In this document: in pieces, positions 1-64,000 of the stretch
Layout: each line of letters starts with the position of its first letter
Numbering within the stretch: position 1 is the first letter of the stretch
Virus record (IMG/VR): IMGVR_UViG_3300049001_000044
Location: 248,001-312,000 of that record
Strand: one strand, 5' to 3'
Length of the DNA stretch: 64,000 bases
The notes under the pieces: model-generated
Seen by the model: the letters and a program-made list of their open reading frames with translations, nothing else
Databases searched by the model: none
What the model was told of the DNA's origin: nothing
Made by a program: the position numbers and the translations under genes

Positions 1-1
1 G

Positions 2-160
2 CTTAGCGCAAGCAGAGTGGACGTCAATGGTCCTGCTGCGAAAATGGCAGTGGAAGCAGACTGTGCTGCGACGGCAGAGAGCCCAACGATTGTTCCAGGT
101 CATGAGCCATGGAAGAGGCCTGAAACGAAAGGCAAGCGTAACAAAAACTGGAAGGCATGA
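2..160 (+). CDS. C-terminal end of an upstream gene (partial), possibly a baseplate hub/spike protein
   Basis: Open frame LSASRVDVNGP...IVPGHEPWKRP...NWKA* ending TGA at 160, followed by a terminator and lying upstream of the gp25/gp6-like genes. Confidence 0.4.
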   Translation, partial: LSASRVDVNGPAAKMAVEADCAATAESPTIVPGHEPWKRPETKGKRNKNWKA

Positions 161-186
161 AAAATGGGAGCTAAAGCTCCCATTTT
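161..186. terminator. Bidirectional intrinsic terminator
   Basis: Perfect inverted repeat aaaatgggagct-aa-agctcccatttt between convergent genes. Confidence 0.8.
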
Positions 187-187
187 C

Positions 188-568
188 TTAATGTGATGGA
201 ATGTCCGCGAAAGGAACCATCTTCTTCAACGACTCTCGATCTTCGCTTTCAAGATGTCCACCGCTTTCCTTAAGTCGCTCGATCATCCAAAAAAATCTAA
301 CAACCTGACGGATAGTTTCGGGATCAAACTTGTCCTCAACAGCATGAGCTAGGCTGCCATCATTGAACCATCCCGATTTACCGTCTGGGCCCTTCACATC
401 TTCGTCATCGTCATCTTGATGAACCCACTCAATACCGCCTCTGCGCATTGCGCCTGCTGCGATCAGAGCGGAAACAATATCAGGAATCTGGTCTACACTT
501 TCCGTGACAATGACGGATTCTTGTAGCGGCAGTCCGGCCAGCTTACGAAGCTTGTTGAGATCTTTCAT
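188..568 (-). CDS. Hypothetical protein, putative internal head protein
   Basis: 126 aa; SD aggag upstream; N-terminus MKDLNKLRKLAGLPLQE|S resembles a protease-cleaved leader; own TAAATA promoter. Confidence 0.7.
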   Translation of the reverse strand: MKDLNKLRKLAGLPLQESVIVTESVDQIPDIVSALIAAGAMRRGGIEWVHQDDDDEDVKGPDGKSGWFNDGSLAHAVEDKFDPETIRQVVRFFWMIERLKESGGHLESEDRESLKKMVPFADIPSH

Positions 569-610
569 TCTTTTTCTCCTAGTTATGTTGCGGTCGACCG
601 CGTGATTCGC

Positions 611-616
611 TATTTA
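611..616 (-). promoter_or_regulatory. T4-like late promoter core TAAATA
   Basis: tattta on + strand, upstream of 188..568; divergent partner of 645..650. Confidence 0.6.
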
Positions 617-644
617 CATGATTCTGTAACTTCAGGATGTTGGA

Positions 645-650
645 TAAATA
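645..650 (+). promoter_or_regulatory. T4-like late promoter core (A)TAAATA
   Basis: ataaata 22 nt upstream of the gp25-like start. Confidence 0.65.
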
Positions 651-671
651 GCTCCACAGCAAGGAGACTAC

Positions 672-1040
672 ATGGCCACCATCTACAAAGGCTTTTCAAC
701 TAAGGACTGGCGAAAGCGTCGTACCTTCTCGATGACCAACCTGGAGATCGTGAAGCGCGACCTGCTCAATCATATCTACACTATCAAAGGTGAACGCGTA
801 ATGATGCCTAACTTCGGCACACGCATTCCTCTTCTAGCATTCGAACCAAACGATGAGAAGACTAGGAAGGTTGTTGAGGATGATTTGACGGCAGTGTTCA
901 CCTACGACCCACGCGTCAAGCTGCTCGGTTTGAACGTGCTAAGTCTACCTGACAACAACGCGATCATTGCTGTGGCAGATTTGCTGTACGTTGAGCTTGA
1001 CGTTAGAGACGAGCTCCACATTGAAGTGGCGACCCAATAA
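672..1040 (+). CDS. gp25: Baseplate wedge subunit, gp25/GPW family
   Basis: KGERVMMPNFGTRI and YDPRV motifs; 122 aa; SD aaggag; directly upstream of the gp6-like gene. Confidence 0.9.
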   Translation: MATIYKGFSTKDWRKRRTFSMTNLEIVKRDLLNHIYTIKGERVMMPNFGTRIPLLAFEPNDEKTRKVVEDDLTAVFTYDPRVKLLGLNVLSLPDNNAIIAVADLLYVELDVRDELHIEVATQ

Positions 1041-1056
1041 CCTTACGAGACGCTAA

Positions 1057-4000
1057 ATGACAATCAGAAATACCTACGCAGCGGAAGCTTGGGACAAGAT
1101 CTACAACGCTTTCCAGCAAATCAACTTCACGGCGTACGACTACGACACCGTTAAGGAATCCCTTCTTCAGTACCTGAAGATCTACCACTCAGAACACTTC
1201 AACGACTTCATCGAGTCAGGTGAACTGGTGGCGAACATCGAAGCGTTCGCGTACGTGGCTGAACAGCTAGCCTACCGTATCGACGTTATGAGTCATGAGA
1301 ACTTCATGTCCACTGCGCAGAGGAAGCAATCCATCCTGCGCCTGGCAAGACTCATCTCGTATCGAGCTTCTAGAAATATCCCAGCTCGTGGCCTGGTAAA
1401 GCTGACCTCTGTCCGTACATCTGAGCAAATCTTTGACTCGCTCGGCAACGATCTGTCGAACGTCACTGTAACTTGGAACGATCCAAACAACTCCAACTGG
1501 AAGGAGCAGTTCTTCCTAGTGATGAACAAGTCTCTCACGACTAAGTTTGGTCAGCCACAGAAGTCGTTCCAGATTGGTGACGTCACGATGCAGTTGTACA
1601 CCTTCAACAACAACGCATCTTCCTTCAAGAATGGTGTCTACACCTTCTCCGTTGGTGGCACGAACGAAACTCTCCCAGCAGAAATTACTCCCGCTGACAT
1701 CGATGAGACTGGCCCTTTCGAACGCTCTCCTGACCTCAACGCCCAGATGAGTTTGATTTATGCTGTGGACGGTCGTGGCGATGGTTCTGATTACACTGGC
1801 TTCCTGATGTTCATGAAGCAAGGCACGCTGCTGCGCACTGACTACACCATCCTTGAGCCTACTGAAAATCGTCGCATCGAGTTGGACGCCATCAACATCA
1901 ACGACACGGACGTGTGGGTTTACCGCGTTGATGACGAAGGTCGCATCATTGAGAACTGGTCGATGGTTGAGACGCTCAACGAACAGAATTTGGTCTTCAA
2001 CAGCGATTCTTCTTCTCGTAAGAAGTTCGAGGCTGAGACCCTTGAGAACGACCGTATCGCTTTGATCTTCGGTGATGGCAACTTCAGCGATGCGCCTGTT
2101 GGCAACTTCCAGATTTGGACTCGCGTCTCCACGAACAGCAATGTCACCATCCCGAAGAACCAAGTGGTGAATCAGAAGCTTAGCTTCAACTACTCCACTC
2201 AACAGAACTCCACTCAAACTCTCGCTGCTACCTTCTCGCTGACTAGTGCGTTGCAGAACAACAGCGCGTCAGAAACGACTGAGCACATTCGTCAAGCTGC
2301 GCCTGCGACCTACTACGCGCAGAACAGGATGGTCAATGGACAGGACTACAACACCTATCCTCTGAAGGATCAGTCCATCCTCAAACTCAAGACCATCAAC
2401 CGCACCTTCGCTGGTCAGCCAAAGTACATCGAATGGAACGACGCATCGGGCGCCTATCAGAACGTCAAGCTGTTTGGTGATGACCTTCTGATGTACTACG
2501 ACATTAACGCGAACAGCGTTGAGACTACTGGTTCAAGCCGCTCGCTCATCGATGGTGTGCTCGAGCCACTGCTCCAGGAGACAGGCGTCTTCAACATTCT
2601 CAACCACATCTCCGCTACTCATGAGCTGGGATATGGCGTGATTTCGAACCCTCGTCGTAAGTTCATGGAAGACAACCGTCCAGTCTTCTTCGATGGATTG
2701 ACTGGCGAAGCAACCAACCCTTACGGTCCAGTGGCTCCGTCAGCAAACGACGCAACGCTCCGTGAGAAGACGGCAATTCAAGGTGCACTCGACCGCCACT
2801 GGTACGGTGAGCCAAAGTCGTACGTCACGATCGACGGTATCCGTCATGGTGTCATTAGTGACCCAACTACTGCGGATGCAGCAGACGACGGCAACTTGTA
2901 TGATGAAGGATTGAAGCGCACCATCGACGGTGAAAACACTTGGCCGCCAGGTGACATCGGTTCTGGTTTGCAAACCTTCCTTACCAACCAGCAGTTCTTC
3001 GGTGTTCGCTTCAATAGGTTCCTCAAAGCGTTCGGTAACGGTGACATCGCTCTGTCGAGCGTAGCATCTGGCGTTGATGCCTTCAACGATCGCGTTGAAG
3101 TGTTTACGATCGAAGTGCAAAGCGACAAGACCACCCTTAGCGTCGTGAGTAACATCCGCGGTCGTCTTGCCGATGGACGTATTAACTCTCAATACGCTGA
3201 AGTGAACGACACAACTCAACCTATCGACTTCCTCATCACTCAAGGCGATGTAGCGTTTGAAGCAGGTGATGCGTTCGTAGTTGATCTGCGTTGGACGAGC
3301 ACTGGCTGGGTTCCAACAACTCGCCTCTTTAACGGCGAAACGAAAGTCAATTTGAACGGTTGGTTCGAGTTGATTCGTGCGGACGACTTGACTGATATTG
3401 ACCCTACTGACTCTGTGAAGTGGGCCCGCGCGGCTGTGGACTTTGATCCTTCTGACTCCGCTAAGAGCTGGGTGTTCATCATCAAGCGTGAGAACGACGC
3501 GAATGGTAATCCACTATCATTCACTGTCTGGTACCGTGACATGCGTTTGGTTGTAGAGAGTCCAACGACTAAATTTTGGTTCAACCAATCCGCACAGATT
3601 ATCGACGCAGAGACCTTGAAGCCAGTGTATGACAAGATTCGTATCCTTCGCTCCAACCTCGATGGTAAGAACCGTCCACTGATGGCGAACGATATCTACG
3701 ACGTGGTGGGCTTTGTCTACGACAAGGATGGCAACATTGTGACGTCGAAGCTGGAAGTGTTGCCATCGGATAGCATCAACTTCACCAAGTCTGGTGATGG
3801 TCTGCCTGACAACATTCTACAGTTTGAGAACTTCTCCACCGACTCCTATCAATTCGGTCGCTTTGACTACGACGCGAACAACGTCGAGTGGATGACTTGC
3901 GGTACCTATCGCTACGTTGGCAACTACGACACGACCGTCTATGAGAAGGAAGGTTACGACTCGGGCCGTTTGGAAGTATTGGACTCAACTGGAGTAGTCG

Positions 4001-4716
4001 TTGAGACGTTCGTCTTCAAGAGCGGCAACTTCCTCTCTGAACAGCACGAAGGTTCGATGATCTTCCGTCGTCGCCTAATGCCAGCTCCTTGCAGCGGTTC
4101 GGGGCTGGACTTCATGTGGCAGCACTTCACACCATCGGCCAACCTCATCGATCCATCGGTGACGAACATCCACGATGCGTTCATTCTAACTCGTGGCTAC
4201 TACGATTCGATGATCGACTTCGTCAAAGGCGTATCGACCGTCGAACCAACTCCACCAACTCCGCTGGACCTGCGTACTTCGTATGGTGAGCTGTTGAAGA
4301 ACAAGATGCTGTCCGACACTCTCGTACTCCACAGCGGCAAGATCAAGTTGCTGTTCGGCTCGATGGCTGATGCTCAGCTTCGTGCAAAGTTCAGAGTGGT
4401 GAAAGCTCCAGGCGCAACCTTCTCGAATGAACGTATCAAGACCGAGATCATCTCCGTCATTGACTCCTACTTCGACATCGGCAACTGGGACTTTGGCGAT
4501 AAGTTCTACGCAACTGAGCTGATCTCCTTGATTCACCAGCGTCTGCCAACTCAGATCGCTTCCGTCGTGCTTGTGCCTTCGTACTCGGTCAACTCTTTCG
4601 GTTCGCTGTTTACGATTGACTCGGGCTTCGATGAGATTCTTCAGTCGTGCGCAACGGTGAACGACGTTGAGATTGTCGACGCACTCACCCCATCGGTACT
4701 GCGTCAAATTAGATAA
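1057..4716 (+). CDS. gp6: Baseplate wedge protein, T4 gp6-like, with large central insertion
   Basis: N-terminal DYDTVKESL..YL..FNDFIESG, ENFMSTAQRKQSILRLARLISY, LIFGDG and SETTEHIRQAAP..YYAQNRMVNGQDY motifs; follows gp25. Confidence 0.85.
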   Translation: MTIRNTYAAEAWDKIYNAFQQINFTAYDYDTVKESLLQYLKIYHSEHFNDFIESGELVANIEAFAYVAEQLAYRIDVMSHENFMSTAQRKQSILRLARLISYRASRNIPARGLVKLTSVRTSEQIFDSLGNDLSNVTVTWNDPNNSNWKEQFFLVMNKSLTTKFGQPQKSFQIGDVTMQLYTFNNNASSFKNGVYTFSVGGTNETLPAEITPADIDETGPFERSPDLNAQMSLIYAVDGRGDGSDYTGFLMFMKQGTLLRTDYTILEPTENRRIELDAININDTDVWVYRVDDEGRIIENWSMVETLNEQNLVFNSDSSSRKKFEAETLENDRIALIFGDGNFSDAPVGNFQIWTRVSTNSNVTIPKNQVVNQKLSFNYSTQQNSTQTLAATFSLTSALQNNSASETTEHIRQAAPATYYAQNRMVNGQDYNTYPLKDQSILKLKTINRTFAGQPKYIEWNDASGAYQNVKLFGDDLLMYYDINANSVETTGSSRSLIDGVLEPLLQETGVFNILNHISATHELGYGVISNPRRKFMEDNRPVFFDGLTGEATNPYGPVAPSANDATLREKTAIQGALDRHWYGEPKSYVTIDGIRHGVISDPTTADAADDGNLYDEGLKRTIDGENTWPPGDIGSGLQTFLTNQQFFGVRFNRFLKAFGNGDIALSSVASGVDAFNDRVEVFTIEVQSDKTTLSVVSNIRGRLADGRINSQYAEVNDTTQPIDFLITQGDVAFEAGDAFVVDLRWTSTGWVPTTRLFNGETKVNLNGWFELIRADDLTDIDPTDSVKWARAAVDFDPSDSAKSWVFIIKRENDANGNPLSFTVWYRDMRLVVESPTTKFWFNQSAQIIDAETLKPVYDKIRILRSNLDGKNRPLMANDIYDVVGFVYDKDGNIVTSKLEVLPSDSINFTKSGDGLPDNILQFENFSTDSYQFGRFDYDANNVEWMTCGTYRYVGNYDTTVYEKEGYDSGRLEVLDSTGVVVETFVFKSGNFLSEQHEGSMIFRRRLMPAPCSGSGLDFMWQHFTPSANLIDPSVTNIHDAFILTRGYYDSMIDFVKGVSTVEPTPPTPLDLRTSYGELLKNKMLSDTLVLHSGKIKLLFGSMADAQLRAKFRVVKAPGATFSNERIKTEIISVIDSYFDIGNWDFGDKFYATELISLIHQRLPTQIASVVLVPSYSVNSFGSLFTIDSGFDEILQSCATVNDVEIVDALTPSVLRQIR

Positions 4717-4727
4717 AGGAAACAAAC

Positions 4728-4979
4728 ATGAAGATCAAAGAACTGCTAGAGGGTGAGGTTGTTCAGGGCAATTTCCCAAAGCATGGAAAAGTTATTGTCT
4801 CAACTCGTAGAGATGTAGGCGATGAATGGAAGTATTGGACCGGCGTGAATTTCTTCGGTACTAAATCTCGGGCGCTGAAAGTTCCCATGAACAGCGTTGA
4901 TAAGTTGCTTTCTGATTGGGGATTGAAGCTAGATAAACCCACGAGATCAGGTGAAGCAAGAATCGAAAAGGTTCTATAA
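4728..4979 (+). CDS. Small hypothetical protein with capsid-targeting-like leader
   Basis: SD aagga; begins MKIKELLE|G. Confidence 0.7.
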   Translation: MKIKELLEGEVVQGNFPKHGKVIVSTRRDVGDEWKYWTGVNFFGTKSRALKVPMNSVDKLLSDWGLKLDKPTRSGEARIEKVL

Positions 4980-5063
4980 GGCCCAGAGATGCTTCTACTG
5001 CTCGATGTAGAAGCATCTTACTTTCAAGCAGAGAGGTCTCTGGGCCTCTCTAGTAAGCTCCAG
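4979..5063 (+). repeat. Dispersed structured intergenic repeat, copy 1
   Basis: aggcccagaga(4979-4989)/tctctgggcct(5037-5047) outer stem, 12-bp inner hairpin (4987-5018) and ctagtaagctccag tail; shares blocks with the copies at 28006, 38373 and 57401. Confidence 0.75.
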
Positions 5064-5071
5064 GATATACA

Positions 5072-5605
5072 ATGTTCACATTCAAAACCTACCTAACTGA
5101 ACTCCTCGATAGGACAGCTTCCCTTCACTACACTTTGGATTGGCCTGAAGAATTGGAGGCTGTTGCCGACATCAATGGCCGTCGTGTCATGTTTCAAGCA
5201 GGTCTAAACAACGCAAAGGATCCTGCACATTCATTTTGGGAAGTATCTTTCAAGGAGCGTGGCAGCTGGGGACACCAACTTAGTGGCAATCGTGGTGAAC
5301 TTGAGGTCTTTGCATCCGCAAAGGCATTCATCCAACACATTGTTGACACAAGAGATTCGCCAACAATCGTGTTTAGGGCAGATAATTTGGCAGGTGAAGA
5401 CTATACTAAGAGAGGCGAGCTGTACCAAAAGATGGCTGTCAAGTTCAAGCCAAAGAACTACACGCTGTTCATCGATAAGACCTTATCAGCCTTCCACTTC
5501 GTATTTAAACCGAAGAAGGAAGGGATAACGGATGTGGAAGTACGTGACGATAGAGAAAGAGAACGGCAGATCCAGCAGTACATGAAGGATCACGGTCTAG
5601 ATTAA
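5072..5605 (+). CDS. Hypothetical protein with capsid-targeting-like leader
   Basis: 177 aa; begins MFTFKTYLTE|L, close to the T4 internal-protein leader pattern. Confidence 0.75.
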   Translation: MFTFKTYLTELLDRTASLHYTLDWPEELEAVADINGRRVMFQAGLNNAKDPAHSFWEVSFKERGSWGHQLSGNRGELEVFASAKAFIQHIVDTRDSPTIVFRADNLAGEDYTKRGELYQKMAVKFKPKNYTLFIDKTLSAFHFVFKPKKEGITDVEVRDDRERERQIQQYMKDHGLD

Positions 5606-5640
5606 TCTGGGATCGCTTTTCCCAGATCCTGCTAGGAGGA

Positions 5641-5646
5641 TAAATA
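5641..5646 (+). promoter_or_regulatory. T4-like late promoter core
   Basis: ataaata just upstream of the giant ORF. Confidence 0.6.
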
Positions 5647-5686
5647 TCCCATACTTCATATGGGCACAACCTCTTATACGCAGGCC

Positions 5687-8600
5687 ATGGCAAATAAACA
5701 AAAGATCGATCTCAAAAAGTTCATTCCATCTAATCTTCGGAATGAACTCAACACCAGTCTCGCTGATAACCTGTTCAACCGATTCCTCTCCGAAGAGCAG
5801 AGCGTATCAGTGTCTGGCCAGGTTGGTAAGGTTACCGATCCTAATGATGCGGTGATCCAAGCCAGCGACCTTGACCGAGAACTCAACGCGCTCGTTCCCG
5901 CCCTGTACTTCAAGACAGGCGCTGAGGAAAGTCTGTTCACGTTCGACGACCTGCTCAACCGCATGGCGGCACTGGGCGTGGACATCAACAATCTGAAGTC
6001 CTCACTGTCTGAACAAAGTCTGAACTTGGCTCCTCCTATCGACTTGGACAAGTTCATCAACTTCTCCAACTACTACTGGACTGCAGTCGACGCGAAGCCT
6101 GTTCGCGCAGAGCAGACCATGGCCTGGAATACCGCGCTCAACGCCGAGTACTACGTCATCAAGCGCCCATCTGCTACTTCCAACATCAAGCTGCCTGTCA
6201 ACTTGGCAACGACCAATGACATCAAGCTGTATGGTAAGGGAAGAGAGCCAGAAAAAGTCACGGTTGAATTCCAAAGCAACGACACGTTCACAATCACCGG
6301 TTCAAACGGTCCACTGTCTGTTGACAAGAACCAACTGACTGGCATCAAGACGCTACTCACTGTCACCGGTCCAAACAGCCTCGCCCTGTTCAGCTTCCAA
6401 ATCACTCAAGGTAGTGAAGCATTTGAAGTGGGCGACAAGTTCGAGATCGACATTACCTACGTTACTGGTTCGAACACTGTCTCCTTCACCCCTGGTCCAT
6501 CTCTAATCACTTTGAGCAAGGGCTTCGTGTCGAACATCGTCGCTGACTCTCAGCTGATGATGGTTGACGGTGTGCGCGTCAAAGTCGGTGACACTGTGCT
6601 GGTGAAGAACCAAACTAACGCTGCTGAGAATGGCGTCTACGTTGTGAAGATGGACAAATGGTTGCGTCTCTCCAACTACAGCGATGCATCACATTTCCCA
6701 GCCAGTACTTCGATCTACGTCTACTTTGGTTCGCAAGCAGGTAAGACATTCACGTTGCAATCCACCGTGACTGAAGTGGGTGTGTCTCCTATCGTCTTCG
6801 CACCGGACACTACCAACCCTGCGATTGCGGTAAACGACTGGCAGATCTACAATTTCTGGGTTCACAAGGATGATCTGGACCCAACCTATACGAACGCGAC
6901 TCAAGCTACTCGCCCGATTATCGAGTACGACAATGATCTGCAACTGAACGCTGCTTTCGACGATGATGGTTACCCAACCATCGGTTCCTCTGCGCCTCAG
7001 TCAAAGACGCGCTTCAACCAAATTCCACAGTTCGACCTTTTCTACTACGACGGCCACCACGCTAAGAAGACGTCGGGTATTTTCTTCTACGAGGAAGACC
7101 CTGACTTCGACGTTGACGCGATCTTGCTGCGTCGTACCAAGCTCACTGTCAACGCAGACTACATGTTTGGCCTGGGTGTGAAGGATGAAGACGGTCGCCT
7201 GCTCTTCTTCAAGAAGCAAGGTGAGTTGAAATCCATCTGGGCTCCAGGCAACACCACCGCATCTGTCACCTCGCTCACTCTTAACGCAGAAGCAAGCGAG
7301 ATGAAGGGCAGCATTAGCACGCAAGTCTTTAGCTCGGCTGACACCCAAACTTGGACCATCACTGCAAAGTCTGCAACTACCTTTAGCGTCGTTGGCAGCC
7401 GTAGCGGTTACCAAGGCGATGCGATCATAGGTGTGGCATTCACTGCTCCCGACGACTTCGAAATTGTTATCAACGAAGGAAGCGTAGAGTATGCAGTGGG
7501 CGACACCTTCACCATGAACGTTGCGGGTGTGGTCGCGCCACGCTACGTCAAGAAGGTAGATGGGAATGTTGTGAACGTCGTAGGCGGTCCACTTGGCGAT
7601 ACTGCGCAGGAAGGTTCGTGGATGGTTCCTCGTCGCATGTTCGAAAACATGCTTCGCACTCTCTCCACCGAGATCGCATACGGCGACTTGGTTGATCACT
7701 GCCGTTCGATCATCAAGTCGCAAGACGGCTTCAAAGGTTCCAGCTTCGGTATCAACAACTACCGTCAACTCTCGCACAACCATGGTCTGGGCGGTAACAT
7801 CCGTGAGTACAACGGAAACTTCCCACTCCTTGCTTCCCTGCTGATGCAGCCCGGTATGTCGCCTCTGTCTATCATCGACTTTGGTGAGCAGCAGTATGCG
7901 ACTGCTCTGGCATCAATCGACCAATTCCTGTCGAATGAGCTGGCCAACTACATCGCTACCACTGCAGTTCCATCGCTTAGCTTGATTGATCCAACTGATG
8001 CGCAAGTACAGAACCTTCTCAACACCTTTGAGAACCTTCGTGCGAACGACCAACTCCTGAAGGACGTCTTCTCGGACTCTACCGCGTTGGTGAAGAACTG
8101 GCCTGTCACGCTGCCTATGATGGGTATCACGCGTAAGACGAAGCCAACTATCACGTTCGACATGGATCTAGGTATCGATGTTATCGTTCACCACGACAAC
8201 CACCGTTCACCACTTGCGGCGACTGATGTTGAATTCGATCGTAACCTCGCTCGCACCTTGGTTCGTCGCTCTGACAGCACCACTTCGGCTGGTGTCTTCG
8301 CGGAAGCAATGCCAAACCTTCCTTACGCTCGTCAGCTGTGGTTCAGGCCATCGACGAACGAACTGAAGGTGTTTGACGTCTTTGCGGATACGGACGAAGC
8401 TCCTGCATCTGGTGTTGATGGTCAGTTCTGGTACAAGCGCTCTGCGAATGAACTGCGTGAATGGGATAGCCTATCCAACACGTGGGTCATTAGCGCATCT
8501 ACCATCGCCAGCCGTTGGACCATTCTCAACAGTGCAGCGATTCGTAACAGCCTCGTACTGGCCGTTGAACAGAAGTTGGCTGATTCGGTTCATCCTTCGA

Positions 8601-11600
8601 TGACTCCACGTGTTGCGCTTTCATCGTACGACCTTGACGACATGGCCGCTGTTGAGCTGGCCAGATTCTCGGCTAAGTACGGTTACGACACTTACGCTAC
8701 AGTCTTCGATCAGTCGGACGCATTCACCTGGAACTACAGTATGATGTTTGGCGATGCAAGATGGTTCGATGTCTACGCCACCTACTTCTACAATGAAGTC
8801 GGAGTAGTTGATCTCAAGCGTCCTAACATTGAACCTTGGAAGCTGCTTGGCCTAACCGATAAGCCTTCTGACTGGGATGCTAAGAACGCAGGTGTTGACC
8901 GTCTGTGGAAGACCGAGATGTGGTTGGACATTATGGCTGCAAAGCCAGGCCTGAAGCTGTGCGTTGACATCAACACCGACGCTTTGCTCCCACCATACGT
9001 TTCTTCCTCGCTGCCTGAATCGCAATACGCGCTTACCACCGTTAAGCCAGAAGGCATCGCGAACACCTACAGCTTCCAAGACAACGGTCCAGTTGAGAAC
9101 ATCTGGAGAAAGTCACTTGAGTACGGCTACAGCTTGGCTCGCATCTACTTCAAGCGTCAGCCTCTGCGCTTCGTTGAGAATCTGTGGGGCACCACCTACA
9201 TCTACCCATCCAGCAACGCTCTGCGTCTGGAACGAAACCTGTCTCAGCCATCGTCGCCATCGAAGTTCCTCCTCCATGGTGAGCGTCTCCACAACATCGT
9301 TGAGCGTGATGCAAGTGAACACTTCATCGGCAAGGTGCGCATGAGCAGCACCGCTACGGCGAACGTTGAGTTCCAAGTCACTCACACTGACAACAACAAA
9401 ACCTACTTCTACGCTTACATCAACGGCGCGCTGAAGATGATCGTTGAGGAAGGTAAAGTGTTCAGTTTGAGTGGTGACGGTGTCATTATCAATGACGTCA
9501 TCATAGATGACATGGGTATCCCATTCTCTCTTGGTGATAAATTCACTATCAAGTACACCGCTACGCCTGACCCTGCAGTTGATCCAGCACCGCCTGTCGA
9601 TCCAGAAGATTGTGGCTGCGTCGTCCCAGGAACCAATGATACTCTTCCATACCCACAAGTCGTCGTGACTTCGGTCTGGACCTTTACCCCTGCGAAGACG
9701 AAGAAGTACAACGGTGTTGGTCAACTCTACACCAATCTGCTGCGCTATAACTACATCGACACTGACATGTCGAAGGCAACCAACGCATATCGTAGTTGGG
9801 ACGTTCGCCTGGTTCACCGTCTTGGCGCTCTGATCCGCGGTGACTCTCTTGAAATCGACACCGCGCTTGGTACTCTGCCTGAGACCGCATACAATTTGCT
9901 GTTGAAGCGCAGTGAGTATCTGGACAGCAAGTGGATTTCTGCTCTTCGCATCCAGCTGGTTCAAGCTGGTAAGCGTGTCGCGACCAGCGCGGGCAACTAC
10001 ATTCCTGTTGGTGCAGGCGAAGACTGGGTCTTCCGTCTAGAGACGTACAACCCACAGCACCCGCTCATCGAGTACTACTCCTATGAGCAGGACGAGTACC
10101 TGACCTTCAACGCACTGCAGGGTCAAACGACCAAGCTTGAGTGGAAGCACCGCACTAAGCGCGCACATCTCAACCAAGTCACTACTCCTATCGCCATCAC
10201 TGGCGTGCAGAACCTAATCGACGTTATCTTCGGTTACATCGAAAGACTTGAAGAAGTTGGCTTCAAAATCAACATGACCGAGGATGTTGTCGTTGATGCA
10301 GAGACCGGCCGCAACCTTGATTGGCAGTTGGAAGTTGAAAAGCTGGTGGATCGTATCTACACGAACATGGGACCAGGTAATGGTCACGTATTGAATCCAT
10401 TCCTCCACGCTCTCTACGTTGAGACTCCTACTGGTCTGCTGTCACGCTACACTGAAAGCAGCTTCATCGACACGACTGCGGCGCAGGCAATCTTCGACGT
10501 GACTGGCAAAGTAATCCCAATGAACAACCTCTACGTTGTTCGTACGGACGATTCTGCCGTCACTTACTCGGATGTTCCTATCTTCTCTGCCCACGTCTTC
10601 AACGATGAGTTTGAACACGTGATCGTCTTCAACACCCGTCTGTCGGATGAAATCGGTAGCTCGACCATCTTCGACCCATTCCTGGGTATGAGGATCGACA
10701 CCGCTCGCCTCGCATACACTCGTCAGGCAGAGGTAGATAGGAAGCCTAGGTTCCACGGCTTCGTCCTTAACGGCAATGACGTGAGGCGCAACATCGTATC
10801 GAGCGTGGATTCCATCGCCAACTATTACGATGCATCGAAGACGTTTAACGAGCCAGCGACAGCTAAGCACGCACTATCTCTGCTCGGCTTTAGTAGCAAG
10901 CAATACTTCGCAGACATCGGAATCAGCGACGCAACGCAGTTCAACTTCTGGCGCGGTCTCATTCAAGCTAAGGGTACGAACATGTCGATCGATGCGTTCG
11001 TCAACTACAAGAAATTCGCTGACGCTTCCGTCGATGAGTACTGGGCTTACAAAGTTGCTGACTATGGTGATGCACGCCCTCGCAATCTGCCTGAGATCAA
11101 AATTGAGCAGGCCGATTGCCAGCAGTCGTTCACTCAACTGCAATTCTACGACGCGACCACGGACCACGACCAGCTTCCTCAGTTCATCCAAATCGAAAAG
11201 GAAGATGACGCTCGTTGGTTTAGCATTGATGATCTGGGCGTGGGCATGGTATTCGATGCTCTGCCTACTTCTGTCACCGTCACCGCGGCAAATGTTGGCT
11301 ACTACCAGCTCAACACCATCTTCCATAACGGAGATGATGGTGCACCGACTGTGACGAAGAATGGTCTGGCAACGAACGACGCCACGATGGTGAACGCTTC
11401 CCTCCTGAAGGTGAACGTTGCTGGTACCTACGTCGTCAATGGATACACCTGGGCTAACCCAGTAAAGCAGTCGCCTGTCAAGCTGTTCGACTACAAGACC
11501 AACACACTGGTCAAGCAGATCGCGCTGTGGCACCCAGCTATCGGTATCCACGCCCACGAGCCACTGGAGATCATCAACACCGTTTCGAAGGCAGATCCTG

Positions 11601-13930
11601 CGCTGTACAACTACTCGACGCAGACCACCAACAACCCGAACCTTTCCACTCTTCGCCCATGGGGCAAGAAGGAAGTTGGTAGAGTATGGTGGGACACCGA
11701 CAACCTCGGCTACGTCTCGTACTACGATGCGCAAGTCTATCCTAATCGCAACGAACGTAACGCACGTTGGGGCAGTCTTGCTGAATGGGCGACTATCGAT
11801 CTGTGCGAATGGACAGAATCCACTGTTCCTCCTACCGAATACGATGCACTGGCTAGCGCTCAGCAAGGTAGCTCGGAAATTCCAGCTGAACAGCGCGCAT
11901 CTGGTAAGGCAGCGAAAAAGTCCTACTACAAGCGAGACAGAGAAATCACTGTTCGTCCTATCGCATGGTCGAAAGCTGGCGTTGGCGATCAAGCTGCGCA
12001 CCCAGCATTTGGTCCTGCAGTCGCGACGAAAGTTTACTACGCTGGTGGTGCTCTCTTCGCAGACGCTGGCCGTACTCTCACCATCAACTTGGTGGAAGAT
12101 CGCCACTTTGGTGCATGGTTGAACAACAAGCCAGTTGGTGAAGTCGTCATCACTGACCAGATCGTCTACGACCTGGGTTCGTCCACCTCGCTTGCTACTC
12201 CGCAAGTTGACGGTCTTGGCATCTCTCTCATCGTTGGTGGTCGATTCGGTGATCGTATCGGTCAAATCAACTTGAACGCTCGCACCGCTCCGAACGGTGT
12301 TGAATACCTGACGATGTCAGACGACTTCAACTTCTCGCAAGAGATTGAGCTGCCTGCATTCAACGGCGTTGCTGGTGATCAGCGCGAAATTCGCTTCGAC
12401 GATTTCAGTATCATCCTTACTGTTGACGCGCTGGCGATCGCATCACAGATTGCTAATGCTTGGAGCGACGTTTATGTTCGCGAAGGTGTAAGAGTTGAAG
12501 AGATCATCGCTCTCCCAGACTACGTCTTCGTCAACGATCCAACTGATGCTGATTATCTCAGCCACGATTATGAGTGGAAGGCATGGGACGTTCCTTCTCA
12601 AGAAGATCTGTCCAGTGACTTGATGCCACCACGCAGCACATGGATGCCATACGTCGGTGCGCCAGTCAGCATCGTACCAACCGCTGCTGTTGTTAAGGCA
12701 ATGGGCGAAGCTAACCTGACTCTGAAGAGTGGTATCGAGATCACCCGCTACAACTCTACTTGGACCGACTGGGTCAAGCTGGAGACCGCGAAGGTTGAGA
12801 AGATCAGCGATGGTGAGAACAAAGTTAGCTTTGATCGCTCCTTCACTGATGAGGCAGAGGTAGATGTGAATCGTCTCTCCATCTACGCGAATGGTGTTCA
12901 GCTGAACCCGCAAACGTACATTGTTTCGGGAGGCGTTGGACAGGAAGTAGTTGAGATCGTAAATATCCTGCCAGAAGGAACGCCTGTTCTGTTGATCTAC
13001 CGCGCTTACCAACCAACCGCAGCTGAGTTGGAGTTTGATCCAGCGGTGAAGGATGATGCAGCCGTTCTGACTCAGTACAAGGCAGACTACCAGTACACGA
13101 AAGTGGATGTTCGCAATGAAGCGGGCGTAATCGTAGGTGCCAAGTACTACTTCTGGGTTCAGGATAAGACCGTCGTTCAACCTAACAAGAGCATGTCACT
13201 CGTGCAAGCAAAGAGCATTCTGACTAACGGACCTTCGCAGTTCATGATGTTTGCCCGTCTAACTGACGGCAACTTCGACTCGTGCGTCATCGCTGGTCTG
13301 AACAATCTGGTTACGAACAACGACACGTACAAGCTGCGCTTCCAACGCAACCACACCCTACGTGATGATCCTGAGCAACTGAGTCTGAAGAACACTCATA
13401 CAGAGTGGGCGCTTATCCGTCGCAGCCAGTCGTCTAAGATTCCTAAGACGCTGTGGGATCATCTTGCAAATGCGGCCGCTGCTCATGATGCTGTTGGTAA
13501 CCCACTGCCTTCGAAGTCTCGTATCGATTACGACGAACGCAATGGCACCAGAACGCAGTTTGGTTTCAAGCAAGGTCAAATCTTTGCCGACACCAACCTA
13601 GTTCGTGCTTCGATCGTTAACACGATTCTGAACACATCGCTTAGCATCAAGCTCGGTAACACTTCGATTCCTGACTACATCACCGCTCTCAACTTCGACA
13701 AGAGCGATGAATGGTTCGCAGATGATGACGCAGCAAGAGCAACAATGGATCTTATCTGGTCGACGGCTCGCCCACGTCAAATCAACGAAATCTTCTTCGA
13801 AGTACTGGAAGATGCTCTTGCATCTAACTACGAATTCAGCGACATCTTCAAAACGTCTCTGATCTCGGTGTACTCCACGACGAAGGTTGAAGAACAAGTA
13901 GAAGGCGAAATCGAGGATGGCAAATTCTGA
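5687..13930 (+). CDS. Giant baseplate/tail structural protein (~2750 aa; positional gp7 analogue)
   Basis: Very long ORF (alternative start 5660) downstream of gp6; LAPPIDLDKFINFSNYYW N-terminal block; VGDTVLVKNQTNAAENGVYVV fibre-type motif; beta-rich. Confidence 0.75.
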   Translation: MANKQKIDLKKFIPSNLRNELNTSLADNLFNRFLSEEQSVSVSGQVGKVTDPNDAVIQASDLDRELNALVPALYFKTGAEESLFTFDDLLNRMAALGVDINNLKSSLSEQSLNLAPPIDLDKFINFSNYYWTAVDAKPVRAEQTMAWNTALNAEYYVIKRPSATSNIKLPVNLATTNDIKLYGKGREPEKVTVEFQSNDTFTITGSNGPLSVDKNQLTGIKTLLTVTGPNSLALFSFQITQGSEAFEVGDKFEIDITYVTGSNTVSFTPGPSLITLSKGFVSNIVADSQLMMVDGVRVKVGDTVLVKNQTNAAENGVYVVKMDKWLRLSNYSDASHFPASTSIYVYFGSQAGKTFTLQSTVTEVGVSPIVFAPDTTNPAIAVNDWQIYNFWVHKDDLDPTYTNATQATRPIIEYDNDLQLNAAFDDDGYPTIGSSAPQSKTRFNQIPQFDLFYYDGHHAKKTSGIFFYEEDPDFDVDAILLRRTKLTVNADYMFGLGVKDEDGRLLFFKKQGELKSIWAPGNTTASVTSLTLNAEASEMKGSISTQVFSSADTQTWTITAKSATTFSVVGSRSGYQGDAIIGVAFTAPDDFEIVINEGSVEYAVGDTFTMNVAGVVAPRYVKKVDGNVVNVVGGPLGDTAQEGSWMVPRRMFENMLRTLSTEIAYGDLVDHCRSIIKSQDGFKGSSFGINNYRQLSHNHGLGGNIREYNGNFPLLASLLMQPGMSPLSIIDFGEQQYATALASIDQFLSNELANYIATTAVPSLSLIDPTDAQVQNLLNTFENLRANDQLLKDVFSDSTALVKNWPVTLPMMGITRKTKPTITFDMDLGIDVIVHHDNHRSPLAATDVEFDRNLARTLVRRSDSTTSAGVFAEAMPNLPYARQLWFRPSTNELKVFDVFADTDEAPASGVDGQFWYKRSANELREWDSLSNTWVISASTIASRWTILNSAAIRNSLVLAVEQKLADSVHPSMTPRVALSSYDLDDMAAVELARFSAKYGYDTYATVFDQSDAFTWNYSMMFGDARWFDVYATYFYNEVGVVDLKRPNIEPWKLLGLTDKPSDWDAKNAGVDRLWKTEMWLDIMAAKPGLKLCVDINTDALLPPYVSSSLPESQYALTTVKPEGIANTYSFQDNGPVENIWRKSLEYGYSLARIYFKRQPLRFVENLWGTTYIYPSSNALRLERNLSQPSSPSKFLLHGERLHNIVERDASEHFIGKVRMSSTATANVEFQVTHTDNNKTYFYAYINGALKMIVEEGKVFSLSGDGVIINDVIIDDMGIPFSLGDKFTIKYTATPDPAVDPAPPVDPEDCGCVVPGTNDTLPYPQVVVTSVWTFTPAKTKKYNGVGQLYTNLLRYNYIDTDMSKATNAYRSWDVRLVHRLGALIRGDSLEIDTALGTLPETAYNLLLKRSEYLDSKWISALRIQLVQAGKRVATSAGNYIPVGAGEDWVFRLETYNPQHPLIEYYSYEQDEYLTFNALQGQTTKLEWKHRTKRAHLNQVTTPIAITGVQNLIDVIFGYIERLEEVGFKINMTEDVVVDAETGRNLDWQLEVEKLVDRIYTNMGPGNGHVLNPFLHALYVETPTGLLSRYTESSFIDTTAAQAIFDVTGKVIPMNNLYVVRTDDSAVTYSDVPIFSAHVFNDEFEHVIVFNTRLSDEIGSSTIFDPFLGMRIDTARLAYTRQAEVDRKPRFHGFVLNGNDVRRNIVSSVDSIANYYDASKTFNEPATAKHALSLLGFSSKQYFADIGISDATQFNFWRGLIQAKGTNMSIDAFVNYKKFADASVDEYWAYKVADYGDARPRNLPEIKIEQADCQQSFTQLQFYDATTDHDQLPQFIQIEKEDDARWFSIDDLGVGMVFDALPTSVTVTAANVGYYQLNTIFHNGDDGAPTVTKNGLATNDATMVNASLLKVNVAGTYVVNGYTWANPVKQSPVKLFDYKTNTLVKQIALWHPAIGIHAHEPLEIINTVSKADPALYNYSTQTTNNPNLSTLRPWGKKEVGRVWWDTDNLGYVSYYDAQVYPNRNERNARWGSLAEWATIDLCEWTESTVPPTEYDALASAQQGSSEIPAEQRASGKAAKKSYYKRDREITVRPIAWSKAGVGDQAAHPAFGPAVATKVYYAGGALFADAGRTLTINLVEDRHFGAWLNNKPVGEVVITDQIVYDLGSSTSLATPQVDGLGISLIVGGRFGDRIGQINLNARTAPNGVEYLTMSDDFNFSQEIELPAFNGVAGDQREIRFDDFSIILTVDALAIASQIANAWSDVYVREGVRVEEIIALPDYVFVNDPTDADYLSHDYEWKAWDVPSQEDLSSDLMPPRSTWMPYVGAPVSIVPTAAVVKAMGEANLTLKSGIEITRYNSTWTDWVKLETAKVEKISDGENKVSFDRSFTDEAEVDVNRLSIYANGVQLNPQTYIVSGGVGQEVVEIVNILPEGTPVLLIYRAYQPTAAELEFDPAVKDDAAVLTQYKADYQYTKVDVRNEAGVIVGAKYYFWVQDKTVVQPNKSMSLVQAKSILTNGPSQFMMFARLTDGNFDSCVIAGLNNLVTNNDTYKLRFQRNHTLRDDPEQLSLKNTHTEWALIRRSQSSKIPKTLWDHLANAAAAHDAVGNPLPSKSRIDYDERNGTRTQFGFKQGQIFADTNLVRASIVNTILNTSLSIKLGNTSIPDYITALNFDKSDEWFADDDAARATMDLIWSTARPRQINEIFFEVLEDALASNYEFSDIFKTSLISVYSTTKVEEQVEGEIEDGKF

Positions 13931-16900
13931 TAAATCATCTCGCTACCTTTCGGTAGCGAGTGGTCACATTGACAGTCTGATCAGCTACGTCACTGACGTA
14001 AAGCCGTATCACACGAAGCTGTCTGAGATTGTTGAGGAGTTCCTCTTTGAGGACTCCATCAATGTCAAGATCGAGGAGGAACATCAAGAGCTTCTGGTCC
14101 TTGGACCTGACCTCCTCAATCGTGGCTCAAACAGCGCGTTGAAAGTATGGGATAAGATCGGTGCGTCACGCCCTGCCGATACTCTGTCTGCGCAAAGGAC
14201 AGTGATTTCGGATGGTACACGTAGAACGTTCCCAATCCCACTGACCACCGTTCCAAAGCTTCTTAGCCAGTCTAGCCAAGACGCCTTTGTAGTAGGTGTG
14301 AACGACAACCAGCAAATCCCTGGTTTGATTCGCGGCGTCTATTCAAATCGTCGCTTTGACGGCCCGGGTGTTCCTCTCGTTCAGAAGAATGGCAAGCACA
14401 TGGTTGAAGGTGTGGACTATCACATCTCCCTTGGCGCATTCTCCTTCAAGACCATCGGCGGTAGCAAGTGGAAAGAACAAGCTGTTGCTGACCTCACCTC
14501 TTTTGCGCAGAATCCAGGTGCATTGGCTTTCAACAATGTCTACGAGCAGTTCGGTTCGATTGTCGACATTATCCCAGGCACATACGAAGAGTTCAAGCTG
14601 ACATGGAATGGCACCGCGTTGACCGTCGTTGGTTCGATCTCTGGTAATTTGGGTACTTGTCAATTCGGCAAGACCTTCACCTCGCCAAAAATCACCTTCA
14701 CCTTCACCTCAGCGTATGGTGATCCAGCAACTGAGCAGCCAACGTTGAATGTTGGTGATACGTTCATCTTGACTCCTCGTGAGAAGATCACGGTTGCGAC
14801 AAACGCACCAGATGAAACGTGGACGATCATCAAGACCAATCCACAGGCTCTCCAGGCCGCTCCACTCTTTAAGCGCACAAGCAGCATCCCTGCTCAGTCT
14901 ACGCCTGCTCTTACCATTTATGGACAATCGCTTGAGTGGACGCTTCGCTCTGATTGGACCATCACGTTCATTGATGCAACGACGTACGTCATTAGCACGA
15001 AGGACGTCGTCAACAAGCAGCTGGCGGGATATCCAAAAACCGTTAGCCTAATAGATGGATGCAGCTTCAAAGATGAGTTCATCCATTACACGATCGTTCC
15101 TCCGCTCAATGGCTTCCAAGCAGGCGACAGCTTCTCATTCACCATCAAGACGCTCAAGCCAAACTACCTAGTGTATGGTTCGAAGTCTGGTTGGCAGGCG
15201 CCTGCAACTGCGGGTCAGTGGTATTGGAACGGTAAGATTGGTTTCAAAATTCCTAAGCTCGACTACTACGCGCTGAAGCGGTCTTCGACCATCTCTACGT
15301 CGAAGGATGGTGACGATTGGCAGCCTGTTGTCGTGAATGGACAAGAGCTAACCAACGTCAGCTACATCAACAACGCGTTCATTGCAAGCGGCGCAAAGTC
15401 TATCGTAGCCGCATCTACTGACGGTACGAGTTGGTCTGACGACCTAACTAACTTCGCAACTATCGACAAGCGTCTTGCCATCGTTGGTGAGGACGGCCTT
15501 GTTGCGATGACTGAAGATGGTGAGACCTGGTACAAAGTTGCCACCCACACCACGAAAAAACTGAAGGGTATTACGGTAATCCCAGTAAGTGGCGGTGAAT
15601 CACCCAACGTTATCATCGTCGTGGGCGAAGGCGGAACAATCCTTACTTCTATCAACGGCTTTGGTTGGACTAATCGTGAAAGCAATGTGAAGGCGTCGCT
15701 GAACTCTATCGCCTACTCTAATGATTGGATCATTGCTGTCGGTGATAACGGTACCATCCTTCGTTCGAAAGACCGCATCACCTGGACTGTCACTACTTCG
15801 CCAACGACTGAGAACCTGAACAAGGTCAAGTTCTTGAATGACGCGTTCTGGGCAGTAGGTACAAACGGCACAATCATCACGTCCAAGGACGGTGTGAACT
15901 GGGCGAAGGGCGTGAGCAACACGACTGCTGAGCTCAACGATATTGCGTTCGGTGCTGGTCGCTACCTCGCTGGTGGTAGAGGCGGCGTCATGTGTAAGTC
16001 CTTTAACGGAATTACCTGGACCTCGTACGACTCCAAGCCGATTAACGCGATCGAATTCGGTGCTGAGGAACAAGTCTTTGTAACAGTTGAACACGTCATC
16101 GGCGTACCTGCGAACTTCGTACCGCTTCGTGCTCCTCATTCGGCTGCTGCTCCTTCGATGTACACCATCACCTTCCGTTCCCCAGTGAATGGCGGCTCAG
16201 TCGTCGGTGGTACCGTTCAAAATAATCTCTACGGATACCGTCAGGGCTTCAAGATTAATGAGAATTGGCAAGACGAATACTGCTCCTTCAAGATTGGTCC
16301 GTCCGACGACGTGTACCGTCCAGGTGAACAAATCGACGTCTACTTGGTTCCAAAGGCTACATTCATCGCGAACGGTAACTACGACGAACTGCCGTACGAC
16401 ACAACCGTCTTTGACACGCACATCGGTAAGATCGAATACCCTCTTGATCTGTTGCAGGAGTACTTCCCACTCCACTACAACCAAGACGCGCTGATCTTCC
16501 CTAACACCACACCTGCTGACGATGGTGTGAAGATCATCGTTGACAAGGCGATGAAGGAGTCTATCGACTTCCGCATCGGCAAAGGAGCTGAAGATCAAGT
16601 CGTTCCGCCTGCAGAGTTGGCAGCGACGAATGGTTGGGTGCCTCTTGAATTCCGTTACTACGATCGTCGTATCAACAACGACTCTGTTGCAGAGTTCCCT
16701 GATCTCGCGACCTACCTTGATGCGTACTTGGCTTCGGATCCAGACACTAAAGTGTTCACCATCACGCAGCCTCGCTACAAGACGACGAATAGACCGGCTG
16801 AAGCTACGCTGATTTTTGATGACGTCTTCTTTAAGAAGTATCTGCCTGAGCGTAAGTACTTCTCACTGCGCTTTAACCAAACGGACAGCTACAGCCAAAC

Positions 16901-17549
16901 CATTCGTGTGAAGGTGAGTGAGAACCTCCGCATCTACGCGCGTATTCGACTGAACTTTGATGATATCGCAATGGTCAAGGTGAGCGACATTACGCCAGCA
17001 ACATGGGAGACGGTTGCCATCCTGAACATGCAGGATGAGTTCAACGCTGCGTTCTTGGAAGGTGGCTTCTTCACGAAGGTGGACGCGAACGAAATCACGT
17101 CGATTGTTCCGATGCCTGAGCCTACCATTTCAGTCAAAGAGAAGCCGACTGAAATTGCTGGCACGAACTTCTCAGAAGGTCTGCAGATCGTCATGCGTCT
17201 GACTGCAGATGCAGAAGTTGGTTACGATACTTACCCGTACGACACTGAACCCTACTACGATTACATCGACAACCGCCCTGTTGGTACGATCTTGAGCGTC
17301 AGCCTGAACTATGACGTAAATACCGACGTGAATGGTATCCACGTTGCGATCGCAGCTGAAGAATACGTTGTCACGCACAACAAGAAAGGCAGCACTCCTA
17401 CTGTCATCGTTTATCCTGACGATACGACTAAGCCATCCTTCGTCGTGTTCCCTGAGATGATCTATACTCCTGTCGCTGGCGCGCAGCTGTCAAGTTTCAA
17501 GTTCTCTGTACCTGATGGAACGGGTCCCTTCCAACTGACTCTGGCGTAA
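13917..17549 (+). CDS. Tail/baseplate protein with beta-propeller (BNR/YCF48-like) repeats
   Basis: Overlaps the upstream stop; repeated LN.IA...IAVG..GTIL.S.DG..W blades; N-terminal DVKPYHTKL. Confidence 0.75.
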   Translation: MANSDKSSRYLSVASGHIDSLISYVTDVKPYHTKLSEIVEEFLFEDSINVKIEEEHQELLVLGPDLLNRGSNSALKVWDKIGASRPADTLSAQRTVISDGTRRTFPIPLTTVPKLLSQSSQDAFVVGVNDNQQIPGLIRGVYSNRRFDGPGVPLVQKNGKHMVEGVDYHISLGAFSFKTIGGSKWKEQAVADLTSFAQNPGALAFNNVYEQFGSIVDIIPGTYEEFKLTWNGTALTVVGSISGNLGTCQFGKTFTSPKITFTFTSAYGDPATEQPTLNVGDTFILTPREKITVATNAPDETWTIIKTNPQALQAAPLFKRTSSIPAQSTPALTIYGQSLEWTLRSDWTITFIDATTYVISTKDVVNKQLAGYPKTVSLIDGCSFKDEFIHYTIVPPLNGFQAGDSFSFTIKTLKPNYLVYGSKSGWQAPATAGQWYWNGKIGFKIPKLDYYALKRSSTISTSKDGDDWQPVVVNGQELTNVSYINNAFIASGAKSIVAASTDGTSWSDDLTNFATIDKRLAIVGEDGLVAMTEDGETWYKVATHTTKKLKGITVIPVSGGESPNVIIVVGEGGTILTSINGFGWTNRESNVKASLNSIAYSNDWIIAVGDNGTILRSKDRITWTVTTSPTTENLNKVKFLNDAFWAVGTNGTIITSKDGVNWAKGVSNTTAELNDIAFGAGRYLAGGRGGVMCKSFNGITWTSYDSKPINAIEFGAEEQVFVTVEHVIGVPANFVPLRAPHSAAAPSMYTITFRSPVNGGSVVGGTVQNNLYGYRQGFKINENWQDEYCSFKIGPSDDVYRPGEQIDVYLVPKATFIANGNYDELPYDTTVFDTHIGKIEYPLDLLQEYFPLHYNQDALIFPNTTPADDGVKIIVDKAMKESIDFRIGKGAEDQVVPPAELAATNGWVPLEFRYYDRRINNDSVAEFPDLATYLDAYLASDPDTKVFTITQPRYKTTNRPAEATLIFDDVFFKKYLPERKYFSLRFNQTDSYSQTIRVKVSENLRIYARIRLNFDDIAMVKVSDITPATWETVAILNMQDEFNAAFLEGGFFTKVDANEITSIVPMPEPTISVKEKPTEIAGTNFSEGLQIVMRLTADAEVGYDTYPYDTEPYYDYIDNRPVGTILSVSLNYDVNTDVNGIHVAIAAEEYVVTHNKKGSTPTVIVYPDDTTKPSFVVFPEMIYTPVAGAQLSSFKFSVPDGTGPFQLTLA

Positions 17550-17563
17550 ACCATACCATACCA

Positions 17564-17569
17564 TAAATA
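17564..17569 (+). promoter_or_regulatory. T4-like late promoter core
   Basis: cataaata upstream of 17617. Confidence 0.6.
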
Positions 17570-17616
17570 TGCCATAGTTTTCATCCTGGCGAAATAACCA
17601 TATTAACGGAGAAATA

Positions 17617-18192
17617 ATGACTGCAGCCATCGTCAACACCCACGTTAAAGGACACGTCCTTGTGCAGGACGCTTCCACAGGCGAGGTGCTCCTCGACAAG
17701 TTCAATGCTGTCCACAACAAGAACATGGCCATCGCTTTGGCGCGTGGTCTTGCGAACGATGCCAACCACCAGATCTACAAGATCAAGCTGGGCAATGGTG
17801 GTTCATCGATCGACAGCATGAACCAAATCACCTACCAAGCTCCTAACGTTACGGGCAGTGGGGCCGATCTCTACAATCCGACTTATTCGGAAATCATCGA
17901 TGAAGCGCAGGCATCAACCCCTGCGGAGAACTCGGTGACGTATCAGGAAAGTCCGACGAACGATACTACGATCGTCATCTGCACCGCCACGATTGCATCT
18001 GGCGAACCAGCAGGTCAAGACGTTTCTGACTCGCCTCCGAACCCGAATCCTGAAGCTCAATTTGCGTTTGACGAACTTGGTCTGTTCTCAGCAGACAACC
18101 GTCTTCTCACGCACATTATCTTCTCCCCGATTCTGAAGACGCAAAACAGAGAACTGGTCATCACTTATACCCTGACGATTAGCGTTTCATAA
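17617..18192 (+). CDS. Putative baseplate/fibre-attachment structural protein
   Basis: 191 aa; FAFDELGLFS...LLTHIIFSPILK motif of the kind seen in fibre-attachment domains; late context. Confidence 0.6.
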   Translation: MTAAIVNTHVKGHVLVQDASTGEVLLDKFNAVHNKNMAIALARGLANDANHQIYKIKLGNGGSSIDSMNQITYQAPNVTGSGADLYNPTYSEIIDEAQASTPAENSVTYQESPTNDTTIVICTATIASGEPAGQDVSDSPPNPNPEAQFAFDELGLFSADNRLLTHIIFSPILKTQNRELVITYTLTISVS

Positions 18193-18220
18193 ACCCGTCA
18201 CTTTTCCATAGGAGGGAGAA

Positions 18221-19267
18221 GTGAAGGTCTCTTTTAGACAAGGTATAGTCCGTTGTAAGATGGTGCCTGCCTCGGGCGGTGCCACTTCAACACCAACATT
18301 GCTGTTCATCCAGCCAAGTTCTAAGGGTACGACCGTCGACCTGTTCGCTTCACAACAGGAACCGACGGTCGTGTCGTTTGCCCATTATGGCGCGAACTAT
18401 TTGGCTGAAGAAAGTAGAAACGTGACCTCAGCCTGGGGTGGTGGGGTCGAGGCTGTTATTGGCGCCTCGAAGGACATCAACAATAGTCCGCTCGACAAGT
18501 TTGGTATCCAATATCTGTATTGGGATATCGACTTGAGCACCGGCGCTGTGCGTAGAGGTTGGACAGATAAGGCTCTCATCGTATCGGCAACCGAGCCAGT
18601 GAATGCGCCCAACGATCAGCACTGGTTTGACCTAAGCAAGAACGTGATGAAAGTCCGCCGTGTGACTGGCGCAACAGCGCACTGGTTGGATAAGATTCGT
18701 GTCTTTGCTGGCACGTACACGGCGCAGGGAGCAATCGTTCCATTCGTACCAACAATCATAGGCTCGCAAGTAGGGATTTCCAAAGGCGAGTACTCTGCTG
18801 GTGCGATCCTTCTAGGTACGAACAATAAGCCGCTGCGCCAATCGGATGGCACTTTTGCCACCACCGAAACTGACCTCATCGTCCAACAGACGAGTGGTCA
18901 AAACGTTAAGTTTGATTCCGCTGTAGTCTTCGCACAAGCAAGCGAGGAGATTCCAAAGTTCTATTTGGTTTCGTTTAGTCCAGATCGTCGCATCAAGTTA
19001 GGCACGCACCTGAACAAGAATCAGTTCATTGCAGGAATTGTTGTTGATGACCTAAATGAAAACGAAACTGGCCAAGTCATTACGAATGGTGCTATTCGTA
19101 ATGAGCAATGGAACTGGCCAGAGTCTAGCTTTGGTAAGCCTCTCTTCTGCTCTGCTTCCGGCCATCTCACCCTTACACCACCCCAAGTAGGTGTGTCTCA
19201 GCAGGTGGGATTCGTTTATGACAAAGATGCCATCTATCTAAATCTATTTCCGCCAGTGAGGTTGTAG
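18221..19267 (+). CDS. Putative virion structural protein
   Basis: GTG start with SD ggaggg; 348 aa; within the structural operon. Confidence 0.6.
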   Translation: MKVSFRQGIVRCKMVPASGGATSTPTLLFIQPSSKGTTVDLFASQQEPTVVSFAHYGANYLAEESRNVTSAWGGGVEAVIGASKDINNSPLDKFGIQYLYWDIDLSTGAVRRGWTDKALIVSATEPVNAPNDQHWFDLSKNVMKVRRVTGATAHWLDKIRVFAGTYTAQGAIVPFVPTIIGSQVGISKGEYSAGAILLGTNNKPLRQSDGTFATTETDLIVQQTSGQNVKFDSAVVFAQASEEIPKFYLVSFSPDRRIKLGTHLNKNQFIAGIVVDDLNENETGQVITNGAIRNEQWNWPESSFGKPLFCSASGHLTLTPPQVGVSQQVGFVYDKDAIYLNLFPPVRL

Positions 19268-19268
19268 T

Positions 19269-20222
19269 ATGGCAGAATTAGTTTTGAAACCAATCTACCT
19301 AGATGACGAAGGTATCTTCGCTAGGTTGCCGGATGGTTCTATCGTTAACATTGGTGGTACGAACAGTCAGTATTTCACCGTCAACGGTAGAGGACTTGTA
19401 TTTGACGATGCTTCGTCTACAGCACCAGGTGGAACCGGTCTAACCCTTCAAAAGGTCTACGACGAAACGGTTCGCCATGGTGAGGCAACTATCAAGCTAC
19501 AAACGGGAAAAGATTTCTCGATCGTTGACGACAACGACAAGAACGTCTTCTTCCGCATTGACTCTGAAACCGGTAAGGTCACTTTGACAGGTGACTTGGA
19601 AGTTCTTGGTCAAAGCACCGTCATCAACACTGTCATTCAAGACAGTGACCACTGGGTTATCTCACCATCGACGGGCACGACGACTGCTCTCGTAATTGAG
19701 CCAGATCCAGGCGTCGTACCAATTGTCGACCTAGTAACAGTACGCAGAACTTACGGCACACCACCTGTATTCCGCATCGACAAGGATGGCAACCTCATCA
19801 CTACCGGTCTCTTTAATGGGATCGACATTGCGAAACTCAAGAGCGATCTTGACTCGCATATTGCTGGTACTTATGGACGCCACACGGCGTCTCAAGTTGA
19901 CATCCACCCCATTGAGGCCCTGCCGGGATCAACGGACGTTCAATCCGCAATTGAAGCTCTGTCTAATAAAGTGGAGAACGCGGGTGGTGGAAATACTGGT
20001 GGCGGTATCAGTGGCGTGCAGGGTTATGAGCACGTGCAAACCACGCCCGCAAAGATGTGGTTCATAACGCATGAAAAGAATACACGCCGTGCGACAGTGG
20101 CGTTGTACGATGATGATTGGCAACTGATCATTCCCGACCATGTAAAGATCATGGATCCGAACACGGTGGCGGTCATGTTCAGCGCAGCAATTAGCGGCAG
20201 AGGGATCCTAACTCTCTTCTAA
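19269..20222 (+). CDS. Putative fibre protein with C-terminal ~65-aa module
   Basis: DVQSAIEAL coil motif; C-terminal W.ITH...V.LYD...IIP..V...D.NTV.V.F module shared with downstream genes. Confidence 0.65.
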   Translation: MAELVLKPIYLDDEGIFARLPDGSIVNIGGTNSQYFTVNGRGLVFDDASSTAPGGTGLTLQKVYDETVRHGEATIKLQTGKDFSIVDDNDKNVFFRIDSETGKVTLTGDLEVLGQSTVINTVIQDSDHWVISPSTGTTTALVIEPDPGVVPIVDLVTVRRTYGTPPVFRIDKDGNLITTGLFNGIDIAKLKSDLDSHIAGTYGRHTASQVDIHPIEALPGSTDVQSAIEALSNKVENAGGGNTGGGISGVQGYEHVQTTPAKMWFITHEKNTRRATVALYDDDWQLIIPDHVKIMDPNTVAVMFSAAISGRGILTLF

Positions 20223-20236
20223 ATTTTGCGTCCTGA

Positions 20237-20244
20237 TATAAATA
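20237..20244 (+). promoter_or_regulatory. Perfect T4 late promoter TATAAATA
   Basis: tataaata in the intergenic gap before 20287. Confidence 0.75.
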
Positions 20245-20286
20245 GAACCTGTCAATCAACCAAGAAACATTTTAAGGAAGACGGCT

Positions 20287-20517
20287 ATGTCAAAGAAAAC
20301 TATTGAGACACAGGACATTGTTCTGGCAGCTACTCTCAAGGTGCTCGGATATCGTCTTGACCACATCGAGAAAGTTGGCAACAAAGGGATTTTCCACTTT
20401 GTAAACGTTGATGAAGAAGTGATCAATGACTACGATCTGGGGAACCTCAAGGTAGAGCCTGTGGCTTTCAATTCTGCGATCAAAGCACTGACCACCGCAT
20501 CTCGTAGAACGCTTTGA
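20287..20517 (+). CDS. Small conserved phage protein (DUF5659-like)
   Basis: TQDIVLAATL..GY.L...F.F...Y..G.L.VEP..F pattern; 76 aa. Confidence 0.55.
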   Translation: MSKKTIETQDIVLAATLKVLGYRLDHIEKVGNKGIFHFVNVDEEVINDYDLGNLKVEPVAFNSAIKALTTASRRTL

Positions 20518-20593
20518 TTCAAGATTTAGTAGTATCGTAGTACCTGTAGTAAAGTAGTAAGTTTGTTTCACGCCACTCACTTAGGAGCTTCAC

Positions 20594-22357
20594 ATGAGAC
20601 TTAATGGCAATCTCGTACTCAACTCGGACGCGTCTGGAGAAATTCAACACGCATATATCGAACGCCTGGCTGCGGCGCCTACGTTCGATGCTCTGCAGAA
20701 GGGTCGTATCTACTTCAATACTAATAGCTCGTTGTATTACTACAACGACGGCGCGGCTTGGGCACCGTTCGCAACTGGCGGCAATGCAGCAGCACTGCAG
20801 TCAGAAGTTGACGCTATCGAAGCATCGCTTGGCGGTCTGGTAAATGCTGACGGAACGTACGTTGCTGGCGCCCTCACCGGCTCCCTGGCAGGAACTGCTT
20901 CCCTTACCGACGCCATCCAAAAACTGCAAGCACTGGCTGATGCTAACGCATCCGCTATTTCGGCCGAAGTTGCTGACCGTCAGGCAGCAATCACCGCTGA
21001 AGAAACCGCTCGTACCGAAGCTGACACTGCAGAAGCTACTGCTCGTGCAGCAGCCGACCAGACGCTGACCGATAACCTCGCAGCAGAAGTCACCCGCGCA
21101 ACCGACGCTGAGGCAGCTCTTGGCACTCGCGTTGACGGCGTTGACGCTGACCTCACCGCAGAAGTAACCCGTGCTACTTCCGCTGAGGCTGCTCTTGGTA
21201 CCCGCGTTGACGGCGTTGCAGCTGATCTGGCGCAAGAAGTTACCGACCGCGAAACCGCAGACACCAATCTGCAGCTCGCAGTTGATGGTAAAGTCTCGAA
21301 AGCTGGCGACACCATGTCTGGCCAGCTTGCAATGGGCGGCAACAAGATCATCGGCGTGGGAGCTCCTACCCAAGCTGACGATGCAGTCAACAAGAACTAC
21401 GTTGATTCGCTGCTCTCCGGTCTGACCTGGGAAGCGCCAGTTGACGAAATCGTTGCTGACGCAACCGCAGTTGATCTGACTGGTAAAGCAGATGGCTACC
21501 GTATCGTCGACACCACCGCTAAGAAGATCTTCACCGTCGCTGGTGGCGCTCTTGACGCAGGTGAAGACCTGGTAGAAGGCGCAGCACTCTTCCACAAGGG
21601 TGACGAGCAAGGCTTCGTATTCAACGGCACTGATCTGGTCCAGTTCACTGGTACCGGTCAAATCGCTGCTGGTATCGGCCTGGTTAAAGTTGGTAACCAA
21701 CTTGACGTTAACCTCGGTGCAGGTATTGCACAGCTGCCAACCGACGAAGTCGGCGTCGACGTTCTCGGCACTGGTGGTCTGTTCCTCACCATCGACGGCG
21801 TAACTCCTTCGACCGATTCCGCTTCGCAGCTGTCTGTAAAGCTGGACGGCGATACCCTGACCCGCGGCGAAAACGGCCTGAAGGTTTCGAATGCTGTTAT
21901 CCAGTCCATCTCTGATGCAGCTGGCGCAGCAGCAACCGAACAGACCCGTGCAGAAGCGGCTGAAGGTGCTCTCGGTACTCGTATCGACGGCGTTGAAGGT
22001 GATCTGGCCCAGGAAGTTACCGATCGCACCGCAGCAGACACCGCTCTGGACGGTAAGATCGCAACCGAAACTTCGGATCGTCAAGCTGCTGACACCACCC
22101 TGCAGGGCAACATCGACGCAACCAATGTTCGCATTGGCAAGATGTACTTCTTGTACGAAGCAGGTGCTGCTGCAACGGTTCACACCGTTACTCACAACCT
22201 GGGTCAGAAGTACTGCAACGTGACCATCGTCGACGACACCGACAACGTGGTGATCCCACAGTCGATCGTGTTCGATTCGGATAACCAACTCACTGTGTCC
22301 TTCACCTCTGCTCTGCAGTGCAAGGCCATCGTGATGGGTCTGGCAGTTGTAGCCTAA
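20594..22357 (+). CDS. Long coiled-coil fibre/whisker protein
   Basis: Ala-rich AEVTRAT.AEAAL repeats, KVSKAGDTMSGQL and DAVNKNYVD fibre motifs, C-terminal THNLG module; SD aggag. Confidence 0.8.
   Translation: MRLNGNLVLNSDASGEIQHAYIERLAAAPTFDALQKGRIYFNTNSSLYYYNDGAAWAPFATGGNAAALQSEVDAIEASLGGLVNADGTYVAGALTGSLAGTASLTDAIQKLQALADANASAISAEVADRQAAITAEETARTEADTAEATARAAADQTLTDNLAAEVTRATDAEAALGTRVDGVDADLTAEVTRATSAEAALGTRVDGVAADLAQEVTDRETADTNLQLAVDGKVSKAGDTMSGQLAMGGNKIIGVGAPTQADDAVNKNYVDSLLSGLTWEAPVDEIVADATAVDLTGKADGYRIVDTTAKKIFTVAGGALDAGEDLVEGAALFHKGDEQGFVFNGTDLVQFTGTGQIAAGIGLVKVGNQLDVNLGAGIAQLPTDEVGVDVLGTGGLFLTIDGVTPSTDSASQLSVKLDGDTLTRGENGLKVSNAVIQSISDAAGAAATEQTRAEAAEGALGTRIDGVEGDLAQEVTDRTAADTALDGKIATETSDRQAADTTLQGNIDATNVRIGKMYFLYEAGAAATVHTVTHNLGQKYCNVTIVDDTDNVVIPQSIVFDSDNQLTVSFTSALQCKAIVMGLAVVA
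21083..21250 (+). repeat. Intragenic 75-nt (25-aa) tandem repeat
   Basis: Units start at 21083, 21158 and 21233 (AEVTRATDAEAALGTRVDGVDADLT); a further diverged copy near 21930-22050. Confidence 0.8.
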
Positions 22358-22392
22358 TCAGCAAAACAACTAATTTGGCTTAAGGGCTGAAT

Positions 22393-22422
22393 GAGGGGAG
22401 CTTCGGCTCCCCTTCTCTTTTT
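22393..22422 (+). terminator. Intrinsic terminator
   Basis: ggggagc-ttcg-gctcccc followed by a T-rich run. Confidence 0.8.
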
Positions 22423-22434
22423 CAGGTTGAGCCA

Positions 22435-22440
22435 TAAATA
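22435..22440 (+). promoter_or_regulatory. T4-like late promoter core
   Basis: cataaata immediately after the terminator, upstream of 22477. Confidence 0.65.
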
Positions 22441-22476
22441 GAGCACGTAGTTAATTTTTAGTTCAAAGGGGACACC

Positions 22477-23082
22477 ATGAAATTTTTCGGCGACGCCCAT
22501 CTTCAACAAAATAACCTCAGAGAAGCGGTCATCCCGCTGGACACCTCCTTCCCAACTAATCCAAAGGTTGGTCAGCTGGCGTTCACCGGCCGTATCCTGT
22601 ACATCTGCGTAGAAATCATGGCTGACGGTATGCCTGTGTGGGTACCAATGACGCAGGAAATTACTGCGTTCACGTTTGTACAGAGCACAGAGTCGTCTAC
22701 TTGGGTCATCAACCACAACCTCAATACTACCAGCGTTAGCCCAACGGTTTACGATGAACTGGGTCGTGTTGTTATCCCAAGCGAAATCACGGTCAACAGC
22801 GCTTCACAAGTCACTGTCGACTTTGGTACCCCTGCTAAGGGTAAAGTTGTTCTGGTGTCTGGTCACTTCGATGGTCAGCTAAAGCCAACATACGCATTTG
22901 AGTTCTACCAAACCAATCCTTCGACTACTTGGGTGGTTGATCACGGTCTTGGACGTCAGCCTATCGTCCGTGTGTTTGTCGGTAATCAGGAAGTTCAGCC
23001 AGAGACCGTCACATTTGACTCGATGGATACCATCACCATCACGTTCTCGACTCCGCAGGTTGGACAGGTTAAGCTTATCTAA
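22477..23082 (+). CDS. Fibre-associated protein with two ~65-aa 'HNL' modules
   Basis: WVINHNLN... and WVVDHGLG... modules. Confidence 0.7.
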   Translation: MKFFGDAHLQQNNLREAVIPLDTSFPTNPKVGQLAFTGRILYICVEIMADGMPVWVPMTQEITAFTFVQSTESSTWVINHNLNTTSVSPTVYDELGRVVIPSEITVNSASQVTVDFGTPAKGKVVLVSGHFDGQLKPTYAFEFYQTNPSTTWVVDHGLGRQPIVRVFVGNQEVQPETVTFDSMDTITITFSTPQVGQVKLI

Positions 23083-23093
23083 GGGAGGTTATT

Positions 23094-23330
23094 ATGAGAC
23101 TCATCCCTGGAGTTTATCGTCACTCGCAAGCAATTGCGATGGATACGTGGACGATTAAGCATAACCTTGGTAGCAACGGAACCAAAGGCGTACCAATTGT
23201 TGATGTGACCGTTACTGACAGCGGTAAAGTTCAGAAGCTCATACCTGCAGGTGTTGAGATCGTTGATAAGGACAACCTTATCATTCGATTCTCGGCACCG
23301 CGTAGCGGCTCTGCAACCATCATTGCCTAA
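23094..23330 (+). CDS. Single 'HNL' module protein
   Basis: WTIKHNLG...IIRFSAPRSGSA; SD ggagg. Confidence 0.7.
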   Translation: MRLIPGVYRHSQAIAMDTWTIKHNLGSNGTKGVPIVDVTVTDSGKVQKLIPAGVEIVDKDNLIIRFSAPRSGSATIIA

Positions 23331-23341
23331 AGGAGGTAAAC

Positions 23342-23575
23342 ATGGCTTATGGCGGAGTTCAATCGAAGGTGTTCACGTTTGACGTGGCCTCGGATACGTG
23401 GACGGTCAATCACAATATGGGTCTTATCCCAGTGGCTGATGTTCGAGCAAGCGTTGATGGCGAGATTACGAAGGTTTATCCGTTGTCTATGGTTTATCCA
23501 GACGTCAACACGATCGTAATTCAATGGTCTGTTCCCAGAACAGGCTCAGTCTTGCTGGCGACGGCTCAGGTGTAA
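23342..23575 (+). CDS. Single 'HNL' module protein
   Basis: WTVNHNMG...VIQWSVPRTGSV; SD aggagg. Confidence 0.7.
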   Translation: MAYGGVQSKVFTFDVASDTWTVNHNMGLIPVADVRASVDGEITKVYPLSMVYPDVNTIVIQWSVPRTGSVLLATAQV

Positions 23576-23580
23576 ATAAG

Positions 23581-23611
23581 AGGGAGAGCTTCGGCTCTCC
23601 TTCTTTCATTT
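23581..23611 (+). terminator. Intrinsic terminator preceded by TAAATA (23573-23578)
   Basis: ggagagc-ttcg-gctctcc plus T-rich tail. Confidence 0.75.
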
Positions 23612-23626
23612 TATCTGGAGAAAATC

Positions 23627-24094
23627 ATGAGCGCATTACTTGCCCTAATCTTGGGTGGCGGTCAAGGGACCAAAATCTCTGCCATCGTTGGTGCTGTACT
23701 TCTCACCCTTGCAACAACTTTCATCGGCTTGAAGCTGATCGAAATTCACGAATTGAATAGCAAGGTCGAAACACAGGCGAAACAAATCGCCGACCTTACG
23801 CTTGACAACAAGATCCTAACAGAGAACAACAAGGTGCTGAAGCAGAATCAAGGCACGTTGGTCGACTCCAACCAAACCAACTACGACACTGCGAAAAAGC
23901 TTGATGAGGAAAGAGCCACATCTAAGGCAGCTATCGCCTCGCTCGCTGCGCAGAATACCAAGAGCAAAGAAGCGCTGGACACCCTACGCAAGACCGTCGC
24001 GGCTCTTGCAAAGGATCCTAACAATGATGGCCCAGTTGCTGAAGTGCTGAAAGAAACCATCCGTCAAATCCAAGCGAATAGGGATTCCAAATGA
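23627..24094 (+). CDS. i-spanin (Rz-like)
   Basis: N-terminal TM helix followed by a long coiled coil; overlaps a downstream lipoprotein gene. Confidence 0.8.
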   Translation: MSALLALILGGGQGTKISAIVGAVLLTLATTFIGLKLIEIHELNSKVETQAKQIADLTLDNKILTENNKVLKQNQGTLVDSNQTNYDTAKKLDEERATSKAAIASLAAQNTKSKEALDTLRKTVAALAKDPNNDGPVAEVLKETIRQIQANRDSK

Positions 24095-24408
24095 AGCGTC
24101 TAATCCTTACCCTTCCTATCCTCCTCGCCGCATGTGGTCACGTTCCTCCTAAGCCAGAGCCAATCGTTGTTCCTCGTATGGAGTACGTCATCAAGGTTCC
24201 GCCTGCTGAGACCATGCGACTGCCTGCCAAGCCAGCGAAGATCGATGTGGACAAAACGGACTTGAAGCAAAGTGATGTCGCCAACTTCATGAGCAATTCT
24301 GAGGACTACACTATTCAGTTGGAAAACAAGCTCATCACCATTGCCAAGTTCTTCACCGACGAACAGCAAAAGCTGGACGACAAAGCCAAGAAAGAGAATA
24401 GCAAATGA
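24091..24408 (+). CDS. o-spanin (Rz1-like lipoprotein)
   Basis: Signal peptide with lipobox LAAC; Pro-rich mature region. Confidence 0.8.
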   Translation: MKRLILTLPILLAACGHVPPKPEPIVVPRMEYVIKVPPAETMRLPAKPAKIDVDKTDLKQSDVANFMSNSEDYTIQLENKLITIAKFFTDEQQKLDDKAKKENSK

Positions 24409-26012
24409 GTTGCAATTGCCCGCCTCCAGAGCGCACATCGCTCTGGACTCCCATTCCTCAACTGAGACAGCCAACAGACATGCTGCCTGGTGAGAACATT
24501 GACTGCTTCGCGCGGCGAGCTGGTGATCCAACTGGCCAGCAAGATGACGCGCGACAGGATCCAGAAAATCGAATTCAAAACACCTCCATTAAAGTGGTGA
24601 AAGCCGCTGATGGTAAGCACTTCAAGGTGGATGAAGAGATGACCCTATCGAAAGGACCGCGCAATGCTAAGAAGTGGAAGATCAATCCACCAACCGGGTC
24701 GCTAACCATCAATGACGAAGGCAAGCTGACGGGGTCCATTGACGAAGGGACTTATAAGGTGACTGTCACTGTAAGCGATGATGAAGGAGATATCGACAGT
24801 AGAGAATTTACCGTCGTTGCTGCAGAGGCTAAGAAGGGTGAAAGCATTTCCCTTTGCATTCCATACGTCAGCACGAATGGTCAAACGCCACGAGTCAACT
24901 CTGGCTTCGGTCCTCGCATGCACCCTATCCACAAAGTGATGAAGCTGCACAAAGGCCAGGATTGGGTTGGTGGCAGACAGGGTAAGATCGTCGCGGCCGC
25001 CGATGGCGAGGTCGTGTTCTGTGGTAATGCTGGTGCATACGGTAACCAAATTAGAATCAACCACCTAGCTGCTGACGGTTCGATCATTGTTCAAACTACC
25101 TACAACCACCTCTCACAAATCCTCGTTACTAGGGGTCAGAAGGTTGCTCAAGGCCAGGCAGTCGGTAAGGAAGGTTCAACTGGTGCGTCGACTGGTAATC
25201 ACCTCCACTTTGAAGTGCTACTGGGCGGTAAGCAACACGTTGACCCAGCTCCCTACCTCAGTGGAACTTTCACCGTCCAACCACCAGCGCAGGCAGATGG
25301 AACGCAACCACCTCCTAAGACGGTCGATAACAGCGGTGGCGCTGCGGCGCCTATTACACTTAGCGAGACGAACGCCCGCACTGCAAGTGACTGCCCTCAA
25401 GTGCTAGACTCGGGCGCGACGCCGGTGAATAGTAACTCAAGCTACCCACAACCAGGTGACGACTTCAAAAACCAGGCCGCCACGACAAGCGACTGCAAGC
25501 CAGAGAAGAGACCTTCTTATTCAGAAGTAAGTGCGATGATTGATGAGGCGCTCAACGGCGCAGCGGGATTGGACGCAGAGGATAAGAAACTGATTCGCTT
25601 CATTGCACAGATTGAGAGTAGGTTCGATCCATACGCGAAGAACCCAACAAGTTCGGCGATGGGATTGTATCAGATGTTGGACAAGATTGCGGTAAAGTAC
25701 TTCGGCATTATCGGCGTTCCACCAACATGCGTTAACCGATGCAATGCTAAGTACGCAACACAGGCGATGATCGAGTTCTACAAGAGGGAATTGAAGTCGT
25801 ACTACGATGGATACAAGGCGTCGGGTGGAACAAAGATTGCTAATAAGCCGATCAAGCCAACACCACATAGCCAACGCTATCCATCTCTGTCAAAGGGAGA
25901 GTTCTGTTATGGACTCATTCACCATGATGGAGTTGGTAGCGCTGTGAATGGAAAGGATCTACAGGGCGTAGACTATTTCCGTAAGAAGGTTAAAGAGACT
26001 GGCTTTGCTTAA
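24405..26012 (+). CDS. Multidomain peptidoglycan hydrolase: Ig-like + M23 peptidase + lytic transglycosylase
   Basis: M23 motifs HKGQD and STGNHLHFE; SLT motifs IAQIESRFDPYA and AMGLYQML; coupled to the o-spanin stop (ATGA). Confidence 0.85.
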   Translation: MSCNCPPPERTSLWTPIPQLRQPTDMLPGENIDCFARRAGDPTGQQDDARQDPENRIQNTSIKVVKAADGKHFKVDEEMTLSKGPRNAKKWKINPPTGSLTINDEGKLTGSIDEGTYKVTVTVSDDEGDIDSREFTVVAAEAKKGESISLCIPYVSTNGQTPRVNSGFGPRMHPIHKVMKLHKGQDWVGGRQGKIVAAADGEVVFCGNAGAYGNQIRINHLAADGSIIVQTTYNHLSQILVTRGQKVAQGQAVGKEGSTGASTGNHLHFEVLLGGKQHVDPAPYLSGTFTVQPPAQADGTQPPPKTVDNSGGAAAPITLSETNARTASDCPQVLDSGATPVNSNSSYPQPGDDFKNQAATTSDCKPEKRPSYSEVSAMIDEALNGAAGLDAEDKKLIRFIAQIESRFDPYAKNPTSSAMGLYQMLDKIAVKYFGIIGVPPTCVNRCNAKYATQAMIEFYKRELKSYYDGYKASGGTKIANKPIKPTPHSQRYPSLSKGEFCYGLIHHDGVGSAVNGKDLQGVDYFRKKVKETGFA

Positions 26013-26262
26013 GTCTACTTTCTTCAATGAACTCCCGAAGAGCAAGATTGGACAGGGAGCGAAGGTAGTCTTGGAGTAGATCAGCCGTCCACTCTTCTTC
26101 CGAGTTGATGAGGAGTGGGCCTTCAGCCATGTTCACTTTCGCGAACATCGACATCCCAAAGAGGACCCCTTTCGTTTCATCGTCATCAGCATTGACTTGA
26201 TGCCACGATGCGACATAGGGTCCTTTTAGCGTGGGCCGAATGGTGAAAAGATATTTGTTCAA
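25990..26262 (-). CDS. Hypothetical protein
   Basis: 90-aa ORF coupled to the upstream gene; 3' end overlaps the lysin 3' end. Confidence 0.6.
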   Translation of the reverse strand: MNKYLFTIRPTLKGPYVASWHQVNADDDETKGVLFGMSMFAKVNMAEGPLLINSEEEWTADLLQDYLRSLSNLALREFIEESRLKQSQSL

Positions 26263-26780
26263 AAGTAAGCTCCTTCTTCAAGAGTTCGCACCCCGAGTTC
26301 CCAACCAAGGAACTCAATCAATGGGTACTCCTCACTGTTCTTAAAGCGTTTGTGGTATTGAGGGTGATCGAACTTGTAGTATTCGTACCCATACTCACAC
26401 GCGGCCTCGTACCACTTCGCAGCATTCCCACCAAGGCAGATCGTCTTATCCGCTTCCAACTTATCTAAGATAGTTGGATCTAACGGTACTCCATCCTTGT
26501 CAGCAGAGTTAATCCAAATGAGCCGCTCTTCTGGAATCTGCGCCACGTAAAGAGCTGCGTTTAGCCATCCACTGCAATGCTTCGTTGAGTAGAAGGGAGT
26601 ATGATGGTAGTTGGGGTCTTGTGGTGCGGAAGGACCAGGCCGATCCCCAATGATCAAGATACTGCCCTTGACCCACTGAGGATCATTCATTGCCTTCAAG
26701 TAGTTTCGTTTTCGTACTTCTAAGTTGCGAGCTACTGCGCGCTTGCCATCTTCGTTAAGCGCAGGGTACGACACTCTCAC
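26259..26780 (-). CDS. Uracil-DNA glycosylase-superfamily-like protein
   Basis: IIGDRPG...PF, ICLGGNA and HP(Q)Y motifs in the UDG-fold order. Confidence 0.6.
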   Translation of the reverse strand: MRVSYPALNEDGKRAVARNLEVRKRNYLKAMNDPQWVKGSILIIGDRPGPSAPQDPNYHHTPFYSTKHCSGWLNAALYVAQIPEERLIWINSADKDGVPLDPTILDKLEADKTICLGGNAAKWYEAACEYGYEYYKFDHPQYHKRFKNSEEYPLIEFLGWELGVRTLEEGAYF

Positions 26781-27199
26781 TTTAGCTCTCGCTTGTAGTA
26801 GAAGGAGATGATTTCATCCCAGTCCTTATCGGGATCGAAGCCTGCCTTGTCATCGAGCAACACACTGAAGTAGAACTTCTTGTCGAAGCAGCCAGTCTTC
26901 GTGTTCTTTTCCAATGGATTAGCATTGAATGCCAGCACATCGATCCCATGCGACTTGAAGAACTCGATGATGGTTGGTTGCTCTTCTTCATGCGCCGAAG
27001 ACCACAAGATGATCTTGTTTTCTGGCTGGGCCGCGATCATCCTTAGCGCGCGAGCCGCGGTGTCGTTGATCCACGTGTAGCCACCCTGTTCATAGTTCGA
27101 GACGAGGCAGACACCGTGCAGATCCACTGCCCAATAAATGGTGTCCCATCCACGCTTTTCCATGATGTCGTAGGATCGTTGGATTGCATCAAGCAGCAT
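26777..27199 (-). CDS. HAD-like phosphatase family phage protein
   Basis: AVDLHGV (variant motif I), ILWSS, K.Y...LLDDKAGF. Confidence 0.6.
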   Translation of the reverse strand: MLLDAIQRSYDIMEKRGWDTIYWAVDLHGVCLVSNYEQGGYTWINDTAARALRMIAAQPENKIILWSSAHEEEQPTIIEFFKSHGIDVLAFNANPLEKNTKTGCFDKKFYFSVLLDDKAGFDPDKDWDEIISFYYKRELK

Positions 27200-27755
27200 A
27201 GTAAATCTCCGCGAAGTTGAAAGGGATGATGTCCTCGGTCAGCCAGACGCCATTGCTCGACAGGTAGAACTTCACACCCGTCTTCCACAGATCGTATGCG
27301 CGAATCCGAAGGATGATAGGCACGCCGCGCTTGCCACGACCACCCACGTCTTCTGCTGTGTTCGTGTCGAGAGACAGATGAACGTGATTCCTACTCATGG
27401 GCTTGATGCCTTCCACCTTGATGAACTCGATTGCCTTCTTCGAAGTGCCATGGTAGAGGTAGGTGGGAGGAGTGAGCGACTGCATTTCCAGATCGACATC
27501 GATGCTGTGACCTTGATTTGCGCGCACGTAATTCATGTCGGCGTTCTCAAAAGAATACCGTGACTTCTCGTCGGTGAAGACGATCTCCTTGATGTCATCA
27601 AAAGAGAATGGGTTACAGGGGTATTTCCCACTCCTGCTGTTGTCGATGATCTGCTGGACTTCGACGTAGCCCTGTGCGTCCATCGTCAGGCCCAGTGCGT
27701 CGGGTTTATGGCGCAGCAGTAGGGATAGGAACTTACTTTTCTTGTTGAGGCTCAT
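27189..27755 (-). CDS. kptA: RNA 2'-phosphotransferase Tpt1/KptA
   Basis: LLRHKP, DEKSRY, RANQGHS, LYHGT, RNHVHLS, NGVWLT motifs. Confidence 0.95.
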   Translation of the reverse strand: MSLNKKSKFLSLLLRHKPDALGLTMDAQGYVEVQQIIDNSRSGKYPCNPFSFDDIKEIVFTDEKSRYSFENADMNYVRANQGHSIDVDLEMQSLTPPTYLYHGTSKKAIEFIKVEGIKPMSRNHVHLSLDTNTAEDVGGRGKRGVPIILRIRAYDLWKTGVKFYLSSNGVWLTEDIIPFNFAEIYYAA

Positions 27756-27945
27756 TCTTGCTCCGATATTTGTCGTAGGCCTTCATCACGCCCTTCTGGA
27801 TGATGCCACTTGCCGCATCTTTTGCCATACTTCCGGCGTTGGCCATCACTTGGCGAACCTTATACACACCGTACATGTAGGTCAGGAACAGTCCTGCCAG
27901 GAAGCCAAAGAATCCGCCAACAAAGAAACCTAATACGTGTTCCAT
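27733..27945 (-). CDS. Small membrane protein
   Basis: ATG at 27945 with SD aaggt; N-terminal TM helix. Confidence 0.65.
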   Translation of the reverse strand: MEHVLGFFVGGFFGFLAGLFLTYMYGVYKVRQVMANAGSMAKDAASGIIQKGVMKAYDKYRSKNEPQQEK

Positions 27946-27972
27946 GTTTACCTTTCTTCTTAAGATACTATC

Positions 27973-28004
27973 ATTGTAAATCGACATCAATCATACAAAA
28001 ACTA
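27973..28004 (-). promoter_or_regulatory. Putative phage early/middle promoter tagttttt-N18-tacaat
   Basis: Same geometry at 38597, 43949 and 57388. Confidence 0.6.
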
Positions 28005-28005
28005 A

Positions 28006-28092
28006 AAGGCCCAGAGGTGTTAGCTCTGGGCCTTAATGACTTCTATGTCGAATTTTGCAGGAGGTCTCTGGGGTCCTCTGGTGACCTCAGAG
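28006..28092 (+). repeat. Dispersed structured intergenic repeat, copy 2 (includes a minus-strand terminator-like hairpin)
   Basis: aaggcccagag-gtgttag-ctctgggcctt hairpin, then gcaggaggtctctggggtcctctggt. Confidence 0.7.
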
Positions 28093-28097
28093 CTATA

Positions 28098-28412
28098 TCA
28101 CTGACGATACTTTGAGTTGTCTACATCAGCTTTAGCAAGATGAGACTTCGCAAGATCTTCCTCAGCGCGTTTAGCCATGTTAGCCGCAACGCGAGGGTTC
28201 TTGAATTGGTGCTCTTGGCTGATTCGAATCCAATCAAATTCAGCAGTGTCATGGGCTTGATGAGCGGCTTTGCTGTCCTCATCATCCTTGCCCTTGTACT
28301 TCAACGCCATTTCCTTGTGCCACTTTGCGCGAGCGTAAGCGTCGTCGCGCTGCTTCTTCATTAGGGCTTCGGCCTCGAAGTCGGTTCTTTCCAGTAGTTC
28401 TCTGATCTTCAC
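28098..28412 (-). CDS. Small helical protein with capsid-targeting-like leader
   Basis: GTG start coupled to the upstream stop; MKIRELLE|R. Confidence 0.7.
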   Translation of the reverse strand: MKIRELLERTDFEAEALMKKQRDDAYARAKWHKEMALKYKGKDDEDSKAAHQAHDTAEFDWIRISQEHQFKNPRVAANMAKRAEEDLAKSHLAKADVDNSKYRQ

Positions 28413-29047
28413 ATGAACTCCGCAAGCCAGTCACTCCAACGCCCAGGGAAATTGGATGGCTGGTAGAACCACATGCCACCGTCCTTGGTCTTGATGTTGA
28501 TGTTCAGCTTAATTTGATACAGCGAGCCAAGCAGAATTGGGGAAATAGTGTTAATGAAGTGTGGGCCTGCAGGCATCAGCACTAGAGTGCCACGCTGTGG
28601 AACGAGGGAGAAGTTGTATGCAGGGAATTCCAGCTTGCCGCCCAATACTTCATGGCGTGGATCAAGTGGCACATCGCTGTTGAAATCCTTCAACCAAACA
28701 TAGCCCACCAAATCTACGTCCTTGGTTTTTACCCACTTCTTGCGGACGTATTGGGAGCTTTCGCAGCCCGGCTGTTCTGCTGGTGCTTTCGCATTCTCAG
28801 GATAGAACTGGAACAGCGGTTTCTCTAGACGACGATAGGTCGCATCGTATCGCGCCTCAATGTCTGGGATGATCTCATGGAATCGCTCGATGATTTCCTG
28901 TTCCCATTGTAGGCAGTGACGCTCAGTTTTGATCGGATCGCCGTTTCGATCGACATCGGGCTGCTGAATCTCGATGTCTTTTATGATACTCTCGCAGATA
29001 AGCGGAGAGAGAAAATCCTGTTGAATGAGGAATGGACTCTTCTTCAT
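28409..29047 (-). CDS. 2OG-Fe(II) oxygenase-fold protein, metal ligands apparently lost
   Basis: DFLSP..C, YVWLKD, GGKLEFP, PQRGTLVLMP scaffold; no HxD motif. Confidence 0.6.
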   Translation of the reverse strand: MKKSPFLIQQDFLSPLICESIIKDIEIQQPDVDRNGDPIKTERHCLQWEQEIIERFHEIIPDIEARYDATYRRLEKPLFQFYPENAKAPAEQPGCESSQYVRKKWVKTKDVDLVGYVWLKDFNSDVPLDPRHEVLGGKLEFPAYNFSLVPQRGTLVLMPAGPHFINTISPILLGSLYQIKLNINIKTKDGGMWFYQPSNFPGRWSDWLAEFM

Positions 29048-29079
29048 TATGCCTCTAAGATAGAACGATTTGATTGGCG

Positions 29080-29085
29080 TATTTA
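29080..29085 (-). promoter_or_regulatory. T4-like late promoter core
   Basis: taaata upstream of 29047. Confidence 0.55.
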
Positions 29086-29121
29086 GCCTTGGAAAGAACG
29101 AGTATGTTCAGGACACACTCG

Positions 29122-29481
29122 TTACTTGTCCGCCTGCTGAGTTTGCTGTGGGGCCACAGACTTGTAAGTCTGGAAGGCGGAGTAGTAGAGAGGAAATGCG
29201 CCAATCGCTAGGATGGCTGCGACCACACCAGAGACAACAGCGGCTGTGACCTTCTTACGAACCTCGTCAAGCACTTCCTGATATGGCTTGAACTGTTCTT
29301 TGGTCATGTACTTCTTGTCTGCGTCGTCCTTGATCGACTTCAGTGCGTCTTCAAACTTTCGTTCCATAGAACGAAGGTGATCGGACACGTCCTCAAACTT
29401 CTCCTCCATTGACTCAAACTTGGTCGTCAAGCGGATCAGCAAGTCTCTGTCAGAGCGCGGGTAATCTTGTTGCGTCGGCAT
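29122..29481 (-). CDS. Coiled-coil protein with C-terminal TM helix (holin-like candidate)
   Basis: ATG at 29481 (ORF track start 29514); XhlA-like architecture; TAAATA at 29538-29543. Confidence 0.5.
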   Translation of the reverse strand: MPTQQDYPRSDRDLLIRLTTKFESMEEKFEDVSDHLRSMERKFEDALKSIKDDADKKYMTKEQFKPYQEVLDEVRKKVTAAVVSGVVAAILAIGAFPLYYSAFQTYKSVAPQQTQQADK

Positions 29482-29576
29482 TTTGATGGTCCTAGAGGTA
29501 GGTGAAAATAACAACGATGTTGAACTGTCATCGTTGCTATTTACCTCATTTACCGGTTTTCAGGTTATTTTCTTCG

Positions 29577-30284
29577 TTAACCTGAGAATCCACTAGCCGC
29601 ATCTGCGCCGGAGATAGTCAGCAGCTCCATGTCACCGCGGATAACATCCACGAGAAGAGCGACCGTATCAGAGCTGTCCATCTTACGTACGACGACGCGA
29701 ATGGTGGTAGGACCAATAGGATGAGATGGGTTGATTACTGCAGCCGCATCAACTGCTGGTGGAACGCGGAATTCGATCGAGCCGTACCAGAAGTCTAGCA
29801 AACCATCACTACTTACTACGTCAGTCGTGACGGACAGATACGATTTGTCTGCTTTAGGCGCGATGATAGCGGGGACGCTGTTTGCAGATGTCAGTGACAT
29901 GACGACTACTTTGCCCACATCCACTTCGCCAGTTACTTCAGCCGACGATGGCAGAGTTTCAGGCTCTTTTTCCAACTCAACGGCTGGTTCATTAGCGACA
30001 GTGATAGGAACTTCTTCGGCAGGAATCTCGACGGCTGGGATTTCGATAGCAGGAAGTTCCATGCTAAATTCTGCAGGAGGTGCAGCTTGGGCTTCCATGT
30101 CTGCTTCCTTCGCTTTGATCTCTGCAGCAAGGGCGTCGAGGTCTACGGCTGGTGCTTCAGCCGCTGGCTCGTCATCAACTACACTGATGGTGACGCCACT
30201 CAGATGACCAACGGCGGTGATTACACTGATGAAGTGATCTTTACAGGACTCGTCTTGTAGATCGGCGATGATGGTAACCTTCAT
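29577..30284 (-). CDS. Acidic hypothetical protein
   Basis: 235 aa; SD aagga; Glu/Ala/Pro-rich middle. Confidence 0.7.
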   Translation of the reverse strand: MKVTIIADLQDESCKDHFISVITAVGHLSGVTISVVDDEPAAEAPAVDLDALAAEIKAKEADMEAQAAPPAEFSMELPAIEIPAVEIPAEEVPITVANEPAVELEKEPETLPSSAEVTGEVDVGKVVVMSLTSANSVPAIIAPKADKSYLSVTTDVVSSDGLLDFWYGSIEFRVPPAVDAAAVINPSHPIGPTTIRVVVRKMDSSDTVALLVDVIRGDMELLTISGADAASGFSG

Positions 30285-30293
30285 TTCTTTTCC

Positions 30294-30956
30294 TTAGATT
30301 TTGAGGGTGCTGTAGAACTTCTCAACACGCAGAGCGAGCGGCTCGTAGTAGTCAAGGAGATCAACTTTGAATTCTTGTGGGAAGCCCATCTCACTCGTCA
30401 TCAAAATGATGCCACGATTGATGTTCGTGCCGAACATTTCATTGTGCATGATCGCGTACGCGGTGAGTTGGAAGCGATAATCTTCGATCGCCTTTTCATC
30501 CTTGATTTTGCCCGACGTCTTGAAGTCGATGATGCATGGTTCACCACCATAAACACCGATACAGTCACAGCGGCCAGCTAATCCCAGTACTTTGGAATAC
30601 AGCGCAACCTCTTGTCCCCACAGCTCTTCGATCTTGTTCAACTTCAGCTTAAGTGCGTTGAACGCGTTGATATTCTGCTGCGTGAAGTTGTCGTTCTTCT
30701 GGATCAGCTCTTCCTTCTTCAGGTAGCGCTCAACCAGCAAGTGAACGGCGGTGCCGTGATCTGCTGCGTCCTTTGTCTTCTTAGTCGCGAGTGCGCCTAG
30801 AGCATTTTGCCATTTTTGAAGTGACTTTGACTTCTCTTCACTCATCGTCTTGCCCAGCATTGTGGTGATCGATGGAAGGTAGTCGCCTTCGGGAGTTTCA
30901 TACAGGCGCATCCCATTGACTGAGACGGTTTGCATGTCAGGGTAATTGAATTTCAT
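30294..30956 (-). CDS. PD-(D/E)XK exonuclease (T4-like phage exonuclease/Cas4-like fold)
   Basis: LPSITTML, GTAVH, AGRCD, IIDFKTS, QLTAYA motifs. Confidence 0.85.
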   Translation of the reverse strand: MKFNYPDMQTVSVNGMRLYETPEGDYLPSITTMLGKTMSEEKSKSLQKWQNALGALATKKTKDAADHGTAVHLLVERYLKKEELIQKNDNFTQQNINAFNALKLKLNKIEELWGQEVALYSKVLGLAGRCDCIGVYGGEPCIIDFKTSGKIKDEKAIEDYRFQLTAYAIMHNEMFGTNINRGIILMTSEMGFPQEFKVDLLDYYEPLALRVEKFYSTLKI

Positions 30957-30991
30957 GGCCAAGGCTCTGTGTTATGAGGATATGGTAGTTA

Positions 30992-31017
30992 TTGGAGGGA
31001 GCATTCACTCCCTCCAA
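30992..31017 (-). terminator. Hairpin/terminator
   Basis: ttggagggag...ctccctccaa inverted repeat just downstream of the 31025 stop. Confidence 0.55.
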
Positions 31018-31024
31018 CATCCTA

Positions 31025-34000
31025 TTACTTCTGGTTGCTGCCGATGATTGCGTTTAGCTTCTTGATGTTACGCAGAACCAATGCGTAGTTTTGCATCTGC
31101 TGACGCTTCTGCTTGACAGCCAGTTCGGTCTGCTTACGACGATAGTCGAGCAGAGTTTCTGGGATACCGAGCGAAGCAGCAAGCTTCATAATCTCGTCAA
31201 CCCACTCATTACCGGTTTCTTCGCCTTGTGCTGGTGCAGCTGCTTGCGCTGCCATCGCAGGGCCGGCTTCTGTCACCTTACGACGCTCAAACTGCGCGCA
31301 CCAACGGTCAAATGCTTTTTGCAGTTTTGGTTGACCTGACGCAACGTCTTCTGGATCAAGATCGAGCGCAGGGAGAACATAGATCGTGTTGCCCTTGACG
31401 GTGATTGAATCAACGGTTACAACGGTTTGATTTTGAATAAAGCTGTCGTCACCCTCTTCTTCACCAAAGATCGCGTCTTCTTTCTTAGCCGCACTTAGTG
31501 CACGCAGTTTCGATGCTGTTGCGGGGATTTCGATCCTATACTTAACATTCTTCACCGCTTCCTTCAGATCACCGGTAACGGCGTCAATGCCCAGCTGCTC
31601 AGCGACCATCTTCAGGTACTGACGAATCTTGGCGTTGGAGTTAGCGAGCTTAGCACGTGAACGCAGAGCAGTGCGGAGGGTAGCACGACCCAGACGCTCG
31701 ACCGATTCTGGCAGACCAACCTTCTGCATGATTTCCAGAATCATCTTCTGCATTGCATTGCCCAGCTCATCGTGCAGGGTTGCTTCTTGCGGGCTGGTGT
31801 TCGCCTTCATCAGTTCTTCAGTCAGGCGATTAACCCAATTACGGAACTGGCTGTCCTTCAGGAACTTGTCCGAAGCTTCAGCGACCGACTTGCGAAGGTC
31901 TGCCTTCTTCAAAGTCATGGCTTCGATTGGTGCGCCGAGCAGGTACAGCAGAACGACCATTGCCTTCGACCCGCGGTTAGGGAACGACTGCAGCAGTTTG
32001 GTTACTTCAGCAGGAAGAGTTGCGGCTTCAGCGGCCGATTGAACTTCCTCTTTGTCTTCTACTTTCTTTGGAGCTTTCTTTTCGGTAAGAAGCTTCGATT
32101 TGAACTGTTGTCCGAATGTCATGTTGTGGGACTCCTCTGTCTTTTTGGGTTTGGTGGCATTTTCTTCATCATCGTCTTCTTCCTCTTCATCGTCGGTGCC
32201 AGATGGTGGTGGTGGTGGTGTTTCGTCATCATCGCCCTCTTCAGGAGGAGTGTCATCATCGCTTGGTGCTGCAACTTCACCGCCTACGACTTCATCATCG
32301 TTGTCAGTGTCGTCAGTCGTATCGTCGAGTTCAGATGTGGTGTCATCCGACGAAACGGCGTCTGGATTATCTACCTCGTCCGGCGTGGTGTCAGCGGCAG
32401 GTTGATCTTGGACATCAATGTTGTCGTCGTCGCCAGGTGAACCGCCTTCATCATCGTCGTCAGAAAAGACCGTGGTGTCGATACCAGAATCAGTGGTCTC
32501 GCCTGCCGGCTCAGGAGTTGACTCGTAGTCTTCTTCCTCTTCTTCCTCTTCCTCGCCATTCTGTTTGATGTCGCCCAAGTTGATGACTGGGTTAACTGAA
32601 GGGGTAATATCGGTGTTCGTGTCGGTAACCTCTGCGCTGGCATTGGCGTCACTAGCTACTGGATCGCTAGAACCCTCGACGCCGGTTTCAGCATCAACGC
32701 CAACTGGGGTTTCACCAGTCGACTGGAAATTCTGTGGCCATTCAACGTCAACGATGTCAAAGGTCATTGCCAGATCGTTGATCGCTTCTTCAGCATCGTC
32801 GGTCTCACCAAGTTTCTGCGACAGAGCGTCTTCAAAGCCGTCGGCTTGGGTGGCATTGACGTAGACCTTTGCGATCGAGCCATCATCCATCTCCAGACCG
32901 AAAGCAACGGTGTCAACCTCATCGTTTAACTCGTGCGCCTTGTCAAGGTAGCGAGTAACGTCCGCGTCAGTCACGTTGTCACCAACGCTTGCGTTGTTTC
33001 TCAGCTGTTTGAACTCGACATCGTTCTGGGCGCTAACCGTATCATCGACGTCAGTAGCATTTTGGTTCATGACGTCGAACTCTACCAACTGCAGAAGAGA
33101 TTCATTTACGCCAGGCTTTGCGAATTTCTTCTTCACGACGAAGGTTCGCTTACGCTTGACAATGTTCTTTCCAGACCCGATTGATTGTGGAAGCGGTGCG
33201 ATAGCATCCGCTCCTGTTGTTGCTGGCTGCTGCGGAACGACACCAGCGGGAACACCGCTTGGTGCAACGTCTTCCTCGCTCAATGCCTTCAGCAAGCTGA
33301 ATGATTCTTTCACTTTATCGCTCCCTTTGAAAAGCGATTGGATAGTTCTACCGTACAGCGACATGATGAGTTCAGCCGGGGTCTCCGACTTATCAACAGC
33401 CTGATCAATCAAGTTGATGTCGCGCTTAATCTCTGCGAATGCAGTGAGGGTGCGCTTGATCACGGTAGGGGACAGTCCGATCTCTCTCCCAGTCTTTAAC
33501 TTTAGTTTGTAGGTGTCAGCTTCAGCCTTGAACTTGTCAACGATCTCATCTACTTCTTCGATCGTATTCTGCAGAATGGCTGAAACCTTTTGGCGCATCG
33601 CTGGGAAACTCTGGATGTGAGTCACCTTTGCGATATTTTCGGCGGTCTCTTGGGGAGTCGCGCCTTTGAACTTAGCGATGGTCTTTCGTGCGGACGAAGA
33701 CACCGCCAATTCTCGGATGCCCAGCAAACGGGCAATACGAATCTTTGCTTGACCAAATGCACCACCTCGCTTATCTAGTGGGGCGTCTTGATCGTCAGTA
33801 ACAACCGGTCCACTCGCTACATCGCGAATGGAATTGTTGAAGCTATTAAGTGCAGTGAACACGTCGCGATCAACCAACTTCACTTGGTCGCCGGTGTCGG
33901 GATCACGAAGTATCACACCTTCAACGCCGGTGTCTTCGCTTGGATCCAGCTCGTCTGCTTGGAGTTGTGGCTTGATCTTCCTGACGTAGTTGTTCAGTAG

Positions 34001-34786
34001 GATTTCCTTGATGGGCAGCTTATAAGTCTGAAGGATGACGCTAAGGATTCGCTCCCTTTCCGCCTTCATCTTCTCCCTACCTGCCTTCTCAACACTACCT
34101 AGCTTAACCTCTGCGACCTCTTTGTTGGTCATATCAGAGTACGTGGCGTTTGACTTGCGTAGGAACTTTTCCAGCTCCTTCAACTTCTTCAGTGCGTCGG
34201 CGGTGTTCACCTTCGAATTGTCGACTGGGCGAACCTGCGTAAACTCCCACTGCAACTGTTCCTCGTTGTATTGGAGTTGGTCACCATCAGGTGAATCAAC
34301 TACCGTAGAGGTGACGTTGACAATGGTGTTGTCTAGGCGATTGCCAAGAGCGTCAACCTTCTTTGAATCGGCAGTGATGGGACGAAGGATGACGATGTAA
34401 TTCTTACCATCCATGTCATATGTGACGGTGTTCGGTTGACGACCGAAGAGAACTTCAATCTCGACGATATCACCAACAGCGAGAACCTTGAGGATGGTTT
34501 TCTTAACCTGTTCCAGGGCTAGGTGAGCAGCGCGGAATCCATTGAAGGCAGCGATAACTGGATAGTCGTCTACGGAGTAGAATCTACCGTTGCGCTTACC
34601 CTTACCTTCTCGCGAAGTGAAGAAGCCCTTCTCATCGACGCCGATCCATAGATTCGCGCCATCGAGCTTCTCAGTAGCAACCTTGCTCTTGAGATTCTCT
34701 ACGGTGTCGATAAATTTTTCTAGTGGCAGATCCTCGAGATGGGCGATGCCCTCTCTGATCACTTCGCCTTTTTGAATTCTGCTCAT
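31025..34786 (-). CDS. Large putative internal virion protein with N-terminal RNA-ligase-like nucleotidyltransferase (DUF6267-like) domain
   Basis: IAHLED, ATEKLDG (motif I), EGVILRD (IV), QVKLVDR (V); long acidic low-complexity tract; ATAAATA promoter at 34812-34818. Confidence 0.7.
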   Translation of the reverse strand: MSRIQKGEVIREGIAHLEDLPLEKFIDTVENLKSKVATEKLDGANLWIGVDEKGFFTSREGKGKRNGRFYSVDDYPVIAAFNGFRAAHLALEQVKKTILKVLAVGDIVEIEVLFGRQPNTVTYDMDGKNYIVILRPITADSKKVDALGNRLDNTIVNVTSTVVDSPDGDQLQYNEEQLQWEFTQVRPVDNSKVNTADALKKLKELEKFLRKSNATYSDMTNKEVAEVKLGSVEKAGREKMKAERERILSVILQTYKLPIKEILLNNYVRKIKPQLQADELDPSEDTGVEGVILRDPDTGDQVKLVDRDVFTALNSFNNSIRDVASGPVVTDDQDAPLDKRGGAFGQAKIRIARLLGIRELAVSSSARKTIAKFKGATPQETAENIAKVTHIQSFPAMRQKVSAILQNTIEEVDEIVDKFKAEADTYKLKLKTGREIGLSPTVIKRTLTAFAEIKRDINLIDQAVDKSETPAELIMSLYGRTIQSLFKGSDKVKESFSLLKALSEEDVAPSGVPAGVVPQQPATTGADAIAPLPQSIGSGKNIVKRKRTFVVKKKFAKPGVNESLLQLVEFDVMNQNATDVDDTVSAQNDVEFKQLRNNASVGDNVTDADVTRYLDKAHELNDEVDTVAFGLEMDDGSIAKVYVNATQADGFEDALSQKLGETDDAEEAINDLAMTFDIVDVEWPQNFQSTGETPVGVDAETGVEGSSDPVASDANASAEVTDTNTDITPSVNPVINLGDIKQNGEEEEEEEEDYESTPEPAGETTDSGIDTTVFSDDDDEGGSPGDDDNIDVQDQPAADTTPDEVDNPDAVSSDDTTSELDDTTDDTDNDDEVVGGEVAAPSDDDTPPEEGDDDETPPPPPSGTDDEEEEDDDEENATKPKKTEESHNMTFGQQFKSKLLTEKKAPKKVEDKEEVQSAAEAATLPAEVTKLLQSFPNRGSKAMVVLLYLLGAPIEAMTLKKADLRKSVAEASDKFLKDSQFRNWVNRLTEELMKANTSPQEATLHDELGNAMQKMILEIMQKVGLPESVERLGRATLRTALRSRAKLANSNAKIRQYLKMVAEQLGIDAVTGDLKEAVKNVKYRIEIPATASKLRALSAAKKEDAIFGEEEGDDSFIQNQTVVTVDSITVKGNTIYVLPALDLDPEDVASGQPKLQKAFDRWCAQFERRKVTEAGPAMAAQAAAPAQGEETGNEWVDEIMKLAASLGIPETLLDYRRKQTELAVKQKRQQMQNYALVLRNIKKLNAIIGSNQK

Positions 34787-34811
34787 AATCTGGTATGTGT
34801 ATTCAACGGGT

Positions 34812-34817
34812 TATTTA
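34812..34817 (-). promoter_or_regulatory. T4-like late promoter core
   Basis: ataaata downstream of a terminator and upstream of 34786. Confidence 0.65.
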
Positions 34818-34839
34818 TTGACCGAACCAGTCTAGCGGA

Positions 34840-34860
34840 AATGAGGAGCCGAAGCTCCCC
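34840..34860 (-). terminator. Intrinsic terminator
   Basis: ggagc-ttcg-gctcc on the minus strand after the helicase operon. Confidence 0.6.
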
Positions 34861-34865
34861 ACCTC

Positions 34866-35075
34866 TTACGATCCCAACTCTTGCTTGACGATCGCAGCCA
34901 GCTCCATGTCGATCTGTCGAATAGCTGCTTCAGTCTTCAAGGCGGCTTCCCTTTCCTTCTCCAACTCAACCTGCCATCGATGCCGAAGAGCGACCAAGTC
35001 CTGCACTTGCTCACTGAACTTGGAGAGTGAGTAGCTGGTGTCGTCGATGATGATCTCAGAAATTTGTTGAACCAT
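34866..35075 (-). CDS. Small hypothetical protein
   Basis: 69 aa; SD ggagg inside the end of the helicase gene. Confidence 0.65.
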   Translation of the reverse strand: MVQQISEIIIDDTSYSLSKFSEQVQDLVALRHRWQVELEKEREAALKTEAAIRQIDMELAAIVKQELGS

Positions 35076-35076
35076 C

Positions 35077-36414
35077 TTAACCTCCCGTTTGGAACAAGTT
35101 CATTACGTCGTTACCCTTCTTCTGTCCGCCAATCGCGATCGGTGTTTCAGGGATAACGACTTGACGCTTACCAGGAACCTTCAGCTCTTGCTTCTTGCCA
35201 GCCCTCGAAGAAACAACCAGCGATACTGGATCCCAACCAAGTCGTACGCTTGCACCAACACCGCCAGAGTTACGGGACTTCAAGATGTCGTACTGGATTT
35301 CGCCTTGCGACCGCATCAGATCATCTTGCTTGATACCAATCACGTAGTCAGAAGTGTTGATCTTGGAGATACCACCCTGAATGTGCGATTGATTCAGCTT
35401 CTCTGCTTCGATAGCTGCACGACCCAGCTGAGCTGCAGAAACCATGATGCAGTTGTAGTCAAAGCCCAGCGAACGAATCTCCTCTGTGACGTACTTATCC
35501 TTGATGAAGAGATTGTCAAGGGAGATGTTGTGAGTGGTGCCCATGATGTCGATGTAGTCGACGATGATGAAGTCAGGACGGAAACCATTCGCTTGTTCCA
35601 ACTGTTGGAGATAAGCTTGGATGGTGTGGATGTTGGTACGATTCTCTGCAAATCGCTTCACGAAGAATCTTCCGTAGCCCTTTGCACCAGCTTTCTCAAC
35701 CGCTGCTGCGACCTTGTGCATGTTCTTCAGCAGATCAGCCTGGCTGATCGCGGACACCATCGAGTCTAGACGTTTCGTCACCACGCCTTCGGCCATCTCC
35801 AATGTGATGTAGATGCCGTTAAGACCTTGCTTCAGGAAGTTGTGGGCCAAGTTCAACATGTTCATCGACTTACCACCGCCTGAGTTAGCGAGGAACGTGA
35901 TGAGTTCTTGTCGAGCCAGACCGCCACCGATCAGCTCGTCAATCTCTGGAAGACCAGTGCTGATGCGTGATTGCGTCTGCAAAGTTGCTTCAAGACGAGC
36001 GGTTGGATCGGCGAAGTAATCGATACCAATGTCCTTCTGCAGGCCAGTGGTAATGGCGTTCTTCAAGTTCTCAATAATGGCGCCCATGTCACCCTTCTTC
36101 AAGAGCTCTGGGCCAGCCAAGATCGCTTCAGTCACCGCACTATCGCGGCAGAACTTTTCGATCTCTTCACTGATGTATGTTGTCTCTGCACGAGAGATGA
36201 CGCCAACATCATCCAACAGTTGGCCAGTTTCGGCACGGATGATTTGGATCTTTGGTACGTCTTTGTATTGGTTGAAGTAGTCGCTGAGGAACTTGACGGT
36301 CTTCTTCAGCGATGGGTCAAAATAGCTGGGCTTCAGGAGACCGGCAGTCAGTGCCATGAGGTCTCGGTTTGCGCACAGCGCGGAGAGGATCAGTCTTTGC
36401 TTTTCAATATCCAT
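35077..36414 (-). CDS. gp41: Replicative DNA helicase (DnaB/T4 gp41-like)
   Basis: Walker A ANSGGGKS, ITLEM, IIVDYID, SAAQLGR, LKSRN. Confidence 0.93.
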   Translation of the reverse strand: MDIEKQRLILSALCANRDLMALTAGLLKPSYFDPSLKKTVKFLSDYFNQYKDVPKIQIIRAETGQLLDDVGVISRAETTYISEEIEKFCRDSAVTEAILAGPELLKKGDMGAIIENLKNAITTGLQKDIGIDYFADPTARLEATLQTQSRISTGLPEIDELIGGGLARQELITFLANSGGGKSMNMLNLAHNFLKQGLNGIYITLEMAEGVVTKRLDSMVSAISQADLLKNMHKVAAAVEKAGAKGYGRFFVKRFAENRTNIHTIQAYLQQLEQANGFRPDFIIVDYIDIMGTTHNISLDNLFIKDKYVTEEIRSLGFDYNCIMVSAAQLGRAAIEAEKLNQSHIQGGISKINTSDYVIGIKQDDLMRSQGEIQYDILKSRNSGGVGASVRLGWDPVSLVVSSRAGKKQELKVPGKRQVVIPETPIAIGGQKKGNDVMNLFQTGG

Positions 36415-36423
36415 GTTTTACCT

Positions 36424-36684
36424 TTAGTTGTCTTCGTCTCGCCACATAGCTCTGTTGCAGAGCTCTTTGTATGTAATGTTCTCTCGCTTCATGGCATGTT
36501 CAAGGAGCGCATTCAGTTGCTCCAACAAGTTGTATGAAACGAGTGGCCACTCCCTGCTCATGATGGTGATCTCGTCGTGGATACGAAACACCTCCATCAC
36601 AGGAGAATCAACCGTGAGCTTGGAGATGTGAGTGTAGAGAGTGTCGTCGTTTACTTCGTGTCGTTGAAAGATCAGTCGTCTCAT
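36424..36684 (-). CDS. Hypothetical protein
   Basis: 86 aa coupled to the primase stop. Confidence 0.6.
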   Translation of the reverse strand: MRRLIFQRHEVNDDTLYTHISKLTVDSPVMEVFRIHDEITIMSREWPLVSYNLLEQLNALLEHAMKRENITYKELCNRAMWRDEDN

Positions 36685-37664
36685 TTGCAGTTGAAGGCGA
36701 TGGCCAGCCTTGCTGAGGCTTCGTCAGCAGGGATGTTCTTGATGAGTTGTCGGGCTGTCCAGGAACGGCCAAAGCGTTGTACGGATTTGTTTAGATCGGC
36801 GGCTCCATCTGGAGCGAAGGTGATATCCCAGCCAGCTCGAATGACAGAGTCAGCAAAGCTGGCCCCGTTCTTGTCCTTGTCGATGACGAACACCAACCTA
36901 CGGTTCGTCTTAGCAAGCAACTCCACTTTTGCTTCACTGAGCTTGCTGCCCAGCACTGCGATGCCGTTGAACATCATCGCATCGAAGATGCCCTCACATA
37001 CGAGGAGAGGAGTTGGTGAGTAGCTTTGGAGCTGGTCGAAATTGAAGATGACCGCGTCGCGAGACACAATCGCGTTGTCGTACCGCTTCTTCTCATTTGG
37101 GTCGATGCTACGTGCTTGCCAGTAAATGAGATTGCCATTGCGATAGAAGGGGACAATCACTCGATCCTTCATGCGTGGATCGAGCGAGAAAAAGAATTGG
37201 TATTTGTCGAAGTCGATGCAGCGATTGACGAGGTAATCGACGATGCGTTCTTGCAAGTCTAACCCTTCGTCTGTCTCACCAAGCTTGAAGGACTTCAGTG
37301 GGAGTTTAACCGGAGGAGTGGCGGTGTTCACCTTCTGCAGTGCGCCTAAGGTGATCTTGCCGGTCTCCTCCTTCTTGTTGAAGAACGCCGAGTTGACTAC
37401 AGAACTGATGGAGGAGTCGTCGACGCCGAACGCATTCAAAATGCGTCGCATGCTCTTACTCATCTCACCACTGTACTCCTCGTACTTCCCTGTCTTACCA
37501 CAGTTGAAGCACGAGTATCCTACAGCACCACCGTCAAACTTGAATCCACCACGATCCTTGTAGTCATGGCAGAGGACACACTTGCAAGTGTACCAGCCAG
37601 TAGACGTCGGACGTAAGTTGATGGACTCGAGTATGAGGTCTTCGAGTTTCTGTTGTTTAATCAA
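36681..37664 (-). CDS. gp61: DNA primase (T4 gp61-like)
   Basis: Zn ribbon CVLC...CFNC, YWQARS, TOPRIM EGIFD and DKD. Confidence 0.9.
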   Translation of the reverse strand: MIKQQKLEDLILESINLRPTSTGWYTCKCVLCHDYKDRGGFKFDGGAVGYSCFNCGKTGKYEEYSGEMSKSMRRILNAFGVDDSSISSVVNSAFFNKKEETGKITLGALQKVNTATPPVKLPLKSFKLGETDEGLDLQERIVDYLVNRCIDFDKYQFFFSLDPRMKDRVIVPFYRNGNLIYWQARSIDPNEKKRYDNAIVSRDAVIFNFDQLQSYSPTPLLVCEGIFDAMMFNGIAVLGSKLSEAKVELLAKTNRRLVFVIDKDKNGASFADSVIRAGWDITFAPDGAADLNKSVQRFGRSWTARQLIKNIPADEASARLAIAFNCK

Positions 37665-37709
37665 GATGAGGACAGAATTAAGAGGTTAACGCTGTCCTCC
37701 AAAACCAAC

Positions 37710-38336
37710 TTATAGTCGGTCAGACTCTAGCGATTTGATGTTCTTCAAGACGCTAATCGTGTAACGATTAGTGCGGGGATTTTTGGATTTGGCACCGTGA
37801 GGACCTAAGTTAAATGCTAGTGCCAACTTAGCTATTGTAACATAGCCTAGCCGGCTTAAAACTAGCGTGTACTTAGACGCGACTGATGCATTGAATCGTT
37901 CGTCATTCTTCAACTTGGAGATGACCTCCTTATCCGACTTTCCGCGGAAGCCAAATTCTTCCCAGAGAGATGGATAAGCCCGCAGAGCTTCACGCGCCGC
38001 GACCAATTTGATTTGAAAGATTCCGTAGCAATCACTTCCTTTACGGAGCTTGGTTTCCCCAGCATTGGTTTCCTGCAAGAGGAGACCTTGAAGAAGCTGC
38101 GGGTGTTCATGCCCATCGTCCTTCGCTACTTGGTAGACCATCGTGAGCAGCTTGGCCTGGTGTTCGCTAAAACGTTTGGACAGGTTCAAAGAAAATCCAT
38201 CAGGAACGACGGTCTCAGGTGCAACATCTGTGACAGGCGTAGTGGTGGACGCGATGACAGGAATCACAGTAAGTGAAGATGTGATTCCAAATGAAAGCGC
38301 TGCAACGAGCGCTAGAGCGGAATTGCTCCATTTCAT
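37710..38336 (-). CDS. Lytic transglycosylase (SLT-like) with N-terminal signal/anchor
   Basis: LLQET (catalytic Glu), YGIFQIK, AFNLGP; hydrophobic N-terminus; SD aaggag before ATG 38336. Confidence 0.8.
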   Translation of the reverse strand: MKWSNSALALVAALSFGITSSLTVIPVIASTTTPVTDVAPETVVPDGFSLNLSKRFSEHQAKLLTMVYQVAKDDGHEHPQLLQGLLLQETNAGETKLRKGSDCYGIFQIKLVAAREALRAYPSLWEEFGFRGKSDKEVISKLKNDERFNASVASKYTLVLSRLGYVTIAKLALAFNLGPHGAKSKNPRTNRYTISVLKNIKSLESDRL

Positions 38337-38372
38337 AGGTAAGGCTCCTTTCCTTGTGTCATAACACATACG

Positions 38373-38466
38373 CTGGAGCTTACTAGAAGCGCCCAGAGGT
38401 GTTAGGACCGTTAAGATGATAGCTTCATCATCATTAAGCAGCAGGACCTCTGGGAGGTCCTGCTGC
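38373..38466 (-). repeat. Dispersed structured intergenic repeat, copy 3
   Basis: ctggagcttactag is the reverse complement of 5050-5063; gcccagaggtgttag is identical to 28009-28023; 13-bp hairpin gcagcaggacctc/gaggtcctgctgc. Confidence 0.75.
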
Positions 38467-38571
38467 GAGGCGGTGGTCTACTTTCGATTTAGAGAGCAGA
38501 GCTTCGTTTTTATATTGCCCAGGTTGCACGACCGAAGACTCCGACGGTCTCTGAGCTTGCTGCTTGACAGG

Positions 38572-38579
38572 TATTTATA
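38572..38579 (-). promoter_or_regulatory. Perfect late promoter TATAAATA
   Basis: tatttata on + strand, upstream of the SLT gene. Confidence 0.65.
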
Positions 38580-38596
38580 TGCTTTGCAGTGAGTAC

Positions 38597-38628
38597 ATTT
38601 TAACAAAATGATAACCTGGCGAAAACTG
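38597..38628 (-). promoter_or_regulatory. Putative phage early/middle promoter cagttttc-N18-taaaat
   Basis: Directly downstream of a terminator; recurring geometry. Confidence 0.6.
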
Positions 38629-38632
38629 CGCA

Positions 38633-38657
38633 AAATAAAAGGGCCCGAAGGCCCTTT
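38633..38657 (-). terminator. Intrinsic terminator
   Basis: aaagggcc-ttcg-ggcccttttatttt on the minus strand. Confidence 0.85.
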
Positions 38658-38693
38658 GTAAACTGAGTGCTTAGGAGTTAGAACGACAGTATC

Positions 38694-39416
38694 TCATTCA
38701 CCTTCGTAATCGGCGCGGGTACCACTGCGCCAGCTGCTGGTGTCTACGACGAAGTATTTGTCGTCACTTGGGATGTCTTGGCCTTCATCGTCTTCGGATC
38801 CAGTCACGTAGATGAGAACCGAATCTGCATCTGGGCATTTAGCAATTTCGATGCCGTGAACGGTCTGTCCCTCAGCATCGAGGTAGTAGGTAACAGATTC
38901 AAAGCTACCCTGTTCCCAGTCAGAATTTTCAAGCATGTCCTTTTCATCTGGCTGTTCCTTGTAGAATGCATCCAGATGCTGCTGGAGATTTTTGCCCTCG
39001 TAGCTTGCACCAGCCGATTCGTTTAGGCCATCTTCAGTGAGAAGCTTCTCCATTGCGGCCTCGATGTCTTTCGCTTCATCGCCTGTCAGTTCCTTGATGA
39101 GCGTGACTTCTGCCTGGTAAACAGCTTCACCAGCCATGAGGTTGAAGTTGTCCTCATCGTCCTCGTCATGGTCACTCACCAGCTCGAAAGTAGCCCCGCC
39201 AATTGGGCGAAGGAGATGGTTGATTTCCTGCTCGATGTCTTCCCCGTGCTCGGGGAAGTCATAACGAACTCCCCACGTAATTCGATTACCTTCCACGTAA
39301 GGATCAGCCCCTTGAGCACCTCGTACGTCCAGCGTACGCTTGACCGCTTCCAAGATCAGTGCTTTGACGTCAGGCGCACCTTCTTTCAGTGCCATCAGTT
39401 CTTTGATCAGTTGCAT
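38694..39416 (-). CDS. Acidic protein with capsid-targeting-like leader
   Basis: MQLIKELMALKE|G; internal LILE|A and LNE|S. Confidence 0.75.
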   Translation of the reverse strand: MQLIKELMALKEGAPDVKALILEAVKRTLDVRGAQGADPYVEGNRITWGVRYDFPEHGEDIEQEINHLLRPIGGATFELVSDHDEDDEDNFNLMAGEAVYQAEVTLIKELTGDEAKDIEAAMEKLLTEDGLNESAGASYEGKNLQQHLDAFYKEQPDEKDMLENSDWEQGSFESVTYYLDAEGQTVHGIEIAKCPDADSVLIYVTGSEDDEGQDIPSDDKYFVVDTSSWRSGTRADYEGE

Positions 39417-39419
39417 TGG

Positions 39420-40022
39420 TTACTCCTCTTCTTCGTTGTGGAATGAATCTTCGGATGGTGGAAAGCTGAGATGCACCGCATAGCCGCCATCCTCCATACC
39501 CTCGTCATCGGGGATGCCGTCCATGAGGGATAATTCCGTGTCACCGTGCATGGCAATCATGTCATTAAACCACGAATGGAAATGTTCCATCTTAGTTTTT
39601 CCTTCTGCCTCGGTGACAGCACGGACCCACAGGTGCGCTTCACGCTCTTCAGGGTCTTCGAAGTCGATAGAGATTACTGCATCACCGGATTCATGCTCAA
39701 CGTACATATCCCCTCCAGGATGAGATTCATTCACTGACTCAGTAGTCATCGCCTCGACTTTCGTCTTGAACTTCTGCAGGCTGGTCGAATACACTGGACG
39801 ATTCTTGTCACCATCCATGTCCTCATCAATATCAGAGAGGAAGTACACCAGGTCATCTTCGATTTTCTGCACGCGGAGAATATCGCCAGCTTGATGGCCT
39901 GCGTTGATACGACCTTGGTCGTACGCGCTCGCAATGAAATTCTTGGTGACTGTATAAAGGCTACCCTCTTTGATACTCGCGCTGGCCTCAGATAGGGCCA
40001 AAAGTTGTTTCAACAGTTCCAT
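39420..40022 (-). CDS. Acidic protein with capsid-targeting-like leader
   Basis: MELLKQLLALSE|A; internal TE|SVNE|S. Confidence 0.75.
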   Translation of the reverse strand: MELLKQLLALSEASASIKEGSLYTVTKNFIASAYDQGRINAGHQAGDILRVQKIEDDLVYFLSDIDEDMDGDKNRPVYSTSLQKFKTKVEAMTTESVNESHPGGDMYVEHESGDAVISIDFEDPEEREAHLWVRAVTEAEGKTKMEHFHSWFNDMIAMHGDTELSLMDGIPDDEGMEDGGYAVHLSFPPSEDSFHNEEEE

Positions 40023-40036
40023 ACTTACTCCTGTTT

Positions 40037-40294
40037 TTAGATTGGAATTTGTAGCATCGTACCAACTTTCATCTCTTCAATGCTCAGGATAACGGTTTTC
40101 ATTCTTGTAATCTCATCTCTGTCAGACAATAATTCTTCTGCATGCGATTCAGAATTGGCAATCACTACGTAGAATTCATCATAGCCCTTATGACCAGGAT
40201 TTTTGTTATCTCTACGGAATTTAACGTAGTATGCTTTCGACGTGCCAGCTTTACGACTTGCACTTTCCCTCATAAGTTCTCTCATTAGTTCCAT
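40037..40294 (-). CDS. Small protein with capsid-targeting-like leader
   Basis: ATG 40294 with SD ggagg; MELMRELMRE|S; AT-richer than neighbours. Confidence 0.7.
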   Translation of the reverse strand: MELMRELMRESASRKAGTSKAYYVKFRRDNKNPGHKGYDEFYVVIANSESHAEELLSDRDEITRMKTVILSIEEMKVGTMLQIPI

Positions 40295-40357
40295 ATTTCC
40301 TCCAAACAACCAGTGTTAATTAAATTATACACTGACTTCAGTAGTTTTATACGTGAT

Positions 40358-40540
40358 TTAGCTCGGCATATTAGCTTTAGTCTCTTCTGAATGCTTCTTC
40401 CCCATTCTCGCGAGAGCAATATTTCTCCTGGCTTCCTCACTAATTGGCTTGCGAGGCTTCCTAGGCTTTGCGCTTCTTTCAAAGCTTTGTACGGCGCGAC
40501 TCCATGAATTAACTCCTATAGAGTCGTGCTGTTTTGTACC
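40358..40540 (-). pseudogene. Remnant of a NUMOD3-containing homing endonuclease
   Basis: Frame reads ...KPISEEARRNIALARMGKKHSEETKANM*, two NUMOD3-like units; no catalytic domain or proper start. Confidence 0.6.
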
Positions 40541-42034
40541 TCAGGCGTAAAGCTTCACCAAAGTCTCCCAATTTGCTGCACCAGAAGCCGCCAAGTTCAG
40601 TGCACGTACAAGTGTACGCAGGGAGACTTCTTCCCTACGCTTACCTTCCTTGACCGTCCCCAGAACGTTTTCACGCTGCTTCTTGGTCAGGCTGAGGCCG
40701 TCTTCCAGAGGAATCTTGTGGAGGATCTGTTCCATACGCTCCAGCAGTTCTTCTGGAGTTGGGTTGATCGAGATGACGAAAGCGCGGGTACGCAGCGCTT
40801 TGTCAGGGTCCAGCTTGTTCAGTGACAGGTTTGAAATGAAGATGATTCGGCCTTCGAAGTTGAAGTACTTCGGAATACGGTCGTCATCATCTTCAAGATT
40901 CTCCACGTCTTCAAACTCAGGGTCGATCATATTCGAAGACTTTTTGTTCCAAACCAGCTTACGAATCTTCTTGGTGTCGGTTGCAGCCTTGATCAGGTTA
41001 CGTGCGTCTTGGTCAGCGAGTGCGCCGTCCGAGTCGTCGAACAAGATGATGTCTTTGCGGTGGTGGAAGAGCAGCGAGTAGATACCGATTGCAGAAGCTG
41101 AACCAGTGTTCTTGAAGTAGCCATCACCGTCACGGAGACCTGCTTCATGCAGAGTGTCTTCAACGGTTTGGGTCTTACCAGTACCACCTTTACCTGCAAC
41201 GAACAGTGCGTTGAAGGAGCCCTTGATCAGACCTTGAGTCAGACCTTGCAGGTGTTCTAGGGAGTCAGCGAACGGGATACGGTCAGCAGGATCTTCCAGC
41301 TCTTCTTGCGAAGTTGATTGGTATGTTTCGTTGGTACCGCCAGCCGTAACTAGCAGCTCGCCGTCACCGTGCGCAAGCACTGCTGCAGCCAGTGTGTCTG
41401 TATCAACACCTGGAGCCAGCTGAATACGCTTGCCTTGCTTGACGAGCTGTTCGTCGTAGTCGCCATTTACCAGCACGTCGAAAGCTTCAACAGTGGAGAT
41501 GTGGTACTTGACGATCCAGTCAGTGCGGGTGCAGCTGGTCTTCTTGATACGGATGAGGAAGTCCTTGAGTGCAGATTCGTACGTGTACTCACCACGCTTT
41601 GCCTCAGAAAGGATGGCTTCGCTTTCAGCGACCATTGCTTTTTCTGGCTTGGCGGCGAAGACAGTGAAGGTGCCTTTCTTCGGATTAGCGACGGCGCCGG
41701 CCAGCGCGGGGAGAATCTTGACGAACGAAATGCCGTCAGTCTTCATGGTGTAGGATGGGTCCTTCTTGCCGTCGAATACGTCGATCGACATGATGGAGCT
41801 GGACTTACCAGTTTTTGGTTCCGATTCCCAGTTGAAGCGGATGCACTTGGTGCTGCCGTCAAACACGTAGCGGAGACCCCAACCAGCAGTTTTGCTGTTC
41901 TTGAAGTGTTCGACGCCGGGAACTTTGATGAGTCGTGCACCTACTGCACGCTCCAAGTAGGAGATAACTTTGGTCATCGCGGCATCGACTTTGTGGCTAC
42001 CGATTCGCGCTTCAAATAGGTCTTGTAGTTTCAT
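40541..42034 (-). CDS. AAA+ ATPase with N-terminal extension and capsid-targeting-like leader
   Basis: Walker A GKGGTGKT, Walker B ILFDDSD, sensor IFISN, ALRTRA; starts MKLQDLFE|A; late promoter at 42070. Confidence 0.8.
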   Translation of the reverse strand: MKLQDLFEARIGSHKVDAAMTKVISYLERAVGARLIKVPGVEHFKNSKTAGWGLRYVFDGSTKCIRFNWESEPKTGKSSSIMSIDVFDGKKDPSYTMKTDGISFVKILPALAGAVANPKKGTFTVFAAKPEKAMVAESEAILSEAKRGEYTYESALKDFLIRIKKTSCTRTDWIVKYHISTVEAFDVLVNGDYDEQLVKQGKRIQLAPGVDTDTLAAAVLAHGDGELLVTAGGTNETYQSTSQEELEDPADRIPFADSLEHLQGLTQGLIKGSFNALFVAGKGGTGKTQTVEDTLHEAGLRDGDGYFKNTGSASAIGIYSLLFHHRKDIILFDDSDGALADQDARNLIKAATDTKKIRKLVWNKKSSNMIDPEFEDVENLEDDDDRIPKYFNFEGRIIFISNLSLNKLDPDKALRTRAFVISINPTPEELLERMEQILHKIPLEDGLSLTKKQRENVLGTVKEGKRREEVSLRTLVRALNLAASGAANWETLVKLYA

Positions 42035-42069
42035 TTAGGATTTGTCCTAGAATAGGGTTGAACGCGTCT

Positions 42070-42075
42070 TATTTA
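42070..42075 (-). promoter_or_regulatory. T4-like late promoter core
   Basis: cataaata just after a terminator hairpin. Confidence 0.65.
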
Positions 42076-42079
42076 TGCG

Positions 42080-42104
42080 AAAAGGGAGTCATCATGACTC
42101 CCTT
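42080..42104 (-). terminator. Intrinsic terminator
   Basis: aagggagtcat/atgactccctt inverted repeat followed by a T run on the minus strand. Confidence 0.7.
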
Positions 42105-42131
42105 GCGTACGGCGTTTTGCGTGCTTAGCTG

Positions 42132-42383
42132 TTAGCTGCTCGGCGTGAACTCAACATCTTCGATAATGTCTTCGGGAGCATCTGCAAATCTAACCACCGA
42201 AATCCTTGACTTATGCATCGGAAGGATCATGACTTTGTTGTCTGGGAAGTACTCTGCAATCGATGCTTTGGCTTGCTCGATGTAACGAGTAGCAGCAGAT
42301 TGCGGCATCATCCCTAAGTCAAGCTCCACCACCAACACATCGCCCGGATTTACGGTGAGTGTCTTAATGGTGGAGTCGTCCAT
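42132..42383 (-). CDS. Hypothetical protein
   Basis: 83 aa, TAATG-coupled. Confidence 0.65.
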   Translation of the reverse strand: MDDSTIKTLTVNPGDVLVVELDLGMMPQSAATRYIEQAKASIAEYFPDNKVMILPMHKSRISVVRFADAPEDIIEDVEFTPSS

Positions 42384-42823
42384 TAGTTACCTGCGCGGTC
42401 GAAACGGCGAGTGGTAGGATCCAACATTGCTTCAGCTGGGTTGGTGAAGTCAGCACCGATCATTGCGTCGTTGACGTTACCTGCATCAGCCAGACCGCCT
42501 GCTGCAGCGCGTGCACCCTTCGGACGCTTCACTTTGACGCAGTTTGAGTGGAAGAAGTCCAGCGCGTTCATACCATTTGAGAGCTTGGACATAGCCAGCA
42601 GTTCCCACATAGAGTACTTGTCAGCGTGAGGACCAGTAACGATCTTCTTCAGACGTGCTTTGTCGATTTGGTGAAGTGGATCGATGTCGATGTAGTAGAT
42701 CGAACCATCTTTAAACTCTTTCACTAGAGCGATTTCACGAAGCAGACCGGAGTCGTCGATGTCGCACAGAAAGATGTGTGGGAGGGAAGTCGGTTTCAGA
42801 TCGATTTTGTCTTTTGCGGCCAT
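42383..42823 (-). CDS. Conserved hypothetical phage protein
   Basis: ATG 42823 with SD aaggag; TAAATA at 42912-42917. Confidence 0.7.
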   Translation of the reverse strand: MAAKDKIDLKPTSLPHIFLCDIDDSGLLREIALVKEFKDGSIYYIDIDPLHQIDKARLKKIVTGPHADKYSMWELLAMSKLSNGMNALDFFHSNCVKVKRPKGARAAAGGLADAGNVNDAMIGADFTNPAEAMLDPTTRRFDRAGN

Positions 42824-42955
42824 GGTAATGCTCCTTTGAGTATGAGGGGATAACGTGTAACGTTTTGACAACCCCAGAAATAAAAACAGGCCGTCTTGAT
42901 TGACGGCCTGGTATTTATGCTTCACTCAAAGGTGAATGTCAGGTTATCTTCCAAA

Positions 42956-42996
42956 CAAAAATGGACCAGTTCCTTTCGGATACTGGTCCATTTTTG
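42956..42996. terminator. Hairpin/terminator
   Basis: caaaaatggaccagt...actggtccatttttg 15-bp inverted repeat. Confidence 0.75.
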
Positions 42997-43008
42997 GGTG
43001 AAGCTATT

Positions 43009-43464
43009 TTATTCGAAGCGAACTCGGAAGCACGTCTTGTCCTTCAGCGAAGTGTACGCCGTGGCGATGAAGCTGGGCTTAGGTTCAGGAATTTCTTCAC
43101 CACGCTCACGAGCTTCCCACAGCTTTTGCTGCTTTGCTTCACGGCGCTTCTCCTTGAAGTAGTGGAAGCTGATCAGGCAGCCGATTGCCGTGGCAATGAG
43201 TAGCAGGCCGATGATGACCTGCGCACCGAGATGCGGATCGAGATTGAACCATAGTCCCGTGGTAACCATCGCCGCAAGGTATGCGAAGAAGTCACCAAGG
43301 AAGAACATCATCATCGTGCCGACGAACAGGAACATCAGGCCGATGATGCCACCGAAAATTGCCGATCGAACGTAGTGGCAGAAGTCCGGGCGGTACTCGT
43401 TGTACTCACCCAGCTTTGCCAACTTGTAGTGCCAGGAGTTCTTGCTGAAGTTCAGTTCTTTCAT
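43009..43464 (-). CDS. Membrane protein
   Basis: Two to three hydrophobic helices. Confidence 0.7.
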   Translation of the reverse strand: MKELNFSKNSWHYKLAKLGEYNEYRPDFCHYVRSAIFGGIIGLMFLFVGTMMMFFLGDFFAYLAAMVTTGLWFNLDPHLGAQVIIGLLLIATAIGCLISFHYFKEKRREAKQQKLWEARERGEEIPEPKPSFIATAYTSLKDKTCFRVRFE

Positions 43465-43468
43465 CGTA

Positions 43469-43639
43469 TTATCCGTAGAATTTCGGGTTGATCGCCAGTA
43501 CTTCCGGGAATTGCATCATCGATGTATCGACGCTCTTGCCACGGTGCATGTAGTGGTACATCGCACGTAGTGCCAGGTCCAGCTTGTTTGCGTCTTTCGC
43601 TTTGATCGCGTCGTCAATATTCTGTTGCAGGTCTTTCAT
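43469..43639 (-). CDS. Small hypothetical protein (not in ORF track)
   Basis: MKDLQQNIDDAIKAKDANKLDLALRAMYHY...; ATGA-coupled; fills the gap exactly. Confidence 0.6.
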   Translation of the reverse strand: MKDLQQNIDDAIKAKDANKLDLALRAMYHYMHRGKSVDTSMMQFPEVLAINPKFYG

Positions 43640-43899
43640 TCTTCGTCTTCCTCGTCAATGAATTGTTCGATGTCTTCCATGGTCAGTACCGAGATGCCCA
43701 TCGATTCAGCAGTGCATCCTGCCGGCAGGGTAATCGTGCGGTAGCTGAAGTCACCACCGGCGCAGCCGTAGTCGTCATAGTCCATGCGACCAGCATCGCT
43801 AGCTTTCTCCAGCGCGTCGATGACGGCGGGGTCCAGCACATAATCAACGTCGAAGCTGCCATCCGATTGATCGGTCAACAGTACAAAGAGAGTTACCAT
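43636..43899 (-). CDS. Small acidic protein
   Basis: 87 aa; SD aaggag. Confidence 0.7.
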   Translation of the reverse strand: MVTLFVLLTDQSDGSFDVDYVLDPAVIDALEKASDAGRMDYDDYGCAGGDFSYRTITLPAGCTAESMGISVLTMEDIEQFIDEEDEE

Positions 43900-43948
43900 T
43901 CGTCATGCTCCTTTAATTAGAGTTCATCAAGTAAGTGTTGATGATGAC

Positions 43949-43980
43949 ATTTTATACATCATCAACACTTTAAAAAACTG
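43949..43980 (-). promoter_or_regulatory. Putative phage early/middle promoter cagttttt-N18-taaaat
   Basis: -10 sits in the loop of a 14-bp inverted repeat aagtgttgatgatg/catcatcaacactt. Confidence 0.6.
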
Positions 43981-44991
43981 TTAGAACGTCAGGAGCGAAG
44001 GCTTCTTCTTTGCAAGCTGATTGCTCACGACACCATTGGGGCTCATGACCTTCTTGCCATTCGCAGAGAACATGTCAGCGAAGGTCTGAGCGTTTTCTGC
44101 GATTTGAGCCAAACCGAATTTGCCACAGAACTTGGTGAAGTGGAAGTGCGAGAACTTGCCATGATGTTCCAGCTCGTAGTCGAGGGTCTCTTTCACCAGC
44201 TGGCGGATGTCTTCTGGCTGCGCGTGCAGATCCATCAGCAGTTTGTTCTCTTCAAACAGCTCGCAGGTTTTGTAGTGAGTGACTTCACCGGTTTCAGGGT
44301 CAGTAAAATCCCACTCATGATTCAGCAGCTGAGTCAGCATGTAGTCGTCCGTCATTGCCTTCGCCAACTTCGTCTTCAGAACGCGCGGATAAGCTGTCAT
44401 GACGTTATCGCCTGGATCGCCACGGAAACATTTCTCGAACATGAAGAAGTGAGGGTCGTCGCAAGTGCGTGGCTTGCCATCGTTAGGATCGATCAACGTG
44501 AAGTTCTTGTACTTCAGGAGTTGGACGAAGTCACGGTCACCGGAGATGCCAATGATTTCGTCTGCGCCTTCCAGCAAAGATTCGTCTTCCACACCATAGC
44601 GCTCAACGAAGCCAGCGAACAGATCATCACCCTCAAGGCGAGGAGCGGAGAGGCAAGCTACTGCAGTGTGAGTGCGAGCCAGATCCTCAAAGCCCTTGAT
44701 CAGTTCGAAGAACGGTTCCATCGAAGCGTCCTTCACTCGGTTACCCTTGTACAGCTTCTTCGACTTGCACTGTGCGGACTTGGTGTATTCCTTACGCCAG
44801 TTCTGACCACCTTCGAAGGTGACGACGAGTTGATCAGGGCGATACTTCTTGTAGTACTTGTTGAGGGTATTCAACGCGATGTGCATCGCAAGACCGGCCT
44901 TCTCCTCGGGGGTACCGGCAGGGCCGTACTTGCCATGGGCTGCTGCAACTCGGAACAGAACGTTCGCGGTGTCTACAATCATTCGTTTCAT
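43981..44991 (-). CDS. rnh: RNase H / 5'-3' exonuclease (T4 rnh-like)
   Basis: IVDTAN, YKGNR, EGDDL, SGDRDFVQL, GDPGDNV. Confidence 0.9.
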   Translation of the reverse strand: MKRMIVDTANVLFRVAAAHGKYGPAGTPEEKAGLAMHIALNTLNKYYKKYRPDQLVVTFEGGQNWRKEYTKSAQCKSKKLYKGNRVKDASMEPFFELIKGFEDLARTHTAVACLSAPRLEGDDLFAGFVERYGVEDESLLEGADEIIGISGDRDFVQLLKYKNFTLIDPNDGKPRTCDDPHFFMFEKCFRGDPGDNVMTAYPRVLKTKLAKAMTDDYMLTQLLNHEWDFTDPETGEVTHYKTCELFEENKLLMDLHAQPEDIRQLVKETLDYELEHHGKFSHFHFTKFCGKFGLAQIAENAQTFADMFSANGKKVMSPNGVVSNQLAKKKPSLLTF

Positions 44992-45341
44992 TCTTCGTCT
45001 TCCTCTTGATCCAGTTTTGCTGCACGAGCTGTTGCTTTTTCCACCATGCTCTCAAGCACGTTGTAACCAACCTGACCACCGCACATGTTGATGAACTCGT
45101 GATAGAATTCTTCGCTGCATGGCTGGTCACTGACGCCCATTTCGAAGTCGTCGAATGAGTAGAATTGCAGAAATTCATTCGTGCCGAAGTAGTACTCGTC
45201 ATCTTCAGTTAGAACGTTGGCGTCGAAAGCAAGTTGAACTATCGACATGTTCTTGTTGAACTCACGCTTGTCAGCAACGAAGCAGCAGTCGACATCGAAC
45301 TCATCCGCATAGTCATGGGACATCTTTACAAAAACGTACAT
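44988..45341 (-). CDS. Acidic hypothetical protein
   Basis: Probable start ATG 45341 (SD ggag); DYADEFD and YFGTNE motifs. Confidence 0.65.
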   Translation of the reverse strand: MYVFVKMSHDYADEFDVDCCFVADKREFNKNMSIVQLAFDANVLTEDDEYYFGTNEFLQFYSFDDFEMGVSDQPCSEEFYHEFINMCGGQVGYNVLESMVEKATARAAKLDQEEDEE

Positions 45342-45342
45342 C

Positions 45343-45645
45343 TTATCTCCGGAGAATGTTTGCTTCGTTGGTGAGGTTTGGAGTTGCCGAAGGATTGATG
45401 GTGTCATCTTCTTCAAGCAGGGATTCAGGCAGCATCTGAGTCGAGAGGTAGAACATCTGCACCATCTCTTCTTCAGTCTGGCCTTCATAACCAGCAACTT
45501 TCAGGGTGTGGATGAATGCGTCGTTCCAGCTCATGGTGAACTCAAGACGTCCATCGATAGGACCAGTGGTTTCAAAACTTGCCCAGGGCTTCTTCGACTT
45601 CTTCCGAAGAAGCTCCTGTAGTTTGGACAGGAGCGACCTTTTCAT
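45343..45645 (-). CDS. Conserved hypothetical protein
   Basis: SWNDAFIHTL..GY.G.TEEEMV; in the replication operon. Confidence 0.7.
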   Translation of the reverse strand: MKRSLLSKLQELLRKKSKKPWASFETTGPIDGRLEFTMSWNDAFIHTLKVAGYEGQTEEEMVQMFYLSTQMLPESLLEEDDTINPSATPNLTNEANILRR

Positions 45646-46019
45646 TACAGACCTTTCGAGATAGAGAGACGATCGACGTTGTCGATGGCACGGGAGAGAG
45701 GAGGACCCAGCTTGCTGACTACGTGTTCAGTCAGAAGTTCGATGATGAACTGTTGCGCTAGGGAGTGGGCGATAGTGTGCTTGTCGTCGATGAAGTACTT
45801 CGCGTGCGTCTGCGACAAAACCTTCGTCACTACTTTACCACCAGCTTCGCCAGTGATGTGGACGTCATACGCACCGTTGTTAGGGGTGACCTGAACATTG
45901 AAGTCGATCTTCCAATCGACCAGCTCTTTGTTCGCTTCGGCCAGTTGCTGTTGAAGCAGCTTGATGCGGTTGGTGGCCTCAGTCATTTCAGTGAGGTTGG
46001 CTACTGCTCGTTGATCCAT
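45645..46019 (-). CDS. Hypothetical protein
   Basis: 124 aa, TAATG-coupled. Confidence 0.7.
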   Translation of the reverse strand: MDQRAVANLTEMTEATNRIKLLQQQLAEANKELVDWKIDFNVQVTPNNGAYDVHITGEAGGKVVTKVLSQTHAKYFIDDKHTIAHSLAQQFIIELLTEHVVSKLGPPLSRAIDNVDRLSISKGL

Positions 46020-46747
46020 TAATCGTCTCCGTCAATTTGAGAGAATACGTACATTGGGTGGCCATGTACGAGGAGGTTGATGGTGCCTGCGCCGCCAACG
46101 GTGAAGCTTACGCCATCGTCAGTTTGAGCAGTGCGGAAAAGAGTACTGAGAATGTCCGTGTTGTAGTAGTGGACTAGGGTCTCCAGATCATCTTCGTGGA
46201 TGTCTTCCAGCCTCTCTACTTGGTCATCCAGCTCGATGGTCATGCGGTCATTGTTGGAATCGGCAGTGTCGAAGAAGACCTTGCCGTCCTTCTTGATCGA
46301 CAAAGTGATTTGCTTTGCGCCCATTACCTTGATGGAGTTGAGGACTAGCTGGAGTTGGTCCTTCTTCACTTTGATCTTCGCGACTGGTTCGTCGTTGAGT
46401 TTCTTCGGTGCCTTGATGAGGGCAGTGGACGTGCAGCGGAATTGGATCTTACTTTTACCAGCAACGATCTCCAGCTGAACAATTTCACCACGCTCACTTT
46501 CCTTGGCATCGATCGTGACGTCAGGGTTGTTCACGAGGAGATCCAGCCGTTGGCGCAGCAGATTCAAACGGGACAGACCAATTTTCTGGCCGAAGGAAGG
46601 GATGTCGTTGTCAGAAATGAAGACGGCGTTCTTATTGTTCAAGCCGCTGGCCAGACCATTTTCGATAACGATCGCATCGATTCCGCCCAACGCAACCGTC
46701 GCCAGAAGGTTGTTCAGATTTACAGCATCAGCACGGGATAATTTCAT
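46019..46747 (-). CDS. gp45: Sliding clamp (gp45/PCNA-like)
   Basis: 242 aa, two-domain beta-rich pattern with IKAPKKL linker; next to PolB. Confidence 0.65.
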   Translation of the reverse strand: MKLSRADAVNLNNLLATVALGGIDAIVIENGLASGLNNKNAVFISDNDIPSFGQKIGLSRLNLLRQRLDLLVNNPDVTIDAKESERGEIVQLEIVAGKSKIQFRCTSTALIKAPKKLNDEPVAKIKVKKDQLQLVLNSIKVMGAKQITLSIKKDGKVFFDTADSNNDRMTIELDDQVERLEDIHEDDLETLVHYYNTDILSTLFRTAQTDDGVSFTVGGAGTINLLVHGHPMYVFSQIDGDD

Positions 46748-46968
46748 GGGTATTGGATGTAGTCGATTGATTGGATTTTCTTCTTGCGCTTCTTCGCCAG
46801 CTCTTTCTCAACAGCGTTCTTGATGAAGTACTCAGCTTGTGCTTGGCTGTCAAAGGACTGAACTTCAGAGTAGGAAGTGAAGTTGTACCAGAAGAGGAAG
46901 GTCTTGTACTGAGGGAAGTAGGTCTTGGAATCATCACCTTTCGTGATGACCTTAATACGTGTTTTCAT
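46744..46968 (-). CDS. Small hypothetical protein
   Basis: 74 aa; YFPQYK.FLFW motif. Confidence 0.65.
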   Translation of the reverse strand: MKTRIKVITKGDDSKTYFPQYKTFLFWYNFTSYSEVQSFDSQAQAEYFIKNAVEKELAKKRKKKIQSIDYIQYP

Positions 46969-47008
46969 TTAGTATTTTACCCCGCTTATTAGGCGGGGTA
47001 ATCTCGCA

Positions 47009-49705
47009 TCAGAATTCAAGCAGACGTTTTACATGAACGCCTTGAGGAGTTGGGACTTCATGACCAAGAGCAGCGAACACACCACCCAGTTTCGCATCGA
47101 ACATCTTCTGCTCCGTCTTCTTAATGTCGACGCTGAAGTTCTCCACGAACCATTTCGGGAATCGCAGCAGTTCGGCTGGCAGGGCGATCGACTTCATCCC
47201 ATAGTTGTTGGGCTTGAGGTAGTAAACCAGACCCTTGTCACCGCTTCGAATCGACTTTGCACCCTTGTCGAACTCATCCAACAGCATGTTGTAGTTCATA
47301 GCTGCCATCGCGTGACCTGGGACACGAGGCTTCTTACCTATGCCACCGTTCTTCTGCCAAACGAAGTACTCAGCTGTGTACTGCTCCAAGTTGTTGATTT
47401 GCTTTGCCACACCCAGCAGGAAGACGTTGTCAGGGTTCTTCAACACAATCCTACGCTGGCTGTTCACGTAGTCAGAGACGGTGTCGAGGTCTTCACCATT
47501 CAAGATCATGTCCACAGTCTCTTTCAAGAACTTCTGGATAATCTTCGGGGTATCGGCCTTCTTAATCTCCGAGCCTTGCGACTTCATCTTGTCGACGCGC
47601 TTGCCTTCGATGTCGAAGCACTTGATCATGTACTTCTTCTTCGCTTGGAACAGGCCACGAACACCAACAACTTCCCTTGCCGCTTGGATGTGGGTGTCAA
47701 AGCCAGGCTGACACAGGAATCCATTCCTCATCAAGTCAGGGAACGAGTCATTCACTAGCTTTGCCACTTCATCAGCGATCGCCACTGCGGTGTCATTGTC
47801 CTCTGCACCCACGCACTTGAAGTAACCAGAGTCGGTGTCAGAGTAGATGATCGCATCGCTGTCGATCGTGTAAAGAATCTGCAGATCGCCTTTGTCGTCG
47901 ATGATGCGCTGCTTCTTCAGTGGGACTTGCTCACCAGTCAGGTAGAAGTTCAGCGTCTCCAACATGTGCTTGGTGATTCGACGGCCAGATGCGGTAACTG
48001 ATGCACCCATTCGTTCGTCACCGAAGCGGAAGGCCACGTTCAGCAGAGCGCCATACAGCGAGTTCATCGAGATTTTCTTGGTCAGCTGGAGAAGATCAAA
48101 CTGCTCAGCCAACTTCTCGTACTCTGCCTTCTTGACTGGATCCTCTTCCTTGTCCGCCAACTTGGAGTATTTCTTCTTTTCTGCCTGAAGACGAATACGC
48201 TCAGTGTACCAGAAACCAAGAATGTCTGCAACGACACCCCTTCCGTTACCTTGATCGAAGACAGTGCCGTAGCCAGAGACTGCCCACTTGTTGTCGATGA
48301 GGATCTGTTTCCATTCAGCAGCAGTCTTCACATGCTGGGTGCCATCTTCCAGAATCAGTGTGCAACGTACTGCGTGATCGCCACGGTTGATTGCTTCCCA
48401 ATCTGCTTCATCTTCAGTGTTGGTGAACTGACCGATGATCTTCTCAGGGGAGATGTTGATGGAACGAATGACGTTTGGATACAGCGACTTGATGTCAACT
48501 GATGCTGGCAGATCATGCATGCCAACCTTTGGCGACAATACAACCGCGCCCTCAACCTTGTTGTTCTGCCCAATGACCTTATCATGGACGATCTTGTTCA
48601 GAACTCTGTGTGCGTGGTTGGTAATGCCCGTCTCCACGTACTTCACAGTACCAAGAATAGCTGCGAAGTCGACGGTGTTTTCGTGCGCCATCTGATTGAC
48701 TAGCGCAATGAACTTGAACTTCTGATCCAGCTTTACCAGCACTTCAACGTCTCGTGCGTTGTATGTGATGAAGTGGATGAAGTCGTTTAGGTACAGTTCT
48801 TCCAGGGTACCGTCATAGTCCAGCTTTGGTACGTCCAGCTCTTCGTTCGCGATGTTTGCCAGCGCATAGGAGGTGCGACCTTCGAACGTGAACTTCTCGA
48901 ACAGTTGGCGGTAGTCAAGGTGCGAACGACCTTGGAACTTGTAGACTGGTTCTTCGTTGCCGAAGTGGTTCATCATCTCCTTGCGAGGAGGACGGCAGCC
49001 GGGCAGCTCCAGACTTGACAGAGCTTTTTCACCCATGAGCAACTTGATGCGTTCGCAGACGTAGGGTACGTCATAGAACTCCGAGTTCCAACCACTGATG
49101 ATGTCAGCGTCTTGGATCAAGTCAAGGGTTCGTTCGAGCAGTTCCAGCTCGTCTCGGCAAATGATGATGTTGGGCTCGAAGCCCATCTTCTGCTGTTTCC
49201 AATTCTCATGGATTTTATCCATGAACGTCTCATCTATCACATAGCCTGGCGGAGGAACAGCTAAGGTGATGTACTCGTTAGTCCACGAGCTGTAGATAGT
49301 GTTGGCGTTGATTGGGGCGTAAGGGTTCGAAGGGCCTGCAAAGCCAATCGACTGTTTGTAATCAACCTCAATGTCGAAGAAGACGAAGTTGACAGGAGGG
49401 GTGGGACGTCCGTAGTACATATCCATCAGCACTCGGGCGAGTGGACGAATATCGGACTCAAACTTGACTGGACATGCACGAGAAAGGTAGTCGAACTCCT
49501 CTTTGGAGTCTGCGTCAACCCTCGCAAGCTTGTCACCAAAGATCGACTCATACTCACCATCTTCGTCAGGGACGTAGAAGTAGTAAGGAGGTTTCACTAA
49601 GGTGGTGAAGCGCTCACGCGTCTCGATGTCGCGTTCTACAACGACGACTCGATCTTGCTTGTAGTCCATCCAAGCAGCGATGTAATTGCTAGTGGCTTCA
49701 GTCAT
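47009..49705 (-). CDS. gp43: DNA polymerase, family B (T4 gp43-like)
   Basis: ExoI FDIE, GWNSEFYD, YNARDV; DIKSLYP, KISMNSLYG, YSDTDS, KKKY. Confidence 0.97.
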   Translation of the reverse strand: MTEATSNYIAAWMDYKQDRVVVVERDIETRERFTTLVKPPYYFYVPDEDGEYESIFGDKLARVDADSKEEFDYLSRACPVKFESDIRPLARVLMDMYYGRPTPPVNFVFFDIEVDYKQSIGFAGPSNPYAPINANTIYSSWTNEYITLAVPPPGYVIDETFMDKIHENWKQQKMGFEPNIIICRDELELLERTLDLIQDADIISGWNSEFYDVPYVCERIKLLMGEKALSSLELPGCRPPRKEMMNHFGNEEPVYKFQGRSHLDYRQLFEKFTFEGRTSYALANIANEELDVPKLDYDGTLEELYLNDFIHFITYNARDVEVLVKLDQKFKFIALVNQMAHENTVDFAAILGTVKYVETGITNHAHRVLNKIVHDKVIGQNNKVEGAVVLSPKVGMHDLPASVDIKSLYPNVIRSINISPEKIIGQFTNTEDEADWEAINRGDHAVRCTLILEDGTQHVKTAAEWKQILIDNKWAVSGYGTVFDQGNGRGVVADILGFWYTERIRLQAEKKKYSKLADKEEDPVKKAEYEKLAEQFDLLQLTKKISMNSLYGALLNVAFRFGDERMGASVTASGRRITKHMLETLNFYLTGEQVPLKKQRIIDDKGDLQILYTIDSDAIIYSDTDSGYFKCVGAEDNDTAVAIADEVAKLVNDSFPDLMRNGFLCQPGFDTHIQAAREVVGVRGLFQAKKKYMIKCFDIEGKRVDKMKSQGSEIKKADTPKIIQKFLKETVDMILNGEDLDTVSDYVNSQRRIVLKNPDNVFLLGVAKQINNLEQYTAEYFVWQKNGGIGKKPRVPGHAMAAMNYNMLLDEFDKGAKSIRSGDKGLVYYLKPNNYGMKSIALPAELLRFPKWFVENFSVDIKKTEQKMFDAKLGGVFAALGHEVPTPQGVHVKRLLEF

Positions 49706-49713
49706 AGGAATAG

Positions 49714-49745
49714 GAAAATGGCTCTAAGAGTACATACTTAGAGCC
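49714..49745 (-). terminator. Hairpin/terminator
   Basis: ggctctaag...cttagagcc followed by atttt on the minus strand. Confidence 0.55.
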
Positions 49746-49763
49746 GTGGTAAATCAAGTTTGC

Positions 49764-50060
49764 TTACATGTCACGAATGATGGCAAGAACGTCTGCTTCA
49801 GCCATGATGGTGAAGACTTCGCCTTCAACCTTCACTTCTTGGCCAACGTTCTTGGCGAAGATCACAGTGTCACCTGCTTGAACTTGCAGTGGCTTCACAT
49901 TGCCGTTCTTGTCTTCACGGCCTGGACCGACTGCAATCACAACACCACGGTCAGGGCGTTCGCTCGAAGTGTCGGGGATGTACAGACCACTTTCGGTCTT
50001 CTTGACGGTGTCTGCTTTTTGGACTACGATGCGGTCCAGGATAGGATTGATTTGTGCCAT
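49764..50060 (-). CDS. groES: Co-chaperonin GroES
   Basis: PILDRIVV, KTESGLYIP, GVVIAVGPG, EADVLA. Confidence 0.95.
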   Translation of the reverse strand: MAQINPILDRIVVQKADTVKKTESGLYIPDTSSERPDRGVVIAVGPGREDKNGNVKPLQVQAGDTVIFAKNVGQEVKVEGEVFTIMAEADVLAIIRDM

Positions 50061-50063
50061 TTC

Positions 50064-50417
50064 TTATTCCTCAATGCTGTTGAATTGTGCGGATGCGGCG
50101 ATGGAAGTGTTCAGCATCAGCGCTTCCAGGGCCATTTCCATTTTCTCGATCTCTGCCTTCTTCTGATCAAAGTTGTTGTTGAAGAACAGGGAGACCAGAG
50201 TCATGAACATCTTAGGCTCGATGCCAAGCTTCTCAACTGCGCTCTCCTTCAGCGTCTTGATCGACTCTTGTTCATCGAGGATTTTGGTCTTGCATCGCAC
50301 TGCTTCGTCGACATAGTTCTGGAGTTTTGCACGATCGGACGGGTTGTTCAGAATTTCGTGGACATCACGGAACTTCGAAGCTTTCTTACCGGTCGTTGTG
50401 AGTTGATTCTTGGCCAT
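50064..50417 (-). CDS. T4 DsbA-like double-stranded DNA-binding protein
   Basis: LQNYVDEA......I......K......E.LGIEPKMF..L pattern. Confidence 0.65.
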   Translation of the reverse strand: MAKNQLTTTGKKASKFRDVHEILNNPSDRAKLQNYVDEAVRCKTKILDEQESIKTLKESAVEKLGIEPKMFMTLVSLFFNNNFDQKKAEIEKMEMALEALMLNTSIAASAQFNSIEE

Positions 50418-50501
50418 CTAAATTTCTCCTAAAATGAGGTGGTGCTTAACTATGAAATTGTAATTTGCTAGCCATCGTAAAGTTACTTCGGCCTGCCTGA
50501 C

Positions 50502-50864
50502 TTAGATCGTATTACTGAGGGAGATGTGCGCGCTAATGGAGTAAAGAATCTCTTCAGTCTCTTTGTACTCTTTCGCCTTCGCCACATAGAGTCGTGCGAC
50601 TTGCTTGTCGGCAAACTCAACCTTCTCTTCGTCTCGATCGCGGAATTTGGATACGACGATGAATTGCTCGTCGCTGACTTTGTTCAGCAGCGCGCACAGC
50701 CGATGCATGAGGCCTTGAAGCTGGTTTAGGCACTCATCATAGGTTGGGTAGTAGTGTGAGGTGATGATCATCTCGGCCGCGTTTTTGGCAATGGAAACCA
50801 GGGGCTCCACAGCAAGGAGCCGGCAGCTCTTAGAGAGCCGAGCATTGTAGATGTATTTGGACAT
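50502..50864 (-). CDS. Hypothetical protein
   Basis: 120-aa ORF in operon. Confidence 0.65.
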   Translation of the reverse strand: MSKYIYNARLSKSCRLLAVEPLVSIAKNAAEMIITSHYYPTYDECLNQLQGLMHRLCALLNKVSDEQFIVVSKFRDRDEEKVEFADKQVARLYVAKAKEYKETEEILYSISAHISLSNTI

Positions 50865-50866
50865 GG

Positions 50867-51418
50867 TCAGTGCAGAGAAGCCGGTGTTGGTGGGATTTCT
50901 CGATGAGCAGACGTTGCACGGGTTGCTTCTTCCTCCATCATCTTTCCCTTCTCATCCATGTAGACGTTAGGGTTGATGGCGATTCGCATCTTGATCTTGT
51001 AGTTGGCTGCCTCTAACTGCATACGGACAGCAACGTAGTCGCCGAGAGGATCAAACCGTCGGGTGACGACTACTGGAAATTGGTTGTCTTCCTTCACCAA
51101 ACTCTCTGCGTACTCTTCAGCGATCGCCTCTTGCGTCAACTGCTCTTCAGTGGGTTCGATGGTAGGAATCGAAGGGAAGAATTCAGGGTTGTAATCCACC
51201 GATTCGGTGTAGTCATCATGGTCAAGCTTGTTGTTCTCAAGCATGAAGTCGACTGCTTCTTGCCCTGCCGAAGCAGCCTCCATGTCGTTGGTGAAATCGT
51301 AAGAGCCGATGGTTACCCGCTTGACGCCGAAGTTTTGGCCTAACAGGAATTCCAAGCTCGCTGCTTCACCCTCCAAATCCAAGATGTAGAGGGCGGGCAG
51401 AATCTTGTTTGCGATCAT
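50867..51418 (-). CDS. Hypothetical protein
   Basis: 183 aa, ATGA-coupled. Confidence 0.65.
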   Translation of the reverse strand: MIANKILPALYILDLEGEAASLEFLLGQNFGVKRVTIGSYDFTNDMEAASAGQEAVDFMLENNKLDHDDYTESVDYNPEFFPSIPTIEPTEEQLTQEAIAEEYAESLVKEDNQFPVVVTRRFDPLGDYVAVRMQLEAANYKIKMRIAINPNVYMDEKGKMMEEEATRATSAHREIPPTPASLH

Positions 51419-52479
51419 ACTGGTCCAAGAATTTTCTTGCTCGCAAAGCGTGCTTCTTCTGTGTCAGTCACAACTGCTGATGAGGATCCAACCGTGAAAA
51501 GATCGGTTGAGATGTAAGCCTCAGGTACCAGCATTAGAGGTGGGAACAACTCCGAGAGAAGTGCTTGGCTGGCGGTGAGTCTTCCACTATCGTGGGCCGT
51601 GTTGAAGTCATCCGATAGAATCGACTGATCAACTACAAAGTTTAGGTACCTGTCGGTTGATTGGTAAGGGGTAGACGCGAGTAAGAAGAAGGCCTCATCG
51701 CTCACATCGTTCTTCACAACTCTAATCTTACCAGCGGTCAGACCTGCGATTACGTCCGTGCTGTACAGGTACCACTTCGAAGTTCCACCATTCGCCTCAG
51801 CCTGCACGACGTAATCTATGTTCGACCATGAACCACGAGTGAGGGATGGCAACAGGGTTTTGTTGCGCGTCAGGGTAAGAGTGCGAGTGGTAGTTGACTT
51901 TTCGGTATAGATGATAATATCAACGATCGCGCCAGCAAAAATCTGTGTCCTGAACGTGATGCGAGACGGCTCCAGAAGGAAGTCAGTCGTATCAACGCCA
52001 TTCACCCGCACGGTGATTCTACCCTCGTCAATAGCCAGCTGGTCAAAGCGCAGGTTCTTGCCAACACTGTCCTTGCCAGAAATCAGCGTAGTGCTGGCGG
52101 AGGGCTTGAATTGATACTGCTGATAGGCGACATCGCCCACTCTCTTCTGCTCTAGCGAGATGGTGAGCTGGGTAGGAAGGGCAGTTGGAGAGTCGCTTCG
52201 CACCGCCAACACCAAGCTTCCTGTCGCAGAGGTGGAGAGGGTAAAGTTTGGAGTGACAGATACTGCTCCAGCTTTGGCATGAGTCACGCCACGAGCATAC
52301 CACTCCTCAACACCGTTCACTGCCTTAGTAGCAGTGGGTTGGGCGGTTTCTTTCGTTGGGATAAGCCTACCTAGGCAACCCTTTGTGATCGTGCAGCTGT
52401 CCGGCGTTACACGAAGGTTGTCCTTGACAAAGCTCTTGCTTCTTCGGCACGTGGTGCACTCGTAGTTTACGTAACTCAT
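51415..52479 (-). CDS. Late protein with N-terminal Cys4 motif, probably structural
   Basis: YECTTC...SCTITKGCLG; beta-rich; TAAATA at 52505-52510. Confidence 0.65.
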   Translation of the reverse strand: MSYVNYECTTCRRSKSFVKDNLRVTPDSCTITKGCLGRLIPTKETAQPTATKAVNGVEEWYARGVTHAKAGAVSVTPNFTLSTSATGSLVLAVRSDSPTALPTQLTISLEQKRVGDVAYQQYQFKPSASTTLISGKDSVGKNLRFDQLAIDEGRITVRVNGVDTTDFLLEPSRITFRTQIFAGAIVDIIIYTEKSTTTRTLTLTRNKTLLPSLTRGSWSNIDYVVQAEANGGTSKWYLYSTDVIAGLTAGKIRVVKNDVSDEAFFLLASTPYQSTDRYLNFVVDQSILSDDFNTAHDSGRLTASQALLSELFPPLMLVPEAYISTDLFTVGSSSAVVTDTEEARFASKKILGPV

Positions 52480-52515
52480 GATTTTCCAAATAGGTGGGAT
52501 GGAATATTTATCCCA

Positions 52516-52707
52516 TCACTTACCCTCTACAACCTCATACAGCTGCTCCATCGGCACCCACTTCTTCCAATCGAAGGTGTCGTCAACAGGCGTGATCTCG
52601 ACAAGCGACATCTCACGTGGCGGCTTGCCTGGGACGGTGGTGACTCGTTTGACGGCCTTGCGACCCGTCAGCTTAACTTCGGTTCCATCAAACACAAATG
52701 TCTTCAT
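52516..52707 (-). CDS. Small hypothetical protein
   Basis: 63 aa; SD ggag. Confidence 0.65.
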   Translation of the reverse strand: MKTFVFDGTEVKLTGRKAVKRVTTVPGKPPREMSLVEITPVDDTFDWKKWVPMEQLYEVVEGK

Positions 52708-52752
52708 GCACTACTCCAAGATGTTGGCTGTCGAATGACAGCCTCCACCTAT

Positions 52753-52941
52753 TTACTTCTTCGCGTAGTGCTTTTCCAGACGAGCAATCGATCGACCAAC
52801 CCATGCTAGACTCTGCTCGATGTCTTGCATCGTATCTTGGAATTCCTTCCAATGTTTTTCCCAAATGTGGTCTGGCATCCGCATGTAGTCAAGGGGCTTT
52901 TCCTCCTTGACTTTCTTAACCTTCTTTGCAGGATCGCTCAT
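52753..52941 (-). CDS. Small hypothetical protein
   Basis: Start at 52941, ATGA-coupled to a 34-aa ORF (52938..53042). Confidence 0.55.
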   Translation of the reverse strand: MSDPAKKVKKVKEEKPLDYMRMPDHIWEKHWKEFQDTMQDIEQSLAWVGRSIARLEKHYAKK

Positions 52942-53038
52942 GTCATCAACACCCATATCCATAGGATTATAGCCGGAATCCAGAAAAGAATTCGATCCCT
53001 TCTGAATTTCCGATTGTGCTTCTCAATCTGCTCTTCGG

Positions 53039-53665
53039 TCATAGACCCAAAGCTTCTTTGACGAGCATACGAACCACTGCGCAGGTCTCAAGCGTCTGGC
53101 TTGCATCTTGCAGTGCGTCATGTTGACCACGTTCGTTGAAGCCCATCGCCTCGAACAGGAGGTCTGACTTGAACAGGCCCATGGTGATAAAGCCCAGCGC
53201 TGAAGTGTCCAACACTACGTGGTGCATTTGGATCCATCCTTCGCTGTTGGTGGTGCGCTCTACACTGAACTCGATACCAACGGTCATCGTCAGCTGGTTG
53301 GTAAAGCGGCGGTCGAACTCAGGGTTGTGGCCCAAGAACATCACCTTGTTATCAGGACCCCAATATTTCAGGATTAGTTCGAGTAGGGCGCCTGCCGCTT
53401 CTTCCTGTGTGAAGCCATTCTCTTCCAGGTACTCACGGGTCAAACCATGGATCTTCTCTGCCTCAGGCGACCACTTGTACTTCGAGGCGTCGAACTTGAT
53501 ATCGATCTTCAGCTTCTCGACAGGGGAGAAGTCCTTCGTGCGGAACACGATGATACCAATCTGGATGCCTTGGTACTCAATCGATGAGTCCTTGCCCCAT
53601 GCTGCGCCCGACGTTTCCCAGTCAACACAGAGGCCGAATTCCGGGGTTACTTGCTTAGTAGCCAA
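53039..53665 (-). CDS. DEDDh 3'-5' exonuclease (DnaQ-like)
   Basis: VDWETSG, GHNPEFD, HDALQD; TTG start at 53665 with SD aggag. Confidence 0.88.
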   Translation of the reverse strand: MATKQVTPEFGLCVDWETSGAAWGKDSSIEYQGIQIGIIVFRTKDFSPVEKLKIDIKFDASKYKWSPEAEKIHGLTREYLEENGFTQEEAAGALLELILKYWGPDNKVMFLGHNPEFDRRFTNQLTMTVGIEFSVERTTNSEGWIQMHHVVLDTSALGFITMGLFKSDLLFEAMGFNERGQHDALQDASQTLETCAVVRMLVKEALGL

Positions 53666-53850
53666 ATTACTACTCCTAAAGTGTAGATGATTAGCATGTG
53701 ACTCGCGCATGTTGGGAGGCTGTTCATCCAGCGATAGGGTAATGGCTTCGTCGTGATGGCTTGACACAGTAGCGCAGGCCAGATCAATAAGACGGTGATG
53801 GCCATACCAATAGACCAGATGATGTTCCATCCAACGGCGCGAGTCAGCAT
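53647..53850 (-). CDS. Small membrane protein
   Basis: 67 aa, two hydrophobic segments; fills the gap. Confidence 0.5.
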   Translation of the reverse strand: MLTRAVGWNIIWSIGMAITVLLIWPALLCQAITTKPLPYRWMNSLPTCASHMLIIYTLGVVIWLLSK

Positions 53851-53851
53851 G

Positions 53852-54436
53852 TTAGTCTTGTTTCATACGTTCGATCACCTCAACGAGACGGTAGTCGATG
53901 TGAATGGATTCGATGATAGCGTGAGGAAGACCGCCACCCACAACGAAGTCTTCGACCTCCTTGGCGTGGAACTCTCTACTCGCTTCATCAGCTCTGTTCG
54001 CTTCCGCAACGAATGGGATTTCTTCGCGGATAGGAACGATCAGTTGGCGTCGATACATTGTGCCTGCCAGATAGCGGCACGTTGCTTTGTAAGCGGAGAG
54101 GCGGTCTTGATCAACCTTTCCACCTAGACGATTCGACCACAGCTTCGCATAGCCCCATAAATCTGCAGGGGTACGATCAACTAAGGTGACGATGCCACTT
54201 TTGGTAATTTGCAGATCGCGATCATACATTGCTTGCATGATCGCATCTTGCAGGGCCCACATATTTTCTTCGGACTCCTGCGCGTACTTCAGGGAGTCCC
54301 AACCCAACACCGCTTGCGCAGTGCGAGAGAGTTGGGTATCTACCACAGGGTACCCGGCAGCTTTCACGGCTTGTAGAATGGTGCTCTTTCCGGTACCATG
54401 GGTACCGCAGAGACCGACGACGGATAGTTCTGTCAT
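53852..54436 (-). CDS. P-loop kinase/ATPase (AAA_28, NadR/Ttd14-like)
   Basis: GTHGTGKST, LVDRTPAD. Confidence 0.8.
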   Translation of the reverse strand: MTELSVVGLCGTHGTGKSTILQAVKAAGYPVVDTQLSRTAQAVLGWDSLKYAQESEENMWALQDAIMQAMYDRDLQITKSGIVTLVDRTPADLWGYAKLWSNRLGGKVDQDRLSAYKATCRYLAGTMYRRQLIVPIREEIPFVAEANRADEASREFHAKEVEDFVVGGGLPHAIIESIHIDYRLVEVIERMKQD

Positions 54437-54912
54437 TTGCCCTCGTAATCTTTTGCTTCGGCGCAGTTCAAGCCATCCACATTCGGCCAGACATGAGTGA
54501 AGTCGCCGTCAGGAATGTTGGTGAGGAACCACGTCTTGTTGGATTTGATGTGATAGAAGGTTGGGCCCCTCAGGAAAAACCAACCATCCCAGTTGTCATC
54601 ATCGGTATCCTTCTTATCGAAGAGAATGAAGTAACCGTTGCGATCTTCGAGATAACAGATCTTCTGCGTCTTGTACTCACGGAAGAGAGCTGCATAGGCA
54701 TCATCCAACGTCAGCTCATCTTCCTTCGGCCCCAGCTCCTTGGCCTGCACTGCAGCTTCGACCTTCACCGTCTTCTCGCTGTAGCGACCATAGATGAGAG
54801 TGATGAGGATCAGGATCGAGACAATCACGATAGCTGCTGCCGCGAACATGTTTACATTCTTGTACCACGGCCGCTTGATCGGAGGTTCGTAGTTGGGGTT
54901 GTTGTAGCTCAT
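54433..54912 (-). CDS. Membrane-anchored hypothetical protein
   Basis: KRPWYK followed by a TM helix. Confidence 0.7.
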   Translation of the reverse strand: MSYNNPNYEPPIKRPWYKNVNMFAAAAIVIVSILILITLIYGRYSEKTVKVEAAVQAKELGPKEDELTLDDAYAALFREYKTQKICYLEDRNGYFILFDKKDTDDDNWDGWFFLRGPTFYHIKSNKTWFLTNIPDGDFTHVWPNVDGLNCAEAKDYEGK

Positions 54913-55517
54913 TTTGCCAGGTCTTTCGATTTGAGGAAGTCGACGAACTCAAACAGCTCGTCAGTTTCTTGGATGAGATACTTCGCGCCGGACGTCGGCT
55001 CAATCCACTCGTAACGTACCACGCCATTTTCGAACTTGCGACGCAGATTGAAGATGTAGTCAGGCAGAACGACCGCGACTGCAGTCATCAGACCGCCCAG
55101 TGAATCTTCATCTTCATGGAAGGGCGCGAAGGGGAATCCACTCTTCTCAGCCAACACCAGTGCCTTCTTGATGTCCACGTGACGGCCGCCGTTCAGCGTG
55201 ATGTAGGTTTTGTAGTTGTCGGCCCAGTCAGCAACCATTTCGGTGTGACGAGGTTCAACGGCTGCCATTGGGTGAACGTACTTGCGGATGATGTCCACAG
55301 ATGCGTGGCCGGTTTGGATGCCCTGCTGGATCGAGCTGAGGTAGAAGTTGACGAAGGCGTACAGACGCAGCTCAGGTTTGTACGTTGGTTCCGGACCGGC
55401 TTCGTCCTCTTCCTTGTCAAGGACGACGAAGCCGGCGTCTTCGAGAGCCTTGCGCAGTTCCGCAGGGGTTATCTCTTCCAGCTTCTTCATCGCGTATTCG
55501 AAAAATGCTTGATTCAT
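54909..55517 (-). CDS. Peptidyl-tRNA hydrolase type 2 (PTH2)-like protein
   Basis: YLSSIQQGIQTGHA, KTYITLNGG, FHEDEDSLGGLMTAVA; ATG 55517 with SD aaggag. Confidence 0.55.
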   Translation of the reverse strand: MNQAFFEYAMKKLEEITPAELRKALEDAGFVVLDKEEDEAGPEPTYKPELRLYAFVNFYLSSIQQGIQTGHASVDIIRKYVHPMAAVEPRHTEMVADWADNYKTYITLNGGRHVDIKKALVLAEKSGFPFAPFHEDEDSLGGLMTAVAVVLPDYIFNLRRKFENGVVRYEWIEPTSGAKYLIQETDELFEFVDFLKSKDLAK

Positions 55518-55525
55518 AGTTCTCC

Positions 55526-55684
55526 TTAGGGTGAGATTCGATGTTGTTTGTATTTGCGGAGGCCGCACGTCTGGCATTCCCGCTCTTGAATGAACGAGTA
55601 GCCTTTCACCGCGCCAGTGCGTGAGCTAATGATTTCAGTTTTGTGGATGGTGCTCCAGCGGCCCCAACTATGGAAGTGAAACAT
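55526..55684 (-). CDS. 52-aa zinc-ribbon-like protein (not in ORF track)
   Basis: MFHFHSWGRW...QERECQTCG; SD aaggagg. Confidence 0.65.
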   Translation of the reverse strand: MFHFHSWGRWSTIHKTEIISSRTGAVKGYSFIQERECQTCGLRKYKQHRISP

Positions 55685-55695
55685 GTTGCCTCCTT

Positions 55696-55724
55696 ATCAT
55701 ACAGCTATTGTAGCTTGATGGCAA
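55696..55724 (-). promoter_or_regulatory. Sigma70-type promoter TTGCCA-N17-TATGAT
   Basis: Canonical spacing, immediately upstream of the SD of 55684. Confidence 0.6.
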
Positions 55725-55735
55725 CCTCAATGAAA

Positions 55736-57085
55736 CTACGTCCTGCCCACCAACATGTAGCGATCATATTGGATGAACGTCCTCGTACCCTCATACAGAA
55801 CTTCCGAAAGATTGAGTGCTTTACGGAGTTCATGTGAGTTGTTGACGCATGAGACGTGCCCCTCGCCTTGAAGGTAGTTGTTGTTCTGCACAATGATTAG
55901 CTTTCCAGCGGGAATCTTCTCACGCCATGCAGGGATATTTGGGATATGTTCTGACGAAGTGTTGATGATGACGTCAAACTGCGAGTAGTCAAGTTGGTAC
56001 ATGTCCATCGTCATCGTACCAAATCCTTCGTAGTCGTAATTGAGTTTTTCAGCGATACGATTGGCGCGCGGATCCAAGTCTATCGACGTCACCTTCAATG
56101 ACAGCTCCTTACAGTGGAGCATGAGAGTGAGGGTACCGATCCATCCACCAAGAATTGCAACTCTACTTCCCTTCTCCAACACGCCTTCATCTAACATCGA
56201 CTGAAGTCTCTCAGCCAACCACATCTTGCTGAGGATTTGCCCATCTGAAATTGCATCCCTAATCTCAGTCAATGGAAGATTTCCCAACACGTAGGGATCG
56301 TATAGCGCGCTAGCAATTCGGGTGGTGAAGAAGAATTCTTGTTTCATTGGATGGTCAGGTGCTGGAGTTGGATCTTTGATAGGATCAATGGTTGGGTCGG
56401 TCGAGGGAGCTTCGATCAAATCACCTAGCAGTTTAAGCATGAAGTCATGGTCATTGATGAACATGAGATCAGCATTTTTCTCTGCCTCCTTCACACCTAA
56501 TTCTGCGGCTTGCCTGATGATGTCGCTAAAGTCGCAAGGGATTGGATTCAACCATCTCTTCAATCGATCCTCGGCTTCCATTCTAACGAACTTCGGCTTA
56601 ATAGGATCCTGTGTTGTCCTCCACAACTTTGCTGCCTCCCTAAATGCGCCGCGGGCACTACGATAGTGATCGCTGTTGAAGTGAGTGGTGCAGACAGTTT
56701 GCGGGATAACCTTGATGTCCTTCGTCAGAGTCGTGGTGAAATCAAGCTGAGATTGGACGTTCTTAAAGAAGGCCTTGTTGAATAGCTTGACGCCACCGTA
56801 CCCATAACTAATGCCTAACGCAGGGTTCATCGCGTACCAGACATGGACATAGTTCTCATCACCCTCTTTAGGCTTGTAGGAGAAGTCGAAGGTGGGATGA
56901 ATAGTGGCGTCAGCATCGACCACGTAGAAGAACTTGGTGAGAGCTTTCTTCGAGGCGGCAATGTGAGCGTTGGCGATACCCTTTACTCCGTGGACACGGC
57001 GGGCATGAGGAAAGCGAGCCTTCAACGCAGCGAAGTTCTTGTCTGCGTTGGGCTCGTCGTATGAGATGAAGATGATGTCTAGCAT
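55736..57085 (-). CDS. Glycosyltransferase (GT-A/GT2-like) fused to a class I SAM methyltransferase
   Basis: N: DIIFISYDEP, RVHGVKG, YVVDAD (DxD), YGYGGVKL; C: AILGGWIG, SIDLD, IINTSSEH. Confidence 0.8.
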   Translation of the reverse strand: MLDIIFISYDEPNADKNFAALKARFPHARRVHGVKGIANAHIAASKKALTKFFYVVDADATIHPTFDFSYKPKEGDENYVHVWYAMNPALGISYGYGGVKLFNKAFFKNVQSQLDFTTTLTKDIKVIPQTVCTTHFNSDHYRSARGAFREAAKLWRTTQDPIKPKFVRMEAEDRLKRWLNPIPCDFSDIIRQAAELGVKEAEKNADLMFINDHDFMLKLLGDLIEAPSTDPTIDPIKDPTPAPDHPMKQEFFFTTRIASALYDPYVLGNLPLTEIRDAISDGQILSKMWLAERLQSMLDEGVLEKGSRVAILGGWIGTLTLMLHCKELSLKVTSIDLDPRANRIAEKLNYDYEGFGTMTMDMYQLDYSQFDVIINTSSEHIPNIPAWREKIPAGKLIIVQNNNYLQGEGHVSCVNNSHELRKALNLSEVLYEGTRTFIQYDRYMLVGRT

Positions 57086-57089
57086 GCCG

Positions 57090-57095
57090 TATTTA
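57090..57095 (-). promoter_or_regulatory. Late promoter core inside a hairpin, 4 nt from the ATG
   Basis: tgccgta-aa-tacggca-tg. Confidence 0.55.
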
Positions 57096-57107
57096 CGGCA
57101 CGTAGAA

Positions 57108-57353
57108 TCACGGTAGGAAGTAGATGTACTTGGAGTCGATGCTCGTGACGTTCGTGTCGGTCATCGACGCCTTGTTCTTCAGGACACGGCCATCAGTGGA
57201 ATCGGTCATGCGAGACAGCGTACGATCGACGAAGGCCTTTGGATAGCGACGGCCCAGCTGCGTCTCGACGATGTGATGGAGCTGATTGCTGTCAGAGCGG
57301 ACAGTGGTTTTCAGTGCGTTGATAATGATGGATGGAACAGTTTGCTTTGCCAT
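57108..57353 (-). CDS. Small protein, possibly winged-helix
   Basis: ATG 57353 with SD gaaagg. Confidence 0.6.
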   Translation of the reverse strand: MAKQTVPSIIINALKTTVRSDSNQLHHIVETQLGRRYPKAFVDRTLSRMTDSTDGRVLKNKASMTDTNVTSIDSKYIYFLP

Positions 57354-57387
57354 GGTGATACCTTTCATCGAAGTTAGTTAACGTAAA

Positions 57388-57419
57388 ATTTTAGAACGTA
57401 GGAGGTGCTCGAAAAACTG
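57388..57419 (-). promoter_or_regulatory. Putative phage early/middle promoter cagttttt-N18-taaaat
   Basis: Recurring geometry. Confidence 0.6.
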
Positions 57420-57480
57420 CGTGTAGTGGCTGTCAACAGCTTTGCATGGAGGTCTCTGAGCACCTCTGGTAAGTCCCAGC
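57401..57480 (+). repeat. Dispersed structured intergenic repeat, copy 4
   Basis: gcatggaggtctctgagcacctctggtaagtcccag matches the 3' block of copies 1 and 2; gaggtgctc/gagcacctc stem. Confidence 0.65.
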
Positions 57481-57912
57481 TTATTGCTGCTTCAACAGCT
57501 CGTCGATGATCTGCGAAGCCAGCTTACCGTCGAACTTGCCTGCGAAGTTGTCCTTCAGGTACTTCATGCAGGTACCTTTGTTCAGCTGCAGACCAGATGC
57601 AGCCAGCGCATCCATGATCTCCTGGCCATTCATTTGTTTCGGCAGATAGGCAGACAGAATCTTCTTCTCTTGCTCCATCGTCTCAGCACTGTCGTACGAC
57701 CTTTGAGCGTAGAGGATAGTGAGGGTGTCATCAACACCCTTGATGAATTTCTTGATGACTTGAATGACCTCTTGGTCGTTCGTCTCGCGGTTGCCGTCGT
57801 TTTTACCGATGGTTGCCGCCTCACCGATCAGGGTGGTGAGCAAAGTTGCTTCTGCCTTGTTGCCGTTCTTTCGTGCTTGCAGTTGGTCTGCTTTCAGTTG
57901 TTGCATCAACAT
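57481..57912 (-). CDS. yqeY: GatB/YqeY domain protein
   Basis: LKADQLQARK, EKKILSAYLPKQM, GKFDGKLAS. Confidence 0.85.
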   Translation of the reverse strand: MLMQQLKADQLQARKNGNKAEATLLTTLIGEAATIGKNDGNRETNDQEVIQVIKKFIKGVDDTLTILYAQRSYDSAETMEQEKKILSAYLPKQMNGQEIMDALAASGLQLNKGTCMKYLKDNFAGKFDGKLASQIIDELLKQQ

Positions 57913-57914
57913 GA

Positions 57915-59033
57915 TTAGTCCTTTTCTTTCAGTAGGAATTTGTTCGAGATGGTCTTGAAGGAGAACAGGCCGTCCATACGCTTGTAAACCAGACCTTCAC
58001 GGATTGGGTGAGTGATGGATGGACCTTCGGCTTTTGCCAGCAGGTCTTCGATGGTTGTGCCAGCTGGAATCTTAAACTCTTGTTCCAGGATAGGGACGTG
58101 CTTGAAGTTCTTACCCATCTGGAAGTTGTGAGTGATGATCTCAAACAGCTGCCACCTTGCTTCCGGCGCCATGTATTCCTGGCGATCGATGTCGAAGATG
58201 TCGAAGACGTGGAACTCGAAGTCCTTCAGATTCTCCCTGTTGCCTTGGATACCAGGACCCATCAGCTCGCCTTGAATTGCGATGTTGCGGCCCAGATTCT
58301 GCAGCATGTTCAGCACACCAGTGGTAGTGGCGGTCTTGATGAGGGTGTTGTCCTTGTTGTCCTCGTTTACCTTCAGTTCCAGGTTACGCGAGCAGACACC
58401 GACTTCACCGTTGAAGTGGTAGATGGTCAGCGACGAGCCATCCAGCTTCATCGTGACTTCGTACTCTGCTTCATTGTCGTTCACGACGTTCGGCATATTC
58501 TGAACGCGCTCTTGATCAGTCTTGCGAATGAACGACGGGAACATACCCTTCACTTGACCAACCAGCTGCGGCGGGATCGGCGGTTCCCACTTGACAACAC
58601 CCAGCAGTTCAGCGAAGTCTTGCTCGCGGATGGCAGTCAGATGTTCGCCAGCCTTGGCGACGACATCGTTCAGATCAGCGCACGTACCGAAGTCAGGGAT
58701 AGTGCTGATGATGTGCCGTGCGATCTCAGGGAACTTGCGCAGTGGGATCGAGAAGCCTTGGCTGACTTGACCACGCAGCTTGATGGTGCGCAGACGGTGG
58801 CCACGCTTGCCTTCGTACTCCCTCCCTGCCTTGTCGACCAGGTCTTGCCAACGTTCATCACCATCTGGCAGGAAGCTGTCGATCTCGAAGTAGACCGCGA
58901 AGTCACCTTGCTGGTAGTTGCCTTTCTGGCTTACGACGTTCCAGCCTTCAATGGTGATGCGCTCGATGCTGTCGGCACCTTCGATGGGATTTACCGCCGA
59001 CACTTGGCGGACTGTTACCAGTTTACGTGTCAT
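57915..59033 (-). CDS. RNA ligase, DRB0094 (Rnl2-like) family
   Basis: RKLVTV, N-terminal tRNA-binding OB-like domain, KLRGQVSQG, KTDQERVQN, TMKLDGSS, QGELMGPGIQGN, REGLVYK, SFKTISN. Confidence 0.9.
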   Translation of the reverse strand: MTRKLVTVRQVSAVNPIEGADSIERITIEGWNVVSQKGNYQQGDFAVYFEIDSFLPDGDERWQDLVDKAGREYEGKRGHRLRTIKLRGQVSQGFSIPLRKFPEIARHIISTIPDFGTCADLNDVVAKAGEHLTAIREQDFAELLGVVKWEPPIPPQLVGQVKGMFPSFIRKTDQERVQNMPNVVNDNEAEYEVTMKLDGSSLTIYHFNGEVGVCSRNLELKVNEDNKDNTLIKTATTTGVLNMLQNLGRNIAIQGELMGPGIQGNRENLKDFEFHVFDIFDIDRQEYMAPEARWQLFEIITHNFQMGKNFKHVPILEQEFKIPAGTTIEDLLAKAEGPSITHPIREGLVYKRMDGLFSFKTISNKFLLKEKD

Positions 59034-59043
59034 GTTGTTTTCC

Positions 59044-59196
59044 TTATTTGATTTCGATATCGTGGATGTCGCCACCCATGTCTTCAGCCAGAATGTGGAG
59101 AGACTCCTTCACCATCTCCATGTTCGCATGGTAGTTTTCGTCGGCGAAGAATTCTTCTGGCAAGCAATGGATGGTGACGTACAGTTTCAGTTCCAT
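59044..59196 (-). CDS. Small hypothetical protein (not in ORF track)
   Basis: 50 aa MELKLYVTIHCLPEEF...; TAATG-coupled. Confidence 0.55.
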   Translation of the reverse strand: MELKLYVTIHCLPEEFFADENYHANMEMVKESLHILAEDMGGDIHDIEIK

Positions 59197-59498
59197 TATT
59201 TGCTCCAGCTCTTCCAATCATGAGGACAGATGTCCTGCACTGGGCATTGATCGCAGTACCAGTCGTCGTGGTAGTAGTGCTCACCCTTCGCTTTGGCTTC
59301 TGCTTCATAGGTGAGAATGCAGCCCCATGGCTTGATGTTTTCGGGGTCACCCTTCCTACCACCCCAACCCCAGTCAACCGGCATTGTGTCGCAGATCTTG
59401 GTGCAGAGCTCTTGGAGCTTTTTCCCCTGCATGTCCAAGTGCAACTTCTGCTTTTCCTTCAGCGCATCGTACTCTTCTTGTGTGAGGATGTACTGCAC
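59196..59498 (-). CDS. Small Cys-rich hypothetical protein
   Basis: WGCI...YCDQCPV..IC motif. Confidence 0.7.
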   Translation of the reverse strand: MQYILTQEEYDALKEKQKLHLDMQGKKLQELCTKICDTMPVDWGWGGRKGDPENIKPWGCILTYEAEAKAKGEHYYHDDWYCDQCPVQDICPHDWKSWSK

Positions 59499-59801
59499 TT
59501 AATCACCTTGGAAGATGTAGTGAATGAGGTCAGCGATGATCTTGTGCGCTGCCTTGTTGTCATGCGGCCACGCTCGACCATCAGGGCATTTTTCGATGTC
59601 GCCAGGGACCACGCCATAGCGGACCAGGGGATCAAACACTTCATACTGCCACGAGCTGTTGCCGAACGGTCGCTTGCCGCTGAAGCCTTCTTCCTCATAC
59701 CACAGGGTGGTGAGGAGACGTTGGAGGTACTCACGGATGGTGAGCGTCTCGTTCAGATCATCACTGCGAAATTTCAACTCTGCGATGTCTCGTAGTTCCA
59801 T
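59499..59801 (-). CDS. Conserved hypothetical phage protein
   Basis: Probable start 59801; LW.EEEGFSGKRPFGNS.W motif. Confidence 0.7.
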   Translation of the reverse strand: MELRDIAELKFRSDDLNETLTIREYLQRLLTTLWYEEEGFSGKRPFGNSSWQYEVFDPLVRYGVVPGDIEKCPDGRAWPHDNKAAHKIIADLIHYIFQGD

Positions 59802-59953
59802 TATTTCCCCGTGAGCTTGGCAATGATCGCTAGTGGGATCATCAGAAATTGTTGAAAGAGAGTAGGTTTGCGGCGGTCGAAAGCGGTGATGAATGCGCTG
59901 CCACAACCCGCCACGAACCACAACAGTGCGAAGAAGAGAATCCAGCCTACCAT
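59801..59953 (-). CDS. Small membrane protein (not in ORF track)
   Basis: MVGWILFFALLWFVAG...; fills the gap. Confidence 0.5.
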   Translation of the reverse strand: MVGWILFFALLWFVAGCGSAFITAFDRRKPTLFQQFLMIPLAIIAKLTGK

Positions 59954-60198
59954 TAGAACACCACCGCGCAGAGCTTCAAACCTTCTTCCTTAGGATCGCG
60001 TTCGTAGTATTCCAGGTCTTGACCCGTCAAACACTCACGCGACTTCGGATCGTAGTAGTTGGCATGTTCTCCAGATGGGATGAATTCAACACCACGAACG
60101 TAGTGGTAGCCATTGCCTTCATCATCTTCTTGCATGACGAGCGGAATGCTGTCGTCAAGTTCTGCGAGGTCTCGTTTAAGATCACCGATCGTGTACAT
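59953..60198 (-). CDS. Small hypothetical protein
   Basis: D.EGNGY motif common in small phage proteins. Confidence 0.7.
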   Translation of the reverse strand: MYTIGDLKRDLAELDDSIPLVMQEDDEGNGYHYVRGVEFIPSGEHANYYDPKSRECLTGQDLEYYERDPKEEGLKLCAVVF

Positions 60199-60450
60199 TT
60201 AGGTTGCCTTGTTTTCGTAGGAGAAGTGGATGAAGCAGCCCGTGCCACCGCAACCACATTGGACGATGTTGTGGTTGTTGCCTTTCAGCTCCACTTCACC
60301 GCGGTTGATCTTGCTGTTTCGAATGGCTTCGTCCAGCTTGACGATCGCCATGTCATACAGTGTGTAGAAGCGCCGACCGTTTCCACGGCTCAGCTTGTTG
60401 CCAACGAGGCGTTTGATTGAACGCTTCGAATGCGGAATACGCTTACTCAT
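60199..60450 (-). CDS. Small basic protein
   Basis: 83 aa; QCGCG..GC. Confidence 0.6.
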   Translation of the reverse strand: MSKRIPHSKRSIKRLVGNKLSRGNGRRFYTLYDMAIVKLDEAIRNSKINRGEVELKGNNHNIVQCGCGGTGCFIHFSYENKAT

Positions 60451-60598
60451 CCTCTTCTCCTTTCCATTGACGATACTCGGCGAGAGCTTCCCAGTACCAT
60501 TCCCAGTTATCTACGCCACCATTGATAAGTGAATTCAACTTCGCCGAATCATCGAGGAGCTTTTCATACTCCTCTTTTGAAATAGTAACAGTTCCCAT
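60443..60598 (-). CDS. 51-aa protein resembling the gp5.9-type 'host RecBCD inhibitor' family (not in ORF track)
   Basis: MGTVTISKEEYEKLLDDSAKLNSLINGGVDNWEWYWEALAEY...; TAATG-coupled to the RNA ligase. Confidence 0.55.
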   Translation of the reverse strand: MGTVTISKEEYEKLLDDSAKLNSLINGGVDNWEWYWEALAEYRQWKGEEDE

Positions 60599-61725
60599 TA
60601 TTCTGCCTCTGCCGTGCTGTCCATTAACGCCAGTTGGCGCAATGTGTACTCTTGACGGAGGATGTTCCGCTCGAAGTACTCCTTGTAGGATGGCTGCTTT
60701 CCAGTGAAGGCTGCCATGATCAGGCCACGATGAGTGTGGTCCTTGTACTTGATCGCAAAGTCCTTCCGCTCCATCTCACCATCCACACGCAGTGCATCTT
60801 GAACGGTGTTGTGCAGATTGATGAGCTGACTTACTACGCGGTTCTCGATCTTCAAAATGTCTTCGATGTTTACACCATCGCCGACGAGCATGGACTTGAC
60901 ATCATCCAAGCCTTCGTCCAGCACAAGCTGAGCGATGTCACGCTCACGGAGGAAGGTCATTGCGCGGTGACGCTTCAAATACCAGTCGGTCTTGACCTTC
61001 ACCATTTCGCCGTTGTCGTACTGCGCAATCCAACCTTCGATGTTTTCGCTGGTCTTCGCTGCATCGAGCAGCATTTGGAGGGTGGCGAATTCAACATTGA
61101 ACTCTTCCACTACCTTTACCTTGAAGATCACGGCAGCTGCTCGCACTTCTTCCACTGGCCAGTACACACCAGTCCGGTTGTTGCGGATATGTAGCACCTG
61201 CAACTCTGCCTTCTTGTAAGGCAGAACGATGCGAGCGTCCGGAGCGGTGTATTCGAAGATCACGGTATGACCAGCCATCGCCATCTTTTCGGCGAAGATG
61301 AAGAAGGAGAAGTTCTCTGGCTCATTGATCCATGCAGTGGCTTGTCTTGCAACGTCCGAGTCAAACGACTTCTTCGACTTCAGAGCGAAAGTATAGCCAC
61401 CTTCATTCTCCACCTTCACAGTGTGGATCATCGAACCGTCACGCTTGTCCATCAAGCGAGTGATCTTGGACGGCAGATTTTCTGGACGAGTCTCTTCACG
61501 TTCGTTCACATTGAAGAACTTGTGCAGGGGGCGACCGACCACTTCGCCAGTCCGCTTGTCAAACACGATACCACGGCACTCACGTGACCACGCATCGTCA
61601 AAGGTTCCTTCAGCCGACACCATGTAGCAGAACGAGATTAGGTTGGGTGCAATCTCTGCTTCCCGAATCTCTTGCTTGCGCGCAACCTTGGAACGAAATT
61701 CATCGAGTGAGTTGATAGTTAGCAT
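60598..61725 (-). CDS. rnlA: RNA ligase 1 (T4 RnlA-like)
   Basis: ECRGIVF, RPLHKFFN, DKRDGSMI, FEYT, EGWI, VKVKTDWY. Confidence 0.9.
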   Translation of the reverse strand: MLTINSLDEFRSKVARKQEIREAEIAPNLISFCYMVSAEGTFDDAWSRECRGIVFDKRTGEVVGRPLHKFFNVNEREETRPENLPSKITRLMDKRDGSMIHTVKVENEGGYTFALKSKKSFDSDVARQATAWINEPENFSFFIFAEKMAMAGHTVIFEYTAPDARIVLPYKKAELQVLHIRNNRTGVYWPVEEVRAAAVIFKVKVVEEFNVEFATLQMLLDAAKTSENIEGWIAQYDNGEMVKVKTDWYLKRHRAMTFLRERDIAQLVLDEGLDDVKSMLVGDGVNIEDILKIENRVVSQLINLHNTVQDALRVDGEMERKDFAIKYKDHTHRGLIMAAFTGKQPSYKEYFERNILRQEYTLRQLALMDSTAEAE

Positions 61726-61792
61726 GTGTAGCTCCTTGTGAGAGTTGTATTGTATGCTTTGCGACGTCAGATGAAATCTTTATTCAGCGGAA

Positions 61793-61798
61793 TAAATA
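61793..61798 (+). promoter_or_regulatory. T4-like late promoter core at the strand switch
   Basis: aataaata upstream of 61826. Confidence 0.6.
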
Positions 61799-61825
61799 TG
61801 ACTTTCAACCAAAGGAGAAAGTCCC

Positions 61826-62014
61826 ATGAACTACGAGGAACTGAAAGAGAGCATGCCTTCTGCATCTCACGTCTACTACGGTGTTGCACAGGATGTGATC
61901 GAATCTCTCACCGTCTCGGCATGGTGGGGACAAGACAGGGGTACCTACTATATGGGTACTGAAGAGCCAGTCGAGGAACTGGCCGCGCTGGAAGTTCTGC
62001 CAGCAAATTCCTAA
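61826..62014 (+). CDS. Small acidic protein
   Basis: SD aaggag; MNYEELKE|S. Confidence 0.65.
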   Translation: MNYEELKESMPSASHVYYGVAQDVIESLTVSAWWGQDRGTYYMGTEEPVEELAALEVLPANS

Positions 62015-62079
62015 AATCAGGGTCAACCTGATAAATAATGCCTGACCAAGATGGTCAGGCTCTAAGTGAGGTACGCATT

Positions 62080-62550
62080 ATGCTATTCGACGGTATTGAA
62101 CTGATCGACTCATCAACAGCTGTAAATTTAACAATAGATAACGGCCCGAACTTCCCATCGGGAACTAAAGGCGAACTCTTCTTCAAGGACGGAGTTGGTC
62201 TGTTCGTCTTTGATGGCGCTACGTGGGTCCGCGTTCAAGGACAAACAGCCGCTAACTGTGTGACTGGCAATTTTCCAGGTGATGTGAAGCAAGTGGCAGG
62301 CACCGCTCGCTTTTATCCACGCGATGTTATCGCGGTGACATCTATCTCTGCTTGGCTGTCTAGCAACGCAACTACTGATGTTGTTGCCACTGTTAGAAAG
62401 AATGGGAATGTGGTGACTAACATCACCATCAAGGCGGGCGATTCGATGACGAAAATTGCTGCCAACTTTAGCGTGCTAACAACCGACTATCTGACGATGG
62501 ACGTCGTAAGTGGTGTTGGCAAGGATCTAACTATTCGACTGGACTACTAA
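62080..62550 (+). CDS. Putative fibre/structural protein
   Basis: ATG 62080 (SD gagg; ORF track start 62038); GELFF...LFVFDGATW fibre motif; ATAAATA at 62031-62037. Confidence 0.65.
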   Translation: MLFDGIELIDSSTAVNLTIDNGPNFPSGTKGELFFKDGVGLFVFDGATWVRVQGQTAANCVTGNFPGDVKQVAGTARFYPRDVIAVTSISAWLSSNATTDVVATVRKNGNVVTNITIKAGDSMTKIAANFSVLTTDYLTMDVVSGVGKDLTIRLDY

Positions 62551-62551
62551 C

Positions 62552-63379
62552 ATGCAAGCAAAATATGTTGCTCTGGGTTCTTACACTCAGGCGAACCTAA
62601 TCTCTGACCTTGCTGCCATTCTTTGTGGCGCGCAAGTTGCAGACCTCTCAGCAACTTGCGACAAGGCAAACACCACGATCGTAAGCACTGTTGCCCCTGG
62701 CTGGACTCTGGTAGATGCCAACGCATCTAACTTAGGTAAAGTCATCTCTGCCCCAGATATGAATGGCAATCCGAAGTATGTGTACATCTACGCATCAGGC
62801 ACTTCGCAGATTGCTATCAGAGTGTATGAGACTTGGAACAGTACCACCCACACTGGTACTAACCCAAGTGGCGCATACGTCTTGAGCAATGGTACGAGCT
62901 TCATGGTCTTTGGTACCCCGCAAACAGCATACATCTCCGGTGGTGCTGACGGTTTTGGTGTGCTCGAAGTGTCTCGTGATGTCGCATACCTGCAAAACAA
63001 CACTACCTACCCCGCTACCGTTGCTGGCGGAGCATACGGTTTTAGTAGCCCGACGGCCATGTCAATGCCTAGGGGCAAGAATATGACAGCTGCCGGTGAC
63101 ACCCTACCGTACCCTGTTCAATCCGCAACGATCACGGCAAGATCCAGCAGTTCGATTTTGGCTGGAACCACTGCACGGCAAGACGCCAACGGTGTTCAGT
63201 ACATTGAAGTACGTCCTATTTGGATCGCTCTATCCGACAACACGATCATCGGCCGCCTCTACGATATCGCAGAGATCACTCGTGGTGGCTACACTGTGTT
63301 CGACACGTTCAGCGACGGTGTTGACACGTGGATGGTTCTCCCAGGCTATAGTGGTTTGATGGCTCTCAAGGTAAAGTAA
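62552..63379 (+). CDS. Putative virion fibre/appendage protein, paralog A
   Basis: Thr/Ser/Gly/Ala-rich; N-terminus highly similar to the next gene. Confidence 0.65.
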   Translation: MQAKYVALGSYTQANLISDLAAILCGAQVADLSATCDKANTTIVSTVAPGWTLVDANASNLGKVISAPDMNGNPKYVYIYASGTSQIAIRVYETWNSTTHTGTNPSGAYVLSNGTSFMVFGTPQTAYISGGADGFGVLEVSRDVAYLQNNTTYPATVAGGAYGFSSPTAMSMPRGKNMTAAGDTLPYPVQSATITARSSSSILAGTTARQDANGVQYIEVRPIWIALSDNTIIGRLYDIAEITRGGYTVFDTFSDGVDTWMVLPGYSGLMALKVK

Positions 63380-63393
63380 GGAAAGGAATTCTC

Positions 63394-64000
63394 ATGTTCG
63401 CAAAATACGTAACCACTTCTTCGCCTACTCAGGCAAATGTGATCGCTGATATCGCCGCTCTTTTGGCGGGCGCAGCAATTACTGACTTGTCCTCTTCTTG
63501 CGACAAGTCTAACTCAACCCTCTTGAGCACTGTTGCCCCAGGTTGGACCATTACTGACAACAATGCTGGCAGCTCAGGATACATCCTTTCAGCGCCAGAC
63601 CTGGCTGGCAACACCAAGTACGTCAAGCTATTTGCTTCTAATGCAACGTACTTGGATATTCAGGCGTATGAAACCTGGAATTCCACCTCGCACACTGGTA
63701 CTAATCCAACCACCGCACTTGGTGCAGTGTCGACCTCTCCAGGCGTGACAGTAAATGTTGTCAATTACTTTTTCATTTTTGCAACCGCGAGATCATTCAT
63801 TGTTATGGGTGGCGGCTCTAATCCAGCAGGCGGTGGCGGTATTGGTGCATTTGAATTCACGAGAGAAGCAGCTTATCTCCAAGGAACCACCTACCCAGCA
63901 GTATGCGTCGGTATGTTGGCAGGTCTTACCAATAGTAACAAAAACATGAACATTTCACGTACTAAGAATCTCACTGCCGCAGGAGATACTGTACCAACGA
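63394..64000 (+). CDS. Putative virion fibre/appendage protein, paralog B (partial)
   Basis: MFAKYVTTSSPTQANVIADIAALLAG...STVAPGWT...YETWNSTSHTGTNP; open to the window end; SD aagga. Confidence 0.7.
   Translation, partial: MFAKYVTTSSPTQANVIADIAALLAGAAITDLSSSCDKSNSTLLSTVAPGWTITDNNAGSSGYILSAPDLAGNTKYVKLFASNATYLDIQAYETWNSTSHTGTNPTTALGAVSTSPGVTVNVVNYFFIFATARSFIVMGGGSNPAGGGGIGAFEFTREAAYLQGTTYPAVCVGMLAGLTNSNKNMNISRTKNLTAAGDTVPT

Follow-up and report, generated by a model that had tools for sequence, protein, structure and literature searches.

A group of otherwise unrelated proteins in this phage begins with one of a few short peptides that end in Glu and are probably capsid-targeting propeptides of the T4 type; the tags most likely send some 45-55 proteins into the head for delivery with the DNA. 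The window (the whole stretch analysed, 64,000 nucleotides) is part of a 343,229-bp soil virus genome with terminal repeats, recovered in a soil metagenome assembly. The virus is a jumbo phage distantly related to T4 (capsid protein 27% identical), and the nearest isolate is Ralstonia phage RsoM2USA. The original prediction listed about ten ORFs with such leaders, and all ten, with their N-terminal peptides, are found where it placed them; eight hold as examples, and two (34786- and 61826+) are weak and are not members by sequence. As a count, ten falls well short: by sequence, leader genes make up roughly 10% of the phage genes and fall into four classes.

The family stands clear of the rest of the 512 genes screened (39 leader genes and 473 others). 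With a matrix covering the first 10 residues, 39 genes exceed the family cut of 10.7 bits and the next-ranked gene reaches 4.5, a clean gap; an HMM with a cut of 8.5 bits accepts 39 of 512 N-termini, as against 1 of 1,754 internal-Met control positions. A strict N-terminal pattern is present in 23 genes, where 0.54 would be expected from internal positions. Class A leaders read MRFKxYLxE, class B (24 genes) MK[LVI]xEL[FL]E, class C xLIKELxxLKE and class D NKLRKLAGLPL..E; the pattern FKx[FY]xxE has 20 copies in the genome and 1 in the control. Strong members number 39-42, with offset, class C and class D members additional. A, S, N, Q and G account for most of the residues that follow the leader Glu. 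Stripped of their leaders, the bodies are linked by BLASTP only as one 8-member paralog family and three pairs, and the earlier description of them as ‘otherwise unrelated’ stands. In the 8-member family, which carries class A leaders, the first 10 columns are the most conserved (0.75 vs 0.14-0.69 elsewhere), with a variable linker after the leader block; a RsoM2USA homologue of this family has a class B leader where class A stands here, so the leaders are interchangeable.

The resemblance to T4 extends to individual residues. The T4 propeptides, as read from AF158101, are MKTYQEFIAE (IpII/III), MELITELFDE (Alt) and MAKINELLRE (gp24); in the IpIII leader, mutagenesis has linked residues 4 and 7 to targeting and residues 8 and 10 to processing (PMC9026906). 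All four mapped positions are matched by MKTFKQFLSE, found at genome 342298 (+) and on RsoM2USA ORF89, in which F4 and F7 supply the aromatic or hydrophobic targeting determinants. Class A matches the same four positions shifted by one residue (F3, Y/F6), and class B, with [LVI]3 and L6, is close to the gp24 propeptide, as in MKVNELLE. The processing determinant, an aliphatic residue two before the terminal Glu (I8 and E10 in IpIII), is present in 35 of 39 leaders as a [LIFMVY]-x-E site, ending at residue 8 or 9 in 33; the N-terminal stretches examined of the other four contain no such site.

The genome also encodes the corresponding head machinery. A prohead protease of the gp21 family lies at genome 224554-225168 on the minus strand (Peptidase_S77, PF03420, 84.7 bits; 34% identical to T4 gp21) and keeps the gp21 stretches ELNHP and GVSSRG together with an N-terminal QLLIE. 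Adjoining it are the portal gene, a scaffold-like gene and the gp23 homologue; a gp24-like capsid protein is encoded ~13 kb off, and three leader genes lie directly 3' of the capsid gene. T4 gp23 FLTE-A, which we take to be the gp23 cleavage site (hyphens here and below mark the cut), aligns with AYLKE39-T of this phage's capsid protein, a predicted maturation site whose ending ([FY]LxE) is that of the leader MRFKDYLKE. The T4 match, the protease, capsid and late-sigma genes, the predicted maturation site, the TAAATA enrichment and the RsoM2USA virion proteins (the last three genomic and virion findings are given below) together lend good support to the earlier proposal of T4-style propeptides cut after Glu by a gp21-type protease.

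Leader genes are also set apart by their promoters. TAAATA behaves as a real promoter-like motif by position: 83 of its 106 genome copies are intergenic, in a genome that is 11.8% intergenic, and the distance from motif end to ATG peaks at 25-35 nt. A gp55 homologue is encoded (E 1.5e-8). The association with TAAATA that was predicted from the window holds genome-wide, 37 of 39 leader genes lying in TAAATA-headed runs, compared with 235 of 473 others (p 4.5e-9); the motif is within 80 nt of 12 of the 24 class B genes. Late expression from gp55-type promoters would then be expected of the leader genes, three window genes excepted. The original prediction gave every one of its ten genes a TAAATA-headed unit; this is so for seven, which lie in same-strand runs headed by the motif, and not for the three at 38694-40294.

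The best example in the window is the gene for a 497-aa AAA+ ATPase (40541..42034, minus strand), with the class B leader MKLQDLFE-A (codons 42011-42034; 17.8 bits) and a late-promoter-like TAAATA at 42070..42075 (-); ATAAATA precedes its orthologues in four relatives. The protein has >500 metagenomic homologues, and nearly all of the best 120 keep an N-terminal ...[LF]xE-[AS] leader. In an AF2 model, the leader and linker (residues 1-15; pLDDT <50) are the sole unstructured N-terminal part, the fold beginning near residue 16; the C-terminal half is MoxR/RuvB/RFC-like AAA+. The gene is conserved and lies outside the head modules in relatives, an unusual position for an internal protein. Two further class B leaders are MKIKELLE-G (4728-4751; 16.4 bits), on an 83-aa protein (4728..4979, +) that has no Pfam or PHROG match, and MKIRELLE-R (28389-28412; 13.7 bits), on a 104-aa protein with a GTG start (28098..28412, -) whose gene is one gene downstream of the TAAATA at 29080. 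The TAAATA at 645..650 (+) heads a run of baseplate genes that contains 4728+, two genes downstream of the motif, and 5072+; the latter encodes a 177-aa protein (5072..5605, +) whose class A leader, MFTFKTYLTE-L (5072-5101), is shifted by one residue; it matches FKx[FY]xxE and shares FKTYLTE exactly with the leader of the gene starting at genome 31536(-).

Class D is represented by a 126-aa protein (188..568, -) that begins MKDLNKLRKLAGLPLQE-S (518-568), with TAAATA at 611-616. Its N-terminus (NKLRKLAG[LM]) is common to the genes at genome 223925(-) and 231899(-), the former directly following the prohead protease; RsoM2USA carries MDITRLKHLAGVPLLE at the equivalent post-protease position. The two weak examples do have the promoter. 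The ORF at 61826..62014 (+; 62 aa) starts MNYEELKE, with TAAATA at 61793-61798, and is doubtful as a family member: its matrix score is -2.8 and only the promoter speaks for it. The 1253-aa protein at 31025..34786 (-) begins MSRIQKGEVIRE-GIAHLEDL and has TAAATA at 34812-34817; the gene caller preferred a start 8 codons downstream (34762, 1245 aa), and the start originally given is favoured because it puts 25 nt between TAAATA and ATG. Residues 1-549 of the 1245-aa version are 33% identical to RsoM2USA_438, which starts ...MLTFKQYAQPILTE-GISHLEDL and is listed among virion proteins, although the published mass does not fit. On sequence, 34786- belongs to none of the leader classes.

The three class C genes lie after the AAA+ gene: 38694..39416 (-; 240 aa), with the leader MQLIKELMALKE-G, weak by matrix and HMM; 39420..40022 (-; 200 aa), with MELLKQLLALSE-A; and 40037..40294 (-; 85 aa), with a class C-like MELMRELMRE-S, the weakest of the trio. 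A 246-nt gap precedes them and contains a sigma-70-like TGTATAAT and no TAAATA. Weak by score, the leaders of 39416-, 40022- and 40294- are confirmed at the sequence level by a close relative, L060, in which three genes after the AAA+ gene start MEFIKELLSLNE, MDLIKELLQLKE and MTNLIKELMSLKE, on bodies that are mostly unrelated to those here. Residues 105-200 of 40022- are 63% identical to residues 21-115 of the L060 protein starting MDLIKELLQLKE; one kind of leader is thus found on a body that has been reshuffled. In a third relative, the position after the AAA+ gene is taken by a gene with a class A leader. A decayed homing-endonuclease fragment lies beside this locus.

Virion data come from RsoM2USA and XacN1. 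LC-MS/MS of RsoM2USA virion bands included ORF89 (28.56 kDa) and ORF132 (76.62 kDa) (PMC8504454). ORF89 starts MKTFKQFLSE, and ORF132 starts MKTFKQFLNTLME, with AATAAATA upstream; thus two abundant virion proteins, as seen in gel bands, bear MKTFKQFL leaders. The published masses of ORF438 and ORF257 of RsoM2USA mismatch the deposited genes. In XacN1, such a leader is absent from the chitinase and lipase of the virion, and the genome has almost no class A pattern.

The earlier proposal that the cargo includes enzymes is borne out as far as folds can tell: an ADP-ribosyltransferase, an amidoligase (Amidoligase_2), a nucleotidyltransferase and the AAA+ ATPase all look like enzymes. The first is ART-PolyVal/AcrIF11-like, its fold starting at about residue 17, and is comparable to T4 Alt. 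A weak ParB-like nuclease match also occurs among the cargo domains. No recognisable enzymatic domain is found in the 8-member class A family. Mature parts of the cargo have a slightly higher pI than other proteins (median 6.5 vs 5.7; p 0.014).

These elements suggest a scheme in which leader genes would be transcribed late from TAAATA promoters via the gp55-like sigma factor; the first 8-12 residues of each tagged protein would attach it to the scaffolding core while the prohead assembles, by way of the basic residue 2 and a pair of hydrophobic or aromatic residues spaced three apart; the shell would close round the core; the gp21-family protease would cut after the Glu of the terminal [L/I/F]-x-E, setting the mature protein free inside the head; and the mature protein would stay with the DNA, and at least part of the cargo would be ejected when the next host is infected. 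For this phage, packaging and cleavage, like injection and anti-defence roles, are what we infer from such a scheme; the phrase ‘day-zero anti-defence system’ of the original prediction is an analogy with T4 Ip1-3 and Alt.

One could suppose that the motif has nothing to do with protein targeting, and reflects a constraint on translation initiation or mRNA (an A-rich second codon, low structure at the start), a recombination linker at gene boundaries, paralogy or chance. The start dipeptide MK is common and AAA is favoured as second codon; a loose rule, any Glu within 8-17 residues, fits many proteins by chance, and two of the ten original examples fit only that rule. Already, however, the enrichment over internal positions (~40-fold), the codon variation and the unrelated bodies contradict this account, leaving it very improbable. 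Codons vary freely among synonyms at the conserved Leu, Phe, Glu and Arg, so it is the peptide and not the DNA that is under selection; upstream, the leader genes have only a ribosome-binding site in common and other DNA is unconserved. Moreover, among 27,587 start-like positions scanned in six frames, 42 of 43 matches are at gene starts (39 called, 3 plausible missed starts). A shared N-terminus selected as peptide might still be a handle for some partner other than the capsid: a degron for timed proteolysis, a peptide that binds a chaperone (GroES/GroEL) or a clamp, or a sorting signal to another site in the cell. The leader on a conserved AAA+ ATPase outside the head modules would suit this idea, as would the phage's own GroES gene; against it, each mapped residue of the T4 propeptides has its match in the leaders, position for position, the motif recurs at the predicted capsid maturation site, leader-bearing proteins are in virions of the nearest isolate, RsoM2USA, and leader genes are strongly associated with late promoters. 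A handle of that kind is unlikely.

A closer rival accepts prohead targeting and takes most of the tagged proteins for building material and not weapons: DNA-condensing internal proteins, or parts of the scaffold or core, to be degraded or kept in the head. An anti-defence payload would then be a misreading for the majority. T4 offers precedents in gp67, gp68, gp22 and gp24, also processed head proteins (PMC5694885). Here and in RsoM2USA, a class D leader is carried by an acidic, Lys-rich low-complexity protein encoded right after the protease; the three leader genes behind the capsid gene, the apparent lack of enzymatic domains in the 8-member family and the slight basicity of the mature parts agree with a structural role as well. 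Set against these are the several enzyme folds in the cargo and the turnover of the genes: RsoM2USA lacks homologues of most leader proteins, and close relatives have exchanged cargo at one locus, the pattern of genes in an arms race and not of structural genes. Building material as the main use of the tags is conceivable, with the odds against it.

The reading of the leaders as T4-type targeting propeptides can be carried further, at a good deal more risk: about one in ten genes would form an address-tagged, head-packaged proteome, with leader classes acting as sorting codes and the cargo as rapidly exchanged, injected enzymes. The classes might then set copy number, core position or order of release, and the ADP-ribosyltransferase, amidoligase, nucleotidyltransferase and AAA+ ATPase might act on the host before phage gene expression. 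Such a sorting code is speculative; were it true, the leader would be a sequence-only detector of injected effectors in a large and mostly uncultured clade of soil phages.

Host defences meet the proteins carried in the head before any other phage molecule, but such proteins normally come to light only when virions of cultured phages are analysed by mass spectrometry. Here, a short tag homologous to that of T4 marks about 50 candidate genes in an uncultured 343-kb soil phage; if the leaders are what they seem, sequence alone reveals the proteins that the phage packages and probably injects, as a concrete catalogue of candidate effectors, most of them without known relatives. Retention of the T4 targeting code across very distant relatives helps to define the minimal code, and such phages could be engineered in laboratory hosts with the tags as portable packaging signals.

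Among known N-terminal signals, Sec, Tat and lipoprotein signal peptides are rejected: in these, a basic N-region is followed by a hydrophobic core of 7-15 residues, whereas the leaders are amphipathic, with charged residues, and reach their final Glu by residue 8-12; true lipoprotein-like N-termini elsewhere in the genome have low matrix scores. The jumbo phages phiKZ, 201phi2-1 and SPN3US have propeptide-bearing inner-body and ejection proteins (PMC5694885, PMC10052503), with dozens of head proteins trimmed after Glu by a gp21-related protease. Their propeptides, however, are usually >100 residues long and end in A/S/G-x-E, and these phages lack the T4-type scaffold and late sigma factor. 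The tags here are short and T4-like (8-17 aa, with L/I/F and not a small residue two before Glu), and propeptides of the phiKZ/SPN3US type are rejected; this suggests that jumbo relatives of T4 stock their larger heads through an expanded T4 mechanism and not through long propeptides as in phiKZ-like phages. The polyvalent proteins of phages and conjugative elements, for which, as here, delivery with incoming DNA has been proposed (Iyer et al. 2017, PMC5512222), overlap in effector families (ART-PolyVal, Amidoligase_2, the weak ParB-like nuclease match), but are giant single polypeptides, unlike the separate small proteins here, each with its own tag.

The T4 capsid-targeting sequences on IpI-III, Alt and gp24, as described by Mullaney & Black (1996) in the account given by reviews (PMC9026906, PMC5694885), are the nearest counterpart. 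Both sets are peptides of 8-12 residues at the extreme N-terminus, common to unrelated proteins, with hydrophobic or aromatic residues three apart, an aliphatic residue two before the terminal Glu and a small residue after it; both go with a gp21-family protease, gp23/gp24-type capsid proteins and a gp55-type late promoter, and both include an ADP-ribosyltransferase in the cargo (Alt in T4). The differences are that about 45-55 genes are tagged here, compared with about 6 in T4; that there are four leader classes, the commonest of 8-9 residues instead of 10; that the core of the promoter, TAAATA, has no leading TA; and that the cargo extends to an AAA+ ATPase, an amidoligase and a nucleotidyltransferase, in a phage known from sequence alone. 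The variable ip loci of T-even phages, where different Ip genes with a conserved leader act as GmrSD inhibitors (Repoila et al. 1994, as cited in PMC12373910), have their likeness in the three leader genes after the AAA+ gene, here and in L060, with mostly unrelated or reshuffled bodies, although the leader class, xLIKELxxLKE, is another than in T-even phages and the decayed homing-endonuclease fragment adjoins. What this phage carries is, in sum, probably a greatly expanded version of the T4 capsid-targeting system.

A leader ending in Glu, if loosely defined, finds chance fits in many proteins. Defined strictly, the N-terminal pattern occurs in 23 genes of this phage against 0.54 expected from internal positions. 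With an iterated 10-residue matrix, 39 of the 512 genes called genome-wide (by a simple codon-usage caller) score 10.7 bits or more, the next-best gene reaching 4.5; an HMM (>8.5 bits) selects 39 of the 512 N-termini and 1 of 1,754 internal-Met controls. A six-frame scan of 27,587 start-codon-like positions gave 43 matches: 39 are called starts, and three more are plausible starts missed by the gene caller. Extra members carry the motif offset by 1-3 residues (MFTFKTYLTE, MVSFKEFISE, MKTFKQFLSE). Pairs of similar N-termini are clearly in excess (105 versus 9 at a BLOSUM score of at least 30); single-linkage clustering at a score of 24 was too loose for defining classes. The leaders fall into class A, MRFK[DQT][YF][LI]xE (at least 15 members); class B, MK[LVI]x[EQD]L[FL]E (24 members); class C, xL[IL]KELxxLxE; and class D, NKLRKLAG[LM]...E (three genes). 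An [LIFMVY]-x-E site is found in 35 of the 39 leaders and ends at residue 8 or 9 in 33; the residue after it is usually small.

One rival reading puts this likeness down to mRNA-level constraints, paralogy or chance. BLASTP on leader-stripped proteins links only one eight-member family and three pairs. All the others are singletons, in keeping with the original observation that the bodies are otherwise unrelated, and within the eight-member family the leader is the most conserved block, followed by a variable linker. Codon choice varies among synonyms at the conserved leader residues, and 5' of the genes nothing but the ribosome-binding site is common to the DNA; constraint therefore acts on the leader peptide. 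The body of the class A family has a homologue in RsoM2USA that is headed by a class B leader; the leader classes can thus be exchanged as modules. The pattern counts, the unrelated bodies and the codon variation lead us to reject DNA-level conservation, paralogy and chance, and with nearly all six-frame matches lying at called or plausible starts we regard this whole group of explanations as very improbable.

The window spans bases 248,001-312,000 of a virus record (343,229 bp with direct terminal repeats, 50.5% G+C) that comes from a soil metagenome assembly; a search of sequencing runs returned soil DNA metagenomes only. By its DNA polymerase the phage stands nearest to RsoM2USA, a jumbo phage of Ralstonia (47% identity); XacN1, Xoo-sp13 and jumbo phages of Stenotrophomonas come next, and after them Rak2-like phages. 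These affinities place it in the T4 superfamily as a distant and uncultured member. RsoM2USA has homologues of only 147 of the 512 genes and lacks them for most of the leader proteins. Baseplate and tail genes occupy 1-26 kb of the window, followed by genes for DnaB-type helicase, primase, DNA polymerase, GroES, Tpt1 and two RNA ligases. The GroES (Cpn10) gene (window 49764-50060, minus strand; 97 bits) adjoins the DNA polymerase gene and corresponds to T4 gp31, whose use is in folding of the capsid protein. The Tpt1/KptA RNA 2'-phosphotransferase (window 27189-27755, minus), an RNA ligase with a PHA02142 OB domain (57915-59033, minus) and a T4 Rnl1-like RNA ligase (60598-61725, minus) make up an RNA-repair set that probably counters tRNA-cleaving host defences.

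The leaders invite comparison with T4, where the deposited N-termini are MKTYQEFIAE for IpII and IpIII, MELITELFDE for Alt and MAKINELLRE for gp24. T4 propeptides, of 10-20 residues, steer proteins to the scaffolding core, and gp21 cuts after Glu (PMC5694885); in the IpIII leader, targeting depends on residues 4 and 7 and processing on residues 8 and 10 (PMC9026906). MKTFKQFLSE, present at genome position 342298 (plus) and in RsoM2USA ORF89, equals T4 at M1, K2 and T3; its position 4 is aromatic, position 7 is F, position 8 is aliphatic and position 10 is E. In class A the four key positions of IpIII recur with a shift of one residue, and the closest T4 counterpart of class B (MKVNELLE, MKIKELLE) is the gp24 propeptide. 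A Peptidase_S77 protein (84.7 bits), 34% identical to T4 gp21, retains the ELNHP and GVSSRG stretches and an N-terminal QLLIE, which in T4 fits the cleavage logo; its gene is flanked by the portal gene and by scaffold-like genes and lies upstream of the gene for a gp23 homologue (312 bits), which has a gp24-like paralogue at another genomic site. In the gp23 alignment, T4 FLTE-A, which we take to be the maturation cleavage site, is opposite AYLKE39-T of this phage's capsid protein; the YLKE ending is identical to that of the leader MRFKDYLKE, and three leader genes come immediately after the capsid gene. Three paralogues (genome 214644-215673 and 223165-223611, minus) have N-termini, such as MSHIKSLINNFINGRTDEAGLDLH, that resemble T4 gp67 (MEGLIEAIKSNDLVAARKLF), a likeness that would make them candidate prohead core proteins.

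The ten N-terminal peptides originally singled out in the window are all in the sequence as written. Eight of the ORFs fall into the leader classes; those at 34786 (minus) and 61826 (plus) are not members by sequence. Strong class B members are 4728 (plus), 28412 (minus) and 42034 (minus); 5072 (plus) carries an offset class A leader; the weakly scoring 39416, 40022 and 40294 (all minus) belong to class C. The gene at 568 (minus) is class D, its N-terminus recurring on the gene immediately after the prohead protease, whose RsoM2USA counterpart starts MDITRLKHLAGVPLLE. Pfam, PHROG and PDB sequence searches with the ten proteins gave only a weak AAA_16 match and function-unassigned PHROGs. The 497-aa protein at 42034 is a MoxR/RuvB/RFC-type AAA+ ATPase whose N-terminal domain is new; it has more than 500 metagenomic homologues, and nearly all of the best 120 keep a leader ending [LF]xE before [AS], sometimes with insertions.

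The class C trio beside this gene lies at a locus resembling the variable ip loci of T-even phages. In a close relative (AAA+ protein 76% identical), three genes at the locus start MEFIKELLSLNE, MDLIKELLQLKE and MTNLIKELMSLKE and beyond the leader are mostly unrelated to the window's trio; another relative has MNFKQFLAE at this position. More distant relatives (AAA+ protein about 58-59% identical) have no leader genes adjoining the AAA+ gene, which confines the cassette locus to close relatives. Between the AAA+ gene and the trio (window 40285-40540, minus), a short ORF ending ...SEEARRNIALARMGKKHSEETKANMPS looks like a decayed fragment of a NUMOD3-type homing endonuclease, and at this position one relative's gene matches NUMOD3 faintly.

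The leader genes are associated with the late-promoter-like motif TAAATA, 83 of whose 106 copies fall within the intergenic 11.8% of the genome. It lies within 80 nt upstream of 74 genes on their own strand, with a motif end-to-ATG distance peaking at 25-35 nt; the full T4 octamer (TATAAATA) shows no enrichment in the genome. The motif stands 5' of the protease gene, of baseplate-region genes and of genes whose N-termini match RsoM2USA tail sheath and structural proteins, and a gp55 late-sigma homologue is encoded. Leader genes have it within 80 nt in 13 of 39 cases versus 61 of 473 others (p 0.0015), class B genes in 12 of 24. The predicted enrichment is sharper by gene run: same-strand runs headed by TAAATA hold 37 of the 39 leader genes versus 235 of the 473 others (p 4.5e-9). 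That every window example lies under the motif is true of seven of the ten; the class C trio is preceded by a TAAATA-less 246-nt gap containing an extended -10-like TGTATAAT. A G+C-rich hairpin, AGAGAGGTCTCTGGGCCTCTCT (window 5024-5046, plus), between leader genes 4728-4979 and 5072-5605, is a possible terminator or RNA-processing site within the late unit. TAAATA at 5641 is immediately 5' of a 2756-aa ORF (window 5660-13930, plus); RsoM2USA virion bands include a 2541-aa 'structural protein', ORF361, beside a baseplate wedge gene (PMC8504454). Another copy, at window 62032, precedes three tandem paralogues (window 62552-63379 and 63394-64000+, and genome 312301; plus) with a common N-terminus, M.AKYV..S.TQAN.I.D.AA; Pfam gives no match for them, and a fibre or decoration role is possible.

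Evidence on virions comes from the relative RsoM2USA, in which ten abundant bands were identified by LC-MS/MS (PMC8504454). Deposited genes RsoM2USA_89 (28.56 kDa), beginning MKTFKQFLSE, and RsoM2USA_132 (76.62 kDa), beginning MKTFKQFLNTLME with AATAAATA upstream, agree with published virion masses. Neither has a homologue in this phage beyond the leader; the evidence thus concerns the tag rather than any individual cargo protein. The text of that paper leaves leaders and processing undiscussed, and 'N-terminal' and 'late promoter' are absent from it. Published and deposited masses differ for ORF257 (17.57 versus 19.65 kDa; MG752970.1 166235-166771) and ORF438 (51.69 versus 62.4 kDa; 309479-311161), for which processing or an error in numbering may be the cause; the mass of ORF429 is 51.58 kDa. 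The ORF438 discrepancy weakens a virion link for the 1253-aa window protein at 34786, its homologue: in each, an N-terminal extension closes with [IV]-x-x-E just ahead of a conserved GI[AS]HLEDL, and an Atlas search with the window protein gave DUF6267 below threshold and nothing else. The virion chitinase and lipase of XacN1 have no leader, so that its proteome is no help. A strict back-translated class B pattern has no match in RsoM2USA, whose slightly different class B leaders were found only once genes were called there. A large paralogous set (MG752970.1, about 171-205 kb; 190-215 aa) starting MKLxEI (MKLHEI, MKLNEI, MKLSEI and others) may be a further leader type peculiar to RsoM2USA.

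In a second rival account the leader would be a handle for a different common binding partner, which we think unlikely. Alternatively, most cargo might be head-internal with a non-effector role, which is plausible for part of the set. The cargo includes an ART-PolyVal/AcrIF11-like ADP-ribosyltransferase (genome 207632-208201, minus; fold beginning near residue 17), a parallel to T4 Alt, together with an Amidoligase_2 domain protein (genome 165541-166797, minus) and a cytidylyltransferase-like protein (genome 242756-243472, plus); there are also weak hints of a transglutaminase-type core and a ParB-like nuclease. We infer, with good though incomplete confidence, a T4-type capsid-targeting and processing system expanded to some 45-55 genes, whose products would be packaged, cleaved, ejected and active as effectors. 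Literature searches turned up no paper that describes leaders of this kind in the RsoM2USA/XacN1/Rak2-like group, and the finding is best classed as a greatly expanded form of the known T4-type system.

What the first reader, a model, noticed from the sequence alone, without database searches (positions are those of the whole stretch)
4979..57480. Four-copy dispersed, structured intergenic repeat (CCCAGAG / GAGGTCTCTGRG..CCTCT.GTAAG)
Seen: copies at 4979-5063, 28006-28092, 38373-38466 and 57401-57480, plus a fragment ggtctctgagc at 38546-38556. Exact shared blocks: ctagtaagctccag (5050-5063) equals the reverse complement of 38373-38386; gcccagaggtgttag at 28009 and 38391; gaggtctctg in copies 1, 2 and 4. 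Each copy can fold, with mutually exclusive stems (copy 1: 4979-4989/5037-5047 versus 5030-5036/5045-5051). Three copies neighbour small leader-bearing genes and three lie next to the AGTTTT-N18 promoter. Known: T4-like phages have promoter-stem-loop (PeSL) elements that shuffle accessory genes. Inference: an undescribed mobile regulatory or recombination element, ncRNA, or protein-binding site family.
Basis: partly seen in the sequence, partly recalled or inferred. Interest (0 to 1): 0.65.

Follow-up and report, generated by a model that had tools for sequence, protein, structure and literature searches.

The report
Dispersed palindromic repeats in jumbo phage
A 343-kb soil jumbo phage carries about 28 intergenic copies of a ~113-bp two-armed repeat whose conserved cores are almost always exactly 49 bases apart. 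It is most likely a once-mobile DNA module read by a protein rather than a folded RNA, and such repeat families are rare in phages.

Summary
The four window copies belong to a family of 27 full or near-full loci plus one half copy in a 343,229-bp soil jumbo phage genome.

Each element has two inverted arms. Each arm is made of two 10-bp CYCAGAGGTG-type units. The signature is CYCAGAG-N49-CTCTGRG: the spacer is 49 nt in 28 of 32 aligned copies and 48 or 50 nt in the other four.

All but one locus are intergenic, in both orientations. They usually lie between a stop codon or terminator and an early promoter (AGTTTH-N17-19-TAHAAT).

A sister phage at about 75% nucleotide identity has elements at all 8 orthologous loci that could be compared. 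A more distant relative has 2 copies at other loci. Forty-three further relative records and 185,579 prokaryote genomes have none.

No conserved RNA fold was found: RNAalifold gave 0 pairs and arm pairing equalled the shuffled controls. Cores are 80-84% identical between orthologues, against 46% at 4-fold degenerate sites. Core types switch at orthologous loci, which points to gene conversion. No transposase, recombinase or RNase III gene was found among the nine Pfam families tested.

Best reading: a REP/BIME- or MITE-like, once-mobile double-stranded DNA module recognised by an unidentified protein. Its function is unproven.

The parts
4977..5068 (+). Copy 1. The left outer arm is missing. 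Left core CCCAGAG is at 4982-4988, the 49-nt spacer at 4989-5037, and right core CTCTGGG at 5038-5044. The right outer arm runs to 5063, followed by a TAT flank. An 11-bp local hairpin pairs 4988-4998 with 5007-5017. The ATG of the next + strand gene is at 5072.
   Evidence: genome 252977-253062, E 5.5e-13; z -3.68. The orthologous copy is in sister contig L001.
28000..28095 (+). Copy 2. CAGAG is at 28012-28016, followed by a 49-nt spacer and CTCTG at 28066-28070. The right outer arm is intact. The left core plus the first part of the spacer form a terminator-like hairpin on the minus strand.
   Evidence: (genome 276000-276090, E 1.8e-14). The orthologous copy is in L002 at 11235-11271.
28006..28034 (-). 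Intrinsic-terminator-like hairpin (11 pairs, tail TTAGTTTTTG) built from the left core of copy 2.
27973..28003 (-). Early-promoter-like site (AGTTTT-N19-TACAAT). It overlaps the transcription-downstream end of copy 2 by 4 nt.
38368..38470 (+). Copy 3. The left outer arm is intact from 38373. CAGAG is at 38394-38398, followed by a 49-nt spacer and CTCTG at 38448-38452. The right core has grown into a 13-bp local palindrome. The copy lies in the 5' leader of a minus-strand gene for a signal-peptide protein.
   Evidence: genome 286373-286465, E 5.6e-14; z -5.79. The orthologous copy is in L002 at 130-265.
38597..38627 (-). Early-promoter-like site upstream of copy 3, in the direction of transcription.
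   Evidence: The order terminator, promoters, element, gene was read.
38546..38556 (+). Solitary core-like 11-mer GGTCTCTGAGC. It is not part of a full element. TCAGAGACC is kept in the sister phage.
57388..57483 (+). Copy 4. The right arm is intact (57447-57483, with CTCTGAG at 57454-57460). The left core is degenerate, ends 49 nt before the right core, and is overlapped by an early promoter. The right end overlaps the stop codon of the minus-strand gene 57481-57912.
   Evidence: arm E 1.5e-10; genome 305402-305478. The orthologous copy is in L011.
57388..57418 (-). Early-promoter-like site (AGTTTT-N19-TAAAAT) lying inside the degenerate arm of copy 4.

Best explanation
The element is a lineage-specific, REP/BIME- or MITE-like dispersed repeat that works as double-stranded DNA.

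Anatomy: each ~113-bp unit carries four 10-bp CYCAGAGGTG-type sites, arranged as two inverted pairs. The innermost cores (CYCAGAG and CTCTGRG) are held 49 bp apart.

History: the module was copied in the past to unrelated intergenic gaps as a non-autonomous element. It landed mainly in the gap between a stop codon or terminator and the next early promoter. Copies still exchange sequence with each other by gene conversion.

Proposed mechanism: the conserved cores and the rigid spacing are read by a sequence-specific, probably dimeric or tetrameric DNA-binding protein that has not been identified. The most likely present role is a nucleoprotein 'border' at the edges of early transcription units, acting as a roadblock, an insulator or a topological site.

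Shown here: the family, its geometry, its intergenic placement, its conservation in the sister phage, its turnover in a more distant relative, and the lack of a conserved fold.

Inferred: protein binding, the mode of spread, and the border function.
For: Family size and placement:
- 27 loci plus one half copy; 25 of the 26 first-found loci are intergenic.

Rigid geometry:
- The spacer is 49 nt in 28 of 32 aligned copies and 48 or 50 nt in four, although only a few spacer positions are conserved.
- Across all spacings from 20 to 99 nt in the genome, strict core pairs occur only at 48 (1), 49 (10), 50 (1) and 59 (1).
- Arms consist of 10-bp units, direct or inverted. One copy carries an extra tandem 10-mer.

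Sequence conserved, pairing not:
- RNAalifold predicts 0 pairs.
- The arm-arm helix pairs in 66.0% of cells against 66.8 +/- 1.0% in shuffles.
- The local hairpin pairs in 72.9% against 72.5%.
- Spacer covariation stays within the null range.
- Spacer folding energy has a median z of 0.

Both orientations occur:
- 19 to 8 relative to transcription.
- By my hand tally from the arm hits, intact outer arms face sense about 13 times and antisense about 11 times.

Constraint:
- Orthologous cores are 80-84% identical between this phage and its sister, against 46% at 4-fold sites.
- All 8 comparable loci are shared with the sister.

Past copying:
- Flanking genes are unrelated to one another.
- Relative G001 has 2 members at loci that are empty here, and none was seen at the four window orthologues.
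- 43 other relative records have none.

Gene conversion:
- Multi-base core types swap at 3-4 of 7 orthologous pairs, and the inner boxes are swapped at the 330-kb locus.

Placement:
- 12 of 27 loci have an early promoter starting 30 nt before to 34 nt after the element end, p=0.011.
Against: - No binding protein is identified.
- None of seven transposase or recombinase families tested is present in the genome.
- No target-site duplication can be read.
- There is no presence/absence difference between this phage and its sister (0 of 8). Active mobility is therefore not shown, and core conservation could be concerted evolution rather than selection.
- The distance from the element to the promoter -35 varies (4 to 34 nt, or overlapping), so it is not a classical operator or activator site.
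- Every single copy folds much better than shuffles, z -2.6 to -9.1. G.U slightly exceeds A.C in the transcribed sense, 54 to 36, p=0.07. A generic hairpin role in RNA is therefore not excluded.
- The host is unknown and no RNA data exist.
Confidence: 0.4

Rival explanations
1. A purely selfish MITE/REPIN-like element with no role for the phage. The arms are terminal inverted repeats for a transposase supplied in trans by the host or by an unrecognised phage gene. The similarity of cores between phages reflects gene conversion among copies.
For: - Inverted arms of about 26-34 nt, small size, non-coding, multi-copy and intergenic.
- Expansion limited to one lineage.
- Different loci are occupied in G001.
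- Many copies have one arm eroded.
- Core-type switching shows copy-to-copy exchange.
- Flanking genes are unrelated.
Against: - No transposase of seven families tested in the genome.
- No copy in 185,579 prokaryote genomes beyond chance single hits.
- No target-site duplication.
- 8 of 8 loci are shared with a sister whose 4-fold sites are only 46% identical, yet cores stay 80-84% identical and the spacer length is unchanged. That is unexpected for neutral relics.
Confidence: 0.25
2. An RNA element. Read-through or leader transcripts fold into long hairpins that act as processing sites (RNase III type), 3'-end stabilisers (as REP sequences do) or terminators.
For: - Each copy folds far better than shuffles, z -2.6 to -9.1.
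- About 60% of copies can pair their arms over a long range.
- Many copies start within a few bases of a stop codon.
- Two copies lie between a stop codon and a terminator.
- Copy 2 contains a terminator-like hairpin.
- Copy 3 lies in a 5' leader.
- Weak excess of G.U over A.C in the transcribed sense, p=0.07.
Against: - No consensus structure and no covariation in any tested helix.
- The fold differs from copy to copy.
- Left and right core types are mismatched in about half of the copies.
- Both orientations occur.
- Many copies lie downstream of a terminator, where little RNA is expected.
- The phage has no RNase III gene.
- A rigid 49-nt spacer is not explained by a generic hairpin.
Confidence: 0.2
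3. A PeSL-type recombination module. The repeats mainly provide dispersed homology, so that small gene cassettes in variable regions can be excised, inserted and swapped.
For: - The elements occupy the PeSL position, between a terminator stem-loop and an early promoter (definition in PMC4122927).
- Gene-content differences touch the element at the 253k, 276k, 10k and 5k loci.
- Copy-to-copy exchange is seen.
Against: - No enrichment at indel junctions: 2 of 5 against 13 of 45, p=0.63.
- The conserved repeat does not contain the promoter in 10 of 12 promoter-linked loci.
- 15 of 27 loci have no strict promoter match nearby.
- Homology alone does not need a fixed 49-nt spacer or four conserved units.
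Confidence: 0.1

Closest known systems
REP / BIME-1 (RIP) and REPIN elements of bacteria
   Same: - Dispersed, intergenic and roughly 100 bp long.
- Two inverted repeat units flank a linker of fixed length.
- Several unit types are combined in a mosaic.
- Single units also occur.
- BIMEs are bound as DNA by proteins (gyrase, IHF, Pol I; from my own knowledge).
   Different: - This family is in a virulent-type jumbo phage, not a bacterium.
- No RAYT (Y1 transposase) is present.
- There is no GTAG head.
- Units are 10-bp direct or inverted repeats rather than one imperfect palindrome.
- No IHF consensus was seen by eye.
- No host copies were found.
Bacterial MITEs such as Correia/NEMIS, ERIC and RUP
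   Same: - About 105-155 bp long with 26-bp-class terminal inverted repeats.
- Intergenic and present in many copies.
- They can sit next to promoters and fold in transcripts.
- Such elements are rare in viruses: 0.01% of viral sequences in PMC11602168.
   Different: - No target-site duplication could be read.
- No parent insertion sequence or transposase was found.
- The interior is strongly diverged, yet the length is fixed to the base.
PeSL (promoter-early stem-loop) cassettes of T4-like phages (PMC4122927, PMC2839356)
   Same: - Repeated composite signals lie between small early genes of a T4-related myovirus.
- A stem-loop sits just upstream of an early sigma-70-like promoter.
- They are proposed to mediate modular shuffling.
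   Different: - A PeSL is the terminator, promoter and Shine-Dalgarno sequence itself.
- Here a separate 113-bp four-site module sits between terminator and promoter at 12 loci, and without a promoter at 15.
- A link with indels is not shown.
Stoperators of mycobacteriophage L5 (own knowledge)
   Same: - Some two dozen copies of a protein-binding site lie in short intergenic spaces across a phage genome.
- They act on transcription passing through.
   Different: - Stoperators are single 13-bp asymmetric sites in one orientation, bound by the known repressor of a temperate phage.
- Here the module is large and two-armed, occurs in both orientations, and its binder is unknown.
RNase III processing sites of phage T7 (own knowledge)
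   Same: A family of related intergenic hairpins between cistrons.
   Different: No conserved fold, no covariation and no fixed strand are seen here.

Membership tests
PeSL | The conserved motif contains a sigma-70-like early promoter | tested here: not met
   A strict promoter lies near 12 of 27 loci. In 10 of those 12 it lies mostly outside the repeat. It lies well inside a degenerate arm (about 30 nt) at only two loci, genome 152668 and 305390.
PeSL | Stem-loop or terminator directly upstream of the promoter | tested here: inconclusive
   The element occupies that position and often follows a separate ordinary terminator. Only copy 2 is itself terminator-like.
PeSL | Enriched at insertions, deletions and replacements between closely related phages | tested here: inconclusive
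   2 of 5 element junctions against 13 of 45 other junctions differ by more than 150 nt, Fisher p=0.63. The sample is small.
MITE | Terminal inverted repeats; small, non-coding, multi-copy | tested here: met
   Arms of about 26-34 nt are inverted. The element is about 113 bp and occurs at 27-28 loci.
MITE | Target-site duplication flanking each copy | tested here: inconclusive
   No direct duplication can be read. A TA lies 2-3 nt outside many arms but behaves as part of the inverted repeat. Few copies keep both ends.
MITE | A cognate transposase or autonomous parent element | tested here: not met
   No Y1_Tnp, TnpB, DDE_3, rve, DDE_Tnp_1, tyrosine or serine recombinase in the genome. Proteins between neighbouring copies have no such domains. 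No bacterial genome carries the repeat.
MITE | Presence/absence polymorphism between related genomes | tested here: inconclusive
   0 of 8 loci differ from the sister phage. All 6 loci compared with G001 differ.
REP/REPIN | RAYT (IS200/IS605-type Y1 transposase) in the same genome | tested here: not met
   PF01797 gives no match in the complete genome.
REP/REPIN | Two inverted units forming a doublet at fixed distance | tested here: met
   CYCAGAG-N49-CTCTGRG. The spacer is 49 nt in 28 of 32 copies.
Structured cis-acting or non-coding RNA family | Conserved secondary structure supported by covariation | tested here: not met
   RNAalifold gives 0 pairs. Tested helices equal the shuffles. Spacer covariation stays within the null range.
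Structured cis-acting or non-coding RNA family | Match to a described RNA family | tested here: not met
   No Rfam hit at gathering score in the window. Seven copies give only sub-threshold miRNA-hairpin hits.
Intrinsic terminators | G+C-rich hairpin followed by a T run | tested here: not met
   Only copy 2 of the three window copies scanned qualifies. No T run follows the arms in general.
CRISPR repeat mimics (solitary repeats, RNA anti-CRISPR) | Identity to a repeat array in a host genome | tested here: not met
   The 18-mer core gives only single, unrelated hits in 22 of 185,579 genomes. That is about the number I estimate for chance (roughly 17). No arrays were found.
Integron attC sites | Integron integrase and one orientation relative to cassettes | tested here: not met
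   No tyrosine recombinase. Both orientations occur.

The most novel reading that the evidence does not exclude
The module CYCAGAG-N49-CTCTGRG, with four 10-bp sites, is the target of an as yet unknown protein system carried by this phage lineage. That system would be either a transposition or copying machinery with no recognisable transposase, or a dedicated 'border' protein that partitions early transcription units. On this reading it is a new kind of phage-borne mobile insulator, not a decaying MITE.
Probability: 0.25. Interest if true: 0.75.

Novelty: new variant of a known kind. Interest (0 to 1): 0.55.

Why it matters
Dispersed repeat families are common in bacteria but very rare in phage genomes, where every base is under pressure. 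This is a 28-locus family that keeps its core sequence and an exact 49-base spacing while neutral sites are close to saturation between two phages. That implies a protein partner and a role, or a copying mechanism, that is not yet known for T4-related jumbo phages.

If it marks the borders of early transcription units, it would add a new layer to phage gene regulation. If it is mobile, it would be a transposition-like process without a recognisable transposase.

The signature is also a sharp marker for this soil phage lineage.

Tried and rejected
Known RNA families and other genome collections:
- Rfam and tRNA/tmRNA: nothing.
- Nucleotide search of an element against 50,697 phage records: no match.
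- Host REP, MITE or CRISPR origin: exact 18-20-mers in IMG/VR, JGI metagenomes and 185,579 genomes found only contigs of one sister phage. The other hits are single, unrelated and coding, at about the number I estimate for chance.

Enzymes that could move or cut the element:
- RAYT, TnpB, DDE_3, rve, DDE_Tnp_1, tyrosine and serine recombinases, and RNase III are all absent from the genome.
- Proteins next to clustered copies are an RF-1-domain protein, a PAAR protein, a DnaJ homologue and unknowns. None is a transposase.

Functional ideas tested on the sequence:
- Arms as outward-firing promoters: by my tally, intact arms face sense about 13 times and antisense about 11 times, and in copy 1 the ATG follows the arm by 3 nt. 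Rejected.
- Central hairpin as a family feature: only 6 of 32 spacers fold with z below -2.
- Restriction-site-like avoidance of CTCAGAG outside elements: 8 observed against 16.6 expected. Unremarkable.
- An IHF consensus in the spacer was looked for by eye only and not seen.
- Link with gene-content breakpoints: not significant.

Other data sources:
- The analogous place in more distant relatives holds late promoters inside hairpin loops, not this element.
- The complete relative G004 has no comparable repeat family.
- Sequencing runs: only soil-metagenome DNA runs were found, none on record as RNA. Laying contigs on window 26500-30500 (4,001 bases, within the operators' limit) showed the source contig and no variants.


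Full report
**Observation.** These are the 14-mer at 5050-5063 and its reverse complement at 38373-38386, the 15-mer at 28009 and 38391, GAGGTCTCTG at 5033, 28061 and 57449, and the fragment at 38546-38556. The two competing stems of copy 1 are complementary as described. The window is positions 248001-312000 of a single 343,229-bp contig with 50.5% G+C. IMG/VR classes that record as complete with direct terminal repeats. Its DNA polymerase B is 47% identical to that of Ralstonia jumbo phage RsoM2USA and 38% identical to that of XacN1. The only sequencing runs that hold it are soil metagenomes.

**Size of the family.** GAGGTCTCTG occurs 19 times in the genome against about 0.65 expected. An arm profile finds 39 arms at 26 loci. 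A full-length profile finds 27 loci plus a half copy at 107460-107504. The element's 12-mers are the most frequent 12-mers of the genome, at 18 copies. 'Four-copy' therefore describes only the window.

**Anatomy.** Aligned copies show the following parts in order:
- an outer arm, TA-nn-CTGGRRCTTACC;
- two 10-bp units of the type CYCAGAGGTG;
- a spacer;
- the two units inverted;
- the inverted outer arm.

The inner unit next to the spacer comes in two forms. One is direct (GAGGTGCTC, A, GAGGTGTTC). The other is inverted, which makes a small local palindrome (GAGGTGCTC, A, GAG(C)ACCTC). The core also comes in two forms, GTGCTCAGAG and GGCCCAGAG. GAGGTGCTC occurs 28 times against 2.6 expected, 25 of them inside elements. 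Many copies have lost one outer arm.

**Rigid spacing.** Between CAGAG and CTCTG the spacer is 49 nt in 28 of 32 aligned copies, 48 nt in two and 50 nt in two. Only a few spacer positions are conserved. Across all spacings from 20 to 99 nt in the genome, strict CYCAGAG...CTCTGRG pairs occur only at 48 (once), 49 (ten times), 50 (once) and 59 (once). The 59-nt case is a copy with an extra tandem 10-mer. Three window copies match CAGAG-N49-CTCTG exactly. The fourth has a degenerate left core at the right distance.

**Context.** By my own gene calls, 25 of the first 26 loci are intergenic. The phage's early promoters are recognisable as AGTTTH-N17-19-TAHAAT. There are 55 matches, all on the minus strand and none in the control. 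Six lie in the window against 0.10 expected. Late promoters carry ATAAATA. Read in the direction of transcription, the usual order is stop codon, ordinary terminator, element, early promoter, Shine-Dalgarno sequence, gene. Twelve of 27 loci have a strict early promoter starting 30 nt before to 34 nt after the element end, binomial p=0.011. At two of these loci, including window copy 4, the promoter lies about 30 nt inside a degenerate arm. At two further loci, including window copy 2, it overlaps the element end by 4 and 15 nt. The distance to the -35 box is not fixed. Two copies lie between a stop codon and a terminator, and copy 3 lies in a 5' leader. Orientation relative to transcription is 19 to 8, p=0.05. 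By my hand tally from the arm hits, intact outer arms face sense about 13 times and antisense about 11 times.

**Relatives.** Exact 18-20-mers retrieved only contigs of one metagenome (L001-L004, L011, L031), which are 68-80% identical to this genome. The remaining 37 metagenome hits and 22 genome hits are single, unrelated matches, at about the number I estimate for chance. In this sister phage an element sits at every one of the 8 orthologous loci covered. Fifty-seven further relatives were found through the 1219-aa protein, at 42-66% identity. They have no arm hits in the fetched loci. The strict signature is absent from 43 of 44 whole relative records, which include four complete genomes of 345-368 kb. 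The complete relative G004 has no comparable repeat family.

The exception is G001, whose copy of the 1219-aa protein is 66% identical. It has two members:
- one with a 59-nt spacer between homologues of window genes 34866-35075 and 31025-34786, where this genome has only a terminator and a late promoter;
- one with a 49-nt spacer at a convergent junction, with a bidirectional terminator in its centre.

No element was seen in G001 at the orthologues of the window copies. The family is therefore confined to one lineage, stable between close relatives and relocated between more distant ones.

**Is it a folded RNA?** Each copy folds much better than shuffles, z -2.6 to -9.1, but in different ways. 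Some pair their cores over a long range, while others form two or three local hairpins. On the 32-copy alignment RNAalifold predicts no pair at all. The 20-bp arm-arm helix pairs in 66.0% of cells against 66.8 +/- 1.0% when right arms are shuffled among copies. Left and right core types are thus not matched within elements. The local GGAGGT/ACCTCY hairpin gives 72.9% against 72.5%. In the ungapped 49-nt spacers the strongest covariation (0.26) lies below the 95th percentile of the null (0.29). Spacer folding energies have a median z of 0, and only 6 of 32 fall below -2. In the transcribed sense G.U slightly exceeds A.C, 54 to 36, p=0.07. Rfam gives nothing. What is conserved is sequence and distance, not pairing.

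**Constraint and exchange.** Between this phage and its sister, 4-fold degenerate sites are 46% identical and codon positions 1 and 2 are 88% identical. Orthologous element cores are 80-84% identical and spacers 60%. At 3-4 of 7 orthologous pairs the core has switched from one family-typical form to another, for example GAGCACCTC to GGGCCTC. At the 330-kb locus the two inner boxes are swapped while the centre stays colinear. Such multi-base switches are best explained by gene conversion between copies.

**Mobility.** The genes flanking the 27 loci are unrelated to one another, apart from one small paralogue trio. The module therefore spread without its neighbours. No target-site duplication can be read. 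The genome has no Y1, TnpB, DDE_3, rve or DDE_Tnp_1 transposase, no tyrosine or serine recombinase, and no RNase III. Neighbours of clustered copies are an RF-1-domain protein, a PAAR protein, a DnaJ homologue and unknowns. Gene-content differences with the sister touch some elements (253k, 276k, 10k and 5k loci). They are no more frequent there than at other junctions: 2 of 5 against 13 of 45, p=0.63.

**Interpretation.** These features together fit a double-stranded DNA module recognised by a sequence-specific protein better than a structured RNA:
- conserved 10-bp units one helical turn apart;
- two inverted pairs at a fixed distance;
- indifference to orientation;
- no covariation;
- purifying constraint.

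The placement in terminator-promoter gaps, the unrelated flanks and the different loci in G001 show that the module was copied around as a non-autonomous element. I therefore read it as a REP/BIME- or MITE-like family, now probably serving as, or tolerated as, a nucleoprotein border at early transcription units. My confidence is 0.4. The binding protein, the copying mechanism and the function are all inferred.

The rivals are:
- a purely selfish element kept similar by gene conversion (0.25);
- a generic RNA hairpin for processing, stability or termination (0.2);
- a PeSL-type recombination module (0.1).

**Comparison with known systems.** PeSLs of T4-like phages are the terminator, early promoter and Shine-Dalgarno composites themselves (PMC4122927). 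This phage has such composites, and the element is an extra module placed between stem-loop and promoter. In architecture the nearest analogues are bacterial BIME-1/REPIN doublets and MITEs of the Correia type. However, their defining partners (RAYT, a transposase, a TA duplication) were sought and not found. A survey of viral MITEs found them in only 0.01% of viral sequences (PMC11602168). I could not check whether this record is among them, because no supplement was held.

**Limits.**
- Only one close relative is available, and only in fragments.
- No RNA data and no host are known.
- Gene calls are my own.
- The alignment of the spacer relies on its constant length.
- The orientation and arm tallies were partly counted by hand from profile hits.

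Noticed in passing
window 27973-28003, 37834-37863, 38597-38627, 43949-43979, 55707-55737, 57388-57418 (all minus strand): The early-promoter-like motif AGTTTH-N17-19-TAHAAT has 55 matches in the genome, all on the minus strand. None are on the plus strand and none in a reversed control.
   Followed up: partly
L092, L095, L097, L124, L130, just after the homologue of the 1219-aa gene (about 30-120 nt past the match end): In more distant relatives the late-promoter motif GGATAAATA / GAATAAATA sits in the loop of, or between the arms of, a perfect inverted repeat.
   Followed up: no
L011 3860-4573, inside the orthologue of window gene 57915-59075 (minus strand): In the sister phage this 386-aa gene is split by an inserted ORF. 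That ORF is 36% identical to this genome's own gene at 212171-212890. It looks like a homing-endonuclease or intron-type insertion that is absent here.
   Followed up: no
window 4728-4979, 28098-28412 and 55736-57085: An 83-aa ORF, a 104-aa ORF and a 449-aa ORF of this phage have no counterpart at the corresponding places of the sister contigs (L001, L002, L011). The first two abut element copies 1 and 2.
   Followed up: partly
whole genome: Other repeated words are a terminator palindrome GGGAGCCTAGGCTCCC (8 copies), TATAGCCTTATC (7 copies), ATGAGATTCAAA (8 copies) and tRNA T-arm words (8 copies). The tRNA words suggest a tRNA gene set outside the window.
   Followed up: no
window 24405-26012 (+), 35077-36414 (-), 47009-49705 (-), 37710-38336 (-): - 24405-26012: M23 peptidase plus SLT transglycosylase protein.
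- 35077-36414: DnaB-like helicase.
- 47009-49705: family B DNA polymerase.
- 37710-38336: a signal-peptide protein lies downstream of copy 3. Its true start is the ATG near 38336, not the longest-ORF start at 38369.
   Followed up: partly
genome 3696-4373, 154050-154565 and 334931-335797 (L168, L169, L170): Accessory genes next to elements include an RF-1-domain (peptidyl-tRNA hydrolase-like) protein, a PAAR-motif protein and a DnaJ homologue.
   Followed up: no
window 38442-38470 and L002 about 150-185: The right core of copy 3 is embedded in a perfect 13-bp palindrome. The sister phage has a different sequence there that still pairs. This is a local compensatory pattern not shared by the family.
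   Followed up: partly

What the first reader, a model, noticed from the sequence alone, without database searches (positions are those of the whole stretch)
55736..57100. Late-expressed glycosyltransferase-methyltransferase fusion, probably on a leaderless mRNA
Seen: a GT-A domain with DxD (VVDAD) joined by a Pro-rich linker (PSTDPTIDPIKDPTPAPDHP) to a SAM methyltransferase (LGGWIG). TAAATA lies only 4 nt from the ATG, there is no SD, and the promoter sits inside a hairpin. Inference: late timing fits modification of virion proteins (for example fibres decorated with a methylated sugar) or of the host surface better than replication-coupled DNA modification; one polypeptide would add and cap a glycan.
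Basis: partly seen in the sequence, partly recalled or inferred. Interest (0 to 1): 0.6.

Follow-up and report, generated by a model that had tools for sequence, protein, structure and literature searches.

The report
Phage glycosyltransferase–methyltransferase fusion enzyme
A giant soil phage encodes one protein that joins a sugar-adding domain to a methyl-adding domain. It belongs to a widespread, unnamed viral sugar-chain pathway, and its start codon sits in a conserved hairpin that carries a T4-style late promoter, so it is probably made only late in infection.

Summary
Window 55736-57085 (-) encodes a 449-aa protein. Residues 1-137 fold as a GT-A core with an invariant DxD. A disordered Pro-rich linker follows, then a class I SAM-methyltransferase fold with a conserved GGWIG motif. 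No Pfam, PHROG or NCBIfam model reaches threshold. The N-domain belongs to a virus-only family of about 2000 clusters.

The fused form is common in related 330-360 kb phages. In Ralstonia phage RsoM2USA and in marine phages the two halves are adjacent genes. There they end a conserved module with three more GT-A enzymes, next to tail-fibre or structural genes.

TAAATA is the most enriched upstream hexamer in this genome, precedes structural genes, and the phage has a T4 gp55 homolog. At this gene TAAATA lies in the loop of a hairpin (-19.3 kcal/mol, z -6.2) that buries the AUG. The arrangement recurs with compensatory changes in orthologs. This matches the T4 gene e / I-TevI device, here without an SD, so a leaderless late mRNA is plausible but unproven.

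The acceptor is not identified. Virion glycan is favoured by association. DNA is less likely, because the genome has its own gp42-like/beta-GT pair and complete relatives lacking that pair keep the GT-MT pair.

The parts
55736..57085 (-). ORF of 449 aa (P0001), the GT-A / linker / methyltransferase fusion. The stop codon is at 55736-55738.
   Evidence: Full-length orthologs at 50-72% identity in more than 90 clusters, several on 330-360 kb contigs.
56675..57085 (-). Residues 1-137: GT-A (nucleotide-diphospho-sugar transferase) core, beta1 IIFISY, DxD at D57-A-D59.
   Evidence: Models. Foldseek PDB hits RmlT, TarP, ppGalNAc-T, PBCV-1 A64R, WrtF and SunS. VIA Z 11.3 to B4GALNT1 and 10.8 to STIV A197. 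Viral GT hits including the Che8 GT. D57 and D59 invariant.
56411..56674 (-). Residues 138-225: helical sub-domain specific to this viral family, with conserved R149, E150, K153, R174 and W178.
   Evidence: Secondary structure. Conservation. Atlas and BFVD family members match the whole 1-225 at TM 0.85-0.88.
56348..56410 (-). Residues 226-246: Pro/Asp/Thr-rich linker with no predicted secondary structure.
   Evidence: pLDDT 69-77 and coil. It corresponds to the gene boundary (overlapping ATGA) between RsoM2USA ORF348 and ORF347.
55739..56347 (-). Residues 247-449: helical cap plus class I Rossmann methyltransferase fold. Motif I is GGWIG (313-317). D336 ends beta2. D371, N375, E379 and H380 lie at beta4.
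   Evidence: Foldseek PDB hits at E 7e-10 and weaker: CalH, CurJ MT, TehB, NodS (TM by target up to 0.71), RebM. Conservation. Weak Pfam Methyltransf_25 and MTS hits below cut-off.
57090..57095 (-). TAAATA hexamer, 4 nt upstream of the ATG. Candidate T4-type late promoter core.
   Evidence: The same hexamer lies 4-5 nt before the ATG in six distinct ortholog loci (window included).
57072..57111 (-). Hairpin. The 5' arm covers the upstream gene's stop codon. The loop lies inside TAAATA. The 3' arm contains the AUG and codons 2-5. The conserved core stem is GCCG (57096-57099) paired with CGGC (57086-57089).
   Evidence: Fold -19.3 kcal/mol, z -6.15. Orthologs: ACCG/CGGT and GCGG/CCGC. Pair counts: 73.8% paired against 61.4% shuffled (1/500), and 2 pairs changed on both sides.
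57108..57368 (-). Upstream 86-aa ORF on the same strand, 22 nt from the target. Source of possible read-through transcripts.
   Evidence: No family match. No sigma-70-like promoter or terminator between it and the target.

Best explanation
The gene encodes a soluble bifunctional enzyme. The N-terminal domain is a metal-dependent (DxD) GT-A glycosyltransferase of a virus-specific family. It transfers a sugar from an NDP-sugar to a growing glycan. The C-terminal class I SAM-dependent methyltransferase then methylates that sugar. So one polypeptide performs the last 'add and cap' steps of a phage-encoded oligosaccharide pathway.

The rest of the pathway lies 18 kb away in this genome. It comprises two GT8-like transferases, a paralogous GT-A, a sugar-1-phosphate nucleotidyltransferase and a HAD hydrolase. 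In RsoM2USA and in marine T4-like phages it is contiguous with the unfused gene pair, next to tail-fibre or structural genes. The most likely acceptor is therefore a glycan on a virion (fibre or structural) protein.

Expression is confined to late infection by a T4 gene e / I-TevI-type device. Read-through transcripts fold a hairpin that buries the SD-less AUG. A gp55-type late promoter (TAAATA) sits in the hairpin loop. Transcripts started there lack the 5' arm and begin at or next to the AUG, so they are leaderless or nearly so.

Shown: the folds, the conserved motifs, the fusion/split relationship, the module, the motif statistics, and the hairpin with its conservation.
Inferred: donor, acceptor, methyl target, timing and transcript start.
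For: Folds and motifs.

Fusion versus split: RsoM2USA ORF348 plus ORF347 overlap at ATGA. In a survey of 89 loci, 10 were fused, 9 split-adjacent, and 13 had the MT 0.4-2.2 kb downstream.

Conserved 8-gene module beside fibre or structural genes: RsoM2USA, L006, and marine L110/L111 with a Collar-domain fibre protein. Module members in this genome are GT8-like nucleotide-diphospho-sugar transferases, followed by NTP_transferase and HAD.

The C-domain relative in Pelagibacter phage Mosig lies in a sugar-modification cluster next to VrlC. XacN1, a relative of RsoM2USA, has at least two virion glycoproteins (PMC5852040), though XacN1 gave no tblastn match to this protein.

Promoter: TAAATA enrichment and orientation. 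It sits upstream of baseplate, neck, prohead protease, hub and scaffold/MCP genes, and upstream of the GT module itself. A gp55 homolog scores E 1.5e-8.

Hairpin. T4 precedent for a late promoter inside an inhibitory start-site hairpin: PMC3014915. No SD.
Against: - No family model reaches threshold, so donor, acceptor and even SAM use are unproven.
- VIA scores for sugar-nucleotidyltransferases (IspD, MobA, Z about 10) are close to those for GTs.
- In this genome and its closest relatives the gene sits among RNA-ligase, YqeY, PTH2-like, kinase, exonuclease and DNA-polymerase genes, not virion genes.
- The genome makes hmC and has a beta-GT. Phage GT-A enzymes are known to extend DNA glycans (bioRxiv 10.1101/2023.12.21.572611).
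- TAAATA also precedes non-structural genes, so 'late' is by analogy only.
- With the T4 rule (hexamer end at -6, my recollection, not checked here), the 4-nt spacer predicts a start on the U of AUG.
- Orthologs L113 and L097 lack the motif, and L008 has it 44 nt upstream of a GTG start.
- No RNA data exist for this phage.
Confidence: 0.45

Rival explanations
1. DNA hypermodification. The enzyme extends the glucosyl-5-hydroxymethylcytosine made by the phage's gp42-like/beta-GT pair with a second sugar, and methylates it, late in infection before packaging.
For: - gp42-like dCMP hydroxymethylase with Asp at the ThyA N177 position.
- T4 beta-GT family protein.
- The same pair occurs in the close relative G003 and in RsoM2USA.
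- The gene sits in a replication / nucleic-acid block.
- GT-A enzymes resembling TarP, JGT and PBCV-1 A64R are known DNA glycan transferases.
- Multi-GT clusters with NDP-sugar genes make polyglycosylated cytosines (PMC13326640).
Against: - Two complete or near-complete jumbo genomes carry the N-domain family but have no gp42-like gene and no beta-GT. G002 (100% complete) has the MT 1.8 kb away and only a canonical ThyA. G001 (98% complete) has no ThyA homolog at all.
- The module sits next to tail-fibre genes in marine phages and in L006.
- The R...DDD...EDY/F motifs of the JGT-like DNA GT-A enzymes are not seen among the conserved positions of this family.
- I know of no methylated DNA-linked sugar (from memory, not searched).
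Confidence: 0.15
2. The sugar acceptor is neither virion protein nor DNA. The pathway might modify host envelope glycans (LPS, capsule, for example for superinfection exclusion) or make a soluble methylated glycoside or NDP-sugar derivative.
For: - A cellular relative of the C-domain lies among GT1 and GT28 genes.
- Structural matches include wall-teichoic-acid and LPS transferases such as TarP, RmlT, ArnC and WrtF.
- The marine module is followed by at least 8 radical-SAM genes, which suggests elaborate small-molecule or peptide chemistry.
Against: - No membrane-associated (hydrophobic) segment was noticed in the sequence or model, though this was not formally tested.
- The family is almost exclusively viral.
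- The phage is of a lytic T4-like jumbo type, where late envelope remodelling has little obvious use.
- The module repeatedly adjoins fibre or structural genes.
Confidence: 0.15
3. Regulatory rival. The TAAATA at this gene is not a working promoter. The conserved hairpin acts only at RNA level, as a translational attenuator, processing site or stabiliser on a polycistronic mRNA. The gene is then translated from read-through transcripts, not from a leaderless mRNA.
For: - The target lies 22 nt from the upstream gene with no terminator between them.
- The 4-nt spacer is short for a T4-type start.
- L113 and L097 orthologs lack the motif and abut or overlap the upstream gene.
- TAAATA is partly self-pairing and closes the stem.
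Against: - The loop is exactly TAAATA in five hairpin-bearing orthologs whose stems differ.
- L112 keeps TAAATA at the same 4-nt distance although its stem is lost.
- The flanks fit the genome-wide site consensus, with C-A-T at +4 to +6.
- L008 keeps a TAAATA upstream.
- A buried, SD-less AUG would be almost untranslatable from read-through RNA.
Confidence: 0.3
4. The N-domain is not a glycosyltransferase. It is instead a nucleotidyl- or phospho-sugar transferase of the same fold (IspD/MobA/GlmU-like or LicD-like).
For: VIA Z of 9-10.5 for IspD, MobA, cytidylyltransferases and related enzymes, close to the GT scores.
Against: - The Gly-rich GxGxR loop that follows beta1 in nucleotidyltransferases is absent.
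- A hydrophobic strand followed by an invariant DxD is the GT-A signature.
- Foldseek hits below E 1e-3 are essentially all glycosyltransferases.
- Relatives give weak Glycos_transf_2 hits.
Confidence: 0.08
5. RNA or tRNA modification, suggested by conserved synteny with two RNA ligases, YqeY, a PTH2-like hydrolase, a P-loop kinase and an RNase T-like exonuclease.
For: The synteny is conserved in four relatives.
Against: The synteny is limited to one closely related clade. In more distant phages the gene pair lies in the glycan module. No RNA-binding domain is present.
Confidence: 0.03

Closest known systems
Chlorovirus PBCV-1 A064R (multidomain capsid-glycan enzyme: two rhamnosyltransferase domains plus a methyltransferase domain)
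   Same: A virus-encoded, soluble polypeptide that joins a GT-A domain with DxD to a SAM methyltransferase. The literature found deals with its transferase and methyltransferase activities (titles and abstracts only were seen). That the MT caps the sugar just added is my recollection. A64R domain 1 (2p6w) is among the structural matches of the N-domain (Foldseek E 3e-4, VIA Z 8.9).
   Different: No detectable sequence relationship. This protein has one GT domain rather than two, the host is bacterial rather than algal, the helical sub-domain differs, and the acceptor is unknown.
Ralstonia phage RsoM2USA ORF348 + ORF347 (annotated as hypothetical proteins)
   Same: Orthologous halves: about 37% identity over 92% of the query, E 1e-57. 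Same order, and the start and stop codons overlap at ATGA.
   Different: They are two genes rather than one. They lie inside the 8-gene GT module close to structural genes. There is no TAAATA hairpin at the start.
T4 genes e, soc, 49 and I-TevI: inhibitory start-site hairpin with a late promoter in its 5' part
   Same: The start site is sequestered in a helix on long transcripts. A T4-type late promoter is placed so that late transcripts lack the 5' arm (PMC3014915). This phage has a gp55 homolog and an ATAAATA-like late motif.
   Different: Here there is no Shine-Dalgarno sequence and only 4-5 nt between motif and AUG, so the late mRNA would be leaderless or nearly so. The motif occupies the loop itself. 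None of this has been tested experimentally.
Phage virion glycosylation systems (mycobacteriophage Che8-type GTs; glycoproteins of jumbo phage XacN1)
   Same: Phage-encoded GT-A enzymes. The Che8 GT Q855A2 is a structural match (E 1.4e-4). Glycoproteins were detected in XacN1 virions (PMC5852040). That Che8-type GTs are linked to glycosylated structural proteins is my recollection.
   Different: A different GT family, no shared gene cluster, and no biochemical data for this family. XacN1 itself gave no tblastn match to this protein.
Phage GT-A DNA glycosyltransferases associated with 5mYOX/ThyS (JGT/TarP-like)
   Same: GT-A fold. TarP and RmlT are top PDB matches for both. They are viral and often lie near replication genes.
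   Different: Their R...DDD...EDY/F motifs are not seen among the conserved positions of this family. This family also occurs in complete genomes without any hydroxymethylase or beta-GT.

Membership tests
GT-A fold glycosyltransferases (GT2-like) | Single Rossmann-like alpha/beta/alpha nucleotide-sugar binding domain | tested here: met
   Model pLDDT 91.5. Foldseek prob about 1 to RmlT, TarP, ppGalNAc-T, A64R and SunS. VIA Z 11.3/10.8 over residues 1-137 with rmsd 2.7-3.2.
GT-A fold glycosyltransferases (GT2-like) | DxD metal/NDP-binding motif at the end of a hydrophobic beta strand | tested here: met
   FFYVVD57-A-D59 follows strand 52-57. D57 and D59 are invariant in 60/60 homologs. That they align in space with the DxD of solved GTs was not checked residue by residue.
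GT-A fold glycosyltransferases (GT2-like) | Match to a curated GT family model (Pfam Glycos_transf_2 or similar) | tested here: not met
   No GT model matches at E <= 1 in Pfam, PHROGs or NCBIfam. Only sub-threshold PF00535 hits appear in two multidomain relatives. A profile against PDB sequences gave only spurious hits.
GT-A fold glycosyltransferases (GT2-like) | NDP-sugar-dependent sugar transfer to an acceptor | not testable with these tools
   Needs an enzyme assay.
Class I SAM-dependent methyltransferases | Seven-stranded Rossmann-like MT fold | tested here: met
   Foldseek E 7e-10 to 9e-8, prob 1.0. TM by target 0.6-0.71 to NodS, TehB and an M. acetivorans MT. Strand order is given.
Class I SAM-dependent methyltransferases | Gly-rich motif I and an acidic residue at the end of beta2 that binds the SAM ribose | tested here: inconclusive
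   Motif I is the variant G-G-W-I-G (G313, W315, G317 conserved). D336 at the end of beta2 is invariant and D361 is mostly conserved. The Trp in place of the central Gly is unusual.
Class I SAM-dependent methyltransferases | Match to a curated MT family model | tested here: not met
   Methyltransf_25 scores 15 bits (cut-off 27) and MTS 13.6 bits (cut-off 23).
T4-type late promoter with inhibitory start-site hairpin (gene e / I-TevI type) | gp55-type late sigma factor and a TATAAATA-like motif enriched upstream of late genes | tested here: met
   gp55 homolog at E 1.5e-8. (C/G)ATAAATA and GTAAATA are 10-13 fold enriched upstream. The motif lies upstream of baseplate, neck, protease, hub and scaffold/MCP genes.
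T4-type late promoter with inhibitory start-site hairpin (gene e / I-TevI type) | Start codon sequestered in a stable, conserved helix, with the promoter placed so that late transcripts lack the 5' arm | tested here: met
   Fold -19.3 kcal/mol, z -6.15. Five orthologs have the hairpin, with compensatory changes.
T4-type late promoter with inhibitory start-site hairpin (gene e / I-TevI type) | Mapped late transcript 5' end inside the hairpin, and late-only translation | not testable with these tools
   No RNA run holds this phage.
Leaderless mRNA | Primary transcript beginning at the A of the AUG | not testable with these tools
   Only indirect evidence. There is no SD. The motif lies 4 nt (window, L088, L089, L112) or 5 nt (L090, L098) from the ATG. 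The A falls at the +5 position, where the site consensus favours C-A-T.

The most novel reading that the evidence does not exclude
The fusion is the terminal enzyme of a previously undescribed, widespread phage glycan-assembly module. The module comprises two GT8-like and two GT-A transferases of a virus-only family, a methyltransferase, and with or without radical-SAM enzymes. It is shared by marine T4-like phages and soil jumbo phages. On this reading it decorates tail fibres or other virion proteins with a methyl-capped oligosaccharide. In this clade it would be switched on strictly late by a hairpin-embedded late promoter that yields a leaderless mRNA.
Probability: 0.3. Interest if true: 0.7.

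Novelty: new variant of a known kind. Interest (0 to 1): 0.45.

Why it matters
Virion glycosylation is barely studied in phages of Gram-negative bacteria. It could affect host recognition, environmental stability and immune visibility of therapeutic or biocontrol phages.

This work gives a fold-level function and a pathway context to a virus-only family of about 2000 protein clusters that no Pfam, PHROG or NCBIfam model recognised. It does so through a Rosetta-stone fusion. It also points to a cultured handle, Ralstonia phage RsoM2USA ORF347-354, for testing.

The start-site hairpin with a late promoter in its loop extends a classic T4 control device to jumbo phages. It does so in an SD-less, possibly leaderless form.

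Tried and rejected
- Pfam, PHROGs and NCBIfam on the whole protein gave nothing above threshold.
- A profile of the N-domain family against PDB sequences gave only spurious ROR-gamma hits at E about 0.4.
- Foldseek with the full-length model was swamped by methyltransferases. The N-domain therefore had to be folded alone.
- megablast of the locus against cultured phages found no match.
- The degenerate DNA pattern scan of metagenome contigs returned only 8 loci.
- One ortholog contig had no retrievable DNA.
- The look-up of sequencing runs found only the probable source soil metagenome and no RNA run. Read laying was therefore not used, and no transcript start could be read.
- I tested whether TAAATA sites in general sit in hairpins. 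They do not: 18 of 106 have a flanking stem of 4 bp or more, against 15.7 +/- 3.4 in flank-swapped controls. The hairpin is specific to a subset of sites.
- The sigma-70 promoter and terminator scan around the gene was at chance level.
- T4 alpha-glucosyltransferase family (PF11440): no hit in the genome.
- Not run, because not needed for the conclusions: complex prediction and the large representative-protein search.
Full report
**Where the window comes from.** The window is bases 248001-312000 of a 343,229-bp virus record with direct terminal repeats. It is rated 100% complete and comes from a soil metagenome. The nearest cultured relative is the jumbo myovirus Ralstonia phage RsoM2USA. That phage belongs with XacN1 to a group distantly related to Rak2-like phages, and no phage RNA polymerase is annotated in it (PMC8504454).

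**The observation.** Pfam, PHROGs and NCBIfam give nothing above threshold, only weak methyltransferase hits. A model built on 80 homologs has mean pLDDT 94.7, and only the Pro-rich linker (about residues 226-246) has low confidence.

- C-terminal half: it matches class I SAM methyltransferases (E 7e-10 and weaker, TM by target up to 0.71).
- N-terminal domain folded alone (pLDDT 91.5): it matches GT-A glycosyltransferases in the PDB. Foldseek finds RmlT, TarP, ppGalNAc-T, PBCV-1 A64R, WrtF and SunS at E 6e-5 to 1e-3. VIA finds B4GALNT1 at Z 11.3 and STIV A197 at Z 10.8 over residues 1-137. Viral GTs including the Che8 enzyme also match.
- Same-fold nucleotidyltransferases score nearly as well (Z about 10). 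However, the Gly-rich loop of those enzymes is absent, while a hydrophobic strand followed by an invariant D57-x-D59 is present.
- In the C-domain, G313/W315/G317 (GGWIG), D336, D371, N375, E379 and H380 are conserved.

So the domain reading is confirmed at fold and motif level, but not at curated-family level.

**The family.**
- The N-domain belongs to a family of about 1972 clusters with no Pfam domain. It is almost exclusively viral.
- Some members carry one or two degenerate N-terminal copies of the domain.
- Stand-alone C-domain relatives are few (26).
- The fused architecture of about 445 aa occurs in more than 90 clusters at 50-72% identity, several on contigs of 330-360 kb.
- In RsoM2USA the halves are ORF348 and ORF347, with overlapping stop and start codons.
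- In 89 loci carrying the N-domain, 10 are fused and 9 split-adjacent. In 13 the MT lies 0.4-2.2 kb downstream, in 41 there is no MT within at least 1.5 kb, and 16 are undetermined.

This recurrent linkage is a Rosetta-stone argument that the two activities act in one pathway.

**Pathway context.** In RsoM2USA (ORF354-347), in soil contig L006 and in abundant marine contigs (L110/L111) the pair ends a conserved module. The gene sizes, in order, are:
- about 120 aa
- about 285 aa
- about 275 aa
- about 185 aa
- about 310 aa (a paralog of the N-domain)
- about 460 aa (faint radical-SAM signal)
- the GT-A gene
- the MT gene

The module lies next to a Collar-domain fibre protein (marine contigs), a Gly-rich protein (L006), or the structural block (RsoM2USA).

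In this genome the module's remnant lies at about 322.8-326.6 kb, outside the window. Its members are:
- Two roughly 290-aa proteins that look like GT8/Mannosyl_trans3-type nucleotide-diphospho-sugar transferases.
- A 307-aa paralog of the N-domain.
- Downstream, an NTP_transferase and a HAD hydrolase.

The 349 (radical-SAM-like) gene was not found. The GT-MT pair has been fused and moved 18 kb into a block of RNA ligases, YqeY, a PTH2-like hydrolase, a P-loop kinase, an RNase T-like exonuclease and DNA polymerase B. That position is conserved in close relatives.

A C-domain relative in Pelagibacter phage Mosig sits among an aminotransferase, a carbamoyltransferase and an epimerase, beside VrlC. 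A cellular relative sits among GT1 and GT28 genes.

Together this supports 'add a sugar and methylate it' as the last steps of a multi-GT glycan pathway.

**Acceptor.** The evidence here is by association only.
- For a virion protein glycan: the module repeatedly adjoins fibre or structural genes. The related jumbo phage XacN1 has at least two virion glycoproteins (PMC5852040), although XacN1 itself gave no tblastn match to this protein.
- For DNA: the genome has a second ThyA homolog that aligns with T4 gp42 and carries Asp at the ThyA-N177 position. It also has a 379-aa T4 beta-glucosyltransferase family protein 6 kb away from it. Phage GT-A enzymes can extend DNA glycans, and multi-GT clusters make polyglycosylated cytosines (PMC13326640).
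- Against DNA: the hmC system already has its own GT. Two complete or near-complete jumbo genomes carry the N-domain family, one with the MT nearby. Both lack any gp42-like gene or beta-GT. One has only a canonical ThyA and the other has none.

I therefore rank virion glycan first, and DNA and other acceptors lower.

**Regulation: the motif.**
- TAAATA occurs 106 times in the genome, counting both strands.
- It lies within 80 nt upstream of 68 of 498 crude gene calls, against 5.8 expected. It is the most enriched hexamer.
- Within 70 nt upstream the sense orientation occurs 65 times and the antisense 10 times.
- The modal distance to the ATG is 25-29 nt.
- A (64%) or G precedes it and T almost never does. 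A weak C-A-T consensus lies at +4 to +6.
- It precedes baseplate wedge, hub, neck, prohead protease and scaffold/MCP genes, and also the GT module itself.
- The phage has a T4 gp55 homolog (E 1.5e-8).

This makes it a credible T4-type late promoter (T4: TATAAATA). It also precedes non-structural genes, and timing is untested.

**Regulation: this gene.**
- TAAATA lies 4 nt from an AUG that has no SD (best anti-SD duplex -1.7 kcal/mol).
- It forms the loop of a hairpin whose 3' arm contains the AUG and the next four codons (-19.3 kcal/mol, z -6.15).
- Orthologs keep the design with different stems. The window has GCCG/CGGC, L088 and L089 have ACCG/CGGT, and L090 and L098 have GCGG/CCGC with a 5-nt spacer.
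- L112 keeps TAAATA at 4 nt but has lost the stem. L008 has TAAATA 44 nt upstream of a GTG start. L113 and L097 have neither feature.
- On six sequences, 73.8% of cells pair against 61.4% in shuffles (1/500), and two pairs change on both sides.

This is the logic described for T4 genes e, soc, 49 and I-TevI. There, long transcripts hide the start site in a helix, and a late promoter within the structure gives transcripts that cannot form it (PMC3014915). Here there is no SD and almost no spacer, so the late mRNA would be leaderless or nearly so. The 5-nt spacer fits the T4 start rule as I recall it (hexamer ending at -6). The 4-nt spacer would need a start one base closer. No RNA data exist for this phage.

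**Verdict.**
- Solid: the enzyme type, the fusion logic, the motif and the hairpin.
- Plausible: late timing and a leaderless start.
- Favoured only by association: the virion-glycan acceptor, with a DNA-glycan rival made more concrete by the hmC/beta-GT genes.

Relative to known systems this is a new variant. The enzyme is an independent bacterial-virus analogue of chlorovirus A064R, built from an unannotated viral GT-A family. Its control is a T4 gene-e-type device in SD-less form.

Noticed in passing
own genome outside the window: G000:C1:27723-28475 (-) and 20911-22050 (-): A gp42-like dCMP hydroxymethylase (Asp at the E. coli ThyA N177 position, T4-like motifs) and a T4 beta-glucosyltransferase family protein lie 6 kb apart. 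The phage DNA is probably glucosyl-hydroxymethylcytosine. The same pair occurs in relative G003 and in RsoM2USA.
   Followed up: partly
own genome G000:C1:~107380-107440 (-), gene 106463-107413: A second site with the same design: TAAATA, then 5 nt, then the ATG, with a 10-bp flanking stem that includes the ATG. It precedes a 316-aa gene that has a weak tRNA_Me_trans HUP-domain hit. G000 171190 (-) may be similar, with a GCGAT/ATCGC stem ending at the ATG.
   Followed up: partly
own genome G000:C1:322800-326700 (L102 4808-8622): Remnant of the conserved GT module. It holds a 127-aa gene, two GT8-like genes of about 290 aa, a 209-aa gene and a 307-aa paralog of the N-domain. An NTP_transferase and a HAD hydrolase follow. 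A TAAATA lies 61 nt upstream of the first gene.
   Followed up: partly
window 57481-61725 (-) and 53039-55577 (-): A block with RNA-repair flavour: a T4 Rnl1-like ligase, a PHA02142/Rnl-type ligase, YqeY, a PTH2-like hydrolase (phrog_3668), an AAA_28 P-loop kinase and an RNase T-like exonuclease. The block is syntenic in relatives.
   Followed up: no
whole genome: TACAATA is also enriched upstream of genes (15 observed against 1.8 expected). It may be the -10 element of a second, sigma-70-like promoter class.
   Followed up: no
L110/L111 (marine contigs) 11900-20681: The marine version of the module is followed by at least eight consecutive radical-SAM (some SPASM) genes. This hints at far more elaborate chemistry than in the soil jumbo phages.
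   Followed up: no
homologs P0007, P0010, P0243, P0254 and others: Family members of about 350, 500 and 720 aa carry one to four degenerate, truncated copies of the GT-A domain ahead of the intact copy. The extra copies often lack the DxD.
   Followed up: partly
own genome G000:C1:242289-242591 (-): A homolog of the T4 late sigma factor gp55 (38% identity over residues 4-116) inside a 316-aa open frame. That is longer than T4 gp55 (185 aa).
   Followed up: no
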